Below are positions 1-64,000 of a stretch of DNA of 64,000 nucleotides, piece after piece. Both the position numbers and the translations under genes were made by a program. Every line of letters begins with the position of its first letter. Positions within the stretch are counted from its first letter, which is position 1. The stretch lies in assembly GCA_965214705.1 (NCBI GenBank), contig CBDCCI010000002.1, positions 384,001 to 448,000 on the forward strand, in the 5' to 3' direction. The DNA is from Alphaproteobacteria bacterium (GTDB lineage: Bacteria; Pseudomonadota; Alphaproteobacteria; UBA828). Under the pieces are notes generated by a model, which was given only the letters and a program-made list of their open reading frames with translations, searched no databases and had not been told where the DNA came from.

Positions 1-232
1 CCCTTTGCCACGAGTCCTCGGTAAAGAATTCTTGATACCACTTCGTACTGTAGCCTGCAGAGTCAAACGAAAGCATCTCGGGCGTGAAGGTAAAGTAGGG
101 AAGCTCGTTGAAGCTCAGCGGGATAATAACGAAAATGGGACCGACCAAGAAAATGAAAATCAGCACGCACAGTGTCCGAAACGTGTAGTACCAGGCCCGT
201 TCCGAGTGCGTTGCGTGCAGCGGCGGCGGCAT
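1..232 (-). CDS. Polyamine-type ABC transporter permease (PotC-like), 5' part, runs off the window
   Basis: Hand translation MPPPLHATHSERAWYYTFRTLCVLIFIFLVGPIFVIIPLSFN...GYSTKWY; lies directly after the PotB-like permease. Confidence 0.85.
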   Translation of the reverse strand, partial: MPPPLHATHSERAWYYTFRTLCVLIFIFLVGPIFVIIPLSFNELPYFTFTPEMLSFDSAGYSTKWYQEFFTEDSWQR

Positions 233-237
233 GCGCG

Positions 238-1500
238 TTATCCGAGCTTCATGTTGGCGACGCCGACGATCCTGTCATAAAGGAAATAAAGCAACAGGAC
301 GAGCGCCAACAGAATCACACCCAAGGCCGCAGCCAGTCCCCAGTTCAACGTCTCGCTGATATGAAGGGCGATGATGTTCGAGATGAACGTGCCGGTTCGG
401 CCTCCAACAAGCGCCGGCGTGATGTAGTAACCGATCGACGAAATAAAGACCAGAATGCAACCGGCACCGATCCCCGGCACGGTATTGGGCATATAGACCT
501 TGATAAAGCCAGTGAAGGGCGATGCACCCAGCGAGCGTGCCGCGCGCATGTACGAAGAGGGAATAGTTTTCATCACGGAATAGAGGGGCAGAATCATGAA
601 AGGCAAGAGAATGTGCGTCATCGCGACGAACGTACCGATCTGGTTGTGGATCATTTGCAATCGGCCGTCTTCGGAAATAATTCCTATGAATACCATCAGG
701 TCGTTCAACACACCCTCGGACTGAAGCAACGCGATCCACGCGGTCGTCCTGACCAGCAGAGAGGTCCAGAACGGCAGCAGGACAAGAATGAGCAAGAGAT
801 TGCTTTGGCGTGGCGGTAATGTCCCGAGTAGGAAGGCAATCGGATAGCCAAGGAGTAAGCAAAATATTGTAATGAGTGCGCTCATCCATAACGTACGATA
901 AAATAAGAACAAGTATATTCGTCGCTCTTCTGCCTTCCAGGATATCTCGCCCTTATAGTCAACCCGAAGGTCCACAGCAGACAAGAGGTAGCTTTCGGTT
1001 ACCTTGCTCGATTCTTGATGAATTAGCTGCCAGGTTGCCAAGTCTGCCCATCGTTGATCAATCGCTAGGACTTGGTCTTTGAAGGGGGCCTCGGTGATGC
1101 GTTTTGCTCGCCGTCCCGATTTCCGGAACAAGCTCATCACTCCGGACTTTTCGTAATTCAAGCGACGCCCGGCACGGCCCAGCGTCTTTTCCTTAAATGA
1201 CTCTTGAATATCCAGCACCAGGGCTTCGTACACGAATTCCGGCGGCAACTCCTCGCTCGCCGGATCCCAACTTTGAATAGCCAGCGTTGTACGGGGAAGA
1301 ACGGACGAAACGATCTGGTTGTCGACGCTTCTGAACAGCATGTCGATGACGGGAAAAACAAATGTGATCAACAAGAACGCCAGAATAGGAACGACCAAAA
1401 GAAATGCGCGAACGCGCCTGCGGGAGGTTGCTCGCCGCAGGCTGCGCTTCAACGGCACGCCGTCGGCGGTTCGCAGGAGGTTATCGGCGGCCGTCGACAT
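238..1500 (-). CDS. Polyamine-type ABC transporter permease (PotB-like)
   Basis: LLPFWTSLLVRT, HILLPFMILPLY and AARSLGA EAA-loop motifs. Confidence 0.9.
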   Translation of the reverse strand: MSTAADNLLRTADGVPLKRSLRRATSRRRVRAFLLVVPILAFLLITFVFPVIDMLFRSVDNQIVSSVLPRTTLAIQSWDPASEELPPEFVYEALVLDIQESFKEKTLGRAGRRLNYEKSGVMSLFRKSGRRAKRITEAPFKDQVLAIDQRWADLATWQLIHQESSKVTESYLLSAVDLRVDYKGEISWKAEERRIYLFLFYRTLWMSALITIFCLLLGYPIAFLLGTLPPRQSNLLLILVLLPFWTSLLVRTTAWIALLQSEGVLNDLMVFIGIISEDGRLQMIHNQIGTFVAMTHILLPFMILPLYSVMKTIPSSYMRAARSLGASPFTGFIKVYMPNTVPGIGAGCILVFISSIGYYITPALVGGRTGTFISNIIALHISETLNWGLAAALGVILLALVLLLYFLYDRIVGVANMKLG

Positions 1501-1583
1501 GCGCGCAGGCCTAGGTCTGGCTCAGGGGCCTCGAAGGAATGGAGGTGGGACGCATGTCTGCGCCCCGCCCCATTGAGGCTTTG

Positions 1584-2687
1584 CTATTTCGCGAGCCAGG
1601 TGTTGAACACCTCGTCGAGCTCCGCCCGGTGGTCGGCCCACCAGACGTAGTCGAAATCGAAAATAGTCGCGGCGTTGTTTGGATCCGTCGGCATGTGGGG
1701 CTTCATGTCGATGCCGAGATCGGCATGGTTGCCCACGAGCGGCGCCGACGAGTAGCGCGCCGGACCGTAGGAAATGAACTTCGCCTGGTCCGCCAGACGC
1801 TGCGTATCGGTGGCAAAGTGGAGATACGCCTTCACCGCATCGAGATCCTTGACGCCAACCGGCACGACCCAGCCGTCGAGATCGAAAATCTGCCGATCCC
1901 ACATCATGGCGATGGGCTGGTTCTTCTCCGCGATGGCCGAGAAGAGGCGGCCGTTGTAGGCCGAGGCAATGACGACCTCGCCGTCCGCCAGAAGCTGCGG
2001 CGGCTGGGCTCCCTTGGTCCACCAGACCACCTGATCCTTGATGGTATCGAGCTTTGCCAAGGCACGGCTCACGCCCTCGGACGTGCTGAGCATGCCGTAG
2101 ACATCTGCAGGTGCCACACCATCGGCGAGCAGCGCCCATTCGAGATTGTTGATGGGCCGCCTCTCCAGCGAGCGCTTGCCGGGGAACTTCTCCAGGTCGA
2201 ACACGTCGGCAATGGTCGACGGCTGATCACCCTCGAAGACATCCGTGCGATAGCCGAAGGTCGTGGAATAGACGATCTGCGGGATGAAGCAGTTGGTCCC
2301 GCCCGGTGACAGCGTGCCGGCGAAGAAGTCTTCCGACGCAGGGGTCCCGTCCGGCGCGGGAGCCAGCCACGTGTCGGGATCGATTTCCATGATCAGGCCT
2401 TCGTCGCACGCGGTGATCGCGTCGGCTGCGACCATGTCGACGATGTCCCAGGTGACGTTACCGGACTCGACCTGGGCCCTTACTTTGGCCAGCCCTTCGG
2501 CGGCGTTGTCGTCGTTGACGATGTTGATGTCGGGGTTCGCGGCCATGTAGGGGTCGTGATAGGCCTTCTGCTGGCTCGCCGTATAGGCGCCGCCCCACGA
2601 CACGATCGTGAGGTCAAGTGCCTGGGCACTGCCAGCCGCCAACGCGACGCCGGCGGCAACGACAGTCGTACTCAATAGCCATCTCAT
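1584..2687 (-). CDS. ABC transporter substrate-binding protein (PotD/PotF family)
   Basis: Signal peptide MRWLL...AQA; LTIVSWGGAY, FDLEKFPGKR, SAYNGR motifs. Confidence 0.9.
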   Translation of the reverse strand: MRWLLSTTVVAAGVALAAGSAQALDLTIVSWGGAYTASQQKAYHDPYMAANPDINIVNDDNAAEGLAKVRAQVESGNVTWDIVDMVAADAITACDEGLIMEIDPDTWLAPAPDGTPASEDFFAGTLSPGGTNCFIPQIVYSTTFGYRTDVFEGDQPSTIADVFDLEKFPGKRSLERRPINNLEWALLADGVAPADVYGMLSTSEGVSRALAKLDTIKDQVVWWTKGAQPPQLLADGEVVIASAYNGRLFSAIAEKNQPIAMMWDRQIFDLDGWVVPVGVKDLDAVKAYLHFATDTQRLADQAKFISYGPARYSSAPLVGNHADLGIDMKPHMPTDPNNAATIFDFDYVWWADHRAELDEVFNTWLAK

Positions 2688-2771
2688 CTCGCTTACTCCC
2701 CTCTCGTTTGCCGGACACACCGGCGGGTTCTCAAGCCTCGCATCGGCAACACCGACACGTCTTGATCTGCT

Positions 2772-3887
2772 CTAACCGGGCTCGGCTGCGTCAACCGGAG
2801 CGTCCAGCGCCCGGCAATCTTCTGCAGCCCAGCCCAGGTTGACGTCCATTCCCTCCCGCAACGCTGCATGCCGATCTGTGTTGGGAATCTTCACAACGAA
2901 CTCGTCAGTTCCCGCGACCGACAGGCGCGCACGGATATGATCTCCCAGATAGATCAACTCCTCGACGCGACCGACAATCGAGTTATCCGCCTCCCCGTCT
3001 TCACACGCGACGATAACGCGCTCGGGACGAAGAGACAGGGTCGTGCGTGCGCCTGCCCCCTCGACCTTTACATTGAGGGCTCGAATGGTGCCACCACCAT
3101 CCAAATTCACTTGGCAATGGTTCCCTTCAACGGAATTAACCTTGCCGCACAAACGATTGTTCTCGCCGATAAACTGCGCAACGAAGGCGTTCTCCGGTTG
3201 CTCGTACAGCGCGCTAGGACTTGCCAATTGCTGAATTACACCATCATTAAAGACCGCAATACGATTGGACATGGTCAATGCTTCGGACTGATCGTGCGTG
3301 ACGTAGACGATCGTGACGCCGAGCTCTTCGTGAAGATGCTTGATTTCGTACTGCATCTCCTCTCGCAGATTCTTGTCCAAGGCGCCGAGAGGCTCATCCA
3401 TAAGCACCAAGTCAGGCTCGAATACCAATGCCCGTGCCACCGCCACGCGTTGCTGCTGGCCGCCCGAGAGTTGGCCGGGCCGGCGGCCACCGAAGTCCGG
3501 CAGGCGAACCATGTCCAGCGCGCGCTTGACTTTCGCCTCGACCTCCGATTTCGGAATCCTTCGGACTTTCAAAGGAAACGCCAGGTTCTCCGTGACTGTC
3601 ATGTGCGGAAACAGCGCGTAATCCTGGAAGACCATACCGATATTTCGTCGATGAGGGGCAACCTTATTGATCGGCCGCTCGTTCAAGTATATTTCGCCAT
3701 GGGTTGCCGGCTCAAATCCAGCCAGCATCATCAGGCACGTGGTCTTTCCGGACCCCGAGGGGCCCAGCATCGTCAAGAATTCGCCAGTCTTGATACTCAA
3801 ATTGAGATCTTTGACGACCAGAGTCTCGCCATCGTAGCTCTTTTGCACGCGGTCAAAGACCACGATATCCCGGGCATCCTGGGTCAT
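2772..3887 (-). CDS. potA: Polyamine-type ABC transporter ATP-binding protein
   Basis: Walker [17 protein letters not shown] signature, [14 protein letters not shown]-like C-terminus. Confidence 0.9.
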
Positions 3888-4487
3888 TCAAACACCAATC
3901 TTCACAAAGAAAGCTCCGCGTTCGACAGTCTGCATACACGATGCATTCCCCGCTCCTGTCGCAAACATTCGGTCTGCGACAATGGAGACTCCACACCTTC
4001 ACCGGCTAGCGGTCTCAGAAAACATTCTCCTATCATTGTGACTGGAGAGTGCAGCTTAGAGGGGTCATGGTCGATTTACGTAATGCGTATTGCACGAATG
4101 TGTGGTCGCCAGTTGCAGGAAACCTGTCCATCGCCCAGCGCCGCATCGTCCCCGCCGAAACAGTTACTGTTCAGTTGTACAACAGCAAGATATGGCGTGG
4201 CTGCCATGCTTCACCGATCCACTCTTTGGCTACGACTGCAGCTGCTACCGCGGGCCGGATAAATTGGTTCGGAGGCGGCGCGGCGGCGCACACTTGCGAT
4301 TGTTAACTGCTCGGTTAACTGGGACACGCTATCGGCAACCCGATGCCGCTTTAGCCTCACGAAACCTCCCACCTTCTTATCAAGCACCACGCTGATGTGC
4401 TTGCTGGCTCTTGAACCGGCCGAACCAAGGTCAATCCTGTGGTCACGGAATTGGCTTGTCAACGGCATTTTCGATGTTGGGCTCGTC

Positions 4488-4830
4488 CATGTTTGAGGCT
4501 GCGCCCAACAGCGAACAACTTCTCGACGAGGCCGCCAAAGGCGGCGGCCATCTCGGCTCCATCGTCGCCGCCCTCCTGCGCCTGCTCGACGAGTACGGCG
4601 CCGCCGAGCTCGAGGCCGGCATCGACGAGGCGCTCAAGCGCGGCGTCCCCCATCCCAACGCCGTGCGCCTCAGCCTTACCCGGCGCCGCGAACAGCAGGA
4701 CAAGCCGCCGCCCATCCCGGTCGAGTTGCCCGACGACCCGAAGGTGCGCGACATCGCCGTCCGCGACCACGACCTGACGCAATACGACGGGCTGGCCGAC
4801 GAAGACGAGGAGGAGGACAGCCAAGAATGA
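4488..4830 (+). pseudogene. istA: IS21 transposase IstA C-terminal remnant
   Basis: LLRLLDEYGAAELEAGIDEAL...HDLTQYD tail; stop overlaps the istB start (ATGA). Confidence 0.75.
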
Positions 4831-5627
4831 GCGATACCCTCAAGGACCGTGCCCGGTCGCTCGGCCTGCACGGCCTCATCGCCCACTGGGACGAGGTCGG
4901 CGAGTGTGACTGGCTGACCACGCTCATCGCCTGGGAAGAAGACGAGAGACGCGCCCGCAGCCTCAAGCGCCGCCTCGCCGATGCCCGGCTCGGTGACTTC
5001 AAGCCGCTCGCCGACTTCAACTGGGACTGGCCCCGCCGCTGCGACCGCATGGCCGTCGAGGACCTCATGGGCCTCGACTTCCTCAAGGAGGCCGCCAACG
5101 TCGTCCTGGTCGGACCCAACGGCGTCGGCAAATCGACGATCGCCGCCAATATCGCCCACCGCGCCGTCCTCGAGGGCCATACCGTGCGCTTCGCCACCGC
5201 TGCCAGCATGCTCGGCGAGCTCGCCGCCATCGACTCCGACACCATGCTCCAGCGAAAGCTGCGCTTCTACGCCCGCCAGCACCTGCTGGTGATCGACGAG
5301 GTGGGGTACCTGTCCTACAGCAACCGCCACGCCGACCTGCTGTTCAACATCGTCTCAAGCCGCACCCACCGGAACACCACGATCATCACCACCAACCGGC
5401 CGTTCGCCGAGTGGGACAAGGCCTTCCCCAACGCCACCTGCGTCGTGGCGCTGGTCGACCGCCTCGTCCACAACGCCGAGATCGTCGCCATCGACGGCGA
5501 TTCCTACCGCCGCAAGGAGGCCGAGGAGCGCCAGAAGCAACGCAGCGCAGAGCGCCGCCGCCGGCGCGAGGCAAAAGCGCGCCGCAGATCCGCCAAGGGC
5601 GGCCCGCAGGACACCGGGGGCGCCTGA
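4827..5627 (+). CDS. istB: IS21 helper ATPase IstB
   Basis: GPNGVGKS, LLVIDEVGY, IITTNRPFAEW, LVDRLVHNA, GDSYR. Confidence 0.92.
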   Translation: MSDTLKDRARSLGLHGLIAHWDEVGECDWLTTLIAWEEDERRARSLKRRLADARLGDFKPLADFNWDWPRRCDRMAVEDLMGLDFLKEAANVVLVGPNGVGKSTIAANIAHRAVLEGHTVRFATAASMLGELAAIDSDTMLQRKLRFYARQHLLVIDEVGYLSYSNRHADLLFNIVSSRTHRNTTIITTNRPFAEWDKAFPNATCVVALVDRLVHNAEIVAIDGDSYRRKEAEERQKQRSAERRRRREAKARRRSAKGGPQDTGGA

Positions 5628-5639
5628 GGCGGCGCAGCC

Positions 5640-6551
5640 GTGGAGTACCTCCACCCATGGGATCGCCGCGTGCGGGCGGAGGTCCTGCGAAGCCGTCCCC
5701 TCGAAGACGTCCTCCGCGCCCTCGGCTACTGCCGCGATCCCGGCGACGACACACGGTGGAGGCGTCTCGGATCGGTCGTCACCATCAACGGCTTCATGTT
5801 CTACGACCATCTGTGCGGGGAGGGCGGCGCCGGAGCCATCGACCTGGTGCTCCATGCAAACCGATGCACCGTGCCCGACGCCCTGGCCTTCCTCTCGGAA
5901 CTGCCGGACCGCCCCCGGCGTCCCTCCAAGTGCCTCCGCCCACGGCCGCCGCAGCGGCACTGGCCCGCAGTGGAACGCTACCTCGTCAACCAGCGCGGCC
6001 TCTCACCCTCACTCCTCGCCTTGTGCCGTGACCTCGGGCTGGTCCACGCCGACCGCAACGGCAATGCCGTGTTCGTCCGTCGAGACGCCGCCGGGAACGC
6101 GACCGGCACCGAGGTCGTCCCCACCGGCGCCCGGTGCAAAGCAGCGGCCGGCGCCAGCGAAGCCGCCACAGCCCCGATCATGCACGGCGGCTTCTGGGTG
6201 TCCTGGGAACTCGACTGGCCGCTCTCCGTGCTCATCGCAAAGAGCGCCATCGACGCCCTGTCAGCGCTCTCCCTCCGTCTCATGCCGGCCGAGCGCAGGG
6301 AATGCGCCGTGATCTCCACCGCCGCCGTCACTGCAAACTTCCCAGCGTGGATCGAGGACTGGAACCCCCGACGTATCTTCTGTGCCTACGACGCTACCCC
6401 CGGCGGCGATGACGCCGCCCAGCGCCTGTTCCGAAGCGACAACAGGGTCGTCCGCGTGCGCCCGGCCCTGGACGGTGACGACTGGAACGACATGCTCAGG
6501 CGCGACCTCGAAGGCAATGTGCTCGAGATCGACGATCGGCTCATCGGTTGA
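5640..6551 (+). CDS. DUF3991/TOPRIM-domain primase-like protein
   Basis: GAGAIDLV, YLVNQRGLS, ADRNGNAVF, KSAIDALS, AYDATPGGD, DWNDML. Confidence 0.7.
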   Translation: MEYLHPWDRRVRAEVLRSRPLEDVLRALGYCRDPGDDTRWRRLGSVVTINGFMFYDHLCGEGGAGAIDLVLHANRCTVPDALAFLSELPDRPRRPSKCLRPRPPQRHWPAVERYLVNQRGLSPSLLALCRDLGLVHADRNGNAVFVRRDAAGNATGTEVVPTGARCKAAAGASEAATAPIMHGGFWVSWELDWPLSVLIAKSAIDALSALSLRLMPAERRECAVISTAAVTANFPAWIEDWNPRRIFCAYDATPGGDDAAQRLFRSDNRVVRVRPALDGDDWNDMLRRDLEGNVLEIDDRLIG

Positions 6552-6702
6552 AAACAGCAGGGTCCCTCAGCCAAACCTGCAAGGCCGCTCTCGCACCACC
6601 GCGATCACCACCACCCACATCACCAGCCTGACCGCGCTCAGCACTGTGGATCGGCGCTACGCCGATCGACGCTCCAACACGCCAAGATGTCCAAATGAGC
6701 GA

Positions 6703-6815
6703 AACCGCTTATGCACAATGCTCCGGTGAAACGCACATGTAGCGTCTGACGGGCCTGGAATAGTCGACATTGGTGGCAATATCATGTGCCACCGGAGCCA
6801 AGTGCATAAGCGGTT
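6703..6815. mobile_element. 113-bp MITE with 14-bp perfect TIR and 6-bp TSD
   Basis: AACCGCTTATGCAC (6703-16) / GTGCATAAGCGGTT (6802-15); GAGCGA on both sides (6697-6702, 6816-21). Confidence 0.85.
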
Positions 6816-6850
6816 GAGCGAATACCCGCGCTTTTGCGCGCTCGCCAACA

Positions 6851-8997
6851 CATCGTCGCGCAGGCGCGTCCGCTCGAGCGCCTCGACCGCGCCGGCAAGC
6901 GCGGCCGATCCACCCGGCATGGCGTGGAGATGGCGCCCGGCGTCGCCGTCCGCTGCGAGCCTCGTCCGTGCCTCTTCCAGAAGTGCCGCTCCTTCCTCGC
7001 GCCAGGCGGCGTACCGGGGAAGCTCTTCCACCGGCAGTCCCCGCGCGGAGGCCGCCCAGCCGAGCTCCGGCCAGCGCCGCCAGTTCTCCTGGATCCGCCC
7101 GGTCAGGTTCCTCACCTCCCGGTCGCGCGCCAGATGCCCCTCGTGCTCCGCCAGCATGGTGTCGGTGAGGCGGCGCATGTCGGCCGGCAGGTCCTCGATC
7201 GTGGACAGCGCCGCCGCCCGCGCCATCACGCCCTCGTAGCCGGGAAGGAAGAAGGGTGCCGTCGCCGTCTCTTCGGCCTGTCGCCGAATAGCTTTCCAGT
7301 CTTCGGCCAGGGCTGCGAACACTTCCAGGTCCACGGCCGGTATCGCCGCGGGATCGACGCCCAGCGCCTCCAGCGCACCGTCCTCCATCACGGCTCGCGC
7401 CTCGAGAAGCTCGACCAGCGCCTCGCGGTCGTCGGTCAGCAGCAGGAAGTTGTCGCTCACCCGGCTGAGCTCGACGTGGAACAGCTGCCGATCCGCCGCG
7501 CCGCCGGCATCGAGAACCGCGATCGCCGCGCGCGCCGTCCGCCCCTGCGCCGCGTGCACGGTCGAGCACCAGGCATGATCGAGATGACGGAGCTGTGGGT
7601 GCGTCAGCCCGAGATTGAACTCGCGGCCTTCCCCGTCGCGGAAGCGCACCCGCCTGTAGTCGATCTCCACGATCTCCGCTTCGCCGCCGTTGACCAGGTC
7701 GGGCGCGCCGGTCTGGGCGAAGCTCCTGGGCGGCACCTTGTGGTTGCGGGTCCAGCGGATGCGGTCGCCGGCGCGCACCTCGATCCGCTCCGTGTCGCAG
7801 ATGCGCAGATACCACGCCGCGTTGCCCGAGGGCCGGAAGCGGCGCTCCTCGCCGTCGGGGTGGGCAAGGATCACCATGCCCTCCTCGGTGCCGGCGACGG
7901 TGCAGATATCGTCCTTGCGGCATCCGTAGTGGTCGCGGTGGAACACGGCGATGTCGCCAGGCTCGTAGCTGCGGATGTCAGAGGCCTGCGCCCGGGTGAG
8001 GCGGCGATCGACCAGCCGGTCTATCTCCAGCGTCCGCCCATGCACAATGCCCTCCCGTTCCAGTCCCACGCGCACCGCCTCGTTGACCTGACGGCGGATC
8101 GTGTGGGTGGGCGCGAGCAGCAGGGTATCGTCCCGCTCCTCCGGCGGCAGCGCGAGCCAGTACATCGCCGCCTCGCGGCCGAGCTCTTCCCGAGGCGCTT
8201 CACGCACCCGATCCCCGAGGCCCTCGATCGCCGCACCCGGCTCGCCCTCCCGTGTCAGGAAGACGGCCCTGAGCAGATCGCGGTCGCGCTGCCGCACCAC
8301 CTCGTCCATGGTGGCGGTCGCCATGCCCGCCTTCTGCAGCAGCCGGAAGGGCTGGCCCGCATCGACCGCCCACAGCTGCGCCGTGTCTCCCACCAGGGCC
8401 ACGCGCGCCACACCAAGCTCGCGCGCGATGCGCAGCAGTTCTTCCATGCGCACGGTGTCGATCATCGAGGCCTCGTCGACGGCCAGCACCCCGCGCCCAT
8501 ACGCCGCCCGGCCCCGCGCCAGCCCCTCCGGATCAGAGAGGTCCCCGAAGCGGGCGAGGAAGTACTGCAGGGTGCGGGACGGAATCCCAGCTTCCCGTTC
8601 CAGCACCCGCGCAGCGGCGGCAGACGGCGCGAGGCCGTGGATCTTCCTCTCGCCGAGGAGCTCACTCACCTCGCGCAGCATCGTCGTCTTGCCGCTGCCG
8701 GCATGGCCCTGGACGCCGATGACGAGGTCGTCCGAGAGCAGCACCGCCCGGACCGCCTCCTTCTGGCCCCTGGTCAGGCGGCTCGCGTCGAGCCGCTTCT
8801 CCACCGTCTCCCCGTTCGCCAGCGCCATGCCCTTTCCGCGCCCCGCCCGCATCGCGGCCAGCACGCGGCGTTCGGCCTTCACCGCCCGGTCGGTGACGAA
8901 GGCCCGGTCCATGCCCCGGCGCTCGACCTCGATCAGATCGCCGTCCCTGACCAGGCGCCCGATCGCCGCGTCGATCCCCGACAGCGTGTAGCGCCCC
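6851..8997 (-). pseudogene. MOBF (TrwC/TraI-like) relaxase-helicase remnant, helicase portion only
   Basis: VQGHAGSGKTT, LAPSAAAA, VDEASM, LVGDTAQL, GDRIRWTRN, HAWCSTVHAAQGRT; both ends replaced by transposon ends. Confidence 0.85.
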
Positions 8998-9202
8998 GGC
9001 GCTTGCCCACCGCCTGACCACACTCGCCGATCTCGCGCCCACCGCTCCACAGCTTCAACAGCAATGAGGATATTGCTGAGGATCAAAAGAAGAGCCGCGG
9101 ACAGCGCCCTTTCCGCATTCAGCCAACATCCCCGGAAATCCGTCGTCGGATCAGTGTGACCAAAAAGCCCGGCCTTCTATCGACTTAAACTGCGAAACAA
9201 CA
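8998..9202 (-). mobile_element. Orphan end of the TGTTGTTT transposon family seen at 38037-42589
   Basis: Homologous to 42386-42589; terminus TGTTGTTTCGCA (minus strand) matches the 38037 end over 12 bp. Confidence 0.8.
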
Positions 9203-9963
9203 CCGGCCTCGACCATGTGGTGTCCTCGGGCGGTCATGTCACGGTGCGGGTGAACACCGGATCCCTGCCGTTCCGAACGGCCGACGGCGCGCCGTTCGAC
9301 CTGTTGGCGCAAGTCACGACGCTCAAGCGCGCCGGCGCCGTGCGAGCGTGGCCTGCGGTGGCAGTCGGGGACGGCATCGCGGTGCCGGGGCGCGTGTGCG
9401 CGATCAGAAAGACGCAGGAAGCCATCCGGATCGCGCACCGGAAAGTGCGCAAGGAGGCCACGCGCAGAGGCAAGCAGCCTCAACCGCAGACCCTCGAGTT
9501 CGCACGGTACGTCATCGTGTTCACCACCTTCCCCGAGGCGACCTTCACCGCCGCCCAGGCTCTCGAGTGGTATCGCATCCGCTGGCAGGTCGAACTGGTG
9601 TTCAAGCGCTTCAAGTCCCTGGCACAGCTGGGACATCTGCCCAAATACGACGACGAAAGCGCCAAGGCGTGGCTCTACGGCAAACTCCTGGTGGCGCTGC
9701 TGGTGGAAAAGCTGATCCACCACGCCACCGCGGTTTCCCCCTGGGGGTACCGCGTGGAGGCGATCCCGCCCGCACAGCCCATGGCGTGACTTCAAATTCA
9801 TGCTCAACCAACTGGCGCGAGCCATCGAGCCCCAACTACCTCTTAATCAGGTGATCGCCGAATGGAACCAAATCTCCAGATCACTGGCCGAACCGCCCCG
9901 ACGACGCCTGACCCAAATCGCGGAACATTTCATCGAAGCGCCCCAAACAAGTTAGCGCATATG
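9203..9963 (+). mobile_element. IS4-family (IS186-like) transposase 3' remnant with right end
   Basis: ORF 9217-9789 has YRIRWQVELVFKRFKS; ends in AACAAGTTAGCGCATATG. Confidence 0.8.
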
Positions 9964-9969
9964 CCCCCC

Positions 9970-10153
9970 CATAAGCGCTAACTTGTTCGCCCGCACCGTG
10001 TCCCCGCGCATTTCGACAACCGGAATTGGCAGCGATGAAGCGATTCGGCGGACGAATTCGGAGATTTCGGCCCTCTCGCCGGGCGCTCGGGGCGGCTCCA
10101 AGGGGGATTCGACGGTGCGCGACACCAGTCCACCAAACAAGTTAGCGCCTATG
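9970..10153. mobile_element. 184-bp MITE with IS186-like TIRs
   Basis: CATAAGCGCTAACTTGTT ... AACAAGTTAGCGCCTATG (17/18), flanked by C-runs. Confidence 0.85.
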
Positions 10154-10221
10154 CCCCCCCCCCGCGCGGGGGGCGCGGATTGAAACCGACGCAGGCCGGT
10201 GAATTGCCGGGCTTGCCGGTC
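10154..10221 (+). CRISPR. Single type I-C-like CRISPR repeat remnant, plus a possible 32-bp spacer
   Basis: C10-GCGC-G6-CGCGGATTGAAAC resembles GTCGCCCCCCGCGCGGGGGCGCGGATTGAAAC; 32 bp later GTC; only one repeat and no cas genes. Confidence 0.55.
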
Positions 10222-10410
10222 CTCCATTTCGTGATCGACCGGGACGGGCGCCTTCGCGATTATGGTATCCAGAAGAGCGGCGGCCACTATCTTCTGGATC
10301 GCGCCGTCATCGACATGATCGAGCGTTCTCGACCGCTTCCGCCGATCCCGGATCATCTGGGGCAGAGGCGACTCGCGCTGACCGTGCCGGTTCAGTTTGT
10401 ACTGCGTTAG
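10219..10410 (+). pseudogene. TonB C-terminal domain fragment
   Basis: FVIDRDG...KSGGHYLLDRAV...PLPPIP...LTVPVQF. Confidence 0.75.
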
Positions 10411-10443
10411 GGCATGTCTGCCATTGGGAGGGACGAAGCAATC

Positions 10444-11643
10444 ATGAGCACAGACATATCCAACGAGACACGGCTCGAATGGCGCCGCCGCTATTCCGGT
10501 CCGCAGTTTCTGCGCGAAGGATTTCGGCCCCTGTTCTTCATGGCCGGGCTCTGGGCAGCGCTCGCCACACCGCTATGGATCGCGGTGTGGACGGGCGCGA
10601 TTTCGTACCCTGGTCGGCTCGGTCCCGTAACATGGCACGCCCACGAAATGATGTTCGGCTATGTCGGTGCCGTGCTCGGCGGCTTCGTGCTGACCGCAGT
10701 GCCGAACTGGACCGGGCGCCTGCCCGTGCGCGGCTTGCCGCTTGCCGTGCTCGCGCTCGCCTGGCTCGCCGGCCGGGCCGCCATATGGTGGAGCAACGCA
10801 ATCGGCCCGGTTCCGACGGCTCTCCTCGATCTCGTCTTTCTGGCCGGACTCGCGGTCTTCGTCGCCAACGAGATCGTCGCAGGCCGCAATTGGCGCAACC
10901 TGCCGGTCCTCGCCGGGCTCGGGCTGATGGTCGCCGCCAACGTGCTGTTCCACCTCTCCGCGATGGACGCGGCGAACCTCGAGGAGGTTGCCGTTCGGCT
11001 TTCAATCGCCGTGGTGTCGCTGCTGCTGGCGTTGGTCGGCGGGCGCATCGTGCCGAGCTTCACGCGCAACTGGTTCGCGAAGCGGGACGGCCCGAAGATC
11101 GCGACGCCCATGGGCAGGTTCGATAAAGTCACGCTCGCCGTGACGGGGGTGGGACTGGCGACCTGGGTGGCATCGGCGCCGGCGCCGGTTGCGGGCGGTC
11201 TCCTGACCGCAGCGGGTCTGCTCCACCTCGCGCGGCTCGCGCGCTGGCGCGGCTGGAGGACGCTGGCCGAGCCGCTTCTGACCATATTGCATGTCGGCTA
11301 TCTGTGGCTCGCCATCGGCCTCGGCCTGCTTGGGGTCTCTCTGCTCGGGGAGTGGGTGTCCGAGGCAATGGCACTGCACGTGCTGACCATCGGCGCGATG
11401 GCAAGCATGACGCTCGCGGTCATGACGCGTGCGATCCGCGGCCACACCGGACGCGATCTCCACGCCGGGCCCTGGGTCGTGGCGATCTACGTTTTGGCCA
11501 CGGTGCCGGTGTTCACGCGCGCAGCCTTCGAAATCGCTTACGAGGTCAGTCTCCTGTGGGCAACCGCCGGCGCCTGGTCTCTCGCTTTCGCGCTGTTTGC
11601 GGCTGTCCATGCGCCGATGGTGTTCGGGCCGCCCAAATCTTGA
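10444..11643 (+). CDS. nnrS: NnrS family membrane protein
   Basis: GFRPLFF, WHAHEMMFG, LTAVPNWTG, GGRIVPSFTRNW, LHVGYLW, RGHTGR. Confidence 0.92.
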   Translation: MSTDISNETRLEWRRRYSGPQFLREGFRPLFFMAGLWAALATPLWIAVWTGAISYPGRLGPVTWHAHEMMFGYVGAVLGGFVLTAVPNWTGRLPVRGLPLAVLALAWLAGRAAIWWSNAIGPVPTALLDLVFLAGLAVFVANEIVAGRNWRNLPVLAGLGLMVAANVLFHLSAMDAANLEEVAVRLSIAVVSLLLALVGGRIVPSFTRNWFAKRDGPKIATPMGRFDKVTLAVTGVGLATWVASAPAPVAGGLLTAAGLLHLARLARWRGWRTLAEPLLTILHVGYLWLAIGLGLLGVSLLGEWVSEAMALHVLTIGAMASMTLAVMTRAIRGHTGRDLHAGPWVVAIYVLATVPVFTRAAFEIAYEVSLLWATAGAWSLAFALFAAVHAPMVFGPPKS

Positions 11644-11672
11644 GCCCGGATGGGGTCGGTTTGCCGGGCTCA
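11641..11672. terminator. Hairpin between convergent nnrS and integrase stops
   Basis: TGAGCCCGG ... CCGGGCTCA inverted repeat. Confidence 0.4.
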
Positions 11673-12723
11673 ACCCAAGGGGGGCAGTTGTGCGTCCAGT
11701 CCCATTCTCCTGGCGATTGCCTGGCCGATCCTCTCGGCTGCTGCCTCAATGTCGCGATCTGCGAGGTGAGCGTAGCGCAAGGTCATTCGCACATTGGAGT
11801 GTCCGAGCAGCCGCGAAACCACCGGCACCGGAACGCCGTTCATCACCGCGTGGCTGGCCACGGTGTGCCGGAGGTCGTGGAGGCGCACATCCTCAATGCC
11901 GGCTTCCTTCCGGACCCGGTACCAAAGGTTGAGGTCGGGGTGGCGCGGCCGGGACGGATCGCGCGGCGACGGAAACACGAACGGACTCTCTCCCCGAGGC
12001 TGCCGTTCGAGAATGCGCCGGGCCTGCGAGTTGAGAGGGACCTTCCGGGGCCCGGTCTTGCTGTCGGCCAACATGAGCGTGTCGCCCTGGACCTCGGACC
12101 AGCGCAGGCGCACGATCTCGCCCCTGCGGCACCCGGTCAGCAGCAGGAGCCGGATCACGTCGGCCTGCTGGCGGTTGCCCCGCCCGGCTTGCCCGTCGAG
12201 CGCCCTGTGGAGGCGGGCGATCTCCTCGCGGGAGAGGAAGCGAGTGAGTTCCGGCCGGCGGTTGGGCTGGATGCCTGCGGCCGGGTTGGCGTCGGCATGG
12301 CCGCGCGCGATGGCGAAGTTCATGATCTGGCGGAGGACGTCGAGGCTGTGATTGGCATTGCCGGGAGCGGTCCGGCTATACGCGTCGAACCACCGCCTGA
12401 CCCGCGTGGAGGCAATGCGGTCGAGCGGGATCGACCCGAACTTCGGCAACAGCTGCCTCGCAAGGAGCGAGCGGTGCCCCTTTTTCGTGGAGGGCTTGTA
12501 GCGCTGGAAATGCGCGTCCTTCCACTCACCCTCGACGAACTGCCGGAACGAGGGGGCGCGGCGTCTGGGTACGCTCTCCTTCTCAGGCTCGTGGGCGAGC
12601 TGCCGCGCGAGGCAATCCCGGCGCGCCTCCGCGACGGTCCTGAGCGACACCGGACCCAGCGAGATGCGTTTCGAGCGCCCGCCGGATCGCTGCAACCACA
12701 CGTAGCTCTTCCCACCGCCGGGC

Positions 12724-15071
12724 CTCTCAACTACCCACTGTTGAGTCAGTTCCATGTTTGATCATGTCCAGGTCCTTCAAGGCACGGTAGGTGAGGGTGG
12801 CGTGTCGCAGGTAGACGTAGCCCTTCCAGAGCAGTTGGGTTCCCGGCAGGGGCTGCCGTTTTCGTGGATCGAAGCCGGCGAACCTGGCGACATCGATGAC
12901 GAAGGTGCGGATGTCCGGGGGCTTGTCGGGCGGCGGACGGGCGCGAACCATGCCGTAGGCCATCAGCCTGATGTAGAGGATGGCGATTTCGTCGTCCGAG
13001 ACGACGTGGTTGGCCGGGGTGTCCGGCTTGTCGCGCGCGATGCGTTCGAGATCGAAGACGTGGCAGGCGGTGATGGCATCGAAGGCGACACACTTTCGCA
13101 GGTCGTCGGCGTGGTCGAGCTTTCGGTCCTCGACGCGGGTGCCGGTCTTCAGAACCTTGAAGTACTCCTCGATGGTCCATCGGCGCTCGTACCAGGTGAC
13201 GACGGTCTGGGCGGTCTCGGCGTCGGCGCTGCCCTCGGTGCTCAGCAGCAGCCAGTTGAGCGGGTCCTTGCCGGCGGGCGGGTCGGGTTCGGTCGCGGAC
13301 ACGACGAGCATGTCGACCGGCTCCCGGCTCTCGGCGTCGCGCGGTGGCGCCAGACTGACCCTGGCGGCGCGCAGCTCCAGCGTTGCCGTGCGCCTGGACC
13401 GCGCCCGCTTGCCGCCGCAGGCGCCGATCTCCACGGTCTTGCCGGCAAGGCGCGGGAGAGCGGCGACATGCTCCCACACGCTCTCCTCCTCGCCGCTCTC
13501 AAGGATCACCCGCCGCTGTGCCGACCGGCGCGCGCGCACCAGCAGCGCCGCGCCTTGCGATGCGGCCCTGGTGAGCAACGCCCAGATGTCGCCCTCCCGG
13601 TCGCAGACCGTGACCACCCGCGTCGCAGGGCAGGCGCGGGCCAACTCCTGCGCCCGCTCGTGCCCGCGCAGCCAGCGTTCACTCTCGATTTCCCTGTCGT
13701 CGCCGTCGCGGAAGCTCGCATCAAGGGCGAACACGCCGAGCGGCCGCCCGGCCGCGTTGAGCGCCAGACCCACATGCGCCACCAGTCCGCACGTGCCCTT
13801 GCCGCCGCCGCCCACCCCGACGAGGCCTTCGGTCGCTTTGAGCCCGTCGTAGTTCAGCGTGGTGGTGTCCTGGATCGCGAGAACGATGTCCTCAAGCTGG
13901 CAGCGCTCCACCATCGTTGCCCGGTGCGGCTCCAGGATGTGCTCCATGCTCACCTTCCCGCTCGACAGCAGCCGGTAGGCCGCCTTGCGCTCCGGCCGGG
14001 CCGGAAAGATCGCCGGGATCGCGGCCCCCGGGCGCTCCAGCCACGCCCGTCCCATGCGCTCGATCCGATCGCGGACCCGGCCGTCAGGATGCGTGCTGCG
14101 CGCATATTCCCGCCCCGCCCAGTCCGTGTCCTCGTCCATGTGCAACGCCGGCGCCGCACGGATGTCCCGGGCCGGCTCGGCGCACAAGATGGCCTGCCAA
14201 TCCGCCGCCAGCGGCTTCATCCACACCGTCCGCGCCGCCCCGGCGGCGGACCCCGGCGGCTGGCCCGAGGTGTGCTGGGAACAGCACCGCCAGCCCGCCG
14301 CCCGGTAGCAGGTGCCGGCATGCTCGGGGCCGACATAGCTGTAGGCCAGGACCGGCCGCGCCCTGTAGGCCGTCTCCCAGTCCGCCGCCACGCGCCCGGC
14401 CGCCAGCTCCAGCACCCGCGAGGCCAGACCGTGGACGCGCACGCCGGGCAGAAGCAGGAAGCGATGGTTGTTGATCAGGAGCGGCAGGTTCAAAGCCCGC
14501 GCGTCCGCCGACCAGCCGATAAAGTCGTCGCGCGCCTTCTGGTGCCAGCTCGCGGCGCAAAACCCGATGCCGCCGAGGCGGCCGTGAAGCGAGGAACGCA
14601 CCCAGTAGCGCAGCTGCCCGCCCGGAGCCCGCGCCCAGCCTTGCGGGTGGTGCGTCGCAATCATCGCTTGCCACAGTTGCCGCTCGGCATCGCCGTCGAC
14701 CGGCTCCAGTGTCACCGAGCCCAGATCCGCAAGCCGGCAGCGAAGCGAAAGGTCGGGGTAGGCTTCGATGGGCGCACTCTCGCGACGCCCCCGGCCGAAC
14801 GCCGCCCGCGCCGCCGGCAGCGCGAGCCCGAGCTTGTCCGCCAGAACCGGCAGAGCCTTGCGCGCGGACGCAAGACAGTGCTCGCCCCGATCGCCGGTCC
14901 AGTCCTCAAGCGCGCAGAGATCGCGGGCAAGAGAACTGCGAGTGCGGCCCTCCTCCAGGACCGCCTTGCTCAACCACTCGATCGTGTCGGCGTGAAACTG
15001 GTGAAGGCCAACTTGCATGGCACGACATGTAGCCCACACCACTCATTGAGTCAACTGTGGACCGGTGTGAG
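12724..15071 (-). mobile_element. IS4-family (IS50/Tn5-like) element encoding a DUF4338-transposase fusion
   Basis: Imperfect 25-bp TIRs beginning CTC; 9-bp TSD CCGCCGGGC (12715-23, 15072-80). Confidence 0.9.
12727..15042 (-). CDS. DUF4338 (DruA-like) domain fused to a Tn5-type DDE transposase
   Basis: N-terminal HHPQG...RDDFIGW...NNHRFLLLP...GTCYRAAGW; C-terminal IQDTT, VCDREGD, YERRWTIEEYFKVLK. Confidence 0.85.
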   Translation of the reverse strand: MVWATCRAMQVGLHQFHADTIEWLSKAVLEEGRTRSSLARDLCALEDWTGDRGEHCLASARKALPVLADKLGLALPAARAAFGRGRRESAPIEAYPDLSLRCRLADLGSVTLEPVDGDAERQLWQAMIATHHPQGWARAPGGQLRYWVRSSLHGRLGGIGFCAASWHQKARDDFIGWSADARALNLPLLINNHRFLLLPGVRVHGLASRVLELAAGRVAADWETAYRARPVLAYSYVGPEHAGTCYRAAGWRCCSQHTSGQPPGSAAGAARTVWMKPLAADWQAILCAEPARDIRAAPALHMDEDTDWAGREYARSTHPDGRVRDRIERMGRAWLERPGAAIPAIFPARPERKAAYRLLSSGKVSMEHILEPHRATMVERCQLEDIVLAIQDTTTLNYDGLKATEGLVGVGGGGKGTCGLVAHVGLALNAAGRPLGVFALDASFRDGDDREIESERWLRGHERAQELARACPATRVVTVCDREGDIWALLTRAASQGAALLVRARRSAQRRVILESGEEESVWEHVAALPRLAGKTVEIGACGGKRARSRRTATLELRAARVSLAPPRDAESREPVDMLVVSATEPDPPAGKDPLNWLLLSTEGSADAETAQTVVTWYERRWTIEEYFKVLKTGTRVEDRKLDHADDLRKCVAFDAITACHVFDLERIARDKPDTPANHVVSDDEIAILYIRLMAYGMVRARPPPDKPPDIRTFVIDVARFAGFDPRKRQPLPGTQLLWKGYVYLRHATLTYRALKDLDMIKHGTDSTVGS

Positions 15072-15199
15072 CCGCCGGGCCGGACCCGGACCCCGAGGCC
15101 GCAGGTGCGGTCGTCCCAGACGGTGAACTCCCGTTCTCGCGGACGGAGACGTTCGACGGCGGCGTCGGTCAGCCGCATGCGTTCCCTGCCGGCCATCGA

Positions 15200-16324
15200 T
15201 CAGTTTCCTTCCAGCACGGCGCCGACGATTTCGGCGGCTTCCATCGTCATGGCGTCGCTGAGGTGCGTGTACTTGAGGGTCGTCTCCGGGCTGGCATGGC
15301 CGAGCAGCCGACCGATGGCGAGCACGGTCTCTCCCTCGCGCAGGGCGATGCTGGCATGGGTATGGCGGAGGTCGTGGAGACGAACGTCGTCCAGTTCCGC
15401 CTCGGCGCGCAGCTTCCACCAGAACCGGTCCAGCCAGTTGTTGCCCTGCGGGCCTGCCGTCCGGCACGAGGGGAACACCCAGCGGCCCTTTCGCTCCAGG
15501 GCGTCGAGAATGTTTCTGGCGGGCTCGGAGAGCCAGACGGTTCGGGGACCCGTCTTCGAGTCGCGGAGGAACAGGCGCCCCTCGCGGTAGTCGGACCAGC
15601 GCAGCGTCAGGATCTCGCCCTTCCGGCATCCGGTCAGCAGGAGGAGGCGCACGACCGCCACCTGCTCCGGATGCCGCCCCTCATGGGCCGCGAGTGTCGC
15701 CGACAAGCGGCGGATCTCATCGTCCGACAGGAAGCGCTCGCGCCCCTCGCGGCGGTAGCGCCGGATGCCCTTGCACGGGTTCGAGCCCTCGGGACGGAAG
15801 CCCATCGCCTCGGCCTCGCGCATGATGACGGAGAGCACCGGCATCGACCGGTCGGCGGCGACCGGGGTGGCGCGCAGCGAAGCGAACCAGTTGGCGATGT
15901 CCCGGCTGTCGATGTCGTCGACCTGCCGTCCCGCGAAGTGCGGCAGGATCTGGTTTCGCAGGTAGCCCCGGTTCACTGCCAGCGTTCCCGCCTTCCAGAT
16001 GCGGCTGCGGCGCTCGAACGCGGCCTCGGCAACGACCTCGAAGAGGGTCTCGGTGGGATCGCGTGGCGGGTTCTCCCCCAGACGGATCGCGGCGAGCATG
16101 GTCACGGCGCGCGATCGCGCCTCGCTGACATCCATGGTGGCGGTGTCACCTATGATTTTCCATACGCGCTCGCCGCGATGCTGGCAGTGGACGAAGAGGC
16201 GCTTGGCGCCCGAGGGCAGCACGCGGAGGCCGAACCCCCTTAGCTTGCCGTCGCGAATGTCGTATGCGGTCTTGCGGGGCTTGAGCGCGCGGATGCGGGC
16301 GTCGGTAAGGTCGGTTCTGGGCAT
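15200..16324 (-). CDS. Tyrosine recombinase 1 with arm-DNA-binding N-terminus
   Basis: LRGFGLRVLPSG; TGCRKGE, DSKTG, HDLRH, LLGH, TLKY. Confidence 0.92.
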   Translation of the reverse strand: MPRTDLTDARIRALKPRKTAYDIRDGKLRGFGLRVLPSGAKRLFVHCQHRGERVWKIIGDTATMDVSEARSRAVTMLAAIRLGENPPRDPTETLFEVVAEAAFERRSRIWKAGTLAVNRGYLRNQILPHFAGRQVDDIDSRDIANWFASLRATPVAADRSMPVLSVIMREAEAMGFRPEGSNPCKGIRRYRREGRERFLSDDEIRRLSATLAAHEGRHPEQVAVVRLLLLTGCRKGEILTLRWSDYREGRLFLRDSKTGPRTVWLSEPARNILDALERKGRWVFPSCRTAGPQGNNWLDRFWWKLRAEAELDDVRLHDLRHTHASIALREGETVLAIGRLLGHASPETTLKYTHLSDAMTMEAAEIVGAVLEGN

Positions 16325-16443
16325 TTCCCCTCTTCCGGTTTCGGTTGCAGCCAGGGAACCGGGAGTTGACGGATCCGTCCGGATGCAACAATGTGGAGGA
16401 GAGAAAACGACCCTTTGTCAGATATTTAGCACCGCAGGTGCGT

Positions 16444-17228
16444 GACGTGGTGTGGCCCTTGGCGTTTCGCTTGGTGCCGACATCGCAGGCTTTGGGCAGA
16501 TCGTCGAGCATCTGCGGCAGGGTCATGTCGAGCTGGCGCTCCACGCGGCGCTGCTCCTTGGGCCGCTCCTCACCCTTGCGCGGGCGACCGCGCTTGCGCT
16601 TCGGCTTCTCCTTCTTGCGTTTGCGCTGAGGCTTCTCGCGCGCCTCGACCGCCGTCGAATCGCGCGAGACATGCCCCACCAAGTGGTCGCCGAGGGTCTG
16701 CTTGATCAGCGCCTCGTGCAGGCGTGCGGGCAGGGCACTCTCGGAGAACTCGGCGAAGGCCCGTGAAAAGGTCGCCTCGCTCGGCACTTCTCCGGCATAG
16801 TTCCAGCCGCACAATCGGCGCAACGTCTTGTCGACCTCAAGGCGCTCGATCAGCGCGCGTGTCGTGGGTACGTCGAACACCGCCTTGGCGATGAAGGCGC
16901 GCGCCAGCGCCGCACGGTCCTCGACCGGCCGACCGGGCAGGCCATGAAAATGGGGAAGGAAGCTCTCGACCCGCGCAAACTCAAGCACAGTGACGAAGCG
17001 CCGATACCTCTCGCCGAGTGGCCCGAGCTCCTCCTCAAGCCACGGGAAGAGATCGCCTTGAAGGGAGTTCAAGAATCTGGTTAGTGTCTGTCCCAGCGAC
17101 ATGGGACCGCTCTCCCTGTCGATGTCTTCGGAAGCCCGACAGGAACAGAGAGCGGTCCCGATTCCCAGAACAATCTGCATCACATGGCGGCAAAATCCCG
17201 CTCAACGGCGGAATTCTGCAAGTGGCTC
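16444..17228 (-). mobile_element. Truncated copy of the IS1182/IS5-like element at 18041-19561
   Basis: Near-identical DNA; keeps one TIR (...GCAAGTGGCTC) and is cut at about 16444. Confidence 0.9.
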
Positions 17229-17441
17229 CGGCGTGGCGGAAAAACCGGACAGGTCGATGTAGGCGGGCAAGGTTTCCGCGTCCAGGACGCGGATCGTCCA
17301 ACCGGGATTGTGGTATTCCCAGGAGCGCAGGCAACGTTTCACCAGTTCCGGCGCGTTCTCCCGGCCCTGGAGCCAGAGTATCCAGATGGTCCGGGGGACA
17401 ACCGGCAGTGGCGCGGCGCATGTCGGCGTATGGTCAGCCAT
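17229..17441 (-). pseudogene. Capsular polysaccharide synthesis protein (GT32-like) 5' fragment
   Basis: PRTIWILWLQGRENAPELVKRCLRSWEYHNPGW, cut by IS. Confidence 0.75.
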
Positions 17442-18040
17442 GCGCCTGCACGACGGCCTCGACCGGCGCGCCGCTCACTGCCTGTCGCTCGGCCGCCGCC
17501 AGACCTCGGCCGCCGGCCGAGTCAGCGATGGGCCCTTGCCGCCGACGGATGCCGGTGACGCATTCGGGACGACCAAGGGCAAAATGCTTGTGGTCCTGCA
17601 TGCGAGAAATCATGGATCAAAGCGTGACCGCTGGGCAGCCACCGCGGCTCTCGATGAAACGCCGCGTTCCGTGCCGTTGGGCGTGCATGAAGCTCAGCCA
17701 CATTCGAGAACCGTCAGCCGCGCAACGCGGCAGAAACAGGAGGCTGTCTCGATGTTCCGGGAACAGACACCCCGGCCGGATCGTCAGGGCCGTCTTGAAG
17801 CCGGCTCTCCTGGCCAGAAAGGCTTCCCGCACTCCGCCGACGCCGTGGGGATAGGCGAAGTGGTCGACCGGACGCCCGCAGAGGTTCTCAAGGAAAGCTT
17901 TGTTAGAGTACATCTCTCGGTACGCTTCTTCTTCGCCGAGCCCCGTCAGTTCGGGGTGGCTGGTCGTGTGTCCGCCGATGGTCGCCAGGGGATGATCGGC
18001 GAGGGTGCACAATTGCTCCCGCGACAATCCGGTATCCTTC

Positions 18041-19561
18041 GAGCCACTTGCAAAACTCTCGGGCACGGTGCGTTCATCCCGGGAGTTCGATATGAGGGCA
18101 GCGGTTGGTCGAACGTAACGCGAACGATCGGTCGAATCGACGGTTCGACATGCCGCATGGCCACCGTCGGGGAGCCGATTTGTCGCGAGCGAGGGCCGTT
18201 GCGGTCACATTCGTGGCCCGGCGCCGGGATGCGGGCGCGGCTCTCCGTGCCCCCATCGAGGGAGGCGTATTCCGGCATGACAGGGACAGAACCGAAAGTG
18301 AGGTTCAAGTCAGAAGGCGCGCCAATTGGTCTACCGTCAGCGCCAGGATGCCGAACATCGCGTGGCAGTAGACTTTGGCATGGCCGCGCACGCGGACATG
18401 GCGTCCACCGCAGTTGTCCTTCAGCCCGCCATTGATGCGCTCGACGTTCGAGCGTTCGCTGTAACGGTCGTCCGCCGGGTGGCTGTGGCCGATACGGCGC
18501 CGCGCCTTGGCCTCCCGCGCCAAGTCCTCTTTGAAGCCCCTGTCCCGGGGATTGATGTCGATGATTGGAACGTGGCCCAACAGATAGCTGTGCCAGCCGA
18601 TCTCAGGCGCGTCGTAGGCTGAGTCCATGAGATCGTACAGATTGGTCACGCGTTCGGCGCTCATGGTCGCCAGCGGGATCGCGACCTGACTGTCGTGCAG
18701 CGAGGCAGACGTCAGGATGCAACTGACCGGGATGCCGCCATCGGCGGCATCGATGTGCAGCTTGTAGCCGATCCACGACGTGGTGTGGCCCTTGGCGTTT
18801 CGCTTGGTGCCGACATCGCAGGCTTTGGGCAGATCGTCGAGCATCTGCGGCAGGGTCATGTCGAGCTGGCGCTCCACGCGGCGCTGCTCCTTGGGCCGCT
18901 CCTCACCCTTGCGCGGGCGACCGCGCTTGCGCTTCGGCTTCTCCTTCTTGCGTTTGCGCTGAGGCTTCTCGCGCGCCTCGACCGCCGTCGAATCGCGCGA
19001 GACATGCCCCACCAAGTGGTCGCCGAGGGTCTGCTTGATCAGCGCCTCGTGCAGGCGTGCGGGCAGGGCACTCTCGGAGAACTCGGCGAAGGCCCGTGAA
19101 AAGGTCGCCTCGCTCGGCACTTCTCCGGCATAGTTCCAGCCGCACAATCGGCGCAACGTCTTGTCGACCTCAAGGCGCTCGATCAGCGCGCGTGTCGTGG
19201 GTACGTCGAACACCGCCTTGGCGATGAAGGCGCGCGCCAGCGCCGCACGGTCCTCGACCGGCCGACCGGGCAGGCCATGAAAATGGGGAAGGAAGCTCTC
19301 GACCCGCGCAAACTCAAGCACAGTGACGAAGCGCCGATACCTCTCGCCGAGTGGCCCGAGCTCCCCCTCAAGCCACGGGAAGAGATCGCCTTGAAGGGAG
19401 TTCAAGAATCTGGTTAGTGTCTGTCCCAGCGACATGGGACCGCTCTCCCTGTCGATGTCTTCGGAAGCCCGACAGGAACAGAGAGCGGTCCCGATTCCCA
19501 GAACAATCTGCATCACATGGCGGCAAAATCCCGCTCAACGGCGGAATTCTGCAAGTGGCTC
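18041..19561 (-). mobile_element. IS1182/IS5-like insertion sequence, complete
   Basis: TIR GAGCCACTTGCA; 4-bp TSD CTTC (18037-40, 19562-65). Confidence 0.88.
18305..19435 (-). CDS. DDE transposase
   Basis: PSEATFSRAF, SRDSTAVE, GYKLH, LMDSAYD, RSNVER. Confidence 0.88.
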   Translation of the reverse strand: MSLGQTLTRFLNSLQGDLFPWLEGELGPLGERYRRFVTVLEFARVESFLPHFHGLPGRPVEDRAALARAFIAKAVFDVPTTRALIERLEVDKTLRRLCGWNYAGEVPSEATFSRAFAEFSESALPARLHEALIKQTLGDHLVGHVSRDSTAVEAREKPQRKRKKEKPKRKRGRPRKGEERPKEQRRVERQLDMTLPQMLDDLPKACDVGTKRNAKGHTTSWIGYKLHIDAADGGIPVSCILTSASLHDSQVAIPLATMSAERVTNLYDLMDSAYDAPEIGWHSYLLGHVPIIDINPRDRGFKEDLAREAKARRRIGHSHPADDRYSERSNVERINGGLKDNCGGRHVRVRGHAKVYCHAMFGILALTVDQLARLLT

Positions 19562-20309
19562 CTTCGTCACTGCGCCCAGCGATACGCCGTAACGCTCGAA
19601 TACGTCGCGCAAGAGCGGAGCGTGTTGCCCGATGTCCGTTCCCACCCAAGCCGTCACGGCCGCGAGGGCAGCAGCCTTCTCTTTGGGCGATGCGGCGGTG
19701 AACCGTTTGTTCATGGGCGGCACATCCAACACGTCGTTCATCCGGAACAAATGCTCCAGGCCAAGCCACCACAGGTAGCCGCTGCCCTCGACCATATCCG
19801 TTGTGACGTACAACGAAAACGGTGCTTCGAACCGCTCCAGTACCGGCAAGCCATAGATGACGTTGTCGGCGTATCCGTCATCGAAGGTGATGACGACGAA
19901 GCGCCCCCGGGCGGAATCACGGCCCGCCTCCCCGATGCGCTCGACGGCGTCGTCCATGGAGACCACCGCGACGCCGGCCTTGCGCATCGACGTCAGCCAA
20001 GCCTGGAGAAATCCGGGTGTGACGCATAGCTCTCCATCCAGATGGGCCGAGACGCAGGGTACGACGCGGTGGAACATGAAGATCGAACCGATGCCGGCGT
20101 AACGGCAACCGATAGCGGCGGAGAGGCCGCTGCGATAGAGAATCTCCCAGGTAAGTCGAACGTTCAGGACGCCCATGCGGATCATGGCCATCAAGAGTAG
20201 TTGTGCGGCCTGGTCACCACGGCCGTCTCACCAGTCTGCAAACCGACATCTTGAGTCCCCGCCTGGTCGAGTAATCTGGCGAGATCTTCACCAGGCCGTC
20301 GACTCCTAG

Positions 20310-20428
20310 CGTCGTAACACCGTTTCACCAGTTCGGGTGCGTTCTCCCGGCCTTGGAGCCAGCGCATCCAGATCGTCCGGGGGACAACCGGCAGTGGCTC
20401 GGCACGCGTCGGCGTGCGGTCAGCCATG
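20310..20428 (-). pseudogene. Second 5' fragment of the capsular synthesis gene
   Basis: MADRTPTRAEPLPVVPRTIWMRWLQGRENAPELVKRC, homologous to 17330-17441. Confidence 0.65.
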
Positions 20429-23305
20429 CGCCGGATGCGGCAGGTCGAGATCCCCGAGGTCGGCCAGCGCCGGGTTCCAACCCGGGCAGCTACCGTCAGC
20501 CTTCTTGATAAACCAGTCATCGGACGCGTCCCAGGTATGGCGGTCGCCGTGTCGGACCTGAATGAAGCCGGCGCCGTGGGTCCGATACACGCACCCGCGC
20601 GCCTGGACGACGGCCTTGATCAGCGCCTGATCGACGCCTTTCCGCGTCCGCGGCCACCCGCCCATGCGAGCAAGCTCGTCGCGCGCAATCAACAGAGCGC
20701 CCCCGGCCAGGGTCGACGTCTGATAGCTCTCGCCGCTCCCGCGGTGCAAGTGAACGGTCCGATCCGACGCGGCCAGATAGACGAACTCGATCCCCTTGCC
20801 CACGAGCTGCGCGCCCGAGTATTCCCGCGCCAGCACCAGGTCCCACACATGGTCGGCGCCATAGACGTCGTCGTCGTCCATCTTGGTCAGCAGCTCCCCG
20901 CTCGATGCCTCCGTGGCGGCGTTGAGCACGATGCCCAGCGGCTCGCTTGAGGATGCCCGCAACACTTTTGCCGGACTCGGCAATTCGGTGACGCGCCGAT
21001 CGACCTCCGGAAAGGGTTCGCCGTGCAGCGCCAGCACCAGCTCGAGGCGGGGATAGGTCTGTCTCGCCACCGCGGCGAGCGCCTGCGGCAGCCGTTCGGG
21101 GCGCCGGGTCGCCAGCAGGATCGACACCAGGGGCGGCGGCGCGTCGCCGAGTTGCCGGGCGCGCGCCTGCAACGAATGGTTCCGCAGTGCCGCGCGGCGC
21201 ATCCTGATGCTGAGCAACTCGCGCCCGCCGGCGTCGACGCCGCTCACGCCGGTGGCCATCAGGTCATGGAGGTCGGCGCCGAGCAGCGGCCGAAGCCCCG
21301 GACAGCCATCGGCCAGATGCACCACCGCGCCGGTGGCGGCCGCGCGAGCCAAGTCGCTGGCCCGCGTGACCGCGTCGGCGTGGAACGCCTGCACGTCCTC
21401 CACGTGATGACACCGGCGGAGCCGGAGCAGATCGTCCTGGCGTACAACGCGGTGCGCCTCGACGCCGGGCGGCAGCCGTGCGATCGGCCCCAGCGCCGCC
21501 ACCTCGTCCCCGGCGGCGCGCGGCCAACCGAACGGGTTGTATCTCGACGGATCGAAGGCGGGCACGACAGTCCGGCACGGCGCCTCCGGCGGTTTCGATG
21601 CACCCGCCATCGGCGTGTTCCGAGCCGATCGGCCCCGTAGCGGTTTGCCCGGTTTCCAGACGAGCCGCCGCCACCGGTTCCGTATCCAATGCCGGAAATA
21701 CGCCCGGGCCGCCTGCCGCTTTCTGGCTGTTCGCCACCGAACCGCATATTTCAGGAACGACGATCTCCTGTTCCCCGTATTCGGTGCCGGACGCACCAGG
21801 AAGCCGCGTGCCCGACTTCCCGCCGCACCGGCCAGCCACTTCAGGAACGACCATGCCTCCCGATAGCCGTGCACGTTCCTCGCCCGTCCCCGCAAGCGCT
21901 CCCACTCCGCGGGAAGTTCCACCGGCCTGGTCGATGCGGCGCGGTCCACGCTGCCCGGCGGCGCGCCGACCCGGATCTTCAAGGAGCGTGAGGATAGCGT
22001 TCGCGCGTCGCCGAAATCGCTCGGGTCGCCTCCCGCACGACGCGCCCGATGAAGCGCCCACGCCCGGGTGATCGACACCCGGGATCCGTCGGGGAGGACC
22101 GCAGCCGCGCTGACCGCGCCTCTCAGCCCGGCGCGCAGGCGACGCAGCAGGTTCGGGCCGAACGCGACGGCGGCGGGAAGCGCGACATGGAACGGCGATG
22201 CGGGAAACTCTTCCAGGGCTGCACGGGCGGGCGCGACGCGCACGCGCGGGTCGGGACCGAACACATCACGGAGCCAAGCCAGTCGCTCGTCATCGTCATC
22301 CGCTGGCGTTTCGATTCGCACCACCAAGTCATGCACGCGGCCCGCCAGGATGTTCGCGGCGGTCTCGATGATCCGCTCGGCCGGGTGATGTGCCGCAGCG
22401 ATGGTCACCACGTACTGGGGCACCGCATAGATGCGGCCGGTTCTGGCGCGGCGGAGCCCGTGATGGGCGATCAGGTTGGCCGCTTTCCCGTGCTGGATCC
22501 GATAACTTCGCGCCTTGGCGTTCCGGTCCTCCGCCCAGCTCCCCTGGTGCCAGGCGAAGGCGTCCCGGACCGGCACCAGCAGCCCGCCGCGAGTGTAGGC
22601 CCGGTAGGCGAGCTCGGTGTCCTCCGCTCCCCAGCGTGCGAACGATTCGTCGCTCCCGCCCACCAGCCGGTAGAAGCTCTTGCCGATGCCGAAGTTGCCC
22701 CCCGCCATCGCGTGAAAAATGTCGTCCGCCCTCGTCGTCAGATCGTCGGTTCTGCGCATCAGGCCTTCAATCGGGTGGGGATCCGCCGGCCGGTCCGAAA
22801 ACAGATCCTGTAGTGATCCCGCCCGGCACCGGATTGTCTCCGCGTCGAGATCGTCCACCGCCACATGGCTGAAGGATCCCAACGTCAGGACGTCGGAGAC
22901 GACATGGTGCCAGCGGGCGTGCACCGCGATCCAGTCCGCCTCCACAAGCATGTCGCTGTCGAGAAAGAGCAGGATGTCGTGAGCGGCCGCCCGGGCGCCG
23001 GTGTTTCGCGCCCTGGCGATCCCGAAGCCGCGGCGCTCCTGTCGCATTACCCTGAGGTTCAACGGCGTCGCCCGGGGCCGTTCCAACGGCGGCTCGGACC
23101 CGTCGTCGACGATCACCACCTCGAACAGATTCCGCGGCCAGGTCTGGCCTTCCAGCGCCGCCAGCGTCCTCGCCAGCGTTTCGGCGGATGTTTGGTAGTA
23201 CGGCATGATCACACTCACCGGCATGACAGGCATGAACGTCTCCAGCGGCTCCACCGCCACTTGGCGCCAGTCGTTGTACCGGACGGAATTAGGGTGCGGG
23301 TTCAT
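20420..23305 (-). CDS. Two-domain family 2 glycosyltransferase
   Basis: VSVIMP...VDDGS...FLDSD...WGAEDTEL; second domain VSILLATRRP...KMDDDD. Confidence 0.88.
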   Translation of the reverse strand: MNPHPNSVRYNDWRQVAVEPLETFMPVMPVSVIMPYYQTSAETLARTLAALEGQTWPRNLFEVVIVDDGSEPPLERPRATPLNLRVMRQERRGFGIARARNTGARAAAHDILLFLDSDMLVEADWIAVHARWHHVVSDVLTLGSFSHVAVDDLDAETIRCRAGSLQDLFSDRPADPHPIEGLMRRTDDLTTRADDIFHAMAGGNFGIGKSFYRLVGGSDESFARWGAEDTELAYRAYTRGGLLVPVRDAFAWHQGSWAEDRNAKARSYRIQHGKAANLIAHHGLRRARTGRIYAVPQYVVTIAAAHHPAERIIETAANILAGRVHDLVVRIETPADDDDERLAWLRDVFGPDPRVRVAPARAALEEFPASPFHVALPAAVAFGPNLLRRLRAGLRGAVSAAAVLPDGSRVSITRAWALHRARRAGGDPSDFGDARTLSSRSLKIRVGAPPGSVDRAASTRPVELPAEWERLRGRARNVHGYREAWSFLKWLAGAAGSRARGFLVRPAPNTGNRRSSFLKYAVRWRTARKRQAARAYFRHWIRNRWRRLVWKPGKPLRGRSARNTPMAGASKPPEAPCRTVVPAFDPSRYNPFGWPRAAGDEVAALGPIARLPPGVEAHRVVRQDDLLRLRRCHHVEDVQAFHADAVTRASDLARAAATGAVVHLADGCPGLRPLLGADLHDLMATGVSGVDAGGRELLSIRMRRAALRNHSLQARARQLGDAPPPLVSILLATRRPERLPQALAAVARQTYPRLELVLALHGEPFPEVDRRVTELPSPAKVLRASSSEPLGIVLNAATEASSGELLTKMDDDDVYGADHVWDLVLAREYSGAQLVGKGIEFVYLAASDRTVHLHRGSGESYQTSTLAGGALLIARDELARMGGWPRTRKGVDQALIKAVVQARGCVYRTHGAGFIQVRHGDRHTWDASDDWFIKKADGSCPGWNPALADLGDLDLPHPAHG

Positions 23306-23374
23306 TGTTCTTGATCAAGGTGCGGACTTGCTTCGGACGTTCGTCATTGTGCGCCCGAGATCCTGATCGACCGA

Positions 23375-24895
23375 CTACCGCTTGATGCGCGCCCGCCACC
23401 GAAGCATTGTGGCCACCGCCCTCAATAAGGACCAAGCCTCTCCGGGGTTGCGGACGTCCTGGATCCAGCCTAACAGGAGAGCCCACCGCGCAGGGTAGAC
23501 TGCCATATCTGTCGCACCGGTGTGGACCGCGTCTACCGCCGGAGCGGTGTTAGCGGTGTTCCTGAACTTGAGCGACGCGGCGGAAATCGTTCGCGCTTCT
23601 CCGAAGTCGGCGGGGCTGGCCGCTTGGCGGCGCGCCCGGTGGAGCGCCCACGTCCGTGTGATCGACACCCGGGATCCGTCGGGGAGGATGGCGGTCGCGG
23701 CGACCGCGCTTCCCAGCCTTGCCCGCAGACGATGCACCAGGTTGTTCGCGAACGTCGCGCCGGCGGGCAGCGTGACGTGGAACGACGACACGGGAAACTC
23801 GTCGAGGGCGGAGCGGGCCGGTGCAACGCGCACCCGCGGCTCTGGGCCGAAGAGATCCCGGAGCAGCGCCAGCCGCTCATCGCCGTCTCGCGACGGCGTT
23901 TCGATTCTCACCACCAAGTCGTACACGCGATCGGCCAAGAGGGTCGCAACCATCGCGATGACCTGTTCCGTGGGGCAATGTCCCGCCTCGACGGTCACGA
24001 CGTACTGAGGCACAGCGAAAACTCGGTTAATCCCGCTTCTGCGAAAACCGCGATGGGCGATCAGGTGGGCCGCCTTCGACCGCATGATGCGCTGATCTCG
24101 ATCCTTGGCGTCTCTACCGTCGCACCAGCGGCCCTGATGCCAGGCAAAGGCGTCCCAGACCGGGACCAGCAATCCGCCGCGAGTATAGGCCCGATATCCG
24201 AGCTCGGTGTCCTCCAGCCCGTACCGCATAAACGATTCGTCGAACCCGCCCACCGACTCGTAGAATTGTTTGCGGATCCCGAAATTGCCCGACGAGACCA
24301 CTCTGAACAGGTCGTCGGCCCTCGACGTGAGATCGTCGGTCCGGAGCATGTGGCCCTCGAACCAGGGCGGGTCAGCCGGCCGGCCCGAAAACAACTCCTT
24401 CAGTGACCCCCGTCGGCGCCGGACCGTTTCCAGGTCGAGGCCATCTACCGCCACGAAGGCGTAGAATCCCAATGTCATGGCGTCGGAGACGGCGTAGTGC
24501 CACCGGGCGTGCGCCGCGATCCAGCCGGCCTCGGCCAGCATGTCGCTGTCGAGAAAAAGGAGGATGTCGTGGGCGGCCGCCCGCGCGCCGTTGTTTCGCG
24601 CCCGGGCGGCGCCGAACCCGCGGCGTTCCTGACGCACCACCTTGACGTCAAGCGGGGTCGAACGGGGCGCTTCCACAGGCGGTTCGGACCCATCGTCAAC
24701 GATCACCACCTCGAAGAGATCACGCGGCCAAGTCTGGCCTTCGAGCGCCGCCAGGGTCCTCTCCAGCATACCGGCCGGAGGCTGCCAAGTCGGCAGGATC
24801 ACGCTGACCGGCAGGGTGGGTGTGAACACCTCGGACGCCAGCATGTCCACCTGCCGCCAGTCGTTGTACCGGACGGACGCCGGTTTGGGGAGCAT
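23375..24895 (-). CDS. Family 2 glycosyltransferase (paralog)
   Basis: SVRYNDWRQV, VDDGS, FLDSD, GGFDESF, YGLEDTELGYR. Confidence 0.88.
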   Translation of the reverse strand: MLPKPASVRYNDWRQVDMLASEVFTPTLPVSVILPTWQPPAGMLERTLAALEGQTWPRDLFEVVIVDDGSEPPVEAPRSTPLDVKVVRQERRGFGAARARNNGARAAAHDILLFLDSDMLAEAGWIAAHARWHYAVSDAMTLGFYAFVAVDGLDLETVRRRRGSLKELFSGRPADPPWFEGHMLRTDDLTSRADDLFRVVSSGNFGIRKQFYESVGGFDESFMRYGLEDTELGYRAYTRGGLLVPVWDAFAWHQGRWCDGRDAKDRDQRIMRSKAAHLIAHRGFRRSGINRVFAVPQYVVTVEAGHCPTEQVIAMVATLLADRVYDLVVRIETPSRDGDERLALLRDLFGPEPRVRVAPARSALDEFPVSSFHVTLPAGATFANNLVHRLRARLGSAVAATAILPDGSRVSITRTWALHRARRQAASPADFGEARTISAASLKFRNTANTAPAVDAVHTGATDMAVYPARWALLLGWIQDVRNPGEAWSLLRAVATMLRWRARIKR

Positions 24896-25413
24896 CCTTC
24901 GCTGGTCCCGACCCGTCACGTTCCTGGGGCAGGCGCAAACTTGTTGGCTCAATTCGTGATCCATAGGCATGGGTTGCCAGTGCTCGCGGCCACGCGCCTC
25001 TCGGGGTGCAAAATTCCTACGCACTTGACGGCGGATTCCTATTTTACTTGACCGCGAATCCTGGCCATTTGACCGCCAAGGCGATGCCGTTTGTCAGTCT
25101 CTCCCGGGTCTTGCGGTAGGCGTTCTCCGTTGTTGGTTTCAGGGGGCTGGCCGCAGGCCAGCCCGACGCGTGCGCAAGCGAGCCCTGGTCGCCATTCAAA
25201 GGCCTGTCGGGCGCGGCGGCAAGCCCCCACACCGGGCATGCCGCCGCGCGATGTTTGGGCCATGCCTATGGTTCACGAATATGAGCCATCTTGTTTAGGG
25301 GGTTCATTCGGTGTGTCCTGCAATCGGGAGGTCGTCGAGCGTCATCTGGTCCTGGAGGTGTCCCTCGCTGCCGCGGCCCCGGTCGCCGTCGTGCTGGCAA
25401 GCCGCTTCGCAAC

Positions 25414-26034
25414 CTAGAATTTTCGCTCAGCGACGCGCGCGTCGGTCATCTTCGCTTGACGCAGATATTGCGAGAGCATGTGCATGATCGACTGGTGGGT
25501 GTCCTCAATCACGCCGTAGTTGTCGCCGTCGACGTGCAGGTTGACGGTGGCCAGCGGTGCCGAGCGGCCGCCGTCGAAGCCGCTCAGCGCGACGCCGTCC
25601 AGTCCGTTCGCGACCGCCCATTCGAGCGCGCGGACGATGTTTTCCGAATCGCCCGAGGCCGAAATGGTCATCAGCAGATCGCCGGGTCGTGCTGCGGTCC
25701 TGAGCTGATAGACGAAGCAATCTTCGAATGCGATGTCATTGGCGATCGCGGTAACGATCTCCATGTTCGCGCTCAGGCTCATCACCCGCGGCAGAACGCC
25801 GGTGTCGGTCTGCACCCCCTTGGCGACATCGCAGAGCAGGTGGTTGGCGATCGCCGCCGAGCCGCCATTGCCGCAGACGAAGAGCCACGCGCCGCGCGCG
25901 AATGCCGCATCAAGCAGGTTGGCGGCATGGGTAAGCCGTGCCCGGTCGATGGAGGCACCCGCCTGTGCAAGCTGGGTCAGGTAGTCGTCGCAGTAGCGGG
26001 CCACTGATCGGTAGCCCGTGTCCGGAAAGGTCAT
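25414..26034 (-). CDS. gmhA: Phosphoheptose isomerase (SIS domain)
   Basis: CGNGGSAA, TAIAND, ISASGDSEN, SGFDGG, IEDTH. Confidence 0.85.
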   Translation of the reverse strand: MTFPDTGYRSVARYCDDYLTQLAQAGASIDRARLTHAANLLDAAFARGAWLFVCGNGGSAAIANHLLCDVAKGVQTDTGVLPRVMSLSANMEIVTAIANDIAFEDCFVYQLRTAARPGDLLMTISASGDSENIVRALEWAVANGLDGVALSGFDGGRSAPLATVNLHVDGDNYGVIEDTHQSIMHMLSQYLRQAKMTDARVAERKF

Positions 26035-26864
26035 GAAGCGTCCTGCGCGGGTCGGGGATTGTCGGCGGAAAGCGCCGTACCGAGCGCGACGATCGGCCGC
26101 CCGATGGTGATGGGGAAGTCGCTGCGTGCCAAGCCCGCCGCGGCGGCACGGTCCCGGGCGCCGTAGCCGGTCTGCACCAGCCAGCCGCGCGCGAGCCCGG
26201 CGCGCCGCCCGGCCTCCAAATCGTCGACGCTGTCGCCAACGATCCAGCTTCGGGCGAGATCGATACCAATATCCGCAGCGGCGGCATGGAGCATACCGGG
26301 GCTGGGCTTGCGGCAAGGGGCGCTGCTCTCAGGCAGCGCCGGGCAGGCGTACACCGCGTCGACTAGGCCGCCGGCGGCGTCGGCGAGCGCGAGCACTCGC
26401 TTCTGCACGGCGGCGAACGCCTCCCACCCGTAGAAGCCGCGGCCGATCCCGGACTGATTGGTGACGATCACCACCCGGTACCCGCAACGACGGGCCGCGG
26501 CCAAGCTCTCGAAGGCGCCGGCGATGGGTACGACCCGTTCGGCAGTGCAGAGATAGTCCACCAGCTCAATAAGCGTCCCATCGCGGTCGAGGAAGAGCGC
26601 CGGGACAGGAGGTAGCGAGGGGTCGGCGCGCACTTCGCGCCACAGGCCGGACGGGTCGAGCGGAAACCCGCGCATCGCGGGTCTGTCGGTTGCGCGGCCC
26701 GGGCACGACGGAGCCGTTGTCGGGCCGGAGGCGCTCCCTGCAGCCTGTCGGCGGCCACTGCAAGGCGCATCCGGGACAAGTGACCGGCGGCGGCGTTGGC
26801 GTGGCTCAGCGCCGGGAGCGGAAGGGGGAGAGGGGAGGCCGAAATGGCGGCCGTGTGACGTCAT
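26031..26864 (-). CDS. gmhB: D-glycero-D-manno-heptose bisphosphate phosphatase (HAD); alternative start 26675
   Basis: FLDRDGTL, VTNQSGIGRG, CRKPSPGM, IVGD. Confidence 0.85.
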   Translation of the reverse strand: MTSHGRHFGLPSPPSAPGAEPRQRRRRSLVPDAPCSGRRQAAGSASGPTTAPSCPGRATDRPAMRGFPLDPSGLWREVRADPSLPPVPALFLDRDGTLIELVDYLCTAERVVPIAGAFESLAAARRCGYRVVIVTNQSGIGRGFYGWEAFAAVQKRVLALADAAGGLVDAVYACPALPESSAPCRKPSPGMLHAAAADIGIDLARSWIVGDSVDDLEAGRRAGLARGWLVQTGYGARDRAAAAGLARSDFPITIGRPIVALGTALSADNPRPAQDAS

Positions 26865-27901
26865 TCCCGTGTCTCACTGCCCCTAGGCGGCCCGTTGTCG
26901 ACATTGCCGCGCTCGCGCGCCAGTTTCCTCTCCCACGAAAGCGCGGTGCGGACGATGAAATCGAGATCGTCATGGCGCGGCGACCATTGCAACGCCGCGC
27001 GAATCCGCGACGCGTCGGCCACCAGCGCCGGCGGGTCGCCGACGCGCCGCGGGCCTTCGCGAACATCGAAGGGCACCCCGGCGACCACCCGCACCGTTTC
27101 GAGCACCTCGCGGACTGAATACCCGTGGCCGTAGCCGCAGTTGAGCACGCGGCTGCCGCCGCCGTCCTCCAGGTCGCGAAGGGCGGCGACATGGGCGTCG
27201 GCGAGGTCGGACACGTGGATATAGTCGCGCACGCAGGTGCCGTCCGCCGTATCGTAATCCGTGCCGAACACGGTGACGTGGTCGTGCGAGCCGACGGCAG
27301 CCGCGCAGGCGACCTTGATCAGGTGCGCGGCATTCCGGTCGGACTGACCCGCCCGCCCGTTCGGGTCGGCGCCCGCCACGTTGAAATAGCGGAGCGCGAC
27401 GTAGCGGAAATCGTGGGCCGCCGCGGCGTCGCGAAGCGTCCATTCGGTGACCAGCTTGGAACTGCCGTAGGGGTTGATGGGAGCCGTCGGCGCGTCCTCG
27501 GATACCGGGATTTCCCTGGGAATGCCGTAGACCGCCGCCGTCGATGAAAAGATGAACCGCCTCACCCCACCGTCGACGCAGGCGCGGATCAGGGTCGTGC
27601 TCGCGCTACCATTGTTGCGGTAGTAGAGCAGCGGATCATGGACCGATTCGGGAACGCTGGCGCTGGCGGCCAGGTGCACGACGGCGGCGATTCGATGGTC
27701 GGCGATGACATTGCCGACCGCGCCGCTATCGCCAACGTCACCCTCGACGAACGGGATACCGCCGGGAACGGCCGCACGATGCCCCGTCGAAAGATCGTCG
27801 AGGACAACGACGGGATAGCCAGCCTTGCAAAACGCCGGCACGACATGGCTGCCGACGTAGCCGGCGGCGCCGGTGATCAACACGGGCTCCTTCGATCCCA
27901 T
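26861..27901 (-). CDS. galE: UDP-glucose 4-epimerase
   Basis: GAAGYVGSH, FSSTAAVYG, YGSSK, LRYFNVAGA, GTCVRDYIHV. Confidence 0.93.
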   Translation of the reverse strand: MGSKEPVLITGAAGYVGSHVVPAFCKAGYPVVVLDDLSTGHRAAVPGGIPFVEGDVGDSGAVGNVIADHRIAAVVHLAASASVPESVHDPLLYYRNNGSASTTLIRACVDGGVRRFIFSSTAAVYGIPREIPVSEDAPTAPINPYGSSKLVTEWTLRDAAAAHDFRYVALRYFNVAGADPNGRAGQSDRNAAHLIKVACAAAVGSHDHVTVFGTDYDTADGTCVRDYIHVSDLADAHVAALRDLEDGGGSRVLNCGYGHGYSVREVLETVRVVAGVPFDVREGPRRVGDPPALVADASRIRAALQWSPRHDDLDFIVRTALSWERKLARERGNVDNGPPRGSETRE

Positions 27902-28854
27902 GCTCTTCGCCCCTTCAATGTCTCCCGTGTGTGAAGCCCGGCCCCGTCGGACAGCTCATCCATGCCCGCCGGCCGTCCCGTCAACCTCACGGCTCTTGAT
28001 GGATATTGAACACGACACGACTGCCCGTGCTGGATATTCGGACTGGCAATTCACGATAGATTCCCAACGCTTCCCGCACCGCCGGTTGGTTCTCCGGCCG
28101 GCAGACGACCAGGACGAAGCCGCCGCCGCCGGCGCCGCACACCTTGGCGCCGTCCGCGCCGGCTTCGAGCGCCGCCGTGATCATTGTCTCAATGCGTTCC
28201 GAACCGATCCCATCGGTCAGCATGCGCTTTGCCTCCCACCCATCGCGAACAAACCGCCCCAAACTGTCGACTTTGCCGGCATCGAGGTCGTTCGCAAGGG
28301 TCTCGGCAATCTTGCGTATTGTATCGAGTTCCGCTCGCCGGGCGCCTGTCTCCTCGCGTTGCTTCTTCAGGATGGTTTCCGCCCTGCGTGCGATGCCCGT
28401 ATAGTATACCAACAGGCGTCCCTCCAGTTGGCGTCTTTGATCGGGCGACAGGCCGATTCTGCGGGTCGTCGCCGTATCGCCGCGCCCAAAACGGAACTCC
28501 CGTAGGCCGCCGTAGACTGCGATATAGGCGTCTTGCCTGCCCATTGCCTTACCCAGGCGCGTCAACTCGATCTCACAAGCTTGCTCGGCAAGTTCACTCG
28601 CTGAAAGCTGAACGCCCTGATAGCAATGAAGTGCGTTGAGCAGGCCGACAGTAACCGACGATGACGAGCCGAGACCCGATCCTTCCGATGGAATGTCGGC
28701 AAGCGTCGTGACCTCGACGGCTCGGTCGACGCCGGCAAGGCGCATGGTCTCCCGCATGAGTCCGTGCTCGACTGCATCAACTGAATCGACGGTCTCCTTT
28801 CTCGAGTAGTTGAGGCAGATAGCGTCGTCGTACCGTCGTTTCACGATGACATAG

Positions 28855-30179
28855 CACTAGTGTCCCAAGAAAATTGGCGCGACCCTTGTTAAGTCATTGG
28901 CAAGGCGCGATTAATTGGCATTTCGCGTTGTTACCGACTTGAAGTGGCCGGCGCGAGTGCCGAGGCTGGATGCTCCGATCCAGAGGGAGCCCGGTCATGT
29001 CCACGGGACAACTTGTTTTCTCGCAGCTGATGGACCATCTGCCCCTGCATTCGTTCCGCAAATGCGTCGAACAGTACGATGGCAATCGGTACGTAAAATC
29101 GTTCTCATGCCTGAGCCAGTTTTTCTGCATGGCCTTCGCACAGTTGTCCTATCGGGAAAGTCTGCGCGACATCGAGATTTGTCTGCGCGCCCAGAACAAC
29201 AAGCTTTATCACATGGGCATTCGGGGCACGGTCTCGCGCAACACTTTGGCGAACGCCAACGCGCAACGCGACTGGCGCATCTATGCCGAGTACGCCCAGG
29301 AACTGATCGCCATCGCACGCCCGCTCCATGCCGGCGAGGACCTCGGTCTTCAACTCGACAATACTGTGTACGCTCTCGACGCGTCGACCATCGATCTGTG
29401 CCTGTCGGTCTTCCCCTGGGCTCTGTTCCGCTCGACCAAGTCGGCCGTCAAGCTTCACACTCTCCTTGATCTACAAGGCAGCATCCCGGCCTTCATTCAC
29501 ATCTCCGACGGCAAGCTCGGCGATGTGAATGTTCTGGACATGATCATTCCGGAGCCCGGCACCTTCTACATCATGGATCGCGCCTACCTCGACTTCAAGC
29601 GCCTCGACACCCTGGACATGGCGGGAAGCTTCTTCATCATCCGCGCAAAGGCCAACACGCAATACCGGCGCCAATACTCCCGTACCATCGACAAAGATGC
29701 CGGACTGCGTTGCGATCAGACCATCGTCTTGACCGGCAAAATGAGCAAAATACGCTACCCGAAGCCGCTCCGTAGAGTCGGCTACAAGGATCCGGAAACC
29801 AACAAGACCTTCAACTTCATGACCAACAACTTCGCTGTTCCGCCCCTCACCGTCGCAGAGTTGTACCGCTATCGCTGGCAGGTCGAACTCTTCTTCAAAT
29901 GGATCAAGCAAAACCTTCGCATCAAGGCATTCTTCGGCACCTCCGAAAATGCCGTAAAGACACAAATCTGGATCGCTGTCTCCGTCTACGTCCTGGTCGC
30001 CATCATCAAGAAGAGGCTGAGACTCGACGCCAGCCTCTACACAATTCTCCAGACCCTGAGCCTCACCCTGTTCGAAAAAATCCCGCTAAATGCGCTACTT
30101 ACGCATGAGGCACTCCCGGTGGGCCAGAGCCAAGAAGATAAGCAACTGATTCTATTGTAGTTTTAATGGGACACTAGTG
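28855..30179 (+). mobile_element. IS4-family element
   Basis: TIR CACTAGTGTCCCA; 9-bp TSD ATGACATAG (28846-54, 30180-88). Confidence 0.92.
28997..30160 (+). CDS. IS4-family transposase (DUF4372-type N-terminus)
   Basis: LDASTIDL, MDRAY, YRYRWQVELFFKWIKQ. Confidence 0.92.
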   Translation: MSTGQLVFSQLMDHLPLHSFRKCVEQYDGNRYVKSFSCLSQFFCMAFAQLSYRESLRDIEICLRAQNNKLYHMGIRGTVSRNTLANANAQRDWRIYAEYAQELIAIARPLHAGEDLGLQLDNTVYALDASTIDLCLSVFPWALFRSTKSAVKLHTLLDLQGSIPAFIHISDGKLGDVNVLDMIIPEPGTFYIMDRAYLDFKRLDTLDMAGSFFIIRAKANTQYRRQYSRTIDKDAGLRCDQTIVLTGKMSKIRYPKPLRRVGYKDPETNKTFNFMTNNFAVPPLTVAELYRYRWQVELFFKWIKQNLRIKAFFGTSENAVKTQIWIAVSVYVLVAIIKKRLRLDASLYTILQTLSLTLFEKIPLNALLTHEALPVGQSQEDKQLILL

Positions 30180-30300
30180 ATGACATAGACGTACTTGTCG
30201 ATCGCGCAACTCACGATTCGGCTGCCATGGTCGTTGTAGTACTCCGGTAGATCGGTGCCGCCGCCGGCGAAGCTGATCCGAAGCGGCGTTTCGGTGACAA

Positions 30301-31002
30301 TCATGCGCTCGCTCTCGCCGCCCATTCGCGCTCGGCGGCCAAATAGGCCTCGGGGCTGCTCCCGACGTCCCGCAAATACGCATCGATAACAAAGCCCTGC
30401 ATCTTGCCGACAAGCCGAGGCAGAAGATCGTATCCGATATCCGCTGGCGGTTTCGCAATGAATTCAATAACCGAGGGCGCGAAGGCGTAGATACCGGCAT
30501 TGGCAAGATCGCTTTTCGGTGCCTTGGGCTTCTCCTCGAAGGAGGCGACGATGCCGTCCGCGTCGAGTTCGACGATGCCTTTGGCGCGAGATTCGTCGGT
30601 ATGTATCAAGGCGAGGGTTGCAAGTCCGCCCCAGGATCGATGGCGTTCGACAAGTACGGAGAGATCGAAGTCGGTCAGGTTGTCCACATAGCACGCAAGA
30701 AAGAATTCCTCGCTGGCGACGAAGTCCCGATTTGCAGCCAGTGTTCCAGCACTGCCGAGCAGAGCGGGCTCGTAGCTCAGCCGAACCGCCGGCGGCCGAC
30801 GTCGGCGCGCCACATGCGCCTCGACCTGATCGGCGAGGTGGTGAAGGTTGACGAGAACATCGCTGACTCCGGCACGGAGCATTGCATCGAGCCAAATGTC
30901 GACCATCGCGATGCCGCCGATCGTCAGGAGACACTTGGGGGTTTGGTCGGTCAGCGGACGCATCCTGGTGCCGAGCCCCGCCGCCAGAAGAAATGCCTTC
31001 AT
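30301..31002 (-). CDS. Sugar-1-phosphate nucleotidyltransferase (HddC-like)
   Basis: LAAGLGTRMRPLT, FEEKP, ANAGIY; next to the kinase gene. Confidence 0.85.
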   Translation of the reverse strand: MKAFLLAAGLGTRMRPLTDQTPKCLLTIGGIAMVDIWLDAMLRAGVSDVLVNLHHLADQVEAHVARRRRPPAVRLSYEPALLGSAGTLAANRDFVASEEFFLACYVDNLTDFDLSVLVERHRSWGGLATLALIHTDESRAKGIVELDADGIVASFEEKPKAPKSDLANAGIYAFAPSVIEFIAKPPADIGYDLLPRLVGKMQGFVIDAYLRDVGSSPEAYLAAEREWAARASA

Positions 31003-31541
31003 GACCTAACCCTCTTGCGCAGGAAATATTGGTAGAGAATCTCACGCAACTTCTCGGCAGCGGAAAAGCCGAGCGGTGCACGGAATGCGAATGCGGTGAT
31101 CGCCGGCACGCTGCCCACGTACGCCAGCCGCCGGGCATTGAGCCTCAATATCGCGACCTCGGCCAGGAACCAGTCTCTCCCCCCGCGGCGCGCGGCCAAG
31201 GACCGGGCATCGGCTCTCAGCAGAGGCGCCCGGGAACCGAAAATACGCTTGCCGTGGATCAGCATCTTGATCCACAAGCAATAATCCTCCATCTCCGCCA
31301 TTCTCGTCGGATAGCCGCCGACAGCCAGAACGTCGTCAATTCGGAACGCGCAGCAATTGCCGTTTACAGGGTTGCGGAAAAAACTGTAGAGATTCCAGGG
31401 TCCAATAGTCCCGCTAGGCACGCGCTTGAGCAACTCCAATCCGTCCTCCTGACTTCGACGGTTGAGCCGAGTTTTCGCTGGAATCCCGGTTCGGGATTCC
31501 AGTAAAGACAATGGCTTAGAAGTTGCGGTGCGGTCAAGCCG
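30999..31541 (-). pseudogene. Glycosyltransferase C-terminal remnant
   Basis: RNPVN...VLAVGGY...EDYCLW...ARRGG; 5' part replaced by the IS pile. Confidence 0.6.
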
Positions 31542-33682
31542 CAGGGCGGATTTGTACTTCGGCTTTTGGCTAGGCCCTCCAGCGAGTTGCCTGACATAGT
31601 GGACTTGTTCCCTGTGTCCTGATATGAGTGCCGCGAGGCAGCCGTGGGGACGGGCAGGCGGTGGCGGTTCTATCGGAAGTGGCGGTCGACATCGTTGGGG
31701 CGGAGGACGAGGCCCGCTTCCGCGACGTGATGCAGACACACCACTACCTCGGCGCGGTGCCGGGGATGGGCGAGACCGTGCGCTATGTCGCGCACCATCG
31801 GGGGCGATGGCTGGCGTTGGCGGTCTTCTCGGCAGCGGCGCTGAAGTGCGGTGCGCGCGATCGCTGGATTGGCTGGGACCGCGGCCTTCAGTTCGGTCGT
31901 CTTCACCTGGTCACCAACAACTCGCGCTTCCTGATCCTGCCCGGCGGTCCGCGCAATCTCGGCTCGCGGGTGCTGTCTTTGTGCACGCGCCGTCTGGTGA
32001 GGGATTGGCCGATCCGCTTCGGTCACGACGTGCTGCTGGCGGAGACGTTCGTGGACCCGGCGCTCTTCCGGGGCACGGTCTACCGCGCGGCCAACTGGAT
32101 CGAGGTCGGGCGCACCCGCGGCTTCGCTCGCGGTGGGGCCGGCTACAGCGAGCACGCACGGCCCAAGCGCGTGTTCCTTCTTCCCCTGTCCCGCACCGCG
32201 CGGGCCCGGCTGCGGGCCGACGATCTCGACCCCCGTCTGCGACATGGAGTGCCGAAGATGACGCTCACCGCCGCACAGATGCGATCCCTCCCCGAGTTCT
32301 TCCAGGGCATCGACGATCCCCGCCGCCGCCAGGGCCGGCGCCATGCGCTGCCCACGGTACTGGCGCTCGCCGCCGCCGCGACGTTCTGTGGCATGCGCGG
32401 CTACAAGGCGATCAGCGAATGGGTCGACGACCTCAGTCCCAGGGTGCTGCAGCGCTTCCGCGTGCGCCGCCGCGACGGCCGGTACCGCCCGCCCAGCCTG
32501 TCGGCGATGCGCAGCCTGCTGATCCGCGTCGATCCGGTCCAGCTCGACGCCGCGCTCAGGGCTTGGCACGAGGCCCACGGCTCGGGCGACAGCGCGCTGG
32601 CCATCGACGGCAAGACCATCCGCGGCGCCATCGATGACGATGGCACGCAGGCTCATGTGCTCGGCATCATAGGCCACGACACCAAGGCGCCCTGGGGTCA
32701 AAAAAAGTCGGCATGAGGCCCGACGCCGACGAAGGGGAGAAGCGCACCAACGAGATCGGCACCATCATCCCCCTGCTCGAGACGGTGCCCGACATCGCGG
32801 GCCGCACCGTCACCGCCGATGCTCTGCTCACCCAGCGCGCGCTGGCCTCCTATCTGCGCGACCGCGGCGCCGACTATCTGTTCACCGTCAAGGGCAACCA
32901 GCCCACCTTGCTCGACGACATCCGGCTCACTCTCGACGAGGCCATCGCAGGCCGCGCGCCGGACTTCGCGGACGAGAGCCCCAAGCCCGAGCACGGCCGC
33001 CGCGAGCGGCGCTCCATCTGGGTCTCCAGCGAGCTCAACGACTACCTCAACTTCCCCGGCGTCGGACAGGTCTTCGCCGTGCGGCGCGAAACCCGGCACG
33101 TCAAATCCGGCAAGGAGCTGCGAGACGGCTTACGGCGTCACCAGCCTGAGTGCGCAGGCCGCATCGCCGGAACGCCTGCTCACCCTCAATCGCGGGCACT
33201 GGACCATCGAGGCGGCCCATCACATCCTCGACTGGAGCTTCGACGAGGACCGATGCCGTATCCGCTCGGGCTACGGTCCGGAGAACATGACCCTGCTGCG
33301 GCGCTTCGCCATCGGCGTCATCAAGGGGCGCGGGCTCGCTGTCGCCGAGACCATGCGCAATCTGGCCAGGAAACCGAGGCGGGTTCTCGACTTCCTGAAA
33401 ATGACCGACAACGTCGCTCCGCGGCCAGCGCCGGACTGACCCCCTCCCAGCCGTGCCCCTCGCCGCGACGCCAACCCTCGGAACGCCGGGGGCGAGCGGT
33501 CATGTTCAGATGAAGCCGTGCTCGACTCTCGCGGCCAAGGGCATCGCTATGCGGCGGCGCGATGGCAATGCGGCGGCGCGGCCAAATCCCGTGCCCAGCC
33601 CCCGCAAGGTCCCAAACGAAAGCGGATGGAGCATGATTCAGTGCCGTCAGCCAGCGGCGAAAATCAGAACGAATTTGCCGTG
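31542..33682 (+). mobile_element. ISAs1-family element with DUF4338 fusion
   Basis: Imperfect TIRs CAGGGCGGATTTGTACT / CACGGCAAATTCGTTCT; 9-bp TSD GTCAAGCCG (31533-41, 33683-91). Confidence 0.88.
31628..33439 (+). CDS. DUF4338-ISAs1 transposase; -1 frameshift signal at 32700-07 and a second frame break near 33115
   Basis: HHYLG, RDRWIGW, NNSRFLILP, ETFVDP; IDDPR, AIDGKT, TNEI, DALLTQ, VKGNQP, RGHWTIE, FDED across three frames. Confidence 0.8.
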
Positions 33683-33701
33683 GTCAAGCCGCTTTGTTGT
33701 G

Positions 33702-34605
33702 CCTAGTAGGTATTTTGGGTTGTCCACGGCGCCGCCGCTCGCTATGCTTCCTCCATGTTCGTGCGCATCAAGACCACCCCCAACAGCCCGCGCCGCTCGG
33801 TGCAACTCGTCGAGGGCGTGCGCGACGGCGGCAAGGTCCGACAGCGCATCGTCCGCCACATCGGCGTGGCCATGGACGAGGACGAACTGGAGCGCCTGAG
33901 GCAGCTCGGCGAGTACGTCAAGGCGAAGCTGGAGGACGAGCGCCAGCCGGCGCTGTTCGCACCCGAGAAGATCGCCGAGCAGGTGATCCGCCTCGGCCGC
34001 CAGGGAGACGGCAAGCAGGAACTCCCGGTCGACCTCAAGCAGCTTGAAGAGGAGCAGCGTCTGGTCACAGGGGTTCACGAGGTCTACGGCGAGATGTACC
34101 GCCTGCTGGGCCTCGACGCGCTGCTGCCGCGCTCGCGCTACCGGGCCTCCCATGACGCGCTGTTCCATGTGGTGATGGCACGGATCGCCAACCCGGACAG
34201 CAAGCGGGGCAGCGTGCGTCGGCTCGAGGAGGATTTCGGCGTGAGCCTTTCGCTCGAGAAGGTCTACTGGATGATGGACCGGCTGGACGCGAAGGCGATC
34301 GGGCATCTGCGCACGCGCGTCGGCGAGGCGAGCCGGGCGCTGCTGCCGGAGCCGGTCGCGGTTCTGTTCTTCGATTGCACTACGCTCGCCTTCGAGACGG
34401 CGGTGGAGGACACGCTTCGCCAGCACGGCTTCAGCAAGGACGGCAAGCACAAGGACTCCCAGGTGCTGCTGGCGCTGATGGTCACGCGCGAGGGGCTGCC
34501 GGTGAGCTACGAGGTCTTTCCCGGCGCCACCTATGAGGGACACAGCCTGGTGCCGGCGCTGCGGGACATGCAACAGCGCCACCGGGTCGAGCGTCAGGTG
34601 TGCAC
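33702..34605 (+). pseudogene. IS1634-family transposase, 3' truncated
   Basis: ORF from 33755: VQLVEGVR..KVRQR, FFDCTTLAFE, GFSKDGK, GLPVSYEVFPG. Confidence 0.8.
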
Positions 34606-34609
34606 TTAC

Positions 34610-36111
34610 GAGCCACTTGCAAAATTCCGCATTTGAGCGGGATTTTGCCGCCGTGGCGGTCAGATTGTCCTGGAAATCGGGACCGCTCTCTGTTCCTGTC
34701 GGGTTTCGGACAACGTCGACGGAGAGGGCGGCCCCATGTCGCTGGGACAGACACTATCCGGATTCTGGCATCACATTCAAGCGGATCTTTTCCCGTGGCT
34801 TGAGGAGGAGCTCGGGCCGCTCGGCGAGAGGTACCGGCGCTTCGTCACCGTGCTTGAGCTTGCGCGGGTCGAGAGCTTCCTTCCCCATTTCCATGGCCTG
34901 CCCGGTCGGCCGGTCGAGGATCGGGCGGCCTTGGCCCGCGCCTTCATCGCCAAGGCGGTGTTCGACGTACCCACGACGCGCGCCCTGATCGAGCGCCTTG
35001 AGAACGACAAGACGCTACGCCGTCTCTGCGGCTGGACCTATGCCGCAGAGATCCCGAGCGAGGCGACGTTTTCGCGGGCGTTTGCGGAGTTCTCCGAGAG
35101 TGCGTTGCCCGCTCGCGTGCATGAGGCGCTGATCAAGCAGACCCTCGGAGACCATCTGGTCGGGCACGTCTCGCGCGACTCGACGGCGATCGAGGCGCGC
35201 GAGAAGCCTCAGCCCAAGCCCAAGGCGGAGAAGCCGAAGCGCAAGCGCGGCCGCCCGCGCAAGGGCGAGGAGCGGCCCAAGGAGGAGCGCCGCGTGAAAC
35301 GCCAGCTCACGATGAGCTTGCCCCAGATGCTCGACGACCTGCCGAAAGCCTGCGACGTCGGCACCAAGCGCAACGCCAGGGGCCATACCACATCGTGGAT
35401 CGGTTACAAGCTGCACATCGACGCCGCCGATGGCGGCATTCCGATCAGTTGCATCCTGACGTCCGCCTCGCTGCACGACAGCCAGGCCGCGATCCCGCTG
35501 GCGAGTATGACCGCCGACCGCGTCACCAATCTGTACGACCTCATGGACTCAGCCTATGACGCGCCCGAGATCGGCTGGCACAGCTACCTGCTGGGCCACG
35601 TCCCGATCATCGACGTCAACCCTCGCGACAAGGAGTACAAGGAGGAGCTGGCGCGCGAGGCCAGGGCGCAGAGAGGCGTCGGTCACCGCCACCCGGCGGA
35701 CGAGCGCTACAACGAGCGCTCGAACATCGAGCGCATCAACGGTGGGCTGAAGGACAACTGCGGGGGCCGCCATGTCCGCGTGCGCGGCCATGCCAAGGTT
35801 CATTGCCACCTGATGTTCGGCATCCTGGTGCTGACGGTCGACCAGCTGATGCGCCTCCTGGCCTGAGCGGCGCCTCCGTCGCTGTCACGCCGGCACGCCT
35901 CCCTCCGCGGAGGCGCAAAAAGCCATGTCCGCATCGCGACGGCGGGTCCAAAATGCGCCCGCATGGGCATCGGTTTGCGGCGAATCGGCGCCCCGGCGGC
36001 AGCCAGCGACGTCCGCTCGTCCCGAAGTTCATGTTACGTTCCGACCGTCAATGTCCTCACGCCGGGCTCTCGGGAAAAGCAGACCGCGCCTGGGAGTTTT
36101 GCAAGTGGCTC
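34610..36111 (+). mobile_element. IS1182/IS5-like element, diverged isoform of 18041-19561
   Basis: TIR GAGCCACTTGCAAAA; 4-bp TSD TTAC (34606-09, 36112-15). Confidence 0.88.
34736..35866 (+). CDS. DDE transposase
   Basis: Closely similar to 18305-19435. Confidence 0.88.
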   Translation: MSLGQTLSGFWHHIQADLFPWLEEELGPLGERYRRFVTVLELARVESFLPHFHGLPGRPVEDRAALARAFIAKAVFDVPTTRALIERLENDKTLRRLCGWTYAAEIPSEATFSRAFAEFSESALPARVHEALIKQTLGDHLVGHVSRDSTAIEAREKPQPKPKAEKPKRKRGRPRKGEERPKEERRVKRQLTMSLPQMLDDLPKACDVGTKRNARGHTTSWIGYKLHIDAADGGIPISCILTSASLHDSQAAIPLASMTADRVTNLYDLMDSAYDAPEIGWHSYLLGHVPIIDVNPRDKEYKEELAREARAQRGVGHRHPADERYNERSNIERINGGLKDNCGGRHVRVRGHAKVHCHLMFGILVLTVDQLMRLLA

Positions 36112-36466
36112 TTACATTAGCGAATATCTGGCGGGCGCACCGTGACGTAGGGTTGCAGTTTCCTCCTGTATTAGATCGATGCTACAGAGGTTTACGGCTG
36201 ACGTCAAGGGCGAATGGAGCGGGGCGGGAAGACACATTGGCTGATCGTATGTCTCTCGGGAGTTGCATTCGGGGAAGCCGGGATGTGGAATTTGCCGTAG
36301 AGCATTGCTATGGTGCCTTTGCCGGGAACGGATCATTCGGTCAGGACACACGAATGGTACATGTTCTCGTGCGCGAGGAATATCATAGGAGTTTCTTGAT
36401 CTATTCTACATTGATGCGTAGCTGCGTGTCCCGGTTGCAACAGGTCCATACAGACGGATGGCCACG

Positions 36467-36670
36467 ATGAGGGAGAATGCCGGCGGACGGCGCCAGCGCG
36501 CGGTCATGGCGACCGATGCGGAGTGGGAACGAATCGGCCGGGCGGCTGCGGCGAGCGGCATGGACCTGTCGCGCTTCGTGATCCATCGCGCGCTGGACCG
36601 GGACCCTCTGCCGCCGGAGGTCCTGCGCCGGGCGGTACGCGAGATGCTGGTGCTGTCCATGCTGGAGATC
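36467..36670 (+). pseudogene. Ribbon-helix-helix mobilisation accessory protein (MobC/TrwA-like) fragment
   Basis: VMATDAEWERIGRAAAASGMDLSRFVIHRAL. Confidence 0.55.
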
Positions 36671-37392
36671 CTCTCGAGGGCGACTCGGAGACCGGCGCTA
36701 CGGTGCCGTTCTCGCCAAACCTGAGTAGGAGACACGATATGCCCCCCAAGAACGAGACCGCGACGCCGGCCGAGGCGGAGGGGAGCGAAGAACAGGCGGC
36801 GGTGAAAATCGCAGCGCTCACCCGGCTGAAGTCGATCGGCGAGAACGAAGCGACGGTGCTCGTCCACGAAATCTTCTACCGCCGCTTCCGCAACCGCCGT
36901 GAGCTCGCGAGCTGGGTCGGCCTGACGCCGACCCCCTGGGCGAGCGGCGACACGCAGCGCGACCGGGGGATTGACCGCGACGGTCCGGCATGGATCCGGG
37001 CACAACTCATCCAAATGGCGTGGCGTTGGCTGCGCTATCAGCCCGAGAGCCCTCTCAGCGCGTGGTTCGAGGAGCGCACTGCGGGCTCTCGGGGACGGAT
37101 GCGCAAGGTGATGGTGGCGCTCGCCCGCAAGCTGCTGATCGCGCTCTGGCGGTTCGCCGAGACCGGTCTCGTCCCGACGGGCGCCAAGCTCGTCTGATCG
37201 CGAGACCGCGCTGATCCAGACTGGCCGGACGCGGCCAGCGCTGGGCCGGGTGGCGAGTGGCCGAGCCTCTCACGGGCTGAAACACGCCGAGCAGGAGATG
37301 GGCCCCGCCTCCGGAACGCTGCGCCCGCAGCAAGCGGGATCGAGGGATGGTTCCGGCGCACCGCCGTTGAAAGAGAAACCTCCCGGATAAGA
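36670..37392 (+). mobile_element. IS110-family remnant C: transposase C-terminus (stop 37197) plus partial 3' non-coding end
   Basis: FRNRRELASWVGLTPTPWASG, ALARKLLIALWR; 3' scaffold shared with 45790-45970. Confidence 0.8.
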
Positions 37393-38376
37393 GTTGGGTA
37401 CGGGTGCCGAGCGTGGAGGAGGAGGACCGCAAGCGGTTGCTCCGTGAGCGTCGGCGGCTGGTGAAGGAGCGGACGTCGCTGACGAACTCGATCAAGGGGC
37501 TACTCAAGCTGCAGGGGGTCTTCGACTTGGATCCTCGGGCCAAGGAGTTCGAGGAGAAGTTCGCGGACGCGGTGACCGCATACGGCTCACTGTTCCCGCC
37601 GCGGGCGCGTCAGGAGATTCTGCGGCTTGTGGAGCGGCTGTCGCTCGTGCAGCGGCAGATCACGGCAGTCGAGGCCGAGCGGGATGCGGTTGTCCGCCAG
37701 GGCGCCGCTATCCCGGCGCCGGTCGCGCCGCAGCGAAGCGAGGAGCGGGCGGCGGCCAGGATCGCGACGTTGGCCCAGCTGAAGGGGATCGGCGCGAACG
37801 ACGCGATGCTGCTTGAGCACGAGATCTTCTACCGCGACTTCGGAAACCGCCGTGAGCTTGCGAGCTGGGTCGGGTTGACGCCGACCCCATGGTCGAGCGG
37901 GGACATGCAACGCGACCAGGGGATCGACCGCGACGGTCCGGCCTGGATCCGTGCCCTCCTCGTCCAAATGGCGTGGCGCTGGTTGCGCCATCAACCCGAC
38001 AGCGCGCTTAGCAAGTGGTTCGATGAGCGCACCGCCTGTTGTTTCGCACGTTATTTGACGCCGAATCTCCCAGATTATTTGACGTGATCGCTGCCCTGAT
38101 TTCCCAGATTGCTCGGTCTTTTCCGGATCGAAGCGTAGGAGCTCATGGTCTCTGCGGGCGGTCCGGGGTCGCTGTCTGATTGAGGTTTGGACTGGTGCTT
38201 GAGGAGGGCTGACGAGGTGTCGCGCGGCCGTCCACACGACGAAGTGCTGCCATGGCCTGAAGCAAGCTTCCGGCCACGGACTGGCCGCTCACTTGACGTA
38301 GTATCCCGGTGGAGGCGCAGCGCCTTCCGGACCGTTGGGGAGGGGTGGTTCCCGACGGCGGTTCCGGCTCGAACCC

Positions 38377-39414
38377 CTAGGCGTTGGCGGAACCGGGCTC
38401 CGGGAACCGCGGGGCCTGCGGCCGACTGCTGCCGTTGGCGGCGGCGGCCGCCGCCCGCTTGTCCGCTGCGCCTGCGACGACGCTGTAGCCGCCCTCGGCG
38501 TTGCGCGCGACGCGACCCTCCTGGACGAGCTTTTGCAAGATTACGCCGACGGTCTTGTGCCGGGTCGCGGCGCGTTCCCGGATCTGGCGTTGCGAGAGCG
38601 GCGCCCCGGCGTCGGCGAGCGCCTTGAGAACGCGGCATTCGGGAGTTTCGGGCTGAGGCGGCCCGCCGGCCGGGGGCGGCTGGCGCAGCTGGAAGGAGGG
38701 CTCCTCTCCGTCTTCCTTGAGCTCGATCTCGATGTCGTCGAGACCGCGAGCGGCGCGATGCTCGACGGTCATGAGCGTCTGCCGGTCCCGGCGGCGCAGG
38801 TATAGATTCGAATCTCCCCAGGCGTGCAGCTCACTGCTGCCCCGCAGGGCCTGCCCCGGCCTCGTGGCCCCGCTCTTGCGGGCGTGATGGACGAGCAGCA
38901 CGGCGGTCTCGAAGCGGCGTTGCAGGTCGCGCAGGAAGCCGAGGATCGGGGCGACGTCTGCGACCGTGTTCTCGTCCACGCCGTGCAGGCGGACCAGGGG
39001 GTCGAGGACCACGAGGCGCGGTGCGATGCGCTCCACGGTCTGCTGCAGGCGGCGCCGGTCGTCGAGATGGTCGAGGCGCAGTGTGGGCACGTCGATAACG
39101 GCGATGTCGAGGGTCTCGAAGCGAGCGCCTGCGGCGCGGGCGATCCCCTGCAGGCGCTTGCGCACGAGGTGGCCGGCGTCTTCTGCGGCGAACATCAGGA
39201 CCGGACCGGGCCGGGCCGGGGCGAAGTGCCGCAGGCATGGAACGCCGGCGGCGACTGCGACCGCGAGGTCCAGCGCCAGGATGGACTTGCCGCACTTGGG
39301 CTCGCCGCCGACGATGCCGACGGCTTGCTCGCCCCACAGCGTGTCCACCAGCCATTGCTGCTCGCGCGGCCGCTCCTCCAGCTCGATCGGGGTGCGGGTC
39401 GGGAAGCCGGTCAT
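38377..39414 (-). CDS. RepA-like/AAA_25 ATPase-helicase with C-terminal HTH
   Basis: GGEPKCGKS, FAAED, VVLDPLVRLH, LVHHARK, LRGSSEL; PLSQRQIRE HTH. Confidence 0.8.
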   Translation of the reverse strand: MTGFPTRTPIELEERPREQQWLVDTLWGEQAVGIVGGEPKCGKSILALDLAVAVAAGVPCLRHFAPARPGPVLMFAAEDAGHLVRKRLQGIARAAGARFETLDIAVIDVPTLRLDHLDDRRRLQQTVERIAPRLVVLDPLVRLHGVDENTVADVAPILGFLRDLQRRFETAVLLVHHARKSGATRPGQALRGSSELHAWGDSNLYLRRRDRQTLMTVEHRAARGLDDIEIELKEDGEEPSFQLRQPPPAGGPPQPETPECRVLKALADAGAPLSQRQIRERAATRHKTVGVILQKLVQEGRVARNAEGGYSVVAGAADKRAAAAAANGSSRPQAPRFPEPGSANA

Positions 39415-40214
39415 GGCCGCAACTCCTCTAGCGCGTGCTGCAGGTGCTCGGCGCTGACGGTCCTCGCCTCGTCGAGGGCGGCGGCGGAGAGCGCGTAGTG
39501 GGCGATGCGGTTGATCTGGCGCGGCAGGCCGCGCGCGCTCTGGAACAGGGCCTCGACGGCGGGCTCCTCGAAGAGCGGCAGCTCGCATCCCGCGAGCCTG
39601 AGGCGGTGCTTGATGTAGGCGTCGACCTCATCTCGGTCGAGGCCGGTGAGATGATGGCGGACGACGAGGCGCTGGCTGAGGGATTCGTGCATCGCCATGG
39701 CGAGACGCCGCCTGAGCTCGGTCAGGCCGACGAGGACGAGGCACAGGCGCTGCTCCGAATCCATGGCGAAGTTGGTGAGCAGGCGCAGGTCCTCGAGCAC
39801 GTCGTTGCGCAGGTGATGGGCCTCGTCGATGACGAGGACCGGCAGCTGCTTGGCCTCGGTGACGAGGCGGGAGATCTCGTTGCGGATTGCCTGATGGGCC
39901 GAGGCGCGCGAGCGCTCGATGGGCAGGCCGAGCTCCCACGCGATCGATTTGTACATGTCGAGCACGTTGCCCGTGGTCAGCGAGACGTAGTGGACCCGGT
40001 AGAGGCCAGGGTGGAGCTGCGCCGTCAGGTGCCGGCAGGCGGTGGTCTTGCCGGAGCCCACCTCGCCGGTGAGCAGGCCGATACCGCGCAGCTCGATGAG
40101 GTGGCCGAGCCTGGCCTCGGCCTCGCGGCGCGCGTTGGACTCGAACAGCTCGTCGGTCTCTGTCGGGGTCTCGAAGGGCAGGCGGGTGAAAGCGAAGTGG
40201 CGCTGGTACATCAC
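39411..40214 (-). CDS. ExeA-family AAA ATPase (transposition helper)
   Basis: HFAFTRLPF, TGEVGSGKT, VIDEAH, LVLVG, GLPRQIN. Confidence 0.88.
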   Translation of the reverse strand: MMYQRHFAFTRLPFETPTETDELFESNARREAEARLGHLIELRGIGLLTGEVGSGKTTACRHLTAQLHPGLYRVHYVSLTTGNVLDMYKSIAWELGLPIERSRASAHQAIRNEISRLVTEAKQLPVLVIDEAHHLRNDVLEDLRLLTNFAMDSEQRLCLVLVGLTELRRRLAMAMHESLSQRLVVRHHLTGLDRDEVDAYIKHRLRLAGCELPLFEEPAVEALFQSARGLPRQINRIAHYALSAAALDEARTVSAEHLQHALEELRP

Positions 40215-41539
40215 TCGTCCTCCTTCTTGTCCTTGAGCTTGTGCATGGCCAGCGGCGAGGGCGGGGGCTCGGGCGCCGGGTCCTCGGCCTCGATCTCCCT
40301 GGCCGGATAGGTGCGCCTGACGGCGGTGTTGGCGTAGGCGTCGAGAGGGGTAGCCTTGCCGGCCGGCTTGCCGTCATGGACCACGTCGAGAGGGCGCGAG
40401 GGCGGCGCGGCCGGGTCGTAGCGCAGGGTGATCTTCTCGCCGACCAGCACGGTATCGACCTCGTAGACGCAGCCGTCGAGACTGACGGTGCGATCCTTGT
40501 AGACACGGCGCTTGGCCTCGAAGAGGAACAGATCGTCGAGGTCCATGGTGGCGTCGGGATAGCGCACGCCGGCCGAGGCCAGCGCCCACTGCTCGAGCGG
40601 GGTGCGCCCCTCGTCGAGGCCACGATGCGGGCTGTTGTGATACTCCCCCTCGATCCAGGCCCAGAGGCTGCGGTTGAGCGCCTCCAGGCTGTCGACGTCA
40701 TCGCCGAGGTGGCGAAGCCAGCCGGCCCGAAGGGTGCGGAAGAAGCGCTCGATCTTACCCTTTCCCGCTGGCTGGAACGCTCTTGCGTGAATCAACGCAA
40801 CGCCGAGCCTGGCGCAGACCAGGGAGAGATGACGGGAGCGGTAGGCGCTTCCGTTGTCGACGTACAAGCGGGCCGGGAGGCCGCGCCGGATCAGCGCGTC
40901 CTTGAACACCGGCAGGAACGCCGCAGTGTTCTCCGCCATGGCGAAGGCGGCGAACGGGATGACGCGGGTGGCGTCGTCGATGAAGGCGATCAGGTAGGTC
41001 TTGCGCCGGCTGCGGCCGTGCCGGACCTTGGGTCCGTGCATGACGTCGCTCATCCACATCTCGCCGGCATGCCGGAAGGCGAAGCGGCGGCGATCCGCCC
41101 CGTCGGGCGGCTTCTTGTCGAACAGGCCCTCGCGGCTGAAGAGGCGGTGCACGGTGGACGAGGCGAGCGGGTGGTCGATACCCTCCTCGTGAGCCTTCTG
41201 GATGATGGCGCGGACCGACAATGCGTCGTTCTCGGTCTTCAGCGCGATGAGGCGCTCGGCGACCTCGGGCGGCAGCCGCCGGGGCTTCCCCCGGTCGGTA
41301 CGGGGCTTGGGGTAGAGCGCGTCGAAGCCGCCGTAGCGGTAGTCCTTGATCCAGCGCCGCATGGTCTCGGCGGCGACCCGGGTCCTGGTGGTTCCGGGGA
41401 TTGTGTAGGTCTTCTCGGCTTTGGCGCGCATCATCGCGCCGGCACCCGGTGCACCCACGGGCAGATGTACCAGATCGGCGATGACGTCGTATCGGAAGAG
41501 CGCGATCTGTTGGCGAAGGTCGTCGTCTGAGCTGTTCAT
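40211..41539 (-). CDS. Mu/IS481-like DDE transposase
   Basis: WMSDVMHG, FIDDATR, YVDNGSAY, GKIERFF, Mu-type C-terminus. Confidence 0.9.
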   Translation of the reverse strand: MNSSDDDLRQQIALFRYDVIADLVHLPVGAPGAGAMMRAKAEKTYTIPGTTRTRVAAETMRRWIKDYRYGGFDALYPKPRTDRGKPRRLPPEVAERLIALKTENDALSVRAIIQKAHEEGIDHPLASSTVHRLFSREGLFDKKPPDGADRRRFAFRHAGEMWMSDVMHGPKVRHGRSRRKTYLIAFIDDATRVIPFAAFAMAENTAAFLPVFKDALIRRGLPARLYVDNGSAYRSRHLSLVCARLGVALIHARAFQPAGKGKIERFFRTLRAGWLRHLGDDVDSLEALNRSLWAWIEGEYHNSPHRGLDEGRTPLEQWALASAGVRYPDATMDLDDLFLFEAKRRVYKDRTVSLDGCVYEVDTVLVGEKITLRYDPAAPPSRPLDVVHDGKPAGKATPLDAYANTAVRRTYPAREIEAEDPAPEPPPSPLAMHKLKDKKEDE

Positions 41540-41584
41540 GGTGCGATCCTCGTTCAGGGACTCCCTGGCCCCGGGATCGTCACG

Positions 41585-42220
41585 CTACGAACTCTCCGGC
41601 GGCGGGTCCGGCCCCGCCCGTTGTTGGAACTGCGGTTTGCGATTCCCCACGTCGATGCCGTGGGGTTGGAAGCCCAAAGGCGCGGGCAGCGTCTGGAGCT
41701 GCCCGGCGACCAGGCCGCGCAGTTCCATCAACGCGCTGTCGCTCTTCAGACGCTCGCGCACCGCGCTCATGGTGGGCGCGCAGCCCGCGAGCAGGTCGGG
41801 GATCAGGCCGATGACGCGCACAAGCGCGTTGTGCACGAGCTTCAGCCTGCGGCGGATCCAACGCACGGCGCCGGGAAGCTCGATGGCGTCCTCGTCCTCG
41901 GGGCAGCGCACCTCGTCCGCTGCCTCCTCCAGGCTGCCGGCCTCCTCCGCCACGACAACAACCGCTTCCAGCGCATCGAGCGTGCCCGGCAGCCGCGCCG
42001 CCAGACAGTCGGCCAGCAGGCCGATGGTCGTATGGCTCTCACGGCAATACCAGCGAGGAACCCTTGCGCCGGGCGGGGTCTTCCGCTCGTAGGTGCCGTG
42101 GCTTGCCACAGAACATCCGCCGTGCGGGTGATTCGGGCAGCGCTCAAGCCTTGCGTCGCGCCACGCCTCGGTCTTAACGTATTCCTCGCTGGTGAGCCCC
42201 GTTTCGTAGCGAAGCTGCAC
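41585..42220 (-). CDS. Cys/His (DUF6431-like) accessory protein
   Basis: CPNH..GC...HGTYER...RWYC...HTT; first gene of the transposon operon. Confidence 0.6.
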   Translation of the reverse strand: MQLRYETGLTSEEYVKTEAWRDARLERCPNHPHGGCSVASHGTYERKTPPGARVPRWYCRESHTTIGLLADCLAARLPGTLDALEAVVVVAEEAGSLEEAADEVRCPEDEDAIELPGAVRWIRRRLKLVHNALVRVIGLIPDLLAGCAPTMSAVRERLKSDSALMELRGLVAGQLQTLPAPLGFQPHGIDVGNRKPQFQQRAGPDPPPESS

Positions 42221-42309
42221 CGGCCCTGGCCCGGCGGGAGTTGAGTCCCCCGGGCCTCTCTTTGCGGTTCAGTGAGAGGCCGAGATTACGGACGCTCCCC
42301 GGCGCCGCC

Positions 42310-42443
42310 AAGCTGTGGAGCCGTGGACGCGTCCTGCGGACCGATCGGCGTCCTGCGGACCGTGTGGACAGCCCTTGGACAAGCTGGCGCTTGCCCACCG
42401 CCTGACCACACTCGCCGATCTCGCGCCCACCGCTCCACAGCTT
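42310..42443. other. Nested multi-stem palindrome in the transposon leader (candidate ncRNA or cis element)
   Basis: Outer stem AAGCTGTGGAGC/GCTCCACAGCTT (20/22 extended); inner GATCGGCG/CGCCGATC and GGACAAGC/GCTTGCCC. Confidence 0.6.
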
Positions 42444-44494
42444 CAACAGCAATGAGGATTCTGCTGACGATCAAAAAAATGCCGCAGGCAGCGTCCTTCC
42501 CGCACTCGGCCACCATCCCGGGAAATCCACCAACCAATCAAAGTGAGAAAAAAACCCGTGCTTCTATCCGGCTAGACCGGAAAACAACACCGCCGGAGCC
42601 CGGGGACGCATTCGTCGAGTGATGATCGTGGCAGTCGCCCGCAAGCTGCTCATCGCGCTGTGGCGGTTCTCCGAGACCGGTCTCGTGCCGACGGGCGCTA
42701 GGCTCGCCTGACGCCGGGACCGCAACTCTCTAGCCCGGCCGGACGCGGCCGACGCTGGGCCGGGTGGCGAGTGGCCGAACTTCACCAGGGCTGAAATACG
42801 CCGAGTCGTAGATGGGCCCCGCCTCCGGAACGCTGCAGCCCGCAGCAAACGGGATTGAGGGACGGGTCCGGTGCATCGCCACCGGTCACCGCCCGGATAA
42901 AAGGTGGGTGTGCGCTCAAGCGCGACCGATAGCGAGCGTTCCGACCTGGCAACGCGCTGATCCGGTCAACCACGAGGGAGGAATGGCATGCAGTGAAGCT
43001 CCGCTTCCATCCCCATCTGCACGTGGTCGTCCCCAACGCGGGCTTCGACGTCGCGAACGGCGAGTGGAAGACCGGGAGCGGCACCTTCCTTGCCCCCGTC
43101 AAGGTCCTCGCCAGCCTGTTCCGCCGCCGCTTCCTCGAAGACCTCGCCCGCGCCCATGGGCGGGGGGAGCTGGAGTTCCACGGCACCGTCGCCCATCTCG
43201 CCAACCCCGGCGAGTTCCACGCCGCCCTCGCCGCCGCCCGCGGCAGGGACTGGGTAGTCTACGCCAAGCGGCCCTTCCGCGGGCCGGCCCAGGTGTTCCG
43301 ATACCTCGCCCGCTACACCCACCGGATCGCCATCGGTGACAGCCGCATCACAGGCTTCGATGGCGAGACCGTCTCCTTCCGGCACCGGAAGCCGAAGCAG
43401 GCGGGGCAGAAGAAGCCGCGCTACGGCACCATGACTGTCAGCGCCGACGAGTTCATCCGCCGCTTCCTGCTCCATGTCCTTCCCGACGGGATGCACCGCA
43501 TCCGTCACTTCGGCATCCTCTCCAACGGATGCCGGACCACGACGTTGGCCAGCGCGCGCGAGGCTTTCGGCTCTATCGGCTGCCCCGACGATGAGTGTGT
43601 GGACGACGATGCGCCCGAAGGCCAACGTGAGCGTGACGAAGCAGCGGAGCCCGCGGCCGCTCCCGTCGCCTGTCCCGATTGCGGAGCGCCGCTGCGCCTC
43701 GCCCAGTCTCACCAATGTAGCCGGTGAATCTCACCCGAAGTAGCCGGCGAATCTCATCCAAAGTAGCCACCCGATCTCAGCAAAGTAGCCACCCCGGAGC
43801 GAAGCGACGCGGTTACGTTTTTGTGGGCGGTTCTCCCTCCGCGATTTCTCCGTGATCGGTACCACCGCCGAAGGCCCGGTGGCAAGGCGGTGGAGCATGG
43901 TGCGCGCGCGGCGCGTGAGACCCCTCACGCGTCTGGCGGCGCGCGCGCGCCATGCCTGGCACCATCCGTCCCGCCCCTCCGACGCCCCGGAGCGGAGCGA
44001 CGATCACGCCGCGCGCAGCGCGGCGCTCTGTAGTCGCGTTCATGCCTTTTTCCCTGCGGCAGCGTCGTCGATACGCATGGACGTGCCGTGCAGCTCGATG
44101 CGGATGGCACCATGGACGAGGCGGTCGAGGATGGCGTCGGCGACCGTGGGATCGTTGAGCTGGCGGTGCCAATCGGCCACCGGCAACTGGCTGGTGACGA
44201 TCACCGAGCGCCGGCCGAAGCGGTCGTCGAGGATTTCGAGGAGATCGCGCGCGCGAGCCGCATCGATGGGCGCGATGCCCCAGTCGTCGAGGATCAGCAC
44301 CTCGATGCGGGCGAGGTCGCGGTAGAGCTTCGGGATCGTGCCCTCGCCATGGGCGATGCGCAGCTCGGTGAGCAGCCTGGGCACGCGGTGGTACTGGGCG
44401 ATGTGGCCCTCGAGGCACGCCTTGTGGCCAAGGGCACAGGAGATCCAGATACCATGAGCACGGTGGCATCGAATCGCGTCTGGCAGTTAGAGAA

Positions 44495-44528
44495 GCTCGG
44501 AGAGAAGGCCAGCACCTTCTCTCCGAGC
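44495..44528 (+). promoter_or_regulatory. Perfect 14-bp hairpin upstream of the IS110 transposase
   Basis: GCTCGGAGAGAAGG-ccagca-CCTTCTCTCCGAGC. Confidence 0.55.
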
Positions 44529-44554
44529 GGAATCGTCAACAACGGAGTGGACGG

Positions 44555-45751
44555 ATGTCGGATGGTCCAGACACGACCGCGCTGACAGGCGCAAGTAGTA
44601 GCACGATTTATGTCGCGGTGGAGATCAGCCTCAAATCGTGGATTGTGGGCGTGCATTGCCCGGATGCCTCGGGTGGCAGCATCAGCATCCACACACTGGC
44701 TGCTGCCGACACGGCGGGACTGTTGGATCTCGTCGGGTCGGTGCGGGAACGGGTGGCGAGGGAGCTCGGCGCCCGTCCTCGGGTGATGCTGACCTACGAG
44801 GCGGGCTACGAGGGGTTCTGGCTGGCCCGCGATATCGAGCGCCGTGACGCGGAGATCGATATCTTCATGAACGATCCGGCGAGCCTGCGGGTGAACCGGC
44901 GCGCCAAGAAGAAAAAGACCGACCGCATCGACGCGAGGAGAATGGTTCGGGCTCTGAAGGCATGGGACCAAGGCGATTCGGAGGCCATGTCCTGGGTGCG
45001 CGTGCCCGACGTGGACCGGGAGGACGCCAAGCGCCTGCTGCGCGAGAGGGACACGCTGATCAGCGAGCGTACCCGCGTCAACAACCGGATCAAAGGGCTC
45101 TTGCAGTTGCACGGCATCTTCGATCTGGCGCCGCGCAAGCCGGACTTCCTCGAACGCCTCGCGGCCGCGCGGACGGGCTATGGGGCGCCGTTGCCGCCGC
45201 GGGCGCGTGCGGAGATCGAGAGGGCGGTGCGGATGCTTCGCCTGGTTGAGGACCATATCGAGATGATCGAGGCCGAGAAGAAGGCCCTGCTGAAGGCTGG
45301 CCGGAAAACCCAGGACGCGACCGACGGTGACGGGACGGCGATGATCGCGGCGCTTACGCGCATCCACGGCATCGGCCTCAATGACGCCACACTGCTGGCT
45401 GGCGAGGTGTTCTATCGGGACTTCCGCAATCGCCGGGAGTTGGGCAGCTGGGCCGGGTTGACGTCGGTGCCGTGGGCGAGCGGAGATGTCGACCACGATC
45501 TTGGCATCAGCAAGGCCGGCCCCTCGCATGTCAGGAAGCACATGATCCAGATGGCCTGGCGCTGGTTGAAACTGCAACCGGAAAGCGCGATCACGAAGTG
45601 GTTCCATGCCTACGTCGCCAGGGATGCCGGTGGCGGGAGGGACCGGCGAGCGAGGAAGCGGGCGATCGTGGGGGTCGCGCGCAAGCTGCTGATCGCGCTG
45701 TGGCGCTATGCCACCCAGGGACTGGTGCCCGAGGGCGCCATCGTCTCCTGA
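44555..45751 (+). CDS. IS110-family recombinase/transposase
   Basis: VAVEIS, YEAG, KTDRIDA, WASG...GISKAG, VARKLLIALWR. Confidence 0.93.
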   Translation: MSDGPDTTALTGASSSTIYVAVEISLKSWIVGVHCPDASGGSISIHTLAAADTAGLLDLVGSVRERVARELGARPRVMLTYEAGYEGFWLARDIERRDAEIDIFMNDPASLRVNRRAKKKKTDRIDARRMVRALKAWDQGDSEAMSWVRVPDVDREDAKRLLRERDTLISERTRVNNRIKGLLQLHGIFDLAPRKPDFLERLAAARTGYGAPLPPRARAEIERAVRMLRLVEDHIEMIEAEKKALLKAGRKTQDATDGDGTAMIAALTRIHGIGLNDATLLAGEVFYRDFRNRRELGSWAGLTSVPWASGDVDHDLGISKAGPSHVRKHMIQMAWRWLKLQPESAITKWFHAYVARDAGGGRDRRARKRAIVGVARKLLIALWRYATQGLVPEGAIVS

Positions 45752-45789
45752 GGACAGCAGCCGAACGAACAGGAGAATACAGGAGGTTC

Positions 45790-46020
45790 CGACGTGGTCG
45801 GACGCGGCCGCGGAGGATGCCGGGCAAGGCGTGTGACCGGGCAAGAGTTGGGTCGCCGCTTGGCACCGTTCTACAGATGGGTCCCGCCTCCCGGAACGTC
45901 GTTACCGCTTGGATGCGGTATTGGGGTCACGGAGCCGGCAAGCGCCGGAGTTCCGAACCGGATAAGAGCTGAGCAGCGTGACGAATCGCTGCGTGGGAAG
46001 GACGTTCTGCCTGGCCATCA
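45790..46020 (+). ncRNA. Candidate bridge/seek RNA of IS110 element A (ends approximate)
   Basis: Target match at 45838-51; donor matches at 45917-22 and 45962-68; scaffold shared with two sibling ends. Confidence 0.75.
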
Positions 46021-46446
46021 ACCGCGGACTCGAAGGGGAGAACAGGAATGCCATTGACGTAGATGAAGCCGGGCCTTGCGGAGAGAGCTCATAAGAACTC
46101 TTGCCCGTGCCGCACGGTCCGGTGATCAGGATGTTGGCGCCGTTGCGGACCCAGGCGCAGTCTGCGAGGCCGAGCACGAGACTGCGGTCGAGGCCGCGCG
46201 GACGGCTCAGGTTGATATCCTCGAAGCAGGCGTCCTGATGGCGCAGCTGCGCCCTCTTGAGGCGCCGCTGCAGGGCCCTGGAGCGGCGCTCGGCGATCTC
46301 GCGATCGATCAGCAGCGCGAGCCGATCCTCGAAGGGCATGTCGTCGAGGTCGTTGCGCGCCACCTGCTCGAGGAAGGCGGCGTGCATGCCTGGCAGGCGC
46401 AGCGAGGCGATGCGCTCGGCCAGCGGGTGGGAGACGGGGTTTTCGG

Positions 46447-47979
46447 TCATCGGTAGGCCTCCGGTCCTCTGATGTTGGAATGATCGATGGGCATGGTCTC
46501 GGGTTCCTGCTCGGCGGCGGCGCGGTCGGCGCCGGTGCGCAGGATGTTCTCGAGCCCGCGGTAGCTCCGCGTGCCGAGCTCGAGCGCGTAGCGGCAGGCG
46601 CCGTCGAAGCGGTCCTGCTCGTAGCTCTTGGCCAGCCGGAGGACGCCGTAGCAGGCACGGAAGCCGAACTCCGGATTGTTCTGCCGCTTCATGAGCGCGA
46701 CGATGTAGGCGTGGACATGGGGCCCGATATCGCGCGCGTTCTTCTCCAGCTGGGCGCGGGTGGCCTCGACGCCGGCGCGTTGGTGCGCCTTCGGTTTGTG
46801 CTCTTCGACGGTGGTGGCGCGGCCCCTGGCTGAGCTGCGGATATGGCTGGCGACGTGCCGGCCCCGGAGGAAGACGTCGATCAGGTTGTCGCGCAGGCGG
46901 ACGTCGACCTCCTTGCCGATGAGCTCGTGGGGCACCGAGTAGAAGTGGTAATCGATGGCGATGTGATAATCGCGGTGGACCGTGTTCTTGCGCCACACGG
47001 TGTGCTGCCAGCGCCGTTCCGGCAGCGGCTTCATGTGGGGGCGGTCGACGCTCTCGAAGCGGCCGTAGCGGTTCTCGCCGGTGCCGTCGGCATAGGGCCG
47101 GCTGTTGATCTTCCTGACCTGGGCGGCGATCGCGCGGTTGGCCGATGGCAGATCATGGAAGACGCGCTTGCGCAGGGGCGCGAGAATCCAGCGCTCGCCC
47201 TGGAGCACGCCGTTCTCGACCAGGGCTTTGTCGCGCGGCTTCTTCACGCGCGCCGGGAAGCCCTGAACGTCATAGTGTTCGAGCAGATCGGCGTAGGTCT
47301 CGTTGAGGACCGGCTCGTAGCGCGAGGGCTTGATCACCGCCGGCTTGATGTTGTCGGGCACCACGACCTGCGGCACGCAGCCCATATCCTTGAAGCAGCG
47401 CACGTGCGAGGCGCACCAGTCCTCGATCTTCTGGCTGAGCGTCGCCTCGGCGTAGAGCCGCCCCGAGACGCCCATCGAGGCTACGAACACCTGCGCCTCG
47501 TGCTCGGCCCCGTCGATCATGATCGGGATCGTCATGCCGGCGTAATCGACGAACAGCCTCTCGCCGGGACGGCGGTTCTGGCGCATCGTCGCGTCCCGGC
47601 GCGGCCGCCACTCCCGGAAGCGGCGGCACCAGGTCGGATAGCTCATGCCGCCGGGATGGGTCTCGCGCCATTCCTCCCACAGCAGTTTCAGGGTCACGCC
47701 CTGCTCGGACAGGTCCGTCTCGACCTTCGCCCAGTCCACCTCCTGCTGCGGCGCGGCTTGCGTGGGCGCCGGAAACAGCGCCGCCTCCAGCGCCTCCTCG
47801 GCCATGTCGCCGGCTTCCGGCCAACTCAACCCGGACGCCGCGAACCGCTCCAGGACCGACGCCACCGAGCGTCGCGCCATACCGCAGTGGGTTGCGATCA
47901 CGCGGGCGCTGCGTCCCTCCTCGAAATGGAAACCAAGAACCTTCTTCACCTTTCTCATCGGCAACCTTCCCCGTGCCAT
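46447..47979 (-). CDS. istA: IS21 transposase IstA
   Basis: PGERLFVDYAG, VVPDN, PRDKALVENGV, HFYSVPH. Confidence 0.93.
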   Translation of the reverse strand: MARGRLPMRKVKKVLGFHFEEGRSARVIATHCGMARRSVASVLERFAASGLSWPEAGDMAEEALEAALFPAPTQAAPQQEVDWAKVETDLSEQGVTLKLLWEEWRETHPGGMSYPTWCRRFREWRPRRDATMRQNRRPGERLFVDYAGMTIPIMIDGAEHEAQVFVASMGVSGRLYAEATLSQKIEDWCASHVRCFKDMGCVPQVVVPDNIKPAVIKPSRYEPVLNETYADLLEHYDVQGFPARVKKPRDKALVENGVLQGERWILAPLRKRVFHDLPSANRAIAAQVRKINSRPYADGTGENRYGRFESVDRPHMKPLPERRWQHTVWRKNTVHRDYHIAIDYHFYSVPHELIGKEVDVRLRDNLIDVFLRGRHVASHIRSSARGRATTVEEHKPKAHQRAGVEATRAQLEKNARDIGPHVHAYIVALMKRQNNPEFGFRACYGVLRLAKSYEQDRFDGACRYALELGTRSYRGLENILRTGADRAAAEQEPETMPIDHSNIRGPEAYR

Positions 47980-48542
47980 CCCAGCCCCCCTCGGATGAGT
48001 CGCGAAATCCGACGGGTAGGACGGCGCTCTGAGTCGCACCAAAAGCCGCCGCCCCGAGGGGGTGGCTACTTTCGGTGAGACCGGGTGGCTACTTTCGGTG
48101 AGATTCGGCGGCTACTTTGCCTGAGATTGGGTGGCTACTTTCGTGAAATTCGGCACGTCCGCCAGATCCCTCGCCAGCGTCCCGCCCACGCGAGCCGGGC
48201 GCCACCCGACGGGTGCCCGAACACGGGTCGCAGCCGTGGGTAATCCCTTCGCTTCAGCTTCGTGCGTCCGCGCCGTCCCGATGGCGAGCCAGATGACCCG
48301 TGCGCAATCTCACTCGCGGCCGAAGCCGTCCCGCCGGCTCAGGGCGATCTCCCCAATTCCTGTGACCATGGGCGTCGCGACGCTGGCGGAAACAGCAGCG
48401 TCGACCATAGGCATCCCGCCAATCGTCCCTTCGTAAGCGCGCCACCAGTGCACTTTCCACATACCGGCCACCCGAGCTCGGGGGCCCGCGGCTTCGTTCA
48501 ACCAGGTTGAGCAGGCTCTGGCGAACCTGCTCAACCCTAAAG

Positions 48543-48623
48543 ATTATGCCGACAACGCTTGAGAAAAAGCCCGGGGATTCAATGCCCCGGGCTGCAAACG
48601 CGGCATAACCCTATTGTCGGCAT
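48543..48623. repeat. Short palindromic segment resembling a RIT-element end
   Basis: TTATGCCG...CGGCATAA; ATGCCGACAA/TTGTCGGCAT IR; internal GCCCGGGG hairpin; truncates the DUF4338 ORF. Confidence 0.4.
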
Positions 48624-49231
48624 GGCGCGAGTTGTTGGCGATCAGATGCAGGCGCCGGAACTGCTGCTCCGCCGACCACCCGATCCAGCGATCCCGCGCG
48701 CCCAGCTTGAACGCGCCAGGCTGCCAGCCGATCAGTGCGAGCCAAGTCTCGCCGTGCACCGCGACATGGCGCAGGCCCTTGCCGATGACGCCGTGGAACG
48801 CCAGATAGTGGTGCTCCTCAACCAGCCGGTCCCAGCGCCGGTGCTCCTGCGCGCCCCAGGTCGGGCGCACCGTGACCGCGCGCAGATCAATGGACGAATC
48901 CAGAACCGGCAGCGTCGCCATGAGCGGCACACTGCCACATCGAGAACAGAATGGTCAGCCCCGACTTCAGCTCAACCTGCTCGACCGGCGGACAATAAAT
49001 GCGCCCTGCGATCGACCGCGAGGTCCTGGCGTCAACACGAGCCTCGATACGACCTCAGCCAACTGTCCAGTCGCCGTTCAGCTTGCGATCTTCCCCTCGC
49101 CGCGGGGAGGGGGACCCGGTCTGGCCAAACGTCACGCAGCCGCCTGCCGCCAGGAACGCCACTACTTTGTCATCCACCGACGCGCCGCCATTGCAGCGCG
49201 CCAAGTCATCGTTCTTCATCGTCACCCCGTG
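48624..49231 (-). pseudogene. DUF4338/ISAs1-type element 5' remnant
   Basis: EHHYL...RDRWIGW...LIANNSR, then cut; leader homologous to 51690-51790. Confidence 0.7.
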
Positions 49232-49237
49232 GTGTTC

Positions 49238-49996
49238 TCACGTCGCGTCGAAGCGATAGCCAAAAGCATCAATCATCTTGTCGCAGAGCCTGGCGACATA
49301 TTCTCTCGACCAGTTGGAGTAGTAGTCGCGATGGTCGTCACACTTCTTTCTGGACTCATTCTTCGTTCTCGGCAGGGATTCCAGTGGCAATTTCAACAGC
49401 CGGCATACATGGTTGAAGTCGTGCTGCAGGTTCTCGTAACGAATATAGTAGTCCGCGTACTCGAGCCCGTCGATAAAGTAGAAATCCGGGATTTCCGAGA
49501 TATATGGAAACATCTCCGTCTTCAGAACAAGTTCGACACTCTTCCTGGGGTGGCCGCTTATGAAGCCGCGCCGCGCCTGGCGTCGCAGCAGGCTCCGGCG
49601 CACATCACGCAGACTGCGGACGCGGAGCAGATTCGAGCCGGGGATGTCCGGCCAATTGGGACCGAACTTCCAGTGGAGGAAAGACACGATCAGGTCCCAC
49701 GGGTTTCTGATCGTGGTGAACTTGAAATATTCGTTCCAAATGTCCGTGCCTACCTTCTCCCGGATCGTGCCGGGCAGGTAGTGCCCGTGGAGCTGATCTA
49801 CCGTGTCCGTAAAGGCCTCCGTATTTTTCTCCGACATGACGCCGAAGTTGTCGGTGTCCACGCCGGGACGGAATACCTCACCGCCGGAGATCACGTCCTC
49901 ATGCCCACACGAGCGGGATAACGAGATTTGGACGCTGCCGCTAGCGACCTTCCGTGGACGCACGAATATGTATCTGTGCTTGTGAGATATGATCAC
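49238..49996 (-). CDS. Sulfotransferase family 2 protein
   Basis: MIISHKHRYIFV..RKVASGS, FTTIRNPWD, IRYENL..DF, FGYRF. Confidence 0.85.
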   Translation of the reverse strand: MIISHKHRYIFVRPRKVASGSVQISLSRSCGHEDVISGGEVFRPGVDTDNFGVMSEKNTEAFTDTVDQLHGHYLPGTIREKVGTDIWNEYFKFTTIRNPWDLIVSFLHWKFGPNWPDIPGSNLLRVRSLRDVRRSLLRRQARRGFISGHPRKSVELVLKTEMFPYISEIPDFYFIDGLEYADYYIRYENLQHDFNHVCRLLKLPLESLPRTKNESRKKCDDHRDYYSNWSREYVARLCDKMIDAFGYRFDAT

Positions 49997-51531
49997 AGCA
50001 GCCTCTCTGGCCGAACCGCCCGCAATCGGCTAACCACCGACCGCCAAACCGAACGGCGGAGCTGTTTCAGGAGCGACCATGCTTCCGCGGGGCTGTGGAT
50101 GTCCTGTACTCTGTCAAGCAGGCGGCTCCATCTGGTGGCTTGTCCCGTGGCTGTCGCAGAGATGTGATCCACATCATCCAGCGGCTCCGCGAGCCTGATC
50201 TTCAGCTTGGCGGCGGATACCGTCACCAAATCGCCGAAATCCGAGGGCTTGCCGCCGATACGGCGCGCGCGGTGGAGTGCCCACGTCCGGGTAATCGACA
50301 CCTCAGACCCATCCGGGAGTCTCGATACCCCGGCGACCGCGTCTGAAAGTGCTGCGCGCAAACGATGCACGAGCCCCTTGGCGAACACCGCGGCGGCGGG
50401 AATCCTGACGTGGAACGAAGTAGTGGGGAACTCGTCAAGCGCGTTGCCGGCGGTGGCGACGCGTACGCGCGGGTCCGAACCGAACTCGTACTCGATCCAT
50501 GCCTGTCGATCATCATCATCGCACTCAAGCGTTTCGATTCTCACCACGAGGTCATGCACGCGATCGGCCAGGATGGTCCCGACGGACCTGATGACTTGAC
50601 CGGCCGGATGATGTCCCGCTTCGATGGTCACCACGGTCTGTGGAACCGTGAAGATTCGCCTGAGCCTCTCCTTGCGATAGCTGTCGTGGGCAATGAGGTG
50701 AGCCGCCTTGCTGCGCAGTATTCCGCGAATCCTTCGCTTGAAGTCTCGGTTCTCCTCCCACGTGCCCTGATGCCAGGTCGAGGCATCACGAAGCGGCACC
50801 AGCAGTCCACCTTGGGTATAAGCGCGATAGCCGAGTTCGGTGTCATCCACTCCCACACCAAAGCGCATGAACGATTCGTCGCTCCCGCCCAGCAACCAGT
50901 AGAAATCCTTGCGGATACCGAGGTTTCCACCGATCGTCACCTTGAACAGATCGTCAGCTTTCGACGTCAGATCGTTGGTTTCGACCAAGTAGTCTTCGAC
51001 CCAGGGCACGTGTACCGAGCGGTCCGAAAACAGTTCCTTCAAAGGCCCCGATCGGTACCGGATCGTCTCCACGTCGACGTCGTCCACCACCACATGGTTG
51101 TGGAATCCGAGCGTCAGAGCGTCGGAGAGGACGTGGTGCCACCTGGCGTGCGCCGAAATCCAGTCCGTCTCGACGAGCACATCGTTGTCGAGAAAGAGGA
51201 GGATGTCATAAGCGGCCGACCGGACGCCGGTGTTGCGCGCCCTGGCAAGCCCGAACCCGCGCCGAGCTTGGCGCACCACCTTGATGTTCAAGCAGGTTGA
51301 GTGAGGACTCGCGAGCGGAGGCTCCGACCCGTCGTCGACGATCACCACCTCAAAGAGACCCCGCGGGTACGTCTGACCTTCCAGCGACGCCAAGGTTTTC
51401 GCTATCTCGGCGGGAGCTTGGTAGTAGGGAATGATCACGCTGACAGGTCGAGTGGGTGTGAATGCCTCCAGCGCCGGCACGTCCACTTGGCGCCAGTCGT
51501 TGTAGCGTACGGATGCGGCTTCTGGCTTCAT
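49993..51531 (-). CDS. Family 2 glycosyltransferase (third paralog)
   Basis: SVRYNDWRQV, VDDGS, FLDND, DTELGYR. Confidence 0.88.
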   Translation of the reverse strand: MKPEAASVRYNDWRQVDVPALEAFTPTRPVSVIIPYYQAPAEIAKTLASLEGQTYPRGLFEVVIVDDGSEPPLASPHSTCLNIKVVRQARRGFGLARARNTGVRSAAYDILLFLDNDVLVETDWISAHARWHHVLSDALTLGFHNHVVVDDVDVETIRYRSGPLKELFSDRSVHVPWVEDYLVETNDLTSKADDLFKVTIGGNLGIRKDFYWLLGGSDESFMRFGVGVDDTELGYRAYTQGGLLVPLRDASTWHQGTWEENRDFKRRIRGILRSKAAHLIAHDSYRKERLRRIFTVPQTVVTIEAGHHPAGQVIRSVGTILADRVHDLVVRIETLECDDDDRQAWIEYEFGSDPRVRVATAGNALDEFPTTSFHVRIPAAAVFAKGLVHRLRAALSDAVAGVSRLPDGSEVSITRTWALHRARRIGGKPSDFGDLVTVSAAKLKIRLAEPLDDVDHISATATGQATRWSRLLDRVQDIHSPAEAWSLLKQLRRSVWRSVVSRLRAVRPERLL

Positions 51532-51621
51532 CCTTTGTTCCGCACCTATCCGGTTAGCCAAGGCAAATTTGTCAAAGCCTGATTTTTGAGTTCTGCGCTA
51601 TCAGTTGACCTTGGGTCTGGT

Positions 51622-52400
51622 CAGAGCGCGCCAACCCTCAAGACTCGTTTTTCGTCCGCCCGCCATGTGGCGTGAGGTGATCACCAAGCTGACCATTTCA
51701 TTCTCGATGTGGCAGTGTGCCGATCATGGCGACGCTGCCGGGCCTGGGTTCATCCATTGATCTGCGCGCGGTCACGGTGCGCCCGACTTGGCGCGCGCGG
51801 GAGCACCGGCGCTGGGACGAGCTGGTGGCCGAGCACCACTACCTGCGGTTCCACGGTGTCGTCGGCAAGGGGCTGCGCCATGTCGCGGTACATGGGTATC
51901 CCGTCCATCTAGCGGAGACCTTCGTGGATGTCTTGCGCTTTGCCGGCACATGCTATCGCGCGTCGAACCGGCGCTCGCTGGGGCTGACGCGCGGCTTCCG
52001 AGACGAAAACCGCTGCCGGGCCTACGTGCGCCACCTGCCGCGTGATCTCTGCTGCCGGACCAACGCGGCCATCGCCATCGTGCGCTGCGACGGGCGCTTC
52101 CGCTTCCTGCCCGAGGCCAACCGCCACTATGCCGCCCGCGCCCATGAGGCCCTCGACGCGATCCTGATCGCGCCCGCCGCACGATCCCGTCGGCGTAACC
52201 GCGCAGCACAGTGCACCAGGACGCGCCGTCGAGTGGCGCGGCGGGATAGCCATGCCCGACGAGCCCGAAACAGGCATCCTGCCGCTCAGGGCCGAACCCA
52301 TGTAGCCGTCCAGCCAAACACCGGCAGGGCCCAGATTAGCCCGAGCCTGTCCGCTTCCGTCATCCCGATCCCTCAGCCGCGATTAAGAGATGTTCCTGTG
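51622..52400 (+). mobile_element. Internally deleted DUF4338-ISAs1 derivative (ends approximate)
   Basis: EHHYL...ETFVD...GLTRGF joined directly to the ISAs1 tail RDENRCR. Confidence 0.65.
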
Positions 52401-52526
52401 CGGGTGGTGACGTGTCAACCGTTGCTTTGCGATTCCATCGATAAAGGTTGAACAGGCCTTGAATCAACGCTTTGGGGCGACCGGACAATCCGATGCCGGA
52501 ACTGCCGGCTAACAAAATGCCATTGC

Positions 52527-53403
52527 TCAGGGGCCGGGCTCGCCCGCGAGCTTCATCAGGAAATCGCCGTAGATACTCTTGCCCCGGGCGGCGTCCCAAT
52601 TCGGCCAGCGCCGCGCGGTCGATCCAGCCGTTCAGGAAGGCGATCTCTTCCGGTACGGCGATGCGCTGGTTCTGGCGCTTCTCGATGATCTGCACGAACG
52701 CGGCTGCCTCCACTAGGCTGTCGTGCGTCCCGATGTCGAACCAAGTGTATCCCCGGCCCAACTGCTCGACCTGGAGGTCGCCGCGATCGAGATAGCGCCG
52801 GTTGACGTCGCTGATCTCAAGCTCGCCGCGGGCGCTCGGCCTGACCTCTTCGGCGATGCGGACGACGTCATTGTCGTAGAAGTAGAGCCCCGTCACCGCC
52901 CAGCGAGAGCGCGGCCGCTCAGGCTTCTCCTCAATGGACTTGGCGCGGCCCGCCTCATCGAAGGCGACGACGCCGTAGCGCTCGGGATCGTGAACCCGGT
53001 AGCCGAATACAGTGGCGCCCTTCTCGCGGGCGGCGGCGCGGCGCAGCTTCTCGCTCAGCCCGTGCCCATAAAAGATGTTGTCGCCGAGCGCAAGGGCGCA
53101 GGCATCGTTCCCTATAAAATCCTTGCCGATGAGAAAGGCCTGGGCGATCCCGTCGGGGCTCGGCTGCACCGCATGGCGAAGCGCGAGGCCCCACTCGCTG
53201 CCGTCGCCCAGCAGCTGCCGGAAGCTGGGGCTGTCCTGGGGCGTGGCGATCACCAGGATGTCCCGGATCCCGGCCAGCATCAGCGTGCTGAGAGGATAAT
53301 AGATCATGGGTTTGTCGTAGACGGGCAGGAGTTGCTTGCTGCTGACGCTCGTGACCGGGTGGAGCCGCGTGCCCGCTCCGCCTGCGAGAACGATGCCTTT
53401 CAT
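52527..53403 (-). CDS. rfbA: Glucose-1-phosphate thymidylyltransferase, frameshifted near the C-terminus
   Basis: [32 protein letters not shown]; tail GKSIYGDFL is in another frame (about 52585). Confidence 0.88.
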
Positions 53404-53463
53404 CCTGTTCTCATCCGCCGTGATCCCGGGTTCGTCCATCCCACGAGGTTTCGCGCCGCGCTC

Positions 53464-54360
53464 TCAGGCTCCCGCCGGGCCGACGCCATCCCTGGCGCAC
53501 ATGTAGCGCTCCAGCGCGTCATGCCACGCCGGCAGGGGGCCGAACGCTGCCGCGACCCTGGAATTGTCAAGCACACTATAGCACGGGCGCGCCGCACGCA
53601 CCGGGTATTCTCCGGTCGCGCACGGGATGACATCCGCCGGGATGGCCGCGCGGGACACGATCGCGCGCGCGAATTCGAACCAGGTCGCTGATCCGCCGTT
53701 GACCGCGTGGTAGATCCCGGGCGCGCAGCCGCCGGTCAGCATCCGCACGACGACGCGGGCCACGTCCACAGTCGCGGTCGGGGACATGGTCTGGTCATCG
53801 ACGACCCGGAGGGCCCCTTTCTTCCGCCCGGCGCGAATCATCGTCTCCACGAAGTTTCCGCACTTGCCGCCGGCACCCGCCGCCCCGAACAGGGAGGCCG
53901 TACGCAGGATGAAGGCGTCGTCGCAGGCGAGGCGGGCGAGCGCCTCCCCCATCGCCTTGGAGGCGCCGTAGACGTTGACCGGTGCGATCGGGTCGTCCTC
54001 CCGGAGCGGCCGTTGCTGCGACGGGTTCCCGCCGAACACGTAGTCCGTGCTCACGTGAAGAAGGCGGGCCCGCTTGTCTGCGCAGATGCGTGCGATCGAC
54101 TGCACGGCGTGCGCGTTGACCGCGAACGCAGCCGTTGCGTCGTCCTCGGCCCGGTCCACGTGCGTGTAGGCCGCGCAATTGACCAGTCCGTCGAACTGCA
54201 GGCCGCCAAGCACGCGCTCGACCGACCCGGCGTCCGCCACGTCCAGCGCCGCGCGTGGGAGCGGTACGAGGTCGAACGCGTCTTTCGCCGCCGCATGCGC
54301 GCGGCGGATGTCGTGCCCGAGCTGGCCGTCAGGGCCAAGCAGCAGCACCTTCAGGGGCAT
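53464..54360 (-). CDS. rfbD: dTDP-4-dehydrorhamnose reductase
   Basis: GPDGQLG, NCAAYTHVD, STDYVF, YGASK, VVDDQ. Confidence 0.92.
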   Translation of the reverse strand: MPLKVLLLGPDGQLGHDIRRAHAAAKDAFDLVPLPRAALDVADAGSVERVLGGLQFDGLVNCAAYTHVDRAEDDATAAFAVNAHAVQSIARICADKRARLLHVSTDYVFGGNPSQQRPLREDDPIAPVNVYGASKAMGEALARLACDDAFILRTASLFGAAGAGGKCGNFVETMIRAGRKKGALRVVDDQTMSPTATVDVARVVVRMLTGGCAPGIYHAVNGGSATWFEFARAIVSRAAIPADVIPCATGEYPVRAARPCYSVLDNSRVAAAFGPLPAWHDALERYMCARDGVGPAGA

Positions 54361-54368
54361 CGGGCCAC

Positions 54369-55430
54369 CTAGCCTCGGTGCAGGCCCTGGCGCCGGCCGT
54401 CCTCGAAGCCGTCTTCTCGGATCGCCTGCCACCACCAGCGGTTCTCGAGATACCAGCGCACCGTGCGCCCCAGGCCCTCGTGCAGATCGACGGACGGTTG
54501 CCATCCGAGTTCCCAGCGCACGCGGCTGGAATTGATCGCGTAGCGGCGGTCGTGCCCCGGGCGATCGGTGACGAACTCGATGAGATCCGCGTGCGGGCGG
54601 TGGGGGCTGTCGGGGACCAGCTCGTCCATCCAGCCGCAGAGCGCCCGCACCATGTCGATGTTGGCGATCTCCGCATCAGCGCCAACGTTGTAGACCTCGC
54701 CCGGTGTTCCCGCGTCCGCGATGAGCTCCAGGGCGCGGGCATGGTCTTCTACGAAGAGCCAGTCACGCACGTTGCCGCCGTCGCCGTAGACGGGGATGGG
54801 CCGGCCCTCCAGAGCCGCCAGGATGACGACGGGAACCAGCTTCTCCGGCATCTGGTAGGGGCCATAGTTGTTGGAGCAGTGGCTGACGAGGACTGGCAGG
54901 CCGAAGGTGCGGTGCCACGCGCGCGCGAAATGGTCGGAGGCCGCCTTGCTCGCCGAGTAGGGCGAGTTGGGCCGGTACGGTGTGGTATCGGTGAAGACGC
55001 CCTCGGCGCCAAGCGAGCCGTAGACTTCATCGGTGGAGACGTGGAGAAAGCGAAAGCGCGCCTGCTTCGCGCCCTCCAGGCCTTTTCAGTACTCGGTTGC
55101 GGCCTGGAGCAGCGTGACCGTTCCCCGCACGTTGGTGGTGACGAAGTCCATGGGGCTGTTGATGGAGCGATCCACGTGGGATTCCGCGGCAAGGTGAAGC
55201 ACCGCATCCGGCCGGGTCTCGGCGAAGATCCGCCGCACGGCGTCGCCGTCGCGGATGTCGGCCTGCTCGAAGCGGTGGTTTGGCGCATCGAGAGCCGGCC
55301 CGAGGGACTGAACGTGCCCAGCGTAGGTCAGCATGTCCAGGGTCGTGATGCTTTTGCCGAGCGTCACCAGCCGCCGCGCAACGCAGGAACCGATGAAGCC
55401 CGCCCCGCCGGTCAGCAGTATCCGTTCCAC
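54369..55430 (-). pseudogene. rfbB: dTDP-glucose 4,6-dehydratase, frameshift near 55085
   Basis: TGGAGFIG, HLAAESHVDRS in one frame; PEKL, VRDWLFVEDH, DRPGHDRRY in another. Confidence 0.88.
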
Positions 55431-55917
55431 GAGTCCCTCATTCTCCGCGAGCCCGACATTGCGGGATGTCGATGCGGCGTACTCCTGAGGTGGCCCCGGT
55501 TTGCCGGACAGTCTGGCGGCTGGGTTAAGGTGTGGTCCTGAAATCGACATTACGGGAGTGCGTCAGGTAGTGGAGTGGGTCGCTTTCTCTCCTGCATATG
55601 TGTTACATTACAGGTGATTGGGCCGTTTCACAAGAGTATTGTGGCGGTTTTTGTCTGATATAAAATTTTGCGCCTCGAACCGATCAGTTGCAATCAGGGA
55701 AGTGATAGCGTATGTCTGGCGTGGCGAGGCTGTCATCCGGGAGAAACACGCGGTGGATATGCGTGTATGCAGAGAGGGTAAGGCGGTTGAATGACTGCGG
55801 CGTATCGAGATGGGAAAGTCGTAACCTCATTCTATGTATCATTGTAGGTGATAATGGCAAGAACGAGGGTGTGATTGGGGGCATCGGGCCGTGTTGCCGT
55901 GTCACCAGGGCGCCCTC

Positions 55918-56040
55918 ATGAGCCGCTGGCCGGCGGAGCGCCGCACACAGCACGCGGTGATGGCGACGGCAAGCGAATGGGCGCGCATTCGCGAACTCGC
56001 TGCCGACGCGGGCATGGATATCTCGCGCTACCTCGTGCAC
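55918..56040 (+). pseudogene. RHH mobilisation accessory protein fragment
   Basis: VMATASEWARIRELAADAGMDISRYLVH, homologous to 36467-36600. Confidence 0.55.
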
Positions 56041-56990
56041 AAGTATGAGGCAGAGGCGCCGCTGATCTGCGGCATTGACGTGGCGCTTCGCCGGGGCCTC
56101 TCCCTCGACACGGTCGAGCGGACGGCACTCGAAGCCGCCTGCATGGCCTGGCGGCGTGCGCCGGAGAGCGAGCCCGACGGACAGATCGACACGACATCGG
56201 CCCCGCCCTTGAAGCGGTGGTATTCAGGGGCGTCGAGGATGTGGAGCGGCACTTCCGCGCGACCATCGAGCCTCAGCTCGCATGCAACCGGGACCTTGTC
56301 GAGGATCTGGAATCCCTTGCCGCAGAATACGGGTTCGGCTCCAACGGACTGGTCGGCCGCCTCTCGATCGAGTGGCTGCGCTCCTACCCCGAGCTGAACG
56401 GTCACGCGCTGACGGAACTGATGACCTGCGCGCTCGAGAACGCCCCGCGCGACGCGGTGCGCGAGCTGATCGTCGATTGCCGCGACAGGGTGCATCCGGA
56501 CGAGCGCGCGAAGCTCGTTTGGCTGTCGGTGGCCTGCGTCATGGACCCCGCAAGCTACAGGCAGGCGCTCCTCGAGGCGGCGGACAACAGTCCCGACTTC
56601 ACCGAGTTCGTCCGGGAGCAGGTCGGGCGCATGTTCCGCTTCGCCGAAACGCCGCTCGATTCCCTCCTGTTCGTCGTGGAGGCATTCGGCGCGCGCTGGC
56701 CGAGGATGATGGAACGGCCCGGAAGCGGGCGTGGGGGCCGAGGCTGGAACGATCCCCGGGACGCGAGCGCGTTCATCGAAAGCACCATCCACGCCATCGC
56801 AAACCGGCCCGAGCCGGAGGCGGGCGAGGCGTTGCAGGTCGCGATCGCGAGCCATGCGCCGAGCTATGCCGATACGGCGAAACAGGCGCTTGCGTTCCAG
56901 CACTGGGCCAGGCGGGAATTCGAGTACGAGATCCCCACCGTCGACGGGTTCCGTGCATTCCTGGGGAAGGCGCCGGACGGGTCGCACTAA
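56041..56990 (+). pseudogene. Fragment of a large hypothetical (possibly NACHT-associated) protein
   Basis: ORF 56217-56990 with coding-like helical composition, GWNDPRDASAFI; no proper start. Confidence 0.4.
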
Positions 56991-57105
56991 CTGGCCGACC
57001 CCGAATTCGAGTCGGACGGTGACGCCATGTGAGCGCGTGACGAGCTTCGATGCCGTTGCACTTTTCGCGTATGCTTCCACGGATGCCGATGGGACCAGGG
57101 CGGTA

Positions 57106-57258
57106 GTGACCGCTGATGACGTCATGACGGTAAGCGAAGCGGTGGACTATCTGAAGGTCGTTGACCGCACGATCTACAGGCTGGTCGCCAACGGAGACAT
57201 GCCGGGTTTCAACGTCGGCGGCTCGTGGCGGTTCAGAAAATTCGAGATCGACCGGTAG
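57106..57258 (+). CDS. Excisionase-type helix-turn-helix protein
   Basis: MTVSEAVDYLKVVDRTIYRL...PGFNVGGSWRF. Confidence 0.75.
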   Translation: MTADDVMTVSEAVDYLKVVDRTIYRLVANGDMPGFNVGGSWRFRKFEIDR

Positions 57259-57314
57259 ACAAACGCGAACGGGGTTGGCCCGAGTGAGGAAAGCAAGCGG
57301 ATGACGGGCGAGCG

Positions 57315-60300
57315 ATGACGGTCCCGACGATATTCGATTCCTGCCGCCCGCGCCCGGACGTTTTGGCAGGCGCGGTGGCGGAGGCCGATTTTGCGGCAGA
57401 TCTGGCGCAGGTGATTGTTGGCAAAGGGAGGGACGACTATGTCGATCCGGCATGTTTCTTCGCCAACACCTATCCGACGAGGGGCCTCAGGAACCTGCTG
57501 GCGAATGTCTGTGGCCGGCTGAGCGGCGCGGGCGGTGAAGCCGCATCGATTTTCCGCCTCGACACGTCTTATGGCGGGGGCAAGTCGCACGGCTTGATCG
57601 CGTTGTGCCACGCCGCGCGCAGCGGCGTCGATGTGCCGGGGATCGCGGAGTTTGTGGATCCCGCGCTGCTGCCGAGGGGTCGCGTTCGCATCGCCGCTTT
57701 CGATGGCGAGAACGCGGATCCGGCAAACGGCCGCCGGATGGACGGAGGGCATCTCGCGTTCACTCCTTGGGGCGAAATTGCCTCCGCGCTGGGTGGCAAG
57801 GACGGCTACGAGCGAATACGCACGAGCGACGAGACCCGGGTCGCTCCAGGCGCCGAGACGATACGGGAGCTCTTCGGAGGGGAACCGACGCTCATCCTGC
57901 TCGACGAGCTATCCGTCTATCTGCGCAAGGTCAGCAGCCTCGGGAACGCCGGCGATCAGCTGACAGCGTTTCTGACATCGCTGTTCAAGGCCGTTGAGAA
58001 CACGTCCAACGCGGTCCTCGTCTACACGCTGGCGATCGGCAAGGACGGGCGGGCGACCGACGCCTATCGGGACGAAAACCAGGTCATCGCAGACGGTATG
58101 GCGGAGGCGGAGAGCGTGTCGGCGCGCAAGGCGACGCTGCTCAACCCGACCGAAGAGGACGAGACGGTTCAGGTCCTTCGACGCCGCCTGTTCGAATCCA
58201 TCGACGAAACGGCGGCGGGCGCCGCCGCGGAAGCCTACCGGGTGCAGTGGGACGCCCACAGGGCCGCGTTGCCGGAAACCGCGACGCGGCCTGAGACCGG
58301 CGAGGCGTTCCGTTCCGGTTATCCCCTGCACCCCGAAGTGCTGGAGACCCTGACGTCCAAGACGGCGACGCTGGGCAATTTCCAGCGAGTGCGGGGCATG
58401 CTGCGGCTCCTGGCGCGCACGGTGGCGCATCTGTGGGAGGAGCGGCCTGCCGACGCGACGGCAATTCACCTGCACCACATGGATCCGGGACACGAGCCCA
58501 TCCGGCAGGAGATCGTGACGCGCCTGGAACAGTCCGCGTTTGCGCCGACGATTTCCAACGATGTGTCTGCCGGACCGGAAAGCAAGGCGGCGTTGGCTCA
58601 GGAGATTGATGCCGCGCATCACGGAGGCCTGCCGCCCTACGCCTCCTATGTCGCCCGCACCATCTTCATGCACACGCTCGCCTTCAACGACCCCTTGAAG
58701 GGAGTCTCGCCGGAGCGGCTTCGCTATTCGGTGCTGGGGCCGGAGACGGACATCAGCTTTGTGGAGGAGGCGCGCAGGAAGTTCCTCGCCGATTCCGCTT
58801 ATCTCGACGACCGGCCCGGGACGCCGATGCGCTTTCTGGCGGAAGCCAACCTGACTCAGATCATCCGCCGCACGGAAGACCATGTCGACGCCGGTGACGC
58901 GCGCGCGGAGTTGAACGACCGCATCCGCGAGATATTCGACGGCAAGACGCTCGACGCGGTGCCGTTTCCCGGCGGCCCGTTCGATGTGGCCGACGAAGTT
59001 GCGGACGGCCGCCCGATGCTGGTTGTGCTCGGATTTGAGGCCGTGACCATCGGGACGTCCGTCGAAGCCGTGCCGGGATTGATCGAACGCATCTTCGAGA
59101 GGAAGGGATCGGAAGGATCGGCGCTGCGCGTGCTCCGCAATAATCTGGTTTTCGTGGCCGCCGACGAGGCACGCAAGGAAGACATGCGCCGCAAGGCGTA
59201 TCGCCGGCTTGCGTTGCGGGAGATGAAGAAGCCGGAACGTCTTGTTGAGTTGGCGGAGCACCAACAGGCCAATGTGCGCGAGATGGAGCAGCGATCCGAG
59301 CAGGAACTCGCCCTCGCCATCCAACAGTGCTACCGGCACGTGTTCTATCCGTCCCGAAACCGTGTCGGCGGGAGCGATGCCGATCTGGCCCATACGGCGA
59401 TCGACACCCACTCCGCATCCGATCGGCCGGGCGCCGGGCAACGACAGGTCGTGCGGACACTGCGCGACTTGAACAAGCTGCGCCTGTCCGAGGACGAGCC
59501 GGATTCGCCCGCCTATGTGCGTGACCGGACGCCGCTCAGGAAGGGGCAGATTTCGACCCTGTCGCTGCGGGACGAGTTCCGCCGCGATCCGGCGCTGCCG
59601 ATCCTGGTTGGTGACGACATCTTCATTCGCGGCGTGAGGCGGGGCATTGAGCAGGGCGAGTACGTGTACCGGCGCGGAGACCTGCTGTTCGGACCGGACG
59701 ATCCGGCGGCGGGGATCGAGATCGACGAGCAGTCGATGATTTTCACGATGGCCTACGCGAAGAATGTCGGCGTCTGGCCACGGAAGCCCGCCGAGCCTCC
59801 GGAACCGCAGCCGACCGTCCCTGTACAGGGCGGCACAACCGAACCGGCGGGCGGTGGATCGGTTCCACCTCCAGGTCCGCCGCACGGCGAGGGGGCCGAA
59901 CCAGGTTCGTTCACTGCCGAGGGGGTTCTCAGGGAAGCGCTCGTGCGGCTCTGGGAACAGGCCCGCGCGAAGAAAGTGGAAGCCATCGGCTCGCTGACCA
60001 TCCGGCTGTTCGAGGCCGGTGACGCATTCCGGCTTCTCGGTGCCATCGGCGCCGTGTCGGGCGCGGACAGGATCGTCACCTTCGAGGGCGGCTACGAGAC
60101 GCGCGACGGCGGAACGTTCGAACTGGAGTTCCGGGGGCCGGTGCCCGATGCGCAACCGGTCCGGGAATTCCTCGAGCCGCAGCTTCGCGATGCCAGTTCA
60201 ACAGACCTCAGGGCCGGGTTCGAGTTGACCTTCGAAGACGGCCTGCCGATGAATGGCGACGCTGCGGAGAGGCTGACCGAACGGCTGAGCCGGTTCTCGA

Positions 60301-60344
60301 GTGGGGCCGCGTATGTTTCGGCGACAGCGGAGGCCAAGGCGTAG
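57315..60344 (+). CDS. DUF499 family ATPase (restriction-like defence system)
   Basis: FFANTYPT, TSYGGGKSH, LILLDEL, VLRRRLF, YPLHPE, FQRVRGMLRLL. Confidence 0.85.
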   Translation: MTVPTIFDSCRPRPDVLAGAVAEADFAADLAQVIVGKGRDDYVDPACFFANTYPTRGLRNLLANVCGRLSGAGGEAASIFRLDTSYGGGKSHGLIALCHAARSGVDVPGIAEFVDPALLPRGRVRIAAFDGENADPANGRRMDGGHLAFTPWGEIASALGGKDGYERIRTSDETRVAPGAETIRELFGGEPTLILLDELSVYLRKVSSLGNAGDQLTAFLTSLFKAVENTSNAVLVYTLAIGKDGRATDAYRDENQVIADGMAEAESVSARKATLLNPTEEDETVQVLRRRLFESIDETAAGAAAEAYRVQWDAHRAALPETATRPETGEAFRSGYPLHPEVLETLTSKTATLGNFQRVRGMLRLLARTVAHLWEERPADATAIHLHHMDPGHEPIRQEIVTRLEQSAFAPTISNDVSAGPESKAALAQEIDAAHHGGLPPYASYVARTIFMHTLAFNDPLKGVSPERLRYSVLGPETDISFVEEARRKFLADSAYLDDRPGTPMRFLAEANLTQIIRRTEDHVDAGDARAELNDRIREIFDGKTLDAVPFPGGPFDVADEVADGRPMLVVLGFEAVTIGTSVEAVPGLIERIFERKGSEGSALRVLRNNLVFVAADEARKEDMRRKAYRRLALREMKKPERLVELAEHQQANVREMEQRSEQELALAIQQCYRHVFYPSRNRVGGSDADLAHTAIDTHSASDRPGAGQRQVVRTLRDLNKLRLSEDEPDSPAYVRDRTPLRKGQISTLSLRDEFRRDPALPILVGDDIFIRGVRRGIEQGEYVYRRGDLLFGPDDPAAGIEIDEQSMIFTMAYAKNVGVWPRKPAEPPEPQPTVPVQGGTTEPAGGGSVPPPGPPHGEGAEPGSFTAEGVLREALVRLWEQARAKKVEAIGSLTIRLFEAGDAFRLLGAIGAVSGADRIVTFEGGYETRDGGTFELEFRGPVPDAQPVREFLEPQLRDASSTDLRAGFELTFEDGLPMNGDAAERLTERLSRFSSGAAYVSATAEAKA

Positions 60345-60824
60345 GTGGCACGTCTGGAACGCATATTCGATGTCGAGACGCCGGAGTCCGCGCCGCGTTA
60401 CGAGTTGCGGGTGCGGCGTCGCGGGCCGGCGGAGGCTGGGTACGAGATATGGCAACTGCCGGCGCCCGCCTCGCCGCATGTGACCTGTGCGACGCGCGTC
60501 GCCGGGCTGCGAGGGCGCAATCTCGAACTGGTGGAGCATCTGGTGCTGAGACGGTTGTCGGAGGCCGGCGTCAAGCTCGGTAGGCGCGCCGACGCGACGA
60601 AGCGCGGCTATGCGCTGACGGAAGACCTTGCGCTGATGCTGGGGCTCCTGTTCCGTACCCTGGCGCCGATGCGCAGCCGAGATAACATGAGAGCAGTGGC
60701 CGAAGGAATTGAGGTAATGGGCCGCGAGGAGGCCGCATACTGGTTGGGAATGGCCATGCATCGCAAGCATCCCCGCCGGGTACTGACCGCGCTGAGGTGC
60801 CTGTTGACGGCGCCGAAGCGGTAG
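60345..60824 (+). CDS. Small DUF499-associated protein (DUF3780-like position)
   Basis: Abuts the DUF499 stop; LGLLFRTLAP...MGREEAAYW...ALRCLL. Confidence 0.6.
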   Translation: MARLERIFDVETPESAPRYELRVRRRGPAEAGYEIWQLPAPASPHVTCATRVAGLRGRNLELVEHLVLRRLSEAGVKLGRRADATKRGYALTEDLALMLGLLFRTLAPMRSRDNMRAVAEGIEVMGREEAAYWLGMAMHRKHPRRVLTALRCLLTAPKR

Positions 60825-60834
60825 CACGGAAGTC

Positions 60835-61968
60835 ATGCACGAGATTCAGAAAGACCAAATCAAACGAGCAGAAGCTCTTGATCAACCCATTGAGGCGGAA
60901 GAGCTCGAAGGTCTGGATCTAGAGAGCGCGTCCTGGGGCGATTATCCTCTCGATGACCTGTTGATCCGGCGCGAAAACCGGACGATCCATGACGTCATCC
61001 GCCGTATCGACCAGTCCAACTACGTCATGGACCCGGACTTCCAGCGCGATTTCATCTGGCCTGAGGACAAACAAAGCAAGCTCATCGAGTCGGTCATCAT
61101 GCGAATACCCCTGCCGGTCTTCTACATGGCAGAGGATGATCAAGGCCGCATGGTGGTCGTGGATGGCTTGCAGCGCCTCTCTACGTTCCGCCGTTTCATA
61201 ACGGATGAGCTGAGGCTGAAGCTTCCTGACAGGCAGGAACTCCATGGCCTGCGATTCTCGGATTTATCCTCCAAGATTCAGAACCGCGTCGAAGACTGTA
61301 ACCTCATTTTCTACATCATCGACTCGAAGGTACCGGAGCGCGCTCGCCTGGACATTTTCGAACGCGTGAACGGGGGAGTCCCGCTCACTAGGCAGCAAAT
61401 GCGGAATTGTCTGTTCATGGGCGACGCGACGCGATTCCTCAAGAGCGAATCGCAGACTGACATTTTTCTCGAAGCAACGGGTCGAAGTCTGAACAGAAAC
61501 ACCATGAGGGACCGGGAGTTCGTCAACCGCTTTTGCGCCTTTCAGCTTCTGGGCGTCGATGAGTATCACGGCGACATGGATGACTTCCTTGCCCGGAGTC
61601 TTCGTCGAATGAACGCAATGGAGTCTGCTCTCCTATCGGAATTGTCGGAGGAGTTCCGCCGCGGTCTCGTCAACAATTTTACGTTGTTTGAACGACATGC
61701 ATTCCGAAAACACAAGGCTGGCCAAGAAAACCGGACGGTGCTGAACGCTTCGTTCTGGGACGTCATGTCCACCGGGTTGTCACGGTACGAGGAACGGCGC
61801 GTCTCGGCATGTGCGGAGACCCTTCGGCAATGCGTCTATTGTCTTCTGGACGACGAGGAATTCAATACTGCCATCACCTACGGCCCAAACGACGCCAGGA
61901 AGGTTAAAACGCGGTTCAACATGGCGCGACAAGCACTGCGGGAGGCTCTTGGTGATCTCACGGATTGA
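60835..61968 (+). CDS. DUF262 (ParB-like) protein, Menshen NsnA-like
   Basis: PDFQRDFIW, LIES...IPLP, VDGLQRL, IFERVNGG. Confidence 0.85.
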   Translation: MHEIQKDQIKRAEALDQPIEAEELEGLDLESASWGDYPLDDLLIRRENRTIHDVIRRIDQSNYVMDPDFQRDFIWPEDKQSKLIESVIMRIPLPVFYMAEDDQGRMVVVDGLQRLSTFRRFITDELRLKLPDRQELHGLRFSDLSSKIQNRVEDCNLIFYIIDSKVPERARLDIFERVNGGVPLTRQQMRNCLFMGDATRFLKSESQTDIFLEATGRSLNRNTMRDREFVNRFCAFQLLGVDEYHGDMDDFLARSLRRMNAMESALLSELSEEFRRGLVNNFTLFERHAFRKHKAGQENRTVLNASFWDVMSTGLSRYEERRVSACAETLRQCVYCLLDDEEFNTAITYGPNDARKVKTRFNMARQALREALGDLTD

Positions 61969-63109
61969 CCTGCGGCACTTCAAGTGCTTCGAGACGCTGA
62001 AATTGTCCCTGCGCCCGCTGACCTTGCTATCGGGTAGCAATGCGACCGGAAAGTCATCGGTGATGCAGGCGCTGGTTCTTCTGCATCAAACGATGCGCGA
62101 ACACGAATGGTCGTCGCGACTGATGCTGAATGGCGCAACGATTCGTCTCGGGACCGGGGCCGATGTAATCGATCAAGTATATGGGCGCCGTAGCTGCCGA
62201 ATTGCCCTATTCGACGGAGATGCAGACCGCTTCGAGTGGGAATTCGAAGGCGAGCGCGACGAAATGTCCATGGCGGTTCAAAGGACGCAGGGCGACACGG
62301 AGAGCCATGGCGGCTGGGATACGGACGAATCTCAGGCGCTTCGGCGCCTGCTTCCGCTGGACGCGAGCGACCATCCGCTGACGGATCGGCTGTGTAGACT
62401 TACGTACTTGACCGCGGAGCGGCTCGGACCGCGCGAATACTATTCATACGACGATCCGCAGCTCACGCCCGTGGTAGGTCCGCGGGGTGAAAACGCTGTC
62501 AGCGTTCTCCATTCAGGTCGTGATCGTCAGGTTTTGCCCGAGCTGGTGGAAGCCGGAGTGCCGCACACTCGATTTCGGCAGGTGGAGGCGCGTATGGCCG
62601 GATTTTTCCCGGGCTGTGTATTGGCAGTCGAGCAAGTACCGCGCGCCAATGCGGTTACGCTCGGGGTGCGTGTATCGAGCGATACGGATTTTCATCGACC
62701 TGTGCATACCGGATTCGGGCTTACACAGGTGCTTCCCATCGTCGTCGCAGCTTTGTCGGCAAGTGAGGAGGACATGTTACTGATCGAGAATCCGGAAGTC
62801 CATCTGCACCCCGCGGGCCAGGCGGCCATGGGCGAGTTTCTGGGAAAGGTCTCGTCGGCAGGCGTGCAGGTCATGATCGAGACACACAGCGATCACGTGC
62901 TGAACGGCATCCGGCGGGCCGTCAAGGGGGGCATGTTGTCGAGTGACAATGTCGCACTTCATTTCTTCAGGCCGCGGTCGGAAACGGATGCCACTGGACC
63001 GCAGGTCCAGAGTCCGGCGATTGATTCCGACGGCAACATCGACAGCTGGCCGGATGGCTTCTTCGATCAGTTCGATCGTGACATGAACTACCTGGCCGGC
63101 TGGAGTTGA
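61952..63109 (+). CDS. ABC-type ATPase with DUF3696 tail, NsnB-like
   Basis: SGSNATGKSS, GFGLTQVLP, IENPEVHLHP, ETHSDH, WPDGFFDQ. Confidence 0.85.
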   Translation: MISRIDLRHFKCFETLKLSLRPLTLLSGSNATGKSSVMQALVLLHQTMREHEWSSRLMLNGATIRLGTGADVIDQVYGRRSCRIALFDGDADRFEWEFEGERDEMSMAVQRTQGDTESHGGWDTDESQALRRLLPLDASDHPLTDRLCRLTYLTAERLGPREYYSYDDPQLTPVVGPRGENAVSVLHSGRDRQVLPELVEAGVPHTRFRQVEARMAGFFPGCVLAVEQVPRANAVTLGVRVSSDTDFHRPVHTGFGLTQVLPIVVAALSASEEDMLLIENPEVHLHPAGQAAMGEFLGKVSSAGVQVMIETHSDHVLNGIRRAVKGGMLSSDNVALHFFRPRSETDATGPQVQSPAIDSDGNIDSWPDGFFDQFDRDMNYLAGWS

Positions 63110-63110
63110 C

Positions 63111-64000
63111 GTGGACCTCTTGGCTAACGACTTGTCGGTCCATGAGCAATTCCACGATCTGGCGGGATTTCGCGGTGCATTGTCGCAACTCATGGCTGTG
63201 CGTGAAGTAGCCAAGCGTCTCGGCCGGGACATCCATTGTCACCGATCATTTCTCAACACTTCCCCCATACCGGGCATTCCGCTGCAACGGGCGATTGGAA
63301 GCCTCCGGGTTGAGAGCGAACGCCGGGCCGTCATGGTCTGGCTGACTCGATCCGGTCCATTCTGGGACGATGTACGGCAGCACGGCGGGGACGACTGGCT
63401 GGAGTGCGGCGGGGAGCCCGTTACGGATAGTGCCGTGGGAGAAGCCGCCTTCCGCACCCTGCACGGTGTTGAGTGCGGTATGGTCAGCGTCTCGCCGTCG
63501 GATTGGCTCGTCACGCCTCTTGCGATAACTTGGGTTCGAGACGACGAGGGGAACCGCAACGCTGAGGTCGAGAACTGGTGGAGCGTGGAGTCACTCGAGG
63601 CGGCGCTACGGCACCGCGCGCCGGCACTCGGCTCTTGGGACGACTTGCGAGAGACATCGGGAAATAGTTTCCCGAGCCTCGTGTTTGCCGAGAATTGTTT
63701 CACACCGCTGGCGGGGGTTCCATTTGCCAGAAGTGCGGCGGATCGTTTTCTCGTGCTGCTCGATGTTCTGGACAGGCTCGCGCGCGCACGCGACGCATCC
63801 GGCGCGCGCACCGAAGGAGGCCATCGGATCTACCGAGACTACTTCATGGGCGACCGGGCGCTGTTTTCGGATTCGTCGGACGCGGAGAAGCAGAAATTCC
63901 GGCGGGAGTTGACGTTTGCCCATCCGGAAAACCCGGCAAGTTCGATGTTCTGCACTTGGCACGGCAAGGTCTCGCACTTGACCCTCCGTCTCCATTTCTC
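63111..64000 (+). CDS. Putative nuclease effector, NsnC-like, runs off the window
   Basis: Hand-read open frame from GTG: MDLLANDLS...FCTWHGK...RLHF; absent from the ORF track because no stop is in the window. Confidence 0.6.
   Translation, partial: MDLLANDLSVHEQFHDLAGFRGALSQLMAVREVAKRLGRDIHCHRSFLNTSPIPGIPLQRAIGSLRVESERRAVMVWLTRSGPFWDDVRQHGGDDWLECGGEPVTDSAVGEAAFRTLHGVECGMVSVSPSDWLVTPLAITWVRDDEGNRNAEVENWWSVESLEAALRHRAPALGSWDDLRETSGNSFPSLVFAENCFTPLAGVPFARSAADRFLVLLDVLDRLARARDASGARTEGGHRIYRDYFMGDRALFSDSSDAEKQKFRRELTFAHPENPASSMFCTWHGKVSHLTLRLHF

Follow-up and report, generated by a model that had tools for sequence, protein, structure and literature searches.

The window analysed here, a stretch of 64,000 nucleotides, carries insertion sequences (IS) that contain a DruA-like domain (DUF4338, PF14236), and this domain is neither a passenger gene nor a piece of Druantia. 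The reading that we put forward, to which we give even chances, is that the domain is a selected, built-in transposition part in several IS lineages, where it would act as a Mom-like transferase on IS DNA; its role is most likely that of such a transferase tethered to IS DNA, which would regulate or protect transposition. The original prediction, that the same domain is repeatedly fused to transposases of unrelated families, holds with corrections and is in this sense partly confirmed, and its interpretation is partly supported. Indeed, the partners belong to separate IS families, but DDE_Tnp_1 of Pfam is matched by transposases of IS4 as well as by those of ISAs1, which qualifies the word unrelated.

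Table 1. Positions in the window of the elements that contain DruA-like domains, and of their parts
Feature	Coordinates	Strand	Evidence or remark
Tn5/IS50-like IS with DruA-like module, 2348 bp	12724..15071	-	sits within another repeated element
9-bp target site duplication (TSD) of the Tn5-type IS	left 12715..12723, right 15072-15080	.	empty-site comparison
Fusion ORF: wHTH + GNAT + complete Tn5-type transposase	12727..15042	-	771 aa from GTG
N-terminal helical (winged-helix-like) sub-domain, aa 9-71	14830..15018	-	AF2 model, conservation
DruA-like (PF14236) GNAT-fold domain of the Tn5-type element, aa 101-290	14173..14742	-	Foldseek, clade consensus
ISAs1-like IS "type A" with N-terminal DruA-like domain, defective copy	31543..33681	+	copies, empty sites
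ORF1, 362 aa: GNAT ~18-200, ISAs1 HTH 223-313, start of DDE core	31628..32716	+	Pfam
Slippery heptamer A_AAA_AAG, 0 frame; ORF1 stop two codons on	32701..32707	+	putative -1 site
Remainder of ISAs1 transposase	32706..33439	+	tblastn with intact type D protein; 5-copy alignment; translations
Remnant 1: 5' end of a "type D" DruA-ISAs1 element, ends inside the DruA domain	48626..49008	-	blastn, Pfam
Remnant 2: type D element with internal deletion	51687..52213	+	blastn, tblastn

The element of the Tn5/IS50 type has imperfect inverted repeats of ~25 bp as its ends, and at two empty paralogous sites (C3:459490-459545 and C1:434820-434875) its TSD flanks are directly contiguous; 9-bp duplications are also seen at other copies. 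The genome holds eight copies, which are the one in the window, six full-length ones (four in C1 and two in C3, with 93.5-100% identity) and one split by another insertion. As had been predicted, the domain is N-terminal to a Tn5/IS50-type transposase: Pfam places DruA (PF14236, E 4.8e-22, aa 112-233) before Tnp_DNA_bind, DDE_Tnp_1 and Dimer_Tnp_Tn5, the NCBIfam IS4 family model NF033590 scores 298.9 bits (cut-off 160), and a profile of the fusion (A1) aligns with residues 6-468 of the 477 of the Tn5 transposase 1mus (E 2.2e-61), the DTT, DREGD and WTIEE motifs being almost invariant across 48 sequences. The likeness to Tn5/IS50 comprises the 9-bp TSD and the C-terminal ~470 aa, which cover the whole Tn5 transposase, whereas the additional N-terminal module of ~290 aa and the element length of 2.35 kb set the window fusion apart. 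Since the database form has 763 aa, the ORF probably starts at the Met at 15018, which gives this length, and not at the GTG. The wHTH-like part is modelled with a pLDDT of 83-97 (AF2 model m9f7329ab34ce) and is conserved among 47 homologues, a comparable N-terminal extension of ~100 aa being found in stand-alone relatives of ~295 aa. The wHTH-GNAT module is located directly before the Tn5 end-binding domain. A search of 72,556 plasmid records yielded Tn5-like matches in 639, none of which spans at least 80% of the fusion.

The ISAs1-type element also proved to be discrete, with imperfect terminal inverted repeats (TIRs) of its own, but the 9-bp duplication expected for both elements was found at the Tn5-type one, and the ISAs1 copy is flanked by a repeat of 10-11 bp in direct orientation (31532-31542 / 33682-33692); two further copies, located by end-motif search, have direct repeats of 9 bp and 10-11 bp. 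Seven type A copies or fragments (94-98% identity) are present in the genome, with empty sites at C3:1728510-1728570 and C1:2841540-2841600. The fusion described at 31628-33439 does have the domain (PF14236, E 1.8e-21) ahead of the ISAs1 HTH (DDE_Tnp_1_assoc, aa 223-313), yet it is not one ORF: the reading frame closes at the ORF1 stop and the remainder continues in the -1 frame to ~33112, then returns to the frame of ORF1. This return results from a 2-nt deletion near 33112 that is private to the window copy, being absent from the four other full-length type A copies, and the transposase gene of the window element is therefore broken. The first change of frame is of another kind, as the heptamer at the end of ORF1 is a putative site of programmed -1 frameshifting or transcriptional slippage. 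It is kept in four of five full-length type A copies, the remaining one having eight consecutive A's, and the homologous site of type B (20 copies in the genome, with 99-99.9% identity) reads A_AAA_AAC in 19/19 copies analysed. Database proteins of the ORF1 type stop at the same position, and one single-ORF version, of 613 aa, was found. No significant RNA structure was found downstream of the shift site (z 0.58 and -0.25).

These elements share with the ISAs1 family the DDE_Tnp_1_assoc HTH and DDE_Tnp_1 core, short TIRs and direct repeats of 9-11 bp, and the source databases label the homologues "ISAs1 family transposase"; they differ by an added N-terminal GNAT of ~200 aa, which brings the transposase to ~600 aa and the element to 2.1-2.2 kb, and, in types A and B, by the split at a conserved -1 slippery heptamer. 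A limited search of the ISAs1 literature, covering the accessible portions of the sources, returned no description of a gene split in this manner. The arrangement resembles the OrfA/OrfAB organization of IS3 and IS1 in the heptamer itself, in the DNA-binding part being encoded in the upstream frame, and in that full transposase of types A and B would require the putative -1 shift; unlike in IS3 and IS1, the upstream product also has the GNAT and the region of the first catalytic Asp. A_AAA_AAG and A_AAA_AAC are the heptamers used by IS3-family elements, by dnaX and by IS1. Fusions and frameshifts produced by chance similarity, by mis-assembly of repeats or by sequencing errors are extremely improbable in our estimation. 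The assembly is indeed repeat-rich, 60% of the window being found elsewhere, homopolymer miscalls classically arise in stretches such as these seven A's, and the 613-aa form shares a 90% cluster with 350-aa forms; however, the fusions recur in hundreds of independent assemblies, the split ORF1 form is present in several Logan and ENA assemblies, and the heptamers of both types follow the pattern X_XXY_YYZ and have a stop two codons on. Chance similarity is dismissed because the genome holds 55 matches to PF14236, 54 of them above the cut-off.

The two further remnants that had been reported exist, but with other limits (48624-49231 and 51622-52400 originally; see Table 1), and sequence comparison traces both to type D, the third lineage of DruA-ISAs1 elements. 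Remnant 1 is 98.7% identical to C1:3365972-3366354 and matches Pfam DruA at model positions 46-136 (E 2.1e-11), while remnant 2 is made up of a left end (51687-51895), a middle piece (51908-51997) and a right end (52002-52213), with 85-89% blastn identity to type D copies and a C-terminal piece of DruA at 51894-51998 (tblastn). The association with transposases, which the prediction had described as repeated, recurs outside the window and extends to an IS66-family element of the same genome (3454 bp, 220-bp TIRs, 8-bp TSD), in which a stand-alone DruA-like [wHTH-GNAT] gene is located within the inverted repeats and its start overlaps the transposase stop as ATGA, an instance of translational coupling. 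One genome consequently holds three arrangements: Tn5-fused, ISAs1-fused (in one ORF or split) and IS66-coupled. Among family representatives, collected with a profile built from the IS-linked domains of this genome and hence biased, no partner was seen for 77/150, a D12 adenine methyltransferase fusion occurred in 1/130, and IstB_IS21 or Mutator-family domains were found in single database proteins.

Both fusions of the window are conserved in homologues, as PF14236 is present in 118/120 best homologues of the Tn5 fusion (50-100% identity, coverage mostly 97-99%) and in 114/120 of the intact ISAs1 fusion. Relatives of the Tn5 fusion were confirmed in named MAG genomes (207), from which 80 multi-copy loci with matches spanning residues 9-742 or more were kept. 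In a domain tree obtained by a quick LG+G4 search with no mixture model, one branch with 99% SH-aLRT sets 66/67 ISAs1-fused rows apart from 14/14 Tn5 and 8/8 IS66 rows, and the window's Tn5 lineage is placed on a long stem (0.77). The domain tree tracks the transposase partner, which fits separate old associations. The dN/dS values, estimated from few substitutions (10-24 per segment), are 0.26 for the GNAT part and 0.29 for the transposase part of the Tn5-type element, and 0.18-0.26 for type A. Judged from these sequences, both fusions are multi-copy and under purifying selection; the copies, TSDs and empty sites establish that these elements have recently and repeatedly transposed.

A distinct scenario is that of a defence or counter-defence cargo, in which a Mom- or DruA-like gene guards host or element DNA and its link to the transposase is mere hitch-hiking. 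PF14236 is named for a component of Druantia, and this genome does own a type I Druantia, whose DruA, DruD and DruE genes lie a long way from the window (C3:1256127-1268360). Further, PMC13219725 and PMC7261163 present Mom as an anti-restriction function of a transposable phage. However, the IS-linked domains obtain 13-19 bits with the PADLOC DruA models versus 649 bits for the canonical DruA of the genome, and no DruB-E genes adjoin the IS copies examined. The canonical protein, of 398 aa, spans the entire Pfam model from position 3 to 295 with a score of 275.7 bits, whereas the IS-linked domains match positions ~50-230; what they have in common is the Pfam family with its core LRY...RD..IGWS and an hhalign probability of 87.5% (E 3.6e-6). 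The in-frame fusion in two lineages, the translational coupling in the third and the co-diversification with the transposase partner also argue against a cargo, as does the life cycle of an IS, which includes no separate stage as free DNA that would call for protection. Besides, the ISAs1 gene of the window is broken and its Tn5 lineage has lost several residues kept in the family. The defence role suggested in the original prediction is accordingly very unlikely. Druantia cargo in particular was rejected for the IS-linked domain, on these PADLOC scores and on the presence of a distinct, real DruA elsewhere in the genome.

Mom of phage Mu belongs to the GNATs and modifies adenine in double-stranded DNA, with Gly-tRNA(Gly) as its co-substrate. 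The question of a GNAT or Mom-like fold, raised with the prediction, was addressed on AF2 models of the Tn5 type (pLDDT 90.2) and of the ISAs1 type (aa 1-200 of ORF1, 94.7), and these indicate that the domain has a GNAT fold and that the ISAs1 type is nearest to Mom among solved structures. The Tn5-type model has 65 Foldseek matches in the PDB at E<=1e-3; those listed are all GNAT enzymes, with Mom not among them. For the ISAs1 type, Mom (8bv8_B) ranks first in the PDB (E 5.3e-9, TM 0.64/0.63; next match 5e-7), and the top ones after it among the matches listed are acetyl-CoA-dependent enzymes with amines and proteins as substrates, so that the domain, too, might have a protein or a small molecule as its substrate. 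In addition, 9/130 family representatives match Pfam Mom (best E 1.9e-8), and of the 30 named ESM-Atlas clusters that come nearest to the family without belonging to PF14236, 24 are Mom clusters. In a collinear hhalign alignment, the active-site residues proposed for Mom in PMC13219725 (H58, Y59, S124, D149, Y159) are matched by an H, Y, S, D and Y that the family conserves, but these equivalences are insecure because the alignment is non-significant (E 0.013 and 0.032, with probabilities of 3.3% and 1.6%), and it offers no secure equivalent of R111 and R151, which are essential in Mom. Like the IS domains, Mom (PF25680) is borne by an element of the DDE-transposon type. It differs in sequence (16-17% identity; window proteins score 18.5 bits against the Pfam cut-off of 27.1) and in being a free protein expressed late in the phage, the IS domain being fused or coupled to a transposase. 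The HTH-like insertion that is required for Mom activity is not apparent in the ISAs1-type model, and in the window proteins a separate (w)HTH before or after the domain takes its place. A polar set (H, Y, R-D, N-x-R, S, D/E, Y) reaches a conservation of at least 90% in a second Tn5-fused group as well as in the clades of ISAs1, IS66-linked and stand-alone domains. The Tn5 lineage of the window, on the other hand, has replacements at three family positions aligned with the Mom active site (consensus of 112 sequences): HY has become HP, ETFVD has become "ytyvg", and the RF motif has lost its R.

These replacements, in a lineage that stays constrained, would suit an exapted, non-catalytic GNAT that serves the transposase in DNA binding, multimerisation or auto-inhibition, for example in cis/trans action or synapsis, as would the long stem of this lineage and the position of the module next to the end-binding domain. 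We consider this unlikely, given that the polar residues conserved in the other clades form a pattern typical of enzymes and that the IS66 form is a separate protein, and so no simple intramolecular domain. Similarly doubtful is a conventional acetyl-CoA-dependent N-acetyltransferase acting on the transposase, on a polyamine or on a nucleoid protein of the kind of HU, IHF or H-NS, even if at the transpososome it would couple transposition to the metabolic state of the cell. Among the structural matches listed, all but Mom are CoA-dependent GNATs (SpeG, RimI, AAC(6')-Ib, Naa60), and the Gly/Ala loop between strand 4 and helix 3, which we take to be the GNAT binding site for the CoA pyrophosphate, is conserved (R-V-H-G-L-A-S-R or P-N-L-G/A-S-R). 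Mom is nevertheless the nearest relative by structure, by Pfam cross-matches and by language-model features, and according to PMC13219725 it uses aminoacyl-tRNA as co-substrate and DNA as target. The other contexts of the family are also DNA-centred, namely Druantia, the D12 methyltransferase fusion and, according to PMC10853773, DndF.

Returning to the Mom-like transferase, the domain probably acts at the DNA of its own element or at the transpososome, because it is tethered to an end-binding HTH or to the transposase. In the ISAs1 and IS66 lineages the domain would most likely attach an acyl or aminoacyl group to the DNA of the IS ends or close to them, a bound protein being a less likely target, since the residues that align with the Mom active site are conserved in these lineages. 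Transposition of IS10 and IS50 is gated by Dam methylation, and by analogy a mark on the DNA could gate transposase binding or shield the DNA. Where the frameshift operates, the unshifted product, with GNAT and HTH and without a complete DDE core, would be the main one and resemble a regulator. In the window's Tn5 lineage, where the residues are replaced and the constraint is kept, the domain may now be a regulatory or DNA-binding module. A domain related to Mom, and more distantly to DruA, in several IS families would represent an undescribed layer of control over transposition.

The original prediction identified the shared domain as DUF4338, and this identification holds, since PF14236 (DruA/DUF4338, gathering cut-off of 27 bits) scores 78.9 bits on the Tn5 fusion, 77.0 bits on ORF1, the upstream frame of the ISAs1-type element, and 44 bits on remnant 1, all above the cut-off. 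The source genome (7.92 Mb in the three contigs C1, C2 and C3, ∼67% G+C) is rich in such sequences: 60% of the window is repeated elsewhere in it at ≥85% identity, and DruA-like matches were found in 58 places by tblastn and in 55 by the Pfam HMM, 54 of these being over the cut-off. They fall into a Tn5 type, five DruA-ISAs1 lineages (types A to E), an IS66-linked stand-alone form and one canonical DruA. Among these, type B comprises 20 copies with 99–99.9% identity, and one type D gene is intact, a single 610-codon ORF encoding the three domains together. The 645-aa ORF of type C was rejected as an intact gene on account of a mutational frameshift near its C-terminus, and ORFs of 1170–1260 aa with a C-terminal DruA were rejected as giant fusions, since their N-terminal parts come from reading an IS66 transposase gene out of frame.

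In the Tn5 fusion, the DruA domain (PF14236, E 4.8e-22, aa 112–233) is followed in the Pfam scan by Tnp_DNA_bind, DDE_Tnp_1 and Dimer_Tnp_Tn5, and the protein scores 298.9 bits on the NCBIfam IS4 model NF033590, the cut-off of which is 160. A profile of 48 homologues (A1), searched against PDB sequences, found Tn5 transposase alone, covering residues 6–468 of 477 in 1mus (E 2.2e-61) and giving no PDB match for the first ∼290 residues, which indicates that an extra N-terminal module has been placed ahead of a complete Tn5-type transposase. The database protein identical to this fusion has 763 aa, so that translation probably begins with the Met at 15018. The element belongs to the IS4 family, Tn5/IS50 type, as shown by full-length transposase homology, DDE motifs, a 9-bp TSD and terminal inverted repeats. 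Its ends were taken from copy boundaries and empty sites, as the inverted-repeat search for terminal repeats missed the true ends; with limits at 12724–15071, the flanks join gap-free in two empty paralogous sites, corresponding to a 9-bp duplication, and 9-bp duplications are present at other copies too. The genome has eight copies, namely that of the window, six full-length ones (93.5–100% identity) and one split by another insertion. The sequence hosting the window copy (12000–12723 and 15072–15999) is itself another repeat, with at least four uninterrupted copies at 92–96% identity, for example C3:458798–460439 and C1:433923–435564.

The type A element of the window had been described as a single ORF at 31628–33439 with a 9-bp TSD, and neither statement was borne out: ORF1 ends two codons past the heptamer A_AAA_AAG, the remainder being in the −1 frame, and the direct repeat is longer. 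Its position within the ISAs1 family is supported by DDE_Tnp_1_assoc, DDE_Tnp_1, terminal inverted repeats and direct repeats; the intact type D protein has all ISAs1 domains, and the window copy has the same domains in pieces. ORF1 alone scores 38.7 bits on NCBIfam NF033564, below the cut-off of 70, because it is partial. In the window copy, 2 nt are also missing near 33112; this deletion is absent from the other four full-length copies in an alignment that left out two partial ones, and indicates that the copy is defective. A further, 5′-truncated DruA-ISAs1 copy (L085, C3:1309075–1311126) has a tandem expansion of the peptide T-R-D-T just after the second catalytic Asp region. As for the two additional DruA remnants, their existence is confirmed, with limits that differ from the 48624–49231 and 51622–52400 proposed; both derive from a third DruA-ISAs1 lineage, type D.

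Features carrying or flanking DruA-like domains, in window coordinates unless a contig or locus is named
Feature	Position	Strand	Description
Fusion ORF of the Tn5-type element	12727-15042	-	771 aa from GTG
ISAs1-type IS, type A	31543-33681		10-11-bp direct repeat; empty sites elsewhere
ORF1 of type A	31628-32716		DruA (E 1.8e-21) and ISAs1 HTH DDE_Tnp_1_assoc (Pfam)
Heptamer, type A	32701-32707		Homologous place to that of type B
Heptamer, type B	L081 (a type B locus), ~1430-1436		Homologous place to that of type A
Remnant 1	48626-49008	-	Type D 5' end, cut within the DruA domain; Pfam E 2.1e-11
Remnant 2	51687-52213	+	Type D element with internal deletion
IS66-family element with wHTH+DruA-like gene	C2:530538-533991; also C3:~79.8-83.3 kb and C2:~448.3-451.7 kb		Diverged copies at loci L086 and L087

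The type D remnants bracket a segment of lower G+C (49009–51686, 0.615) encoding a family 2 glycosyltransferase (49993–51561, −) and a sulfotransferase (49238–49996, −); as both left ends point inward, this resembles a composite-transposon-like or rearranged arrangement. An ORF at 46447–48042 (−), which matches the Mu-transposase C-terminal domain (PF22483, E 1.4e-17) and, weakly, HTH_23, corresponds to another transposase, whose region is repeated about 7 times in the genome.

The ISAs1 family is usually described with a single ORF. In two ISAs1-DruA lineages, types A and B, a programmed −1 frameshift is likely, considering the conserved 0-frame X_XXY_YYZ heptamer and the downstream ORF in the −1 frame. 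In type B, the 0-frame A_AAA_AAC with a stop two codons on and a 247-codon −1 frame is found in 19/19 copies analysed, a count that left out one 5′-truncated and one diverged copy, and in type A, which shares 65% amino-acid identity with type B, A_AAA_AAG is found in four of the five full-length copies, while a substitution gives the fifth a run of eight A's. In its split-frame form, type B has undergone about 20 recent transpositions, and a blastn search with its element found no close single-ORF relative in this genome. A systematic miscall of the A run may mimic a frameshift; to be considered beside it are five database representatives from other 50% clusters, with Logan and ENA assembly members in those clusters, which stop at the homologous place just after Lys-Lys, and one 613-aa member that reads straight through, exactly as predicted by a −1 shift. 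Transcriptional slippage is an alternative to the ribosomal event, and RNA folds downstream of the heptamers are no better than shuffles. Should the programmed frameshift be real, it would add the ISAs1 family to those with OrfA/OrfAB-type control. In the database representatives P0252, P0260, P0225, P0254, P0187, P0228, P0223 and P0219, ISAs1-DruA proteins repeatedly stop at a different point (∼440–465 aa), directly behind a conserved F-(S/P)-P-S, which could reflect either a further common frameshift site or an artefact of gene calling.

A third type of association lies outside the window, where the stop of an IS66-family transposase gene (PF03050, E 9.8e-53 and 1.5e-54) overlaps, as ATGA, the start of a stand-alone DruA-like gene of ∼293 aa (Pfam DruA E 1.1e-37). 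IS66 elements typically have GTAA ends and an 8-bp TSD. The best-defined subgroup has 3454 bp, 220-bp terminal inverted repeats, GTAA...TTAC ends and 8-bp TSDs (two found), which together with DDE_Tnp_IS66 places it in this family; no tnpA- or tnpB-like ORFs were seen in the element, and the DruA-like gene sits within its repeats, the 3′ end being inside the right one. 

The canonical DruA of the genome (398 aa) reaches 275.7 bits on the Pfam model, which it covers in full, and 648.8 bits on PADLOC DruA, and adjoins DruD (E 1.5e-129) and DruE (2029 bits) in a complete-looking type I Druantia at C3:1256127–1268360 (L095). Two ORFs amid these genes (822 aa; a 264/379-aa region) have no PADLOC match and may be divergent DruB and DruC. 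The PADLOC DruA models give 13.3, 14.8 and 18.9 bits on the IS-linked domains and no match on type D, and hhalign relates these domains to the canonical DruA with a probability of 87.5% (E 3.6e-6), results which point to distant PF14236 members and not to Druantia proteins. A defence or anti-restriction cargo would be a rival explanation for the presence of the domain; around the DruA-like domains of the window the neighbours are IS sequence, with no Druantia operon, and DruD and DruE were found only at the locus of the canonical gene.

We have also analysed how far the fusions extend beyond this genome, and both proved to be conserved in homologues. The Tn5 fusion has 349 database relatives (E≤1e-3), with PF14236 in 118 of the best 120, the two others being truncated forms; most of these 120 have 740–790 aa, 50–100% identity and 97–99% coverage, and carry the source name 'IS4 family transposase'. 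A check of named species-representative genomes confirmed 207 relatives and retained 80 loci, the matches being multi-copy and spanning residues 9–742 or more, and metagenome-assembled genomes with relatives are labelled Rhodobacterales, Thalassobaculaceae, Paracoccaceae, Alphaproteobacteria, Arenicellales and Gammaproteobacteria. For the intact ISAs1 fusion there are 1805 proteins, with PF14236 in 114 of the best 120 (the six exceptions being truncated) and the source name 'ISAs1 family transposase'. Of 72,556 plasmid records, the Tn5 part is matched by 639, none of which covers ≥80% of the fusion. PF14236 was matched in 20 of 300 sampled genomes of the same phylum, and 28 loci from these, compared by tblastn with the partner proteins of this genome, comprised two Tn5-like, five ISAs1-like, one IS66-like and five canonical-DruA-like, the other 15 being left unassigned. 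When eight of the genome's own domains were combined into a profile, it retrieved 10,386 clusters at 50% identity with E≤1e-3, and 1,990 with E≤1e-30. A Pfam scan of the best 130 cluster representatives, 20 of the 150 returned being left out for size, found DruA in 130, DDE_Tnp_1_assoc in 56, DDE_Tnp_1 in 20, Mom in nine, Tnp_DNA_bind in three, DDE_Tnp_IS66 in two, and IstB_IS21, a Mutator-family transposase and a D12 adenine methyltransferase in one each, a census which is biased to IS-linked forms because the profile was built from IS-linked domains. Combinations of PF14236 with a D12 N6-adenine DNA methyltransferase, and with DUF2201 or VWA-like domains, occur as single cases.

The comparison of the DUF4338 phylogeny with the transposase partner was carried out on 163 domains, corresponding to the 155 of 160 database candidates with adequate profile coverage plus eight from this genome, using a quick IQ-TREE search (LG+G4; unrooted). 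One branch with 99% SH-aLRT divides 95 rows, with 66 of the 67 labelled ISAs1 and 29 unlabelled, mostly short proteins, from 68 rows that include all 14 Tn5 rows, all eight IS66 rows and ∼295-aa stand-alone forms with a ∼100-aa N-terminal extension. The partner label changes 33 times on the tree, against a shuffled mean of 68.6, a clustering which indicates that domain and transposase partner have diversified hand in hand, and that the association with ISAs1 is separate from those with Tn5 and IS66. The Tn5 lineage of the window is an 11-row clade (100%) with a long stem (0.77), and a second small Tn5-fused group lies outside it.

DUF4338 has been described as a GNAT domain fused to DndF (PMC10853773), and the structural models are in agreement with this fold for both fusions, with a Mom-like best match for the ISAs1 type. 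The AF2 model of aa 1–300 of the Tn5 fusion (model 1, m9f7329ab34ce; pLDDT 90.2) has a helical winged-helix-like part (aa 9–71), a disordered linker and an α/β domain (aa 104–286), and gave 65 PDB matches in Foldseek at E≤1e-3, the listed ones being all GNAT acyltransferases, such as SpeG, RimI and NAT10, with Mom absent among them. Its best matches among viral models (BFVD) are uncharacterised proteins, from the giant virus Faunusvirus (299 aligned columns, both sub-domains) and from haloarchaeal tailed viruses (19–20% identity), and the wHTH+GNAT module may thus occur also in viruses. The model of aa 1–200 of type A ORF1 (model 2; pLDDT 94.7) gave 174 PDB matches at E≤1e-3, all listed ones being GNAT-fold proteins, and its closest solved structure is phage Mu Mom (8bv8_B, rank 1 of 824; E 5.3e-9, TM 0.64/0.63, 17% identity). 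An ordinary acetyl-CoA-dependent protein or polyamine acetyltransferase is a rival reading of these GNAT matches; for model 2, the next match after Mom is AAC(6′)-Ib (5e-7), Mom being a hundred-fold better. In addition, 24 of the 30 nearest named ESM-Atlas clusters, PF14236 clusters excluded, are Mom (top score 0.90), and Pfam Mom (PF25680) is matched at E≤1e-3 by the nine family representatives, with a best value of 1.9e-8; ORF1 itself gives 18.5 bits (E 0.0017), below the cut-off of 27.1 bits. The hhalign comparisons with the single Mu Mom sequence were not significant (E 0.013 and 0.032), though collinear, and hence the link to Mom rests on structure, Pfam cross-matches and Atlas features.

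According to PMC13219725, Mom aminoacylates adenine in DNA from Gly-tRNA, its active-site residues are H58, Y59, R111, S124, D149, R151 and Y159, and an HTH-like insertion (residues ∼175–209) is required for activity. Model 2 has no such inserted helix pair, β strands being predicted at 158–186, and the IS-linked domains instead have the HTH in a neighbouring domain. In the weak hhalign alignment (E 0.032), five of the seven active-site residues line up with residues that the ISAs1, IS66-linked and stand-alone clades conserve, and the Tn5 clade of the window lacks the Y, D and nearby R. A G/A-S-R loop after strand 4 of the GNAT domain is conserved, and would be the candidate for the pyrophosphate-binding loop with which GNAT enzymes bind acyl-CoA. 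The consensus of this Tn5 lineage (112 sequences) has HP for HY and 'ytyvg' for ETFVD, and the Arg of the RF motif is lost; as the second Tn5-fused group keeps the canonical motifs, the Tn5-type domain of the window is a derived form. An exapted, non-catalytic module is a further rival explanation, at its most plausible in this lineage. The domain is still constrained: between two copies in the genome dN/dS is 0.26 in the GNAT part and 0.29 in the transposase part of the Tn5 fusion, and for the DruA domain of type A it is 0.18–0.26, small counts in both cases.

Whatever the arrangement, the domain is either linked to an end-binding protein or produced along with one, and should therefore act locally. 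For the ISAs1 and IS66 lineages, an active Mom-like transferase could mark DNA at or near the IS ends, a transpososome protein being a less likely target, and the modification might adjust how the ends are recognised, how many copies accumulate or how the element is protected; this is the function we favour, at clearly less than even odds. In the split-gene lineages the main product would be a GNAT-HTH protein without a complete DDE core, and this unshifted product can be likened to IS3-type OrfA. The overall explanation, of IS lineages with a selected, probably Mom-like DruA-type transferase built into the transposition machinery, has in our judgement about an even chance of being right as a whole. 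A broader reading seems rather improbable: PF14236 proteins would be Mom-type nucleic-acid transferases with a natural home mainly in IS, delivered to the ends by transposase or HTH, and leaving on the bases there a covalent mark that may depend on tRNA and would serve as an epigenetic switch encoded by the transposon itself, acting in recognition of the ends, control of copy number or immunity, with Druantia DruA recruited from, or sharing a common origin with, the transposon module, and type I Druantia thus acting via a Mom-like DNA mark or its detection.

The PF14236 family, its GNAT assignment (PMC10853773) and the IS families are already known, and public annotation has these proteins as plain transposases. 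The literature covered by our search, which left most subscription journals outside, held no description of PF14236/GNAT-transposase fusions, closeness to Mom or ISAs1 frameshifting; the fusions are mostly from uncultured lineages, and this origin, together with the lack of any Tn5-matching plasmid record that covers the Tn5 fusion, may explain it.

Tn5, ISAs1 and IS66 transposases are normally viewed as DNA-binding and DDE catalytic proteins. A conserved enzyme-like domain hard-wired to transposases in large IS lineages, with homologues numbering in the hundreds for one fusion and well over a thousand for the other within a still larger family, implies that a step by which transposition is controlled or protected has gone unrecognised, and the DruA family, long unexplained, gains via Mom a testable biochemical lead.

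Follow-up and report, generated by a model that had tools for sequence, protein, structure and literature searches.

Anatomy of the three elements

The window, a stretch of 64,000 nucleotides, contains three related elements, here called A, B and C, whose features are all on the forward (+) strand and are as follows, with the basis of each assignment in brackets where one applies.

36676-37402, +: element A, its left end (AG ATCCTC...) kept at 36676, the transposase gene internally deleted and the RNA gene cut
37264-37274, +: slot 1 of A, AGCCTCTCACG (paralogous empty sites)
37290-37295, +: slot 2 of A, AGCAGG (left-flank comparison)
37403-38036, +: element B part 1, transposase residues about 143-362 (tblastn with a 395-aa sibling)
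42595-42990, +: element B part 2, transposase residues to 395 (stop at 42710) and the complete RNA gene (tblastn)
42778-42788, +: slot 1 of B, AACTTCACCAG (sequence; flank missing)
42804-42809, +: slot 2 of B, AGTCGT (sequence)
44448-46096, +: element C, a complete IS110-family IS of IS1111-type layout, 1649 bp (empty paralogous site)
44555-45751, +: transposase of C, 398 aa (Pfam DEDD_Tnp_IS110 and Transposase_20)
45793-46010, +: predicted bridge/seekRNA gene of C (5' hairpin at 45793-45812, target-binding internal loop, donor-binding multiloop)
45840-45850, +: slot 1 of C, putative right-target guide GGCAAGAGTTG (reverse complement of 46096-46105; family-wide right-flank association)
45869-45878, +: slot 2 of C (45869-45874), putative left-target guide TTCTAC, then AGAT (family-wide left-flank match)
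45917-45922, +: candidate right-donor guide GGTATT of C (complementary to the left end GATACC, 44448-44453)
45960-45968, +: putative left-donor guide GGATAAGAG of C (identical to the right end CATAAGA plus the G of the left end, as at a circle junction)
46097-46106, +: right target half-site of C in istB, ACTCTTGCCC (slot complementarity and empty site)

Element C, whose right boundary at 46096 had been overlooked by the first-pass annotation, has the short left end (107 nt, 44448-44554) and long right end (345 nt, 45752-46096) of the IS1111 layout. It interrupts an IS21 istB gene at the Walker A codons (GTGKS|W) without target duplication, and an empty copy of its site (G000:C1:621479) reads GGAGATCCA|ACTCTTGCC, demonstrating a precise insertion; the uninterrupted istB paralog scored 219.8 bits for IstB_IS21, and about 20 more copies of C in the genome all have identical end bases. 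The C transposase matched PF01548 (31.1 bits, cutoff 29) and PF02371 (45.8 bits), and NF033542, the NCBIfam model "IS110 family RNA-guided transposase" (cutoff 140), gave 174.5 bits for C and 194.1 bits for an A-type sibling. The DEDD/RuvC-like N-terminal domain, the PF02371 domain and the specific insertion without duplication that characterize the IS110 family are all present. Element A retains only transposase residues 252-394 (36766-37191), and its RNA gene is truncated at about 37402, ahead of the closing helix, where its cut end abuts the 5' side of B part 1. B is a single element, interrupted by a 4.5-kb transposon that separates 37403-38036 from 42595 to about 42990, with a complete RNA gene (about 42737-42942) and the last ~55 nt of the right end absent.

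Variable slots in a covarying scaffold

Alignment confirmed the three homologous 3' non-coding regions with a common scaffold reported by the first-pass annotation and located their 11-nt slots exactly at 37264-37274, 42778-42788 and 45840-45850, in each copy within the scaffold between ...GTGRCCG upstream and GG(C/T)... downstream. A and B were 86% identical over 152 nt, and C was more diverged (mean column identity of the A/B/C alignment, 64%). The copies indeed differ mostly in the 11-nt slot, but it is not the single slot it had been taken for, as a second one of 6 nt before AGAT had escaped attention. Between A and B, substitutions affected 8 of the 17 slot positions (11-nt plus 6-nt) compared to 19 of the 158 scaffold positions (Fisher P = 0.001), and between A and C 13/17 and 39/149, respectively. 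The slots were substitution hot spots in seven of the eight pairs having correctly read slots, two rows with L031 being unreliable (slot misread by the pattern).

The structure was tallied on 34 family sequences and comprised 54 pairs, 85.9% paired, 27 of which were changed on both sides; none of 500 shuffles scored as high, an RNAalifold result being further evidence for the fold. Pairing in helices 1-4 was 94-99%, with compensatory changes as well as G-U pairs compatible with the + strand alone, and the outer stem of the target loop was 98.4% paired, with four pairs changed on both sides. The scaffold had been thought to end at CCGGATAA (45970), but the folded RNA continues ~45 nt further: a covarying long-range helix between GGAACGTC (45893-45900) and GACGTTCT (46001-46008), 98.9% paired and with four pairs changed on both sides, closes it at about 46010. 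The single-sequence minimum-energy fold (z = -2.3) departs partly from the covariation structure. An Rfam scan of 35000-48000 (E ≤ 1) returned no relevant match and one chance snoRNA-like match, and a scan of 45500-46200 found no sigma-70-like promoter or intrinsic terminator. Seven RNA runs contained only 7-14% of the sampled words, and the RNA-library contigs (Logan) of the four that were aligned all derive from relatives and cannot show transcription here. One 707-nt contig from X4 spans 45600-46014 (about 93% identity) and stops at 46014, while overlapping contigs begin at 45987; because it stems from one study and a repeat boundary lies there, it permits no conclusion on transcription or RNA ends.

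The scaffold might instead act as DNA, providing transposase-binding sites in the right end, or function as the transposase gene's 3' UTR or attenuator, with the slots as unconstrained spacers. The scaffold is located in the right end, a part that in many IS families is bound by the transposase, and the promoter scan was negative, both of which accord with this, but the compensatory changes and G-U pairs fit an RNA fold on the + strand, and free spacers would track neither the flanks nor the element's own ends, both of which the slots and guides described below do; we consider such a role extremely unlikely.

Correspondence of putative guides with flanks, ends and targets

The slot of C had been said to match its own target, and it does: 45840-45849 and 46096-46105 (AACTCTTGCC) are reverse complements without mismatch, making the slot complementary to the right-hand DNA at 10 of 10 positions, with bases 1-8 opposite the right flank CTCTTGCC and bases 9-10 (TT) opposite the core AA. 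For A, empty sites in paralogs where the flanking gene is uninterrupted have the sequence CTGG-AG-GAGAGGCG, with GAGAGGC, complementary to slot bases 2-8, at the predicted place. These sites bear out seven contiguous bases of the 11 that had been predicted for the A target. The literal 11-mer targets CGTGAGAGGCT and CTGGTGAAGTT proved over-specified, since pairing with the flank is as a rule confined to slot bases 1-8; bases 9-10 lie opposite the AG/AA core, and base 11 belongs to the scaffold. The slot/flank register moreover varies from -1 to +2 nt between natural insertions.

Across the family, 69 (RNA, junction) pairs from the host genome and public contigs were collapsed to 41 distinct RNAs with one representative each (because automatic right-end assignment failed at some loci, L022, L024, L025, L006 and L018 were excluded from the right-flank comparison, and the right ends of L039 and of a 92% C copy were set by eye). 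Slot 1 and right flank were associated (0/10,000 permutations), the longest exact match to the 12-nt flank averaging 6.41 for cognate and 4.52 for non-cognate pairs. Twelve of the 41 RNAs had a cognate match that did not exceed background (longest match 4-5), including three copies with slot GGTTGCTCGCG (C3:1762505, 526147 and 533181) as well as L042, L049 and L053. Individual pairs included L098 (11/11), a sister copy with 86% identity (C3:483683; slot AATAGGCGTTG, flank CGCCTATCGC) and L002, 91% identical to A (slot ACACCCGTGCG, flank GCACGGGTGG). A parallel association linked slot 2 to the last 6 nt of the left flank in 35 RNAs (mean 4.26/6 for cognate vs 1.67 for non-cognate pairs, 0/10,000 permutations). 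Slot 2 of A agrees with its left flank TGCTGG (36670-36675) at 4/6 positions, or at 8/10 including the next AGAT (GC.GGAGAT, 8/9). In C, where the AGAT after slot 2 equals the core AG plus the element's first two bases, slot 2 agrees with the element's own left flank at 2/6 positions and, in sister copies in IS91 sites, at 4/6. The earlier proposal that the 11-nt slot is a programmable target guide is supported by its status as the most variable stretch of a conserved, structured RNA, its pairing with the C right flank and its tracking of flanks in 41 RNAs; it holds for the right half of the target and has to be widened, the slot being only half of the guide and the second 6-nt slot its left half.

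Two further segments correspond to the element's own ends. In the left-donor guide, the 5-mer after AT is the 5-mer after the right-end CAT in 40/48 elements, a match that spans five right-end types (AAGAG, AAAAG, ACAAG, AGGAG and ATAAG). The right-donor guide 5-mer agrees with the reverse complement of the left end at a mean of 4.12/5 positions (25 sequences; alignment columns), and its middle base covaries with the left end (ATCC/GGAT, ATACC/GGTAT and ATGCC/GGCAT).

The host genome holds nine different slot-1 sequences, aimed at genes of other mobile elements. Among the IS91-family copies, 18 of 93 are disrupted, in zinc-finger codons, and at one position 73 sites are empty and 18 occupied, the empty ones already carrying the matching sequence; other disrupted genes are IS21 istB (Walker A) and a NikA-like mobilisation gene. 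In a Paracoccaceae MAG, a single RNA was found at 14 distinct right junctions, mostly reading (N)CCCCTGC or a near variant, and at 13 junctions only the last base of the left flank was invariant. These data bear on the possibility that the slots are flank DNA copied in through imprecise excision or gene conversion, so that the match would record past sites and not cause them. The direction of cause is not given by sequence alone, and between scaffolds with 91% identity elsewhere the slots change as whole blocks. Against copying, the slot carries the right flank in reverse-complement form and sits about 250 nt inside the element in a conserved fold, which is not expected from a simple read-through copy; one RNA occurs at 14 different junctions, mostly with common matching bases; the 73 empty IS91 sites carry the matching sequence beforehand; and reprogramming in IS1111 and IS110 relatives showed that the RNA determines the target (PMC11187229). 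Copying thus appears improbable, with a chance of only a few in a hundred.

Searches for the A and B slots yielded no copy above 86% identity in the host genome and no intact copy among 60 relatives, where the best match, L002, carries different slots and L018 has a near-A slot (AGCCTCTGACG) in a sequence that stops downstream of it. The slot pattern had 0 matches in the genome contigs and, in its strict form, 0 in the metagenome contigs; four matches to a gapped form in the latter were rejected, all being unrelated coding sequence without the scaffold. For the predicted A and B targets, the host genome, searched in three registers with ≤3 mismatches, gave chance-level matches, none of them convincing for B.

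Interpretation as a probable bridge RNA

The repeated scaffold, with the anatomy, helix covariation, slot-flank and guide-end correspondences and empty site observed here, is very probably (about 90%) the bridge RNA (seekRNA) gene of IS110-family elements with the IS1111 layout, the slot being the target guide. The RNA would be read in the sense of the transposase gene from a gene downstream of it and would have two domains. Domain 1 would be the internal loop with the covarying closing stem, its 5' strand supplying the 11-nt right-target guide, whose bases 1-8 would pair with the top strand over the 8 nt that follow the insertion point on its right and whose bases 9-10 would face the 2-nt core, and its 3' strand (6-nt second slot plus AGAT) supplying the left-target guide, which, being identical in sequence to the left flank and core on the top strand, would pair with the bottom strand. 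Domain 2 would be a multiloop closed by the helix GGAACGYN/NRCGUUCC, in which two guides would recognize the element itself, GGNAT its left end and GGATAARAG its right end or circle junction. The RNA-loaded DEDD transposase would join the excised circle with a slot-matching target, recombination occurring at the core without target duplication. By analogy with published work on relatives, the RNA is probably produced, bound by the transposase and used to direct the reaction; the slot-flank mechanism as such is already published (Siddiquee 2024; Durrant 2024).

A regulatory RNA, exerting for example antisense-type control of the interrupted host gene or the transposase, could in principle use its complementarity to flanking genes to affect their mRNAs, but the two target guides are directed at opposite strands, one in each flank, and come together where the crossover occurs, and two more segments match the element's own ends. 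Four guides arranged in this way are characteristic of bridge RNAs and would serve no purpose in controlling mRNAs. Regulation is the least likely of the explanations considered.

Unlike IS621, whose core is CT, these elements have AG as donor core and AG, AA or AC as target core. The IS1111-family elements IS4321 and IS5075 reportedly (Partridge and Hall are said to have described this in 2003) target the inverted repeats of Tn21-type transposons; the specific target here likewise lies in another mobile element, but inside coding sequences (IS91 transposase, IS21 IstB) instead of terminal repeats.

According to Siddiquee et al. 2024 (PMC11187229), the IS1111 seekRNAs of ISEc11, ISPa11 and ISKpn4 map to 3' non-coding sequence; the segment matching the top strand precedes, on the 5' side, the one matching the bottom strand, and within the target the two matches overlap. 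The present elements resemble them in having the putative RNA in a long non-coding region downstream of the transposase gene, a top-strand-complementary segment 5' of the bottom-strand one with the two meeting at the insertion point, apparent subterminal inverted repeats, no target duplication, and natural relatives with the same scaffold, other guides and other sites. They differ in transposase length (398 aa in C and 395 aa in A/B-type siblings vs 330-350 aa), in RNA length (a folded RNA of about 215 nt including the donor-binding multiloop, predicted here from sequence, vs peak species of 82-96 nt) and in targets (IS91 zinc-finger codons, IS21 istB and a NikA-like mobilisation gene). The C-terminal motif GL-P----S(t)G given in the same paper appears as GLTPTPWASG in A (translation of 36766-37191) and as GLTSVPWASG, with P replaced by S, in C. 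Subterminal inverted repeats, 7-17 bp for IS1111 in Durrant et al. 2024 (PMC11208160), measure 6 bp in C (ATGAGC, 44454-44459/GCTCAT, 46087-46092), at the lower edge of this range, and 8 bp in A/B-type siblings (TATGAGGC/GCCTCATA). As for the IS621/IS110 group in that source, there would be a target and a donor domain acting with a DEDD recombinase, each domain having a left guide (top-strand sense) and a right guide (top-strand complement), and a 2-nt core; unlike that group, the putative RNA is in the right end and not the left, and the guide order in the target loop is right then left. IS1111 bridge RNAs are placed there in the right end, with donor-binding bases often in a multiloop, as is noted for many orthologues and as appears to be the case here. 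Opposite-strand target matches, own-end matches and guides in loops of a conserved fold are the bridge RNA features that the sequences display.

The mechanism was established in 2024, so no new question is opened, and the supplementary IS and bridge RNA lists of Siddiquee 2024 and Durrant 2024 might already include close relatives. The family documents a subgroup with a longer transposase and without an Rfam model. From the right guide of C matching at 10/10 and the left at 2/6, together with the single invariant left-flank base at the 13 Paracoccaceae MAG junctions, we speculate, with considerable doubt, that in this lineage the right-target guide (8-10 nt) may by itself largely decide the landing site. 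With its diversified guides aimed at other mobile elements, the family would then be an RNA-guided hyperparasite of other transposons, and orphan but complete RNA genes such as that of B could retarget intact sibling transposases in trans. What the family offers is a natural series of reprogrammed guides, with nine slot-1 variants here and about 40 distinct RNAs with known junctions, which shows the free positions of an IS1111-type bridge RNA, the range of register slip and the inequality of the two target guides. For the host genome, RNA-guided insertions would account for the fixed positions at which roughly a fifth of its IS91-family copies, and one copy of IS21, are interrupted.

Slot 1 and the right flank of insertions

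The three 11-nt slots described in the first-pass annotation were confirmed at 37264-37274, 42778-42788 and 45840-45850 (slot 1 of elements A, B and C, respectively), in a common scaffold downstream of IS110-family transposase stop codons. Its reading of the slot as the programmable target guide of a predicted RNA is supported by sequence comparison, including an association between slot and flank over 41 RNAs, with refinements: additional guides for the left target and the donor, and a predicted fold.

Elements in the window and their target sites (target halves flank the AA or AG core)
36676-~37402: element A; left end kept, transposase gene internally deleted, 3' part of RNA gene gone
38037-42589: 4553-bp transposon splitting element B, of which transposase residues ~143-395 remain
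44448-46096: element C, complete, 1649 bp (empty-site comparison)
44555-45751: C transposase, 398 aa, DEDD and PF02371 domains
Target of C in istB: GGAGATCC-AA-CTCTTGCC
Target in IS91-family copies: CGCTCTTC-AA-CTCCTGCC
Model target for A: AGCAGG-AG-GAGAGGCT
Target predicted by the model for B: AGTCGT-AG-GTGAAGTT

In the host genome (7.9 Mb, 67% G+C, three contigs, C1 to C3; the window is C3:384001-448000), the IS21 copy at C1:621479, with 98% identity, has the target of element C unoccupied (GGAGATCCA/ACTCTTGCC, slash marking the insertion point), and comparison with this empty copy set the boundaries of C and revealed no target duplication. C interrupts the IstB motif GTGKS/W after the S codon and before the W codon, and the intact paralog of the interrupted gene was assigned to IstB_IS21 (219.8 bits). 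For the C transposase, the score against NCBIfam NF033542 ('IS110 family RNA-guided transposase') is above the cutoff. The claim that the C slot matches its own target held: 45840-45849 (GGCAAGAGTT) and 46096-46105 are perfect reverse complements of each other.

The host carries some 20 additional C-type copies (21 left and 23 right ends) and 8 more of the A/B type, full or partial, with nine different slot-1 sequences among these and the A, B and C types. When the flanks of other copies were checked against their slots, as had been suggested, copies with a similar scaffold and a different slot had a different flank: an 86% copy at C3:483683 carries slot AATAGGCGTTG and flank CGCCTATCGC, slot GAGAACTGGCG occurs in three copies with flank GCCAGTTC(TC), and at C1:4107821 slot AGCGAAGGCCG corresponds to GGGCCTGCGC at 8 of 9 positions with a shift. 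The majority of C-type copies (18) occupy one IS91-family position (CGCTCTTC/AACTCCTGCC), which matches the C-type slot at 9 of 10 positions; genome-wide, 93 IS91-family copies have a left flank aligned to this site, 18 occupied and 73 empty (69, plus 2 and 2 variants). Among these sites (e.g., C1:3005632 and C2:15360), two differ, one by an additional AG and the other by the absence of AAC, and may be excision footprints. Separately, the final ~165 nt of the right end are tandemly repeated in a C-type copy at C1:1874703-1874867.

Among relatives, 61 genomes were searched (13 with a match), and together with 80 public contigs they yielded 80 distinct RNA/junction rows. The right-flank test drew on 41 distinct RNAs, each represented once; five loci were excluded for lack of a credible right end, and two more were adjusted by eye. 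When the 12 nt after the core were compared with the 68-nt RNA region, the longest exact match had a mean of 6.41 in cognate pairs and 4.52 in non-cognate pairs. None of 10,000 permutations reached the observed cognate mean, and 12 of the 41 cognate flanks scored only 4-5, the background level. In slot 1, typically the first 8 nt are complementary to the right flank, the next 2 (CU or UU) face the core (AG or AA), and a scaffold G follows; the register varies from -1 to +2 between natural insertions, including those of a single RNA. In one Paracoccaceae MAG (loci L060-L087, contig OZ241882.1), a family member with a single RNA is present at 28 loci or more, and the 14 distinct right junctions of this RNA, mostly (N)CCCCTGC or a close variant, are a natural off-target series.

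Left-target and donor guides within a predicted fold

A second variable stretch of 6 nt (slot 2), missed by the first-pass annotation, lies immediately 5' of AGAT(G/A)GG and reads AGCAGG in A (37290-37295), AGTCGT in B (42804-42809) and TTCTAC in C (45869-45874). It carries left-flank sequence, with a cognate mean of 4.26 of 6 against the last six flank bases compared to 1.67 for non-cognate pairs (35 RNAs; 0/10,000 permutations as high). This match is looser than that of the right flank: in the Paracoccaceae MAG the last left-flank base alone is invariant (13/13), and C in the window matches at only 2 of 6 positions. The putative donor guides correspond to the two ends of the element itself: the 5 nt downstream of GGAT are identical to the 5 nt after the right-end CAT in 40 of 48 elements (five end types), and GGNAT is complementary to the left-end ATNCC with a mean of 4.12 of 5 (25 sequences).

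The predicted RNA begins with a 5' hairpin, followed by an internal loop closed by a stem (98.4% paired); slot 1 lies on the 5' strand of this loop, slot 2 and AGAU lie on the 3' strand, and a small inner hairpin separates them. Both donor guides are placed in a multiloop enclosed by the long-range helix GGAACGYN/NRCGUUCC (98.9% paired, four pairs with double changes). Across 34 family sequences, the 54-pair structure was 85.9% paired, compared to 79.5% for shuffled and 32-49% for slid sequences, and 27 pairs had both sides changed (0/500 shuffles as high); RNAalifold recovered the main helices independently, and G-U pairs were compatible only with the + strand. On the basis of this structure, including the long-range helix, the C RNA is predicted to span ~45793-46010, past the CCGGATAA of the first-pass annotation. 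No Rfam family covers the RNA of these elements.

Most family members also carry a TTGAC motif 15-40 nt inside the right end (e.g., 46050-46060 in the window; loci L027-L099). In an excised circle, the left end could complete a promoter with this motif as its -35 box, an arrangement given for ISEc11 in a figure legend of PMC11187229.

Remnant elements A and B and their predicted targets

The surviving left junction of A (...CCATGCTGG/AG ATCC... at 36675/36676) matches slot 2 of A at 4 of 6 positions, a figure that becomes 8 of 10 when the AGAT behind the slot is included. Element A interrupts a weakly NikA-like mobilisation gene (23.1 bits, short of the cutoff of 27), whose uninterrupted host paralogs read TCCA(T/G)GCTGG-AG-GAGAGGCGGCTG. 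The target earlier predicted for A from its slot was partly borne out by these paralogs: GAGAGGC, complementary to slot bases 2-8, is present at the predicted right half-site and accounts for 7 of the 11 bases predicted at first, and for 7 of the 8 that should pair. Since 183 host-genome sites lie within 3 mismatches of the full 16-mer predicted for A, this match carries weight through its location beside the junction of A itself rather than by sequence agreement alone. The target of L098, a family member in an Elioraea MAG (..CCCGAG-AG-TGAGAGGGCTGCGG), is similar to the inferred A paralogous site (36600-36680; ..GCTGG-AG-GAGAGGCGGCTGCG), and distant family members may aim at one gene family.

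For B, both flanks are lost and the right end lacks its last ~55 nt; copies with B's slots were absent from the host, 60 relatives, and the genome_contigs and metagenome_contigs sets. At the A/B joint (~37403), the cut RNA gene of A joins codon ~143 of the B transposase gene directly, with a few bases in common (37395-37410), which looks like deletion or recombination between two neighbouring sibling elements. The transposon within the B transposase gene is bounded by TGTTGTTT... ends, with 5 bp duplicated on either side (CCGCC; 38032-38036, 42590-42594), and encodes on the - strand an rve-type transposase (40211-41539), an AAA_22 ATPase (39411-40214) and an AAA_25 and MarR protein (38377-39588). 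The truncated right end of B adjoins a 5'-truncated IS91-family transposase gene (42985-43727; Y2_Tnp; NF033538, 186 bits) that begins near the HxH motif.

Relation to known IS1111 elements

Siddiquee et al. (PMC11187229) demonstrated a seekRNA from the IS1111 3' non-coding region that co-purifies with the transposase, is required for transposition, and can be reprogrammed, its top-strand match lying 5' of its bottom-strand match and the two overlapping in the target. Durrant et al. (PMC11208160) predicted a right-end bridge RNA for 93% of IS1111 elements, and in many of these RNAs a multiloop contains the donor-binding bases. Apart from transposase length (395-398 aa compared to 330-350 aa), the elements described here agree with IS1111 in all respects tested, the 6-bp subterminal repeats of C being at the lower edge of the IS1111 range. 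The elements and their predicted guide RNA gene are of a kind already known.

Follow-up and report, generated by a model that had tools for sequence, protein, structure and literature searches.

An intact Mu/Tn7-type DDE transposon with a RepA-like helicase gene at a swappable fourth position

The element and its boundaries

The window analysed here is a stretch of 64,000 nucleotides from an Alphaproteobacteria bacterium (GCA_965214705.1, CBDCCI010000002.1:384001-448000). It contains an element of 4,553 bp (38037-42589, boundaries read from the sequence) whose genes are all located on the minus strand. The features of the locus are as follows:

37404-38036, plus strand: IS110-family gene, 5' part (insertion target); Transposase_20 3.2e-14; aligns with a paralogue up to residue 187
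38032-38036, no strand: target-site duplication, copy 1, CCGCC; falls within the ..acc gcc codons of the split IS110-family gene
38037-38110, minus strand: gene-distal (right) end; terminal TGTTGTTT (plus strand, 38037-38044) and subterminal repeats
38111-38376, minus strand: helicase-module non-coding tail; hairpin-forming blocks conserved across helicase-bearing lineages (alignment)
38377-39414, minus strand: AAA_25 / RepA-like RecA-fold ATPase with winged helix, 345 aa; AAA_25 4.6e-37
39411-40214, minus strand: AAA_22 ATPase (MuB/TniB/ExeA-like AAA+), 267 aa; AAA_22 5e-27
40211-41539, minus strand: DDE transposase, 442 aa; HTH_32, rve and Mu-transpos_C
41585-42220, minus strand: Cys/His protein, 211 aa; a beta domain at the N-terminus followed by an HTH-like helical domain; remote DUF6431 relative
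42221-42589, minus strand: leader and gene-proximal (left) end; terminal AAACAACA (plus strand, 42582-42589)
42590-42594, no strand: target-site duplication, copy 2, CCGCC; read from the sequence
42592-42711, plus strand: IS110-family gene, 3' part; aligns with the paralogue from residue 187 on, 82% identity

The two tips form a perfect 8-bp terminal inverted repeat. The right end carries two copies each of TCAAATAA and GGGA(A/G)AT, which are likely transposase-binding sites, and this layout is the same in the copies labelled B and in related loci. The left end has an GGATTTCCC site some 62-72 nucleotides in from the tip, as well as a 22-nucleotide inverted repeat (42310-42331 / 42422-42443).

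The insertion target is an IS110-family transposase gene that is split exactly by the element, and residue 187 of an intact paralogue (36523-37197) marks the point at which its two parts meet. A contig of the DNA run X4, which represents an uninterrupted paralogue with 20 letters different, joins position 38029 to 42588 and skips 4,558 bases, corresponding to the element and one copy of the duplication. There are also five further full copies with identical tips in the same genome. Elsewhere, duplications of 4-7 bp are found in 40 of 49 related elements for which both ends were found, and 28 of these 40 are exactly 5 bp. Because of the split gene, the uninterrupted paralogue, the additional copies and the duplications elsewhere, the arrangement goes beyond chance, and the element is confirmed as a complete, precisely bounded transposon. 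An earlier note, made from the sequence alone, had recognized such a TGT...ACA transposon by its terminal repeat and CCGCC duplication. The duplications are loosely CCNGG-like, and a strict target sequence is absent among the 32 sites surveyed.

A constant trio of core genes

The DDE transposase exceeds the cut-off for Mu-transpos_C (24.8 versus 21.7 bits) and matches TnsB of ShCAST (7svw, 6.5e-7), phrog_310 (4.7e-48) and the PADLOC model for TnsB (3.7e-8). Its score against the NCBIfam model transpos_IS481 is 200.8 bits, below the cut-off of 224, and with four genes present the element is not a single-gene insertion sequence of the IS481 family. The adjacent ATPase matches phage Mu MuB (8xvb, 8e-5), PADLOC TnsC (1.2e-4) and phrog_296 (4e-30), annotated as 'DNA transposition protein'. 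It scores just below the cut-off for the Pfam family TniB (21.5 versus 22.4 bits) and also under that for the ExeA-like family TIGR03015 (169.8 bits).

These matches, the TG...CA tips and the mainly 5-bp duplication bear out the placement in the Mu/Tn7-type lineage with a DDE and AAA pair, which was proposed in the earlier note. The note was likewise correct that the last three genes overlap. The DDE stop codon TGA lies inside the ATPase start (GTGATG, 40214-40209), and the ATPase stop overlaps the helicase start (ATGA, 39414-39411); a gap of 45 nucleotides separates the Cys/His gene from the DDE gene.

The resemblance to phage Mu comprises the Mu-transpos_C domain, the MuB-like partner and the duplication length, whereas that to the Tn7/Tn5053 family comprises a TnsB/TniA-type DDE protein with a TnsC/TniB-type AAA+ protein. 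Asymmetric ends with inner repeats are common to all of these systems. However, the window transposase is much smaller than its counterparts, an upstream Zn protein is encoded, and insertion follows a loose target instead of one specific site. In the window element, no gene for TnsA, TniQ or a resolvase was found.

No family of Pfam or NCBIfam is matched by the Cys/His protein at an E-value as permissive as 10, and thus it is not a member of DUF6431 by gathering score. Searches with it give 1,301 homologues and 965 representative clusters, and the family alignment reveals conserved residues C28, C36, H41 and C59. There are weak matches to PF20020 (DUF6431) in 8 of 42 family members, with a best value of 2.8e-4, which denotes a remote kinship rather than membership by the curated cut-off. 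The AlphaFold model has a pLDDT of 90, and a fold search with it produced no convincing match and listed no TniQ/TnsD chain. None of the four element proteins matches the TniQ Pfam model. Thus, there is no support for the earlier suggestion that this protein might be a TniQ-like selector.

The three genes are intact in 67 of the 84 copies examined, and the other 17 are truncated or interrupted. A Cys/His DNA-binding-like (Zn-type) protein, a DDE transposase and a MuB/TniB-like ATPase therefore constitute the constant core.

A swappable module after the ATPase gene

In the window, the position after the ATPase is occupied by a gene for a protein with a RecA-fold domain (residues ~11-200) and a C-terminal winged helix (~258-312, weakly MarR-type, MarR_2 2.3e-5). 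Residues 32-196 align with RSF1010 RepA (1g8y, 9.3e-10), and Walker A, AED, Walker B, HHA.K and RGSS are found in both proteins. Matches among PHROG families are to the helicase domains of primase-helicases. The RecA-fold core, Walker A/B motifs and arginine-finger region place the protein, as a predicted hexameric helicase, with the RepA/DnaB type (SF4). It differs from RepA in its additional winged helix and in its setting, since RepA is a plasmid replicon protein whereas this predicted helicase is encoded in a DDE transposon. Its structure model is poor (pLDDT 56). Walker A, Walker B, HHARK and RGSS are invariant across 32 homologues, and dN/dS values of 0.21-0.33, versus 0.25-0.37 for the transposase, show that purifying selection acts equally strongly on both genes. 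With the invariant catalytic motifs, low dN/dS and RepA match, the helicase appears to be functional.

The helicase is present in only 13 of 26 distinct element lineages, and the four genes are co-linear at 35 of 78 related loci. Identical core protein sets are found at 19 loci in one genome, at seven in another and at eight in a helicase-less lineage. Among the helicase-less lineages are multi-copy ones that are evidently active. In a maximum-likelihood tree of the trio, a single clade with 15 members (support 100/99) contains every helicase-bearing row together with two helicase-less copies from the window genome, and a minimum of two changes is required. Since this tree is rooted at its midpoint, outgroup-like relatives serve as a tentative guide to whether the helicase was gained or lost.

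At least 11 of the helicase-less lineages instead have a small ORF of 68-73 amino acids that, like the helicase gene, begins at the ATPase stop codon. Matches to this ORF by tblastn occur in 11 of the 13 helicase-less lineages and in none of the 13 with the helicase. Two of the 11 (L056 and L072) retain only a degenerate N-terminal part, and L056 has nevertheless spread to eight identical copies. Of the remaining two lineages, one ends at a contig end and no small ORF was found in the other. The window copy lacks this ORF and has the AAA_25 gene in its place, whereas sister copies in the same genome carry it. Thus, the translationally coupled position after the ATPase holds a swappable module. 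The four-gene set described in the earlier note holds for the trio, and for the helicase within its own clade, but not for the helicase as a core gene.

These data bear directly on the proposal of an obligatory four-gene transposon, with the helicase as a core component and the Cys/His protein as a TniQ-like selector. Although this view draws on the co-linear loci and on conservation of the helicase in its clade, it is contradicted by the 13 lineages that do without the helicase. Furthermore, throughout the family, Tn6049 included, the Cys/His gene precedes the transposase gene, which is not the position of tniQ. We consider this proposal extremely improbable.

Another possibility is that the helicase plays no part in movement and is carried as a passenger, such as a host-beneficial, defence or anti-defence gene gained once. 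The activity of helicase-less elements would be in keeping with cargo, as would the internal stop codon in the helicase of two single-copy relatives (L042 and L043). However, no PADLOC defence family matches the helicase, selection on it equals that on the transposase, and its coupled start is precisely that of the gene whose place it takes. In addition, its near relatives in 400 sampled genomes all adjoin DDE and ATPase genes, and it recurs in a distant branch. A helicase with 45% identity is encoded immediately after a DDE gene (32%) and an ATPase gene (31%) in three genomes that belong to another family. We therefore regard the cargo explanation as very unlikely.

The G050 element of this distant branch has, in addition to the helicase, Zn_ribbon_DnaG and Toprim_2 domains of a DnaG-type primase. 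Also associated with the helicase is a conserved tail of about 230 non-coding nucleotides directly downstream of its gene in the helicase-bearing lineages. RNAalifold predicts 64 pairs in this tail, of which six show compensatory changes. With a covariation term of +0.92, however, the structure is without statistical support. The window copy is a single copy whose tail is missing 65 nucleotides kept by its 98%-identical relatives, and thus it may be impaired.

Initiator-helicase plus origin replicons are familiar from other mobile elements, and the P4 alpha and SaPI pri-rep-ori modules serve for comparison. Perhaps a small replicon of this type is made up of the helicase with its winged helix and the conserved tail, which together would amplify an excised circle or replicate in situ, independent of the transposition chemistry. 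The fusion of a winged helix to a RepA-like core, the hairpin-capable tail and the primase of the G050 element would all suit such a replicon. Unfortunately for this idea, every copy found is integrated and flanked by duplications, no circular junction or free form is seen in the contigs, and the window copy has lost part of its tail. Moreover, the alternative module is a 70-amino-acid adaptor-like protein that could not itself be an initiator. A replicon of this kind is improbable.

Possible role of the module and known relatives

The C-terminus of the small ORF product, QLxLFPELDxPF, is found in most lineages that have the ORF and is nearly invariant among 22 close family members. The beta-clamp consensus is given as Q-L-S-L-F/L, often at the C-terminus (PMC3971601), and that of the SSB C-terminus as DDDIPF (PMC5872125). 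Although these motifs are short, the conserved end combines a putative beta-clamp motif with an SSB-tail-like tip. Small ORFs with acidic tails also follow the ATPase gene in Tn6049 (...DNDF) and in an element of Cupriavidus necator (...DLPF).

Alternative modules of this type at the same position make it more plausible that the helicase is linked with replicative transposition or with the targeting of replication structures. We give about even chances to the interpretation that copy-type transposition obtains its replication functions through the module in the fourth position, which would either supply or recruit them. All such modules might serve one step, in which the replisome is brought to the strand-transfer or copy-out intermediate. 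The small protein would recruit the host clamp and the partners of the SSB tail, whereas the helicase would be supplied by the element itself, with or without a primase, and the winged helix and conserved tail may provide a helicase loading site. Delivery of the replisome would cause the element to be copied and not simply moved. Against this interpretation, the element has no resolvase gene, the contigs show neither a cointegrate nor a circle junction, and L056 has spread with a degenerate small ORF.

Alternatively, the fourth module might select targets in the manner of TnsE or TniQ. In that case, the small protein would tether the MuB-like ATPase to clamps that stay behind on DNA under replication, and the helicase would recognize forked or single-stranded DNA, such that insertions occur in replicating or conjugating DNA. 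In favour of this, the small ORF has the putative clamp motif, TnsE directs Tn7 to replication structures (PMC12153342) and the clamp is bound by many transposases (PMC3971601). Like tniQ, tnsD and tnsE, the module gene sits after the AAA+ gene, here with translational coupling, and the loose duplications also accord with a selector of this sort. However, the helicase and primase of the distant branch fit DNA synthesis better than site choice, and the SSB-tail-like tip points to restart or replisome partners. We judge a selector function to be unlikely.

The preferred interpretation, a module that supplies or recruits replication functions, can be extended tentatively to all Tn6049-like elements, with rather less confidence than we place in the interpretation itself. 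These elements may organize their own replication, wherein the module is either a peptide mimic that docks the replisome or a set of primosome parts that load at the conserved tail, such that a Mu-like intermediate is copied without host restart proteins. If true, transposition would be coupled with replication in a new way, and the family concerned is very widespread.

The window element is intact and belongs to a large, widespread and uncharacterized group of Mu/Tn552-like DDE transposons, of which Tn6049, not mentioned in the earlier note, is the only named relative found. The published literature searched holds no characterized element with this gene set, as the earlier note had anticipated, and one report states that Tn6049 'could not be categorized' (PMC6210171). 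Tn6049 is described as a multi-copy element of 3.5 kb with TG-initial ends and a short duplication (PMC2864759, PMC4739549). Its copy on pMOL30 of Cupriavidus metallidurans CH34, which was used for comparison, encodes a small upstream protein, an IS481-like DDE protein (rve and HTH_32), an AAA_22 ATPase and the acidic-tailed small ORF. The ATPase start again overlaps the DDE stop (3938-3941 in the pMOL30 copy). The relationship is distant in sequence, with 26% identity for the DDE protein (446 aa, E 4e-26, BLASTP) and 29% for the ATPase (E 1.1e-13).

The upstream proteins share a position but no detectable similarity (hhalign probability 0.2), and that of Tn6049, like the Cys/His protein, belongs to no Pfam family. 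The reported end TGTGCaTaAGCA and 4-bp repeat of Tn6049 (PMC4739549) also differ from TGTTGTTT and the mostly 5-bp duplications of the window family, although both have TG-initial ends and a short duplication. Tn6049 has no helicase and is shorter (~3.5 versus 4.55 kb), whereas the window copy has no acidic-tailed small ORF.

The closest annotated relatives found are plasmid elements of Cupriavidus necator, Streptomyces and Geobacillus that carry genes for a DUF6431 protein, a DDE transposase and an AAA ATPase. Their upstream protein has a DUF6431 Zn-type domain and an HTH, whereas the window Cys/His protein falls below Pfam detection, and they carry other fourth genes or cargo instead of an AAA_25 gene. 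Their DDE proteins are 37-40% identical to that of the window over about 90% of the length and their ATPases are 34% identical, and the order of the three genes is the same as in the window element.

Anatomy and boundaries of the transposon

The element is 4,553 bp long. Its tips, flanking duplication and four co-oriented genes, as described in an earlier note, are borne out by a sequence read of 37700-42900 and an ORF listing, and the protein labels proposed there are in line with Pfam and NCBIfam. The DDE, AAA_22 and AAA_25 genes are coupled, with overlapping stop and start codons (GTGATG, ATGA).

Features of the transposon and its surroundings (window coordinates)
38032-38036 and 42590-42594, CCGCC duplication in both flanks of the element
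38037-38044, TGTTGTTT tip, mirrored by AAACAACA
42582-42589, AAACAACA tip, mirror of TGTTGTTT
42220-41585, minus strand, Cys/His protein, 211 aa
41539-40211, minus strand, DDE transposase, 442 aa
40214-39411, minus strand, AAA_22 ATPase, 267 aa
39414-38377, minus strand, AAA_25 ATPase (RepA-like helicase), 345 aa
36523-37197, 37404-38036 with 42592-42711, 42993-43727, 44040-44384 and 44555-45751, mobile-DNA patch

The boundaries of the element are exact. It splits an IS110-family transposase gene (Transposase_20), whose left half aligns to an intact IS110 paralogue at 36523-37197 up to residue 187 and whose right half aligns from residue 187. In addition, one contig from DNA run X4 passes directly from 38029 to 42588, leaving out 4,558 bases, which is the element plus one copy of the duplication. 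With its 20 differing letters, this contig represents an uninterrupted paralogue and not the window locus itself. The mobile-DNA patch holds three IS110-family transposase genes or pieces, a Y2_Tnp (IS91-like) fragment and an IstB fragment.

The leader 5' of the Cys/His gene includes a 22-nt inverted repeat (42310-42331 and 42422-42443, 91% complementary, 90 nt apart) that could be an operator or a terminator-like element. An Rfam search of 37000-43500 at E <= 1 returned no family. Contigs from RNA libraries X18 and X17 cover 28/30 bins (at 90-99% likeness) and 12/30 bins, respectively; these are contigs of relatives, and the libraries may contain DNA, so the coverage is not taken as a sign of expression.

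The core trio and its relatives

This DDE transposon encodes a MuB-like partner and, upstream, a Zn/HTH-like protein. Its transposase contains HTH_32, rve and Mu-transposase C domains, scores 200.8 bits against the IS481 model (below the cut-off of 224), and resembles TnsB of a CRISPR-associated Tn7-like element (6.5e-7) as well as phrog_310. By Pfam and NCBIfam, the first ATPase belongs to AAA_22 and resembles ExeA, and it is similar to MuB of phage Mu (8e-5) and to phrog_296, a 'DNA transposition protein'.

There is no Pfam or NCBIfam family for the Cys/His protein, even at E 10, and 8 of 42 members of its family weakly match PF20020. The AlphaFold model (pLDDT 90) consists of an N-terminal beta domain with conserved C28, C36, H41 and C59, followed by a helical domain. 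Foldseek against PDB found nothing for this model at E <= 0.001, and a wide VIA-align search gave only generic HTH-like matches at residues 79-173 (best Z 4.4). Structure prediction, which had been suggested as a check, thus provided a good model of this protein with nothing convincing in fold searches, and a poor model of the AAA_25 protein (pLDDT 56, from a 32-row alignment).

The closest relatives of the transposase on annotated plasmids (37-40% identity) belong to trios of DUF6431 protein, DDE transposase and AAA ATPase in Cupriavidus necator, Streptomyces and Geobacillus, wherein the DUF6431 proteins combine a Zn-type domain with an HTH. In a BLASTP comparison with two DUF6431 proteins, the similarity of the Cys/His protein was limited to a short Cys/His motif (E 0.033). 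The transposase also has matches on Staphylococcus plasmids (408 records), many of which may be Tn552.

This is a large and widespread family, yet its sole named member, Tn6049 from Cupriavidus metallidurans CH34, is described in the available portion of PMC6210171 as a module that 'could not be categorized'. Tn6049 is 3.5 kb long, encodes a 'gspA' ATPase and occurs 12 times in CH34 (PMC2864759). On pHS87a it is reported with 12-bp ends TGTGCaTaAGCA and a 4-bp repeat (PMC4739549). We located the copy on pMOL30 by a whole-record search, and there was none at 25-90 kb. Its gene order is that of the window element: a 181-aa protein, a 479-aa IS481-like DDE transposase, a 277-aa AAA_22 ATPase with an overlapping start, and a 71-aa ORF. 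The two transposases are 26% identical (E 4e-26), and there is no detectable similarity between the Tn6049 upstream protein and the Cys/His protein. The available portions of PMC2864759, PMC4739549 and PMC6210171 contain no study of the Tn6049 mechanism. In literature searches, neither a role of DUF6431 in transposition nor AAA_25 in transposons was the subject of any paper (judged by title), and no paper on this gene combination was found, in agreement with the earlier note, which knew of no characterised element with this gene set. The family is named, via Tn6049, but unstudied.

Spread, insertion sites and copies

There are 1,301 homologues of the Cys/His protein in a large protein collection, and the protein defines 965 clusters at 50% identity, all of them unnamed or 'hypothetical'. 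A survey of one genome per species yielded 78 loci that span at least seven phyla as labelled in the records, including Alpha- and Gammaproteobacteria, Chloroflexota, Actinomycetota, Acidobacteriota, Gemmatimonadota, Spirochaetia and a cyanobacterium. Many of these genomes are multi-copy, with up to ~20 copies per genome. The trio of Cys/His protein, transposase and AAA_22 ATPase is intact as a unit across the 78 loci, or else is visibly truncated or interrupted. Such compact AAA+-guided DDE systems are potential insertion tools.

Core proteins 60-97% identical to those of the window are found in loci labelled Dehalococcoidia (L043), Acidimicrobiales (L044), Acidobacteria (L055), Gemmatimonadetes (L070) and Aphanocapsa feldmannii (L073). 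These occurrences under different phylum labels could reflect cross-phylum transfer within one habitat or mis-binned mobile contigs. The window stretch itself is matched in sponge, coral and marine metagenome runs. Two single database proteins, P0124 (597 aa, AAA_22 joined to AAA_25) and P0293 (638 aa, Cys/His protein joined to DDE), may stem from frameshifts or gene-calling errors at coupled junctions, or may be genuine fusions.

Insertions are staggered by 5 bp and occur at loose CCNGG-like sites. A survey of insertion sites, another of the checks suggested at the outset, found mostly 5-bp duplications at the 49 loci where both ends could be placed.

Target-site duplication lengths (n=49 loci)
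5 bp: 28
4 bp: 5
6 bp: 5
7 bp: 2
none: 9

The 6- and 7-bp duplications are about as numerous as expected from chance extension of 5 bp. At 32 unique sites, the duplication consensus approximates CCNGG (C 16/32, C 19/32, any, G 21/32, G 20/32), and no wider consensus is evident at these sites. Two of the nine loci that lack a duplication, L025 and L029, are inverted copies ~27-42 kb apart on the same contig of one MAG, and their flanks are swapped (cgggg/ccctc and ccctc/cgggg). These reciprocal flanks point to an inversion between the two copies, for which homologous recombination and intramolecular replicative transposition are both candidate routes. Such elements drive rearrangements of symbiont genomes, as reflected in the reciprocal-flank inversions among these loci.

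A search of the window's own 7.9-Mb assembly by tblastn and blastn found six full copies, which fall into three classes. The window copy, single in its genome, constitutes class A. Class B comprises three copies of 4,394 bp with all four genes; they are 99.95% alike and 81% identical to A. The two class C copies (3,852 and 3,677 bp, 86% identical to A) carry the first three genes and lack AAA_25. Each of the six has TGTTGTTT at its start and AAACAACA at its end; an exact 5-bp duplication flanks four, a shifted 4-bp match flanks one, and one has neither. The class C copies (C1:453541-457392 and C1:473238-476914) are inverted and ~17 kb apart, one with an exact 5-bp duplication and the other without, and they differ by a 175-bp leader insertion.

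The fourth position

The fourth, translationally coupled position is occupied by alternative modules. There is an AAA_25 match in 35 of the 78 loci and none in 43. Where both ends were found, the 26 elements with AAA_25 measure 4.39-4.62 kb and the 23 without it 3.41-3.62 kb. When identical copies are collapsed there are 26 distinct lineages, own genome included, and AAA_25 is present in 13 of them (10 intact, L042 and L043 with one internal stop each, and one cut by a contig end) and absent from 13. In a maximum-likelihood tree of the concatenated trio, rooted by midpoint only, every AAA_25 row falls within one clade of 15 (support 100/99). This clade also includes the two class C copies, nested with L035 and L042 (100/100), and at least two changes in helicase presence or absence are needed. 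Lineages outside the clade lack the helicase, among them ones with 8 and 5 identical copies. The earlier note had considered the helicase a core gene and proposed a synteny search; this finds the trio constant and the helicase in only 13/26 lineages, with multi-copy lineages among those that lack it. The helicase is not core, and an obligatory four-gene unit is scarcely credible.

In helicase-less elements, the 330-500 nt located 3' of the ATPase hold an ORF of 68-73 aa whose start, like that of the helicase gene, lies at the stop codon of the ATPase. Searches by tblastn with four such ORFs as queries matched 11/13 helicase-less lineages and 0/13 helicase lineages. One of the remaining two ends 32 nt past the ATPase at a contig end, and the other has no match. 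The L056/L072 clade retains no more than the N-terminal part of the ORF. Loci L056-L064 and L072, all from one gammaproteobacterial MAG, represent at least eight identical copies wherein the small ORF lacks the QLxLF...PF end, yet the element has clearly spread.

There are 36 members of the small-ORF family in the protein collection. Their C-terminus, QL(S/A/P)LFPELD(I/V/T/A/N/H)PF, is nearly invariant in the alignment and is preceded by a variable linker. The corresponding ORFs end in ...GDLADNDF in Tn6049 (pMOL30) and in ...ANELDLPF in a Cupriavidus necator element. The beta-clamp consensus is described as Q-L-S-L-F/L, often on flexible C-termini (PMC3971601), and DDDIPF as the conserved C-terminal tip of SSB that docks genome-maintenance proteins (PMC5872125), among them PriA (PMC5531588). 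Judging from these sequences, the C-terminal motifs are putative docking peptides. One possibility is that the fourth-position module is a TnsE-like selector that targets replicating DNA. The clamp-like motif and the loose CCNGG-like target preference would suit such a role; we regard this selector as unlikely.

The AAA_25 protein has a weak MarR-type winged helix (Pfam). Its RecA-fold core aligns to RSF1010 RepA (1g8y, 9.3e-10), including the AED, Walker B, HHA.K and RGSS segments, and there are further matches to the helicase portions of phage primase-helicases. These four motifs are invariant in 32 homologues of 70-92% identity. For the same pairs, dN/dS is 0.21-0.33 for AAA_25, 0.25-0.37 for the transposase and 0.16-0.37 for the AAA_22 ATPase. 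The weakly resolved AAA_25 tree is compatible with that of the core. Among 400 genomes sampled from the phylum, 10 besides the window's own have an AAA_25 match at E <= 1e-15. In the three best of these (45% identity), the helicase directly follows a DDE transposase (32%) and an AAA_22 ATPase (31%), and in one of the three a 380-aa Zn_ribbon_DnaG + Toprim_2 primase comes next.

Distant five-gene variant with a primase (L111, contig C26 of genome G050)
116-5077, minus strand, 251-aa Cys/His protein, 485-aa DDE transposase, 271-aa AAA_22 ATPase, 360-aa AAA_25 protein, 380-aa DnaG-type primase

The helicase is thus tied to such transposons in two far-apart branches. Its absence from half of the lineages would fit unrelated cargo, a reading that we consider very improbable alongside this association and the similar dN/dS values. 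PADLOC assigned no defence family to the Cys/His or AAA_25 proteins. A complex prediction for the AAA_22 ATPase and the AAA_25 protein scored 0.00, which speaks neither for nor against interaction.

Lineages with only ~80% identity in their genes share a strongly conserved tail of ~230 nt directly 3' of the helicase stop codon, and the blocks of this tail are capable of forming hairpins. RNAalifold on six tail sequences gives 64 pairs. Despite compensatory changes in 6 of these, the covariation term is positive, there is no net covariation signal in these six sequences, and we treat the tail simply as conserved DNA, not as a structured RNA candidate. A RepA-like helicase beside a conserved tail could also serve an excised form as a small rep-ori replicon, which seems rather improbable. 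There is no match to the AAA_25 protein among plasmids by tblastn.

One coupled position hosts three replication-related modules: an adaptor with clamp and SSB motifs, a helicase, and a helicase plus primase. Whether these share one job, namely that the transposition intermediate gets replicated, is in our estimation evenly balanced. Perhaps the small protein links the clamp and partners of the SSB tail to the transposition complex, and the helicase (with the primase in one branch) might take over host loading steps, possibly being loaded at the conserved tail via its winged helix. The modules offer a testable handle on the old question of how Mu/Tn7-type DDE transposons pass intermediates to the replisome.

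Relative to L015:10848-11252, the window copy (38212-38376) is missing 65 nt of the tail that are kept in 98%-identical, 19-copy relatives, and this copy might be impaired. Tail matches in its own genome are confined by blastn to these elements and their remnants. Helicase-like fragments at C3:3027407 and C3:374560 of this genome are C-terminal remnants amid other mobile debris, and were set aside as uninformative. More end and helicase fragments are located at C3:519 kb, C3:560 kb and C1:2511 kb. At window positions 8998-9202 (C3:392998-393202) the gene-proximal end survives alone as a gene-less remnant, with 83% identity to the element's first 204 nt.

Follow-up and report, generated by a model that had tools for sequence, protein, structure and literature searches.

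The insertion that splits an istB gene in the window, by which is meant the whole 64,000-nt stretch of DNA analysed here, is probably best explained as an IS110-family element of IS1111 type whose 3' end encodes a bridge/seekRNA, with its arrival in istB representing a secondary, near-cognate hit. For the question of how bridge/seekRNAs select their sites, the genome amounts to a natural experiment, in which the same predicted RNA is found at two unrelated sites with unequal fits of the two guide halves.

The element and the gene it occupies

The element displays an IS1111-type layout and is located at window positions 44448-46096 on the plus strand (1649 bp), with a boundary ambiguity of 1 nt (A) that makes 44447-46095 equally valid. 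The features of the element and its host are as follows.

44040-44447, minus strand: C-terminal part of istB, starting WISCALG, covering Pfam IstB_IS21 positions 107-233 of 238; supported by an intact paralog
44448-46096, plus strand: whole element, delimited by an empty paralogous site, a 1649-nt skip in run contigs and 18 full-length genome copies
44448-44459, plus strand: left end, comprising the 6-nt extension GATACC and then the sub-terminal inverted repeat ATGAGC, kept at 21 of 21 left ends
44495-44528, plus strand: left-end hairpin with a perfect 14-bp stem, preceding the transposase start, read from the sequence
44555-45751, plus strand: transposase/recombinase gene, 398 aa (Pfam DEDD_Tnp_IS110 and Transposase_20; NCBIfam NF033542)
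46087-46096, plus strand: right end, comprising the sub-terminal inverted repeat GCTCAT and then the extension AAGA, from sequence and copy comparison
46097-46456, minus strand: N-terminal part of istB, ending GPCGTGKS, covering Pfam IstB_IS21 positions 3-105
46447-48042, minus strand: istA of the host IS21-family element (open reading frame; Pfam Mu-transpos_C_2)

Excision of 44448-46096 (1649 nt) fuses ...GGAGATCCA with ACTCTTGCCCGTGCC... The split in istB falls precisely within the Walker A codons, at GKS|WI. The preliminary description had claimed that the element disrupts istB at this motif and that its removal restores GKSWI, and both points were borne out: the two halves of Pfam IstB_IS21 lie on either side of the insertion, and the genome also carries a paralogous IS21 copy without the insertion, whose junction is gapless (C1:621628-621329, 98.7% over 300 nt) and whose istB reads ...GPCGTGKSWISCALG... 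(L066:1626-2387). Furthermore, position 44446 is joined to 46096, with 1649 nt skipped, in one contig from each of the public runs X1 and X5, which belong to two studies. The flanks of these empty-site contigs contain 0 letters other than the flank alleles of the window copy, from which the other IS21 copy of the genome differs at 4 of 300 positions. Since the insertion splits istB, the IS21 copy in the window is predicted to have lost its own ATPase.

Insertion leaves no target duplication and is both site- and orientation-specific, as judged from empty and filled sites in three site classes and from the shared orientation of 19 of 19 class-B insertions (classes as defined below). The terminal extensions are (A)GATACC on the left and AAG(A) on the right, within the 1-nt ambiguity of the boundary, and the inverted-repeat partner of the left-end ATGAGC is the GCTCAT at 46087-46092. 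In copy u3, both arms of the left-end hairpin are changed, from CTCGGAG/CTCCGAG to CCCGGAG/CTCCGGG. The left end measures 107 nt and the right non-coding end 345 nt, and all four guides described below lie within the latter.

Regarding family membership, the transposase matches NCBIfam NF033542 (“IS110 family RNA-guided transposase”) at 174.5 bits against a cut-off of 140, in addition to Pfam PF01548 and PF02371, and its best-matching homologs mostly measure 385-400 aa. Catalytic motifs were assigned by pattern, not by structure: YEAG would supply the E and KTDRIDA the D..D. In the first motif, VAVEIS, an E takes the place of the expected D in each of the 12 elements, out of 15, that yielded the pattern. 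At the C-terminal motif GL-P----S(t)G, relatives fit with GLTPTPWASG, and in the window element, GLTSVPWASG, the first P is replaced by S. In a phmmer search the transposase matched no solved chain, being too distant.

Guides and predicted RNA structure

The right non-coding end contains two predicted structural regions, each with a pair of putative guides.

45828-45888, plus strand: target-binding loop of the predicted bridge/seekRNA, in which a stem of 45828-45838 paired with 45880-45888 closes the loop around two guides and a distal hairpin (45851-45867), from the RNAalifold consensus of 13 relatives
45840-45849, plus strand: T guide GGCAAGAGTT, which complements the top strand across core and right flank and occupies the 10 nt following a conserved GTG[AG]CCG; own site 10/10
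45869-45875, plus strand: B guide TTCTACA, in the sense of the left flank and preceding a conserved GA (45876-77); the 7 nt before a conserved GA[TA]GGG
45893-46008, plus strand: donor-binding multiloop, closed by a helix of 45893-45900 with 46001-46008 (8/8 pairs in 13/13 relatives, the last two pairs covarying), with further helices inside it in the consensus and pair counts
45917-45922, plus strand: donor guide GGTATT, complementary to the left end GATACC; the same alignment columns read GGATC/GGATT in relatives with left end GATCC
45962-45968, plus strand: donor guide ATAAGAG, of the same sense as the right end ATAAGA plus the left-end G; covaries with the right end

Over its 14 nt, the segment CGGGCAAGAGTTGG (45838-45851) exactly reverse-complements the restored istB site across the junction. 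The 345-nt non-coding end was shuffled 5000 times with its dinucleotides preserved, and each shuffle was compared with both strands of the 40-nt site; 0 of the 5000 gave a match of 14 nt, and the maximum was 12. The match claimed in the preliminary description is thus confirmed, and at istB it extends to 16 nt with one G.T. The second half of the target guide, which that description had failed to locate, is now placed by homology at 45869-45875, but it fits the left flank of the window istB at 3/7.

Guides and sites were then compared among related elements (n = 13), each guide being scored against its own site and against those of the others, in 11 guide/site classes and 108 cross pairs. The T guide matched its own site at a mean of 8.45/10, with at least 8 in 10 of the 11 classes, whereas the cross mean was 4.22/10 with a maximum of 7, so that 0/108 cross pairs reached 8. 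For the B guide, the own mean was 5.45/7 (4-7 of 7 for the left flanks of relatives) and the cross mean 2.74/7, with at least 5 in 8 of the 108 cross pairs. Poor T matches were found in two relatives, P1b (5/10) and L053 (5/10 with its nearer right end). Copy u3, which is 86% identical, has the guide AATAGGCGTT instead of GGCAAGAGTT and occupies a different istB at GTCCACA|(A)CGCCTAT, and L031, whose transposase shares 86% aa identity with that of the window by tblastn, has the guide ACCACCAGTT and the site ...TCTACA|ACTGGTGG. Between u3, u0 and L031, therefore, the guide bases have been replaced, a natural retargeting. The far better match to own than to crossed sites marks the 3' segment as a true target guide that changes with its flank.

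The putative donor guides behave in a similar manner toward the ends of the element. The first five bases of GGTAT(T) complement the left-end ATACC, and the sixth forms a G.U. Right ends of the form ..ATAAGA are accompanied by ATAAGAG in 9/9 aligned elements and those of the form ..ATAAAA by ATAAAAG in 4/4, with L048 as a misfit (13/14). It had been proposed earlier that ATAAGAG matches the circle junction and that GGTATT is near-complementary to GATACC, and both are found to covary with the element ends. The broader proposal, of an IS110-family element with an IS1111-type 3' guide RNA, likewise holds, the positions of the 14-mer, ATAAGAG and GGTATT covarying with target or ends.

According to the consensus model, the guides are presented in loops of a conserved secondary structure. 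For its 32 pairs, 98.3% of cells are paired across the 13 relatives, compared with 29-45% when partners are slid, although the structure was predicted from the same alignment as was used for counting. Seven of the pairs are changed on both sides, and the covariation score was reached by 0/500 shuffles. Single-sequence folds did not outperform shuffles, with z values of -0.9 and -1.8, and Rfam returned only two chance-level matches (E ~0.8-0.9), neither in the guide region.

These observations bear on the reading that no RNA guidance exists, the recombinase recognizing a short DNA core (CAAC) and the 3'-end matches being chance or a captured target. The core CA|AC is indeed common to the u-family sites. 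Nevertheless, such a reading is highly improbable given a 14-nt match seen in 0/5000 shuffles, guide/site covariation in 10/11 classes with 0/108 cross pairs as good, covarying donor guides, a conserved structure with compensatory pairs, and relatives (ISPa11, ISKpn4, ISPst6, ISEc11/ISXne4; IS621) that are experimentally RNA-guided (PMC11187229, PMC11208160).

With respect to expression, a search of the linear element for sigma-70-like promoters gave none, and a junction promoter from the joined ends would be weak by reading of the sequence (TTGCGG, 17 nt, TACCAT; 3/6 and 4/6). Among public-run contigs, the only form of these data searched, none was listed with a right-end/left-end joint. The only RNA-library contigs, X19 and X20, represent relatives at 90-95%; they are available as contigs only and may derive from DNA. 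At the IS91 and second istB sites, the frame is open from the N-terminal part of the host gene through the left end into the transposase gene, and a 660-aa gene call (P0002) joins IstB and Transposase_20.

Site classes and the origin of the guide

The genome contains 18 full-length copies and 21 left ends. Zinc-finger codons of an IS91-family tnpA (CTCTTCA|ACTCCTGCC, class B) adjoin 19/21 left ends, the istB Walker A site of the window (class A) adjoins 1/21, and another istB site (class C) 1/21. The IS91-family transposase is present in roughly 90-100 copies, with insertion codons L-F-N-S-C-R. It should be noted that interrupted IS91 copies could move in trans, and the 19 class-B insertions are perhaps not 19 independent events. 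Empty sites exist for classes A, B and C: class B has 68 exact ones, or 79 when counted by BLAST, and class A has one. The guide region is identical in all u-type copies and unchanged across lineages 92-100% identical. Recent mobility of the element is suggested by 13 identical u4 copies, by the 13-nt indel that is the only difference between u0 and u1, and by the empty form with its own flank alleles in two studies.

The istB and IS91 sites have in common only AACTC[T/C]TGCC, on opposite coding strands. The preliminary description had regarded the guide as programmed against the istB Walker A motif, a claim that, as worded, finds no support in the presence of an unchanged RNA at 19 IS91 sites versus 1 in istB. 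It had also named the same 11-mer at unrelated sites as evidence against guidance. Formally, this is what is seen at IS91; yet these sites are 9/10 complementary to the guide, which argues for RNA guidance, not against it. Six other perfect 10-nt T-complement sites (AACTCTTGCC) in the genome are all unoccupied, and T pairing alone is therefore insufficient. The istB site, with a perfect T fit and a poor B fit, has the character of a look-alike, so its insertion is read as a secondary, near-cognate hit and not as a sign that the element is aimed at istB.

The converse, that the guide evolved for istB Walker A and that IS91 is an off-target, frequent only because of about 100 near-matching sites, appears unlikely. 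It would account for a T guide that is perfect at istB (10/10; 14 nt exact and contiguous, 16 with one G.T) and has an A.C mismatch at IS91 (9/10), for the guide remaining unchanged in the 92-100% identical lineages despite this mismatch, for a per-site occupancy of 1/2 in istB versus about 19/98 in IS91, and for the location of sister copy u3 in istB too, at a different site. However, the 3/7 fit of the B guide at the istB left flank is at background level (cross mean 2.74) and that at IS91 is 5/7 plus one G.U; a single such insertion is present, in one genome; and u1, u2, u4 and u5, all four other u-type variants, sit in IS91. Owing to the better T fit at istB, the mismatch kept in all lineages and the difference in occupancy, the data cannot tell at which site the guide was selected.

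There is also a slim chance that neither site was the original, the two guides jointly specifying ...TCTACA|ACTCTTGCC..., for example an IS91 variant encoding L-Y-N-S-C, with the observed sites being near-cognates used after arrival. TTCTACA is mismatched to both sites and equals the left flank TCTACA of the L031 site, and the joint specification lies two substitutions from the IS91 site, one of them a synonymous Ser codon. Against this, the genome lacks any occurrence of the combined 15-nt motif with up to 1 mismatch allowed, and its 36 scattered matches in 32/401 class genomes occur at a rate apparently similar to that of a reversed control (untallied), with 0/36 shown in an IS91 gene.

Under the preferred explanation, in which the RNA is encoded at the 3' end and the istB insertion is secondary, the right end would be transcribed into a bridge/seekRNA of ~180 nt (about 45828-46008). 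The T guide (45840-49) would pair with the top strand of the core and right flank and the B guide (45869-75) with the bottom strand of the left flank; GGUAUU would pair with the left end GATACC, and AUAAGAG would have the same sequence as the right end. Subsequently, a recombinase-RNA complex would bring the circularised element, with the joint ...CATAAGA|GATACC..., to a site fitting the target loop, and strand exchange at the A[A/G] core would leave no target duplication. One RNA would thereby accept two site classes, the IS91 zinc-finger codons (19 insertions) and one IS21 istB Walker A (1 insertion).

Target genes within the clade comprise the IS91 zinc finger, the Walker A motif and C-terminus of IS21 IstB, another IS110-type transposase and a DDE_Tnp_1 transposase. 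A specialised transposon parasite is conceivable, though rather doubtful: guides would drift onto conserved codons of transposition genes, and sense insertions in frame would fuse or couple the promoter-less transposase gene to the start of the host IS gene, silencing a competitor and borrowing its expression signals.

Comparison with known systems

No new kind of system is revealed here. The value of the locus lies in a sister copy with only its guide bases rewritten at a third site, and in distant relatives that allow four guides and the fold to be read by covariation. For recombinase engineering, there is a useful hint that long right-flank pairing compensates for a poor left-flank guide, an off-target route. 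In an IS-rich genome, the repeated sequences on offer are the genes of other insertion sequences, which enables RNA-guided elements to thin the ranks of other transposons.

As in ISEc11/ISXne4, ISPa11, ISKpn4 and ISPst6 (Siddiquee et al. 2024, PMC11187229), a non-coding region lies 3' of the transposase gene. The top-strand guide is 5' of the bottom-strand guide with matches meeting at the insertion point, as in the IS1111 seekRNA elements; in published IS1111-type RNAs, the T match is 5' of the B match and both overlap at that point (PMC11187229). Sub-terminal inverted repeats and asymmetric extensions (6-7 nt left, 3 nt right) are also shared, and the replacement of guide bases only, here between u0, u3 and L031, parallels ISEc11 versus ISXne4 (PMC11187229). 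Layout and extensions accordingly fit the IS1111 group, whereas two lengths do not: the transposase measures ~395-398 aa here and 330-350 aa in the family, and the perfect ATGAGC/GCTCAT repeat is 6 bp and its counterpart in relatives, TATGAGGC/GCCTCATA, is 8 bp, where the published lengths are 11-13 bp (PMC11187229) or 7-17 bp (PMC11208160). Further differences from the family are a first catalytic residue that is apparently E, not D, and targets within coding sequences of other IS genes. The IS1111 seekRNAs were demonstrated experimentally (PMC11187229), whereas that of the window element is predicted from sequence.

As in IS621 (Durrant et al. 2024, PMC11208160), one RNA of ~180 nt would carry a target loop and then a donor region, both DNA strands would be read, and mismatch to natural targets is tolerated. 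Extra pairing past the nominal right-target guide shifts site choice in IS621, which the 14-16-nt istB match resembles (PMC11208160). Several features set the element apart from IS621. Its RNA is encoded by the right end instead of the left, with the guides in the opposite order, and its donor guides lie in a multiloop, a location described for donor-binding nucleotides in PMC11208160. The core, CT in IS621, is A[A/G] here, and within the u-family the target core is not the same as the donor core. Finally, certain site-specific members of the IS110 superfamily likewise have a natural target inside another transposable element, which they interrupt. Those members target non-coding terminal repeats, whereas the sites here are conserved codons inside tnpA and istB. 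By its sequence, the element belongs to the known bridge/seekRNA kind, with the local habit of landing in the genes of other insertion sequences.

The element and the interrupted istB gene

Within an IS21-family element, the istB gene is interrupted by an IS110-family element lying antisense to it. The features that define the insertion are as follows.

44448-46096, plus strand: discrete IS110-family element, 1649 bp, one open reading frame
44555-45751, plus strand: transposase, 398 aa, with Pfam domains DEDD_Tnp_IS110 and Transposase_20
46447-48042, minus strand: istA of the interrupted IS21-family element

The two pieces of istB correspond to positions 3-105 and 107-233 of Pfam IstB_IS21. 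In a second, uninterrupted IS21 copy of the same genome the junction is gapless (...GGAGATCCA|ACTCTTGCCCG...) and istB reads GPCGTGKSWISCALG. Measured against this copy, the restoration of istB by removal of the element, as proposed in the preliminary description, was exact except for a 1-nt (A) ambiguity at the boundary. Moreover, empty-site contigs in which 44446 is joined to 46096 were obtained, one in each of two public runs from two studies, with no differences over approximately 150 nt on either side of the joint, whereas 4 of 300 flank positions distinguish the window from the other IS21 copy in the genome. The contigs therefore represent the empty form of the window's own IS21 copy, indicating that the insertion is polymorphic; the evidence for this consists of contigs only, and one of the two runs could itself be the source sample. 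Remains of mobile elements are scattered around the insertion (36874-38025, 40211-41539, 42624-42665, 42993-43727 and 48544-48930): fragments related to the window's IS110-type element, a transposase of rve/Mu type, and fragments with Y2_Tnp and DruA domains.

Regarding expression, no sigma-70-like promoter was detected by scanning the linear element, and its two terminator-like sites, both on the minus strand, equal the shuffle level. Judged from the sequence, the joined ends would form no more than a weak candidate promoter. At the two other sites occupied in the genome, in an IS91-family transposase gene and at a second istB site, the element lies in the sense orientation. There the transposase frame is open through the 107-nt left end, in frame with residues 1-62 of the IS91 TnpA at the former (G000:C2:57090) and with the N-terminal part of IstB at the latter (G000:C3:483685); the gene caller output includes a 660-aa IstB+Transposase_20 protein (P0002). 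RNA-library runs X19 and X20 yielded contigs of 90-95% relatives only, which are uninformative on transcription of the window copy. The left end contains a perfect 14-bp hairpin (44495-44528), with the ribosome-binding site and start codon following shortly after it; in the variant u3 changes on both arms preserve the hairpin.

The predicted guide RNA

Relatives were gathered for comparison of the 3' non-coding end. A related-locus search of genome contigs gave four (L031-L034), of which L031 alone was carried into the guide comparison; no element was delimited at L032-L034 by the scan for end motifs. A search of the order (49 genomes) gave matches in 9, the closest outside the source genome being 54-55% identical. 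The alignment comprised the 3' ends of 13 of the 15 delimited elements, namely four copies of the window element's own type (u-type) from the source genome, L031, four elements found elsewhere in the genus, and four paralogs of 54-55% identity in the source genome; L048, with a misaligned 3' end, and one of two identical RNA regions of paralog P2 were omitted. It can be observed that the target loop includes an invariant GTG[AG]CCG, followed by 10 variable nucleotides (the T guide, fitting core and right flank), a short hairpin, 7 variable nucleotides (the B guide, fitting the left flank) and an invariant GA[TA]GGG. The predicted parts of the RNA are as follows.

45828-38 with 45880-88: closing stem of the target loop, with compensatory changes (A-U to G-C, C-G to U-A)
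45840-49: T guide of the window copy
45869-75: B guide of the window copy, TTCTACA
45917-22: donor guide GGTAT(T), which is GGATC or GGATT in elements with left end GATCC instead of GATACC
45962-68: donor guide ATAAGAG, covarying with the right end
45893-45900 with 46001-46008: long-range helix, 8/8 pairs in 13/13 elements

The preliminary description had noted that GGTAT(T) and ATAAGAG match the element's own ends, and both were found to change with those ends across relatives. ATAAGAG is present in 9/9 aligned elements with right end ATAAGA and ATAAAAG in 4/4 with ATAAAA, L048 being the exception to this agreement. The last two pairs of the long-range helix also covary (TC/GA, TT/AA, CT/AG). 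Pairing in the consensus structure extends to 98.3% of cells but drops to 29-45% after sliding the partners, both-side changes occur at 7 pairs, and the covariation score was reached by 0 of 500 shuffles; the structure was predicted from the same alignment in which the pairs were counted, which favours it. Single-sequence folds (z-scores of -0.91 for 45752-46096 and -1.81 for 45785-45990), in which the guide is buried in a stem, were set aside for the comparative structure. An Rfam scan of 44000-46600 (E up to 1) returned two chance-level matches, mir-339 and tpke11, neither in the guide region.

The match of guides to sites was measured in 11 guide/site classes. Here, u2 and two P2 copies were left out because their guide class is shared with a kept row, as was L048. 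L053 has two candidate right ends, and the more distant one was used, picked after the nearer gave 5/10. On its own site the T guide averages 8.45/10, with at least 8 in 10 of 11 classes, versus 4.22/10 (maximum 7) on the sites of other elements, where 0 of 108 combinations reach at least 8. The B guide averages 5.45/7 on its own left flank versus 2.74/7 on other flanks. In L053 (1413-3401) the right end is present twice, about 400 bp apart, and the T guide fits the flank after the farther end (8/10), not that after the nearer.

At the junctions, AG was found on both sides in 9 of 10 delimited elements outside the u-family, L053 fitting with its farther right end only, since the nearer is followed by A. 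Such a pattern would be expected for a core shared by target and donor. The u-family carries AG on the left and AA on the right, so that its predicted target and donor cores are not alike in their second base. Two right junctions are irregular at precisely this position: that of u2 (G000:C3:1766890) has T in place of the A of other copies, and that of u3 (G000:C3:485334) is one base short relative to the empty site.

Sites and guides in the source genome

The 14-nt match reported earlier between the 3' end and the reconstructed istB target was confirmed as exact: CGGGCAAGAGTTGG (45838-51) is the complement of the restored site and spans the junction. When the 345-nt 3' end was shuffled 5000 times with dinucleotides preserved, matches to the 40-nt site never exceeded 12 nt, short of the 14 observed. 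Nevertheless, istB is not the majority target. Across the 3 contigs of the 7.9-Mb genome there are 18 full-length copies, which fall into 6 sequence variants, and of 21 left ends, 19 adjoin ...CCGCTCTTCA, one the istB Walker A site and one ...CGTCCACA. The majority site, CTCTTCA|ACTCCTGCCGC, lies within the Zn_Tnp_IS91 domain of an IS91-family transposase (Pfam; NCBIfam NF033538), at codons L-F-N-S-C-R, and empty examples remain (68 exact copies, 79 by BLAST). All variants at this site carry a guide segment identical to that of the window copy, including u1, in which a 13-nt indel is the sole difference. At the IS91 site the T guide finds complementary bases in 9 of 10 positions, and the B guide matches the flank CTCTTCA at 5/7 plus one G.U. 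At istB the T guide is perfect, with pairing extending to 14 nt, or 16 nt counting one G.T, while the B guide matches the left flank AGATCCA at 3/7, equal to the background level.

We conclude that two site classes are served by one RNA. The insertion in istB is most likely owed to the unusually long T-guide pairing; for IS621, a comparable effect of extra pairing beside the right-target guide on genomic site choice is described in PMC11208160. The guide may have been selected on either site: every lineage keeps the single T-guide mismatch to IS91, and per-site occupancy at istB is not lower than at IS91. The perfect 10-nt complement AACTCTTGCC occurs 8 times in the genome outside element copies; of these only the window site is occupied, and no insertion is present in the other IS21 copy or at 6 unrelated sites. 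A pattern search of 401 genomes of the class for an ideal site fitting both guides was null (36 hits in 32 genomes), the rate in a reversed control appearing similar by eye, without a tally. The preliminary interpretation is partly supported. The guide match to the istB Walker A site holds, but programming against that motif is not supported in the form proposed: the same RNA also serves IS91 sites, and its B guide does not exceed background at istB.

Two further sites are occupied by elements with other guides. In u3 (86% identical) AATAGGCGTT replaces GGCAAGAGTT, the site expected for this version being GTCCACAACGCCTAT, and the copy is located at GTCCACA|(A)CGCCTATCGC, codons D-R-I-V-H-N-A-Y-R near the C-terminus of another IS21-family istB. 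In L031, from another genome (tblastn, 86% amino acid identity to the window transposase), the guide is ACCACCAGTT and the insertion site ...TCTACA|ACTGGTGG.

Roughly 90-100 copies exist of the IS91-family element that hosts the majority of insertions. In one of these (L065, G000:C3:39500-44500; ORFs 1900-2655, 1413-2132 and 2662-3702, all minus strand) the coding sequence of the Y2 transposase is divided between two frames (Y2_Tnp positions 1-66 and 71-180), with a phage-integrase-family gene immediately upstream. At G000:C1:1873054-1874867 the right end of the IS110-family element is partly duplicated in tandem, with the final 165 nt (element positions 1485-1649) repeated immediately after a full copy.

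Insertion into other insertion sequences and relation to known systems

In the source genome, 5 of the 6 site classes used by the clade fall in transposition genes of other insertion sequences: IS91 tnpA, two istB sites, an IS110-family transposase (L087:360-1463) and a DDE_Tnp_1 transposase (L088:1063-1809). Pfam gave no match for the empty-site region of paralog P1a (4 frames) or for the flanks of L031 (6 frames). Among the flanks of L039, L040, L048, L053 and L056 (10 frames), five elements from other genomes, a transposase domain exceeded the threshold in one flank only, rve_3 by L039, with a sub-threshold DEDD_Tnp_IS110 by L053. Since few transposase domains adjoin relatives elsewhere, the habit of landing in such genes is shown for the source genome only, and it may simply reflect the repeats abundant in this IS-rich genome. 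Literature searches, including passages of 10.64898/2026.08.14.744561, turned up no description of IS110-type elements directed at codons of istB or IS91. Such descriptions may still exist, and clade relatives or IS-gene targets may already appear among the target logos and IS lists of PMC11187229 or in Supplementary Table 5 of PMC11208160. Just upstream of the DDE_Tnp_1 transposase, which is interrupted by the relative P1b, one ORF (L088:11-1066; G000:C1:638310-639365) combines a DruA (Druantia) domain with DDE_Tnp_1_assoc.

The element belongs to the IS110 family, its transposase scoring 174.5 bits against NCBIfam NF033542, "IS110 family RNA-guided transposase" (cut-off 140); a phmmer search against PDB chains gave no match at E up to 0.01. 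The first catalytic motif, at residues ~20-26 (44612-44632), reads VAVEIS, with E at the family's expected first D. Such an E, assigned by pattern only, occurs in the 12 of 15 clade members where the motif pattern was found; the others are L031 (longest open frame 264 aa), L039 and L048.

The 3' RNA, guide order and terminal extensions fit the IS1111 group, but the 6-bp inverted repeat and the 398-aa protein fall outside its published ranges; the best-matching homologs of the transposase are mostly 385-400 aa. The element is accordingly classed in the IS110 family, with an architecture of IS1111 type, and its membership of the IS1111 family is not taken as confirmed. Within a kind of system already known, it illustrates clearly how guides are rewritten in nature and how one guide serves two targets. 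IS1111-type seekRNAs have the same layout, with the T match 5' of the B match and the two meeting at the insertion point (PMC11187229), and the layout here agrees with that of IS1111-type bridge RNAs, whose donor-binding bases are placed in a multiloop (PMC11208160).
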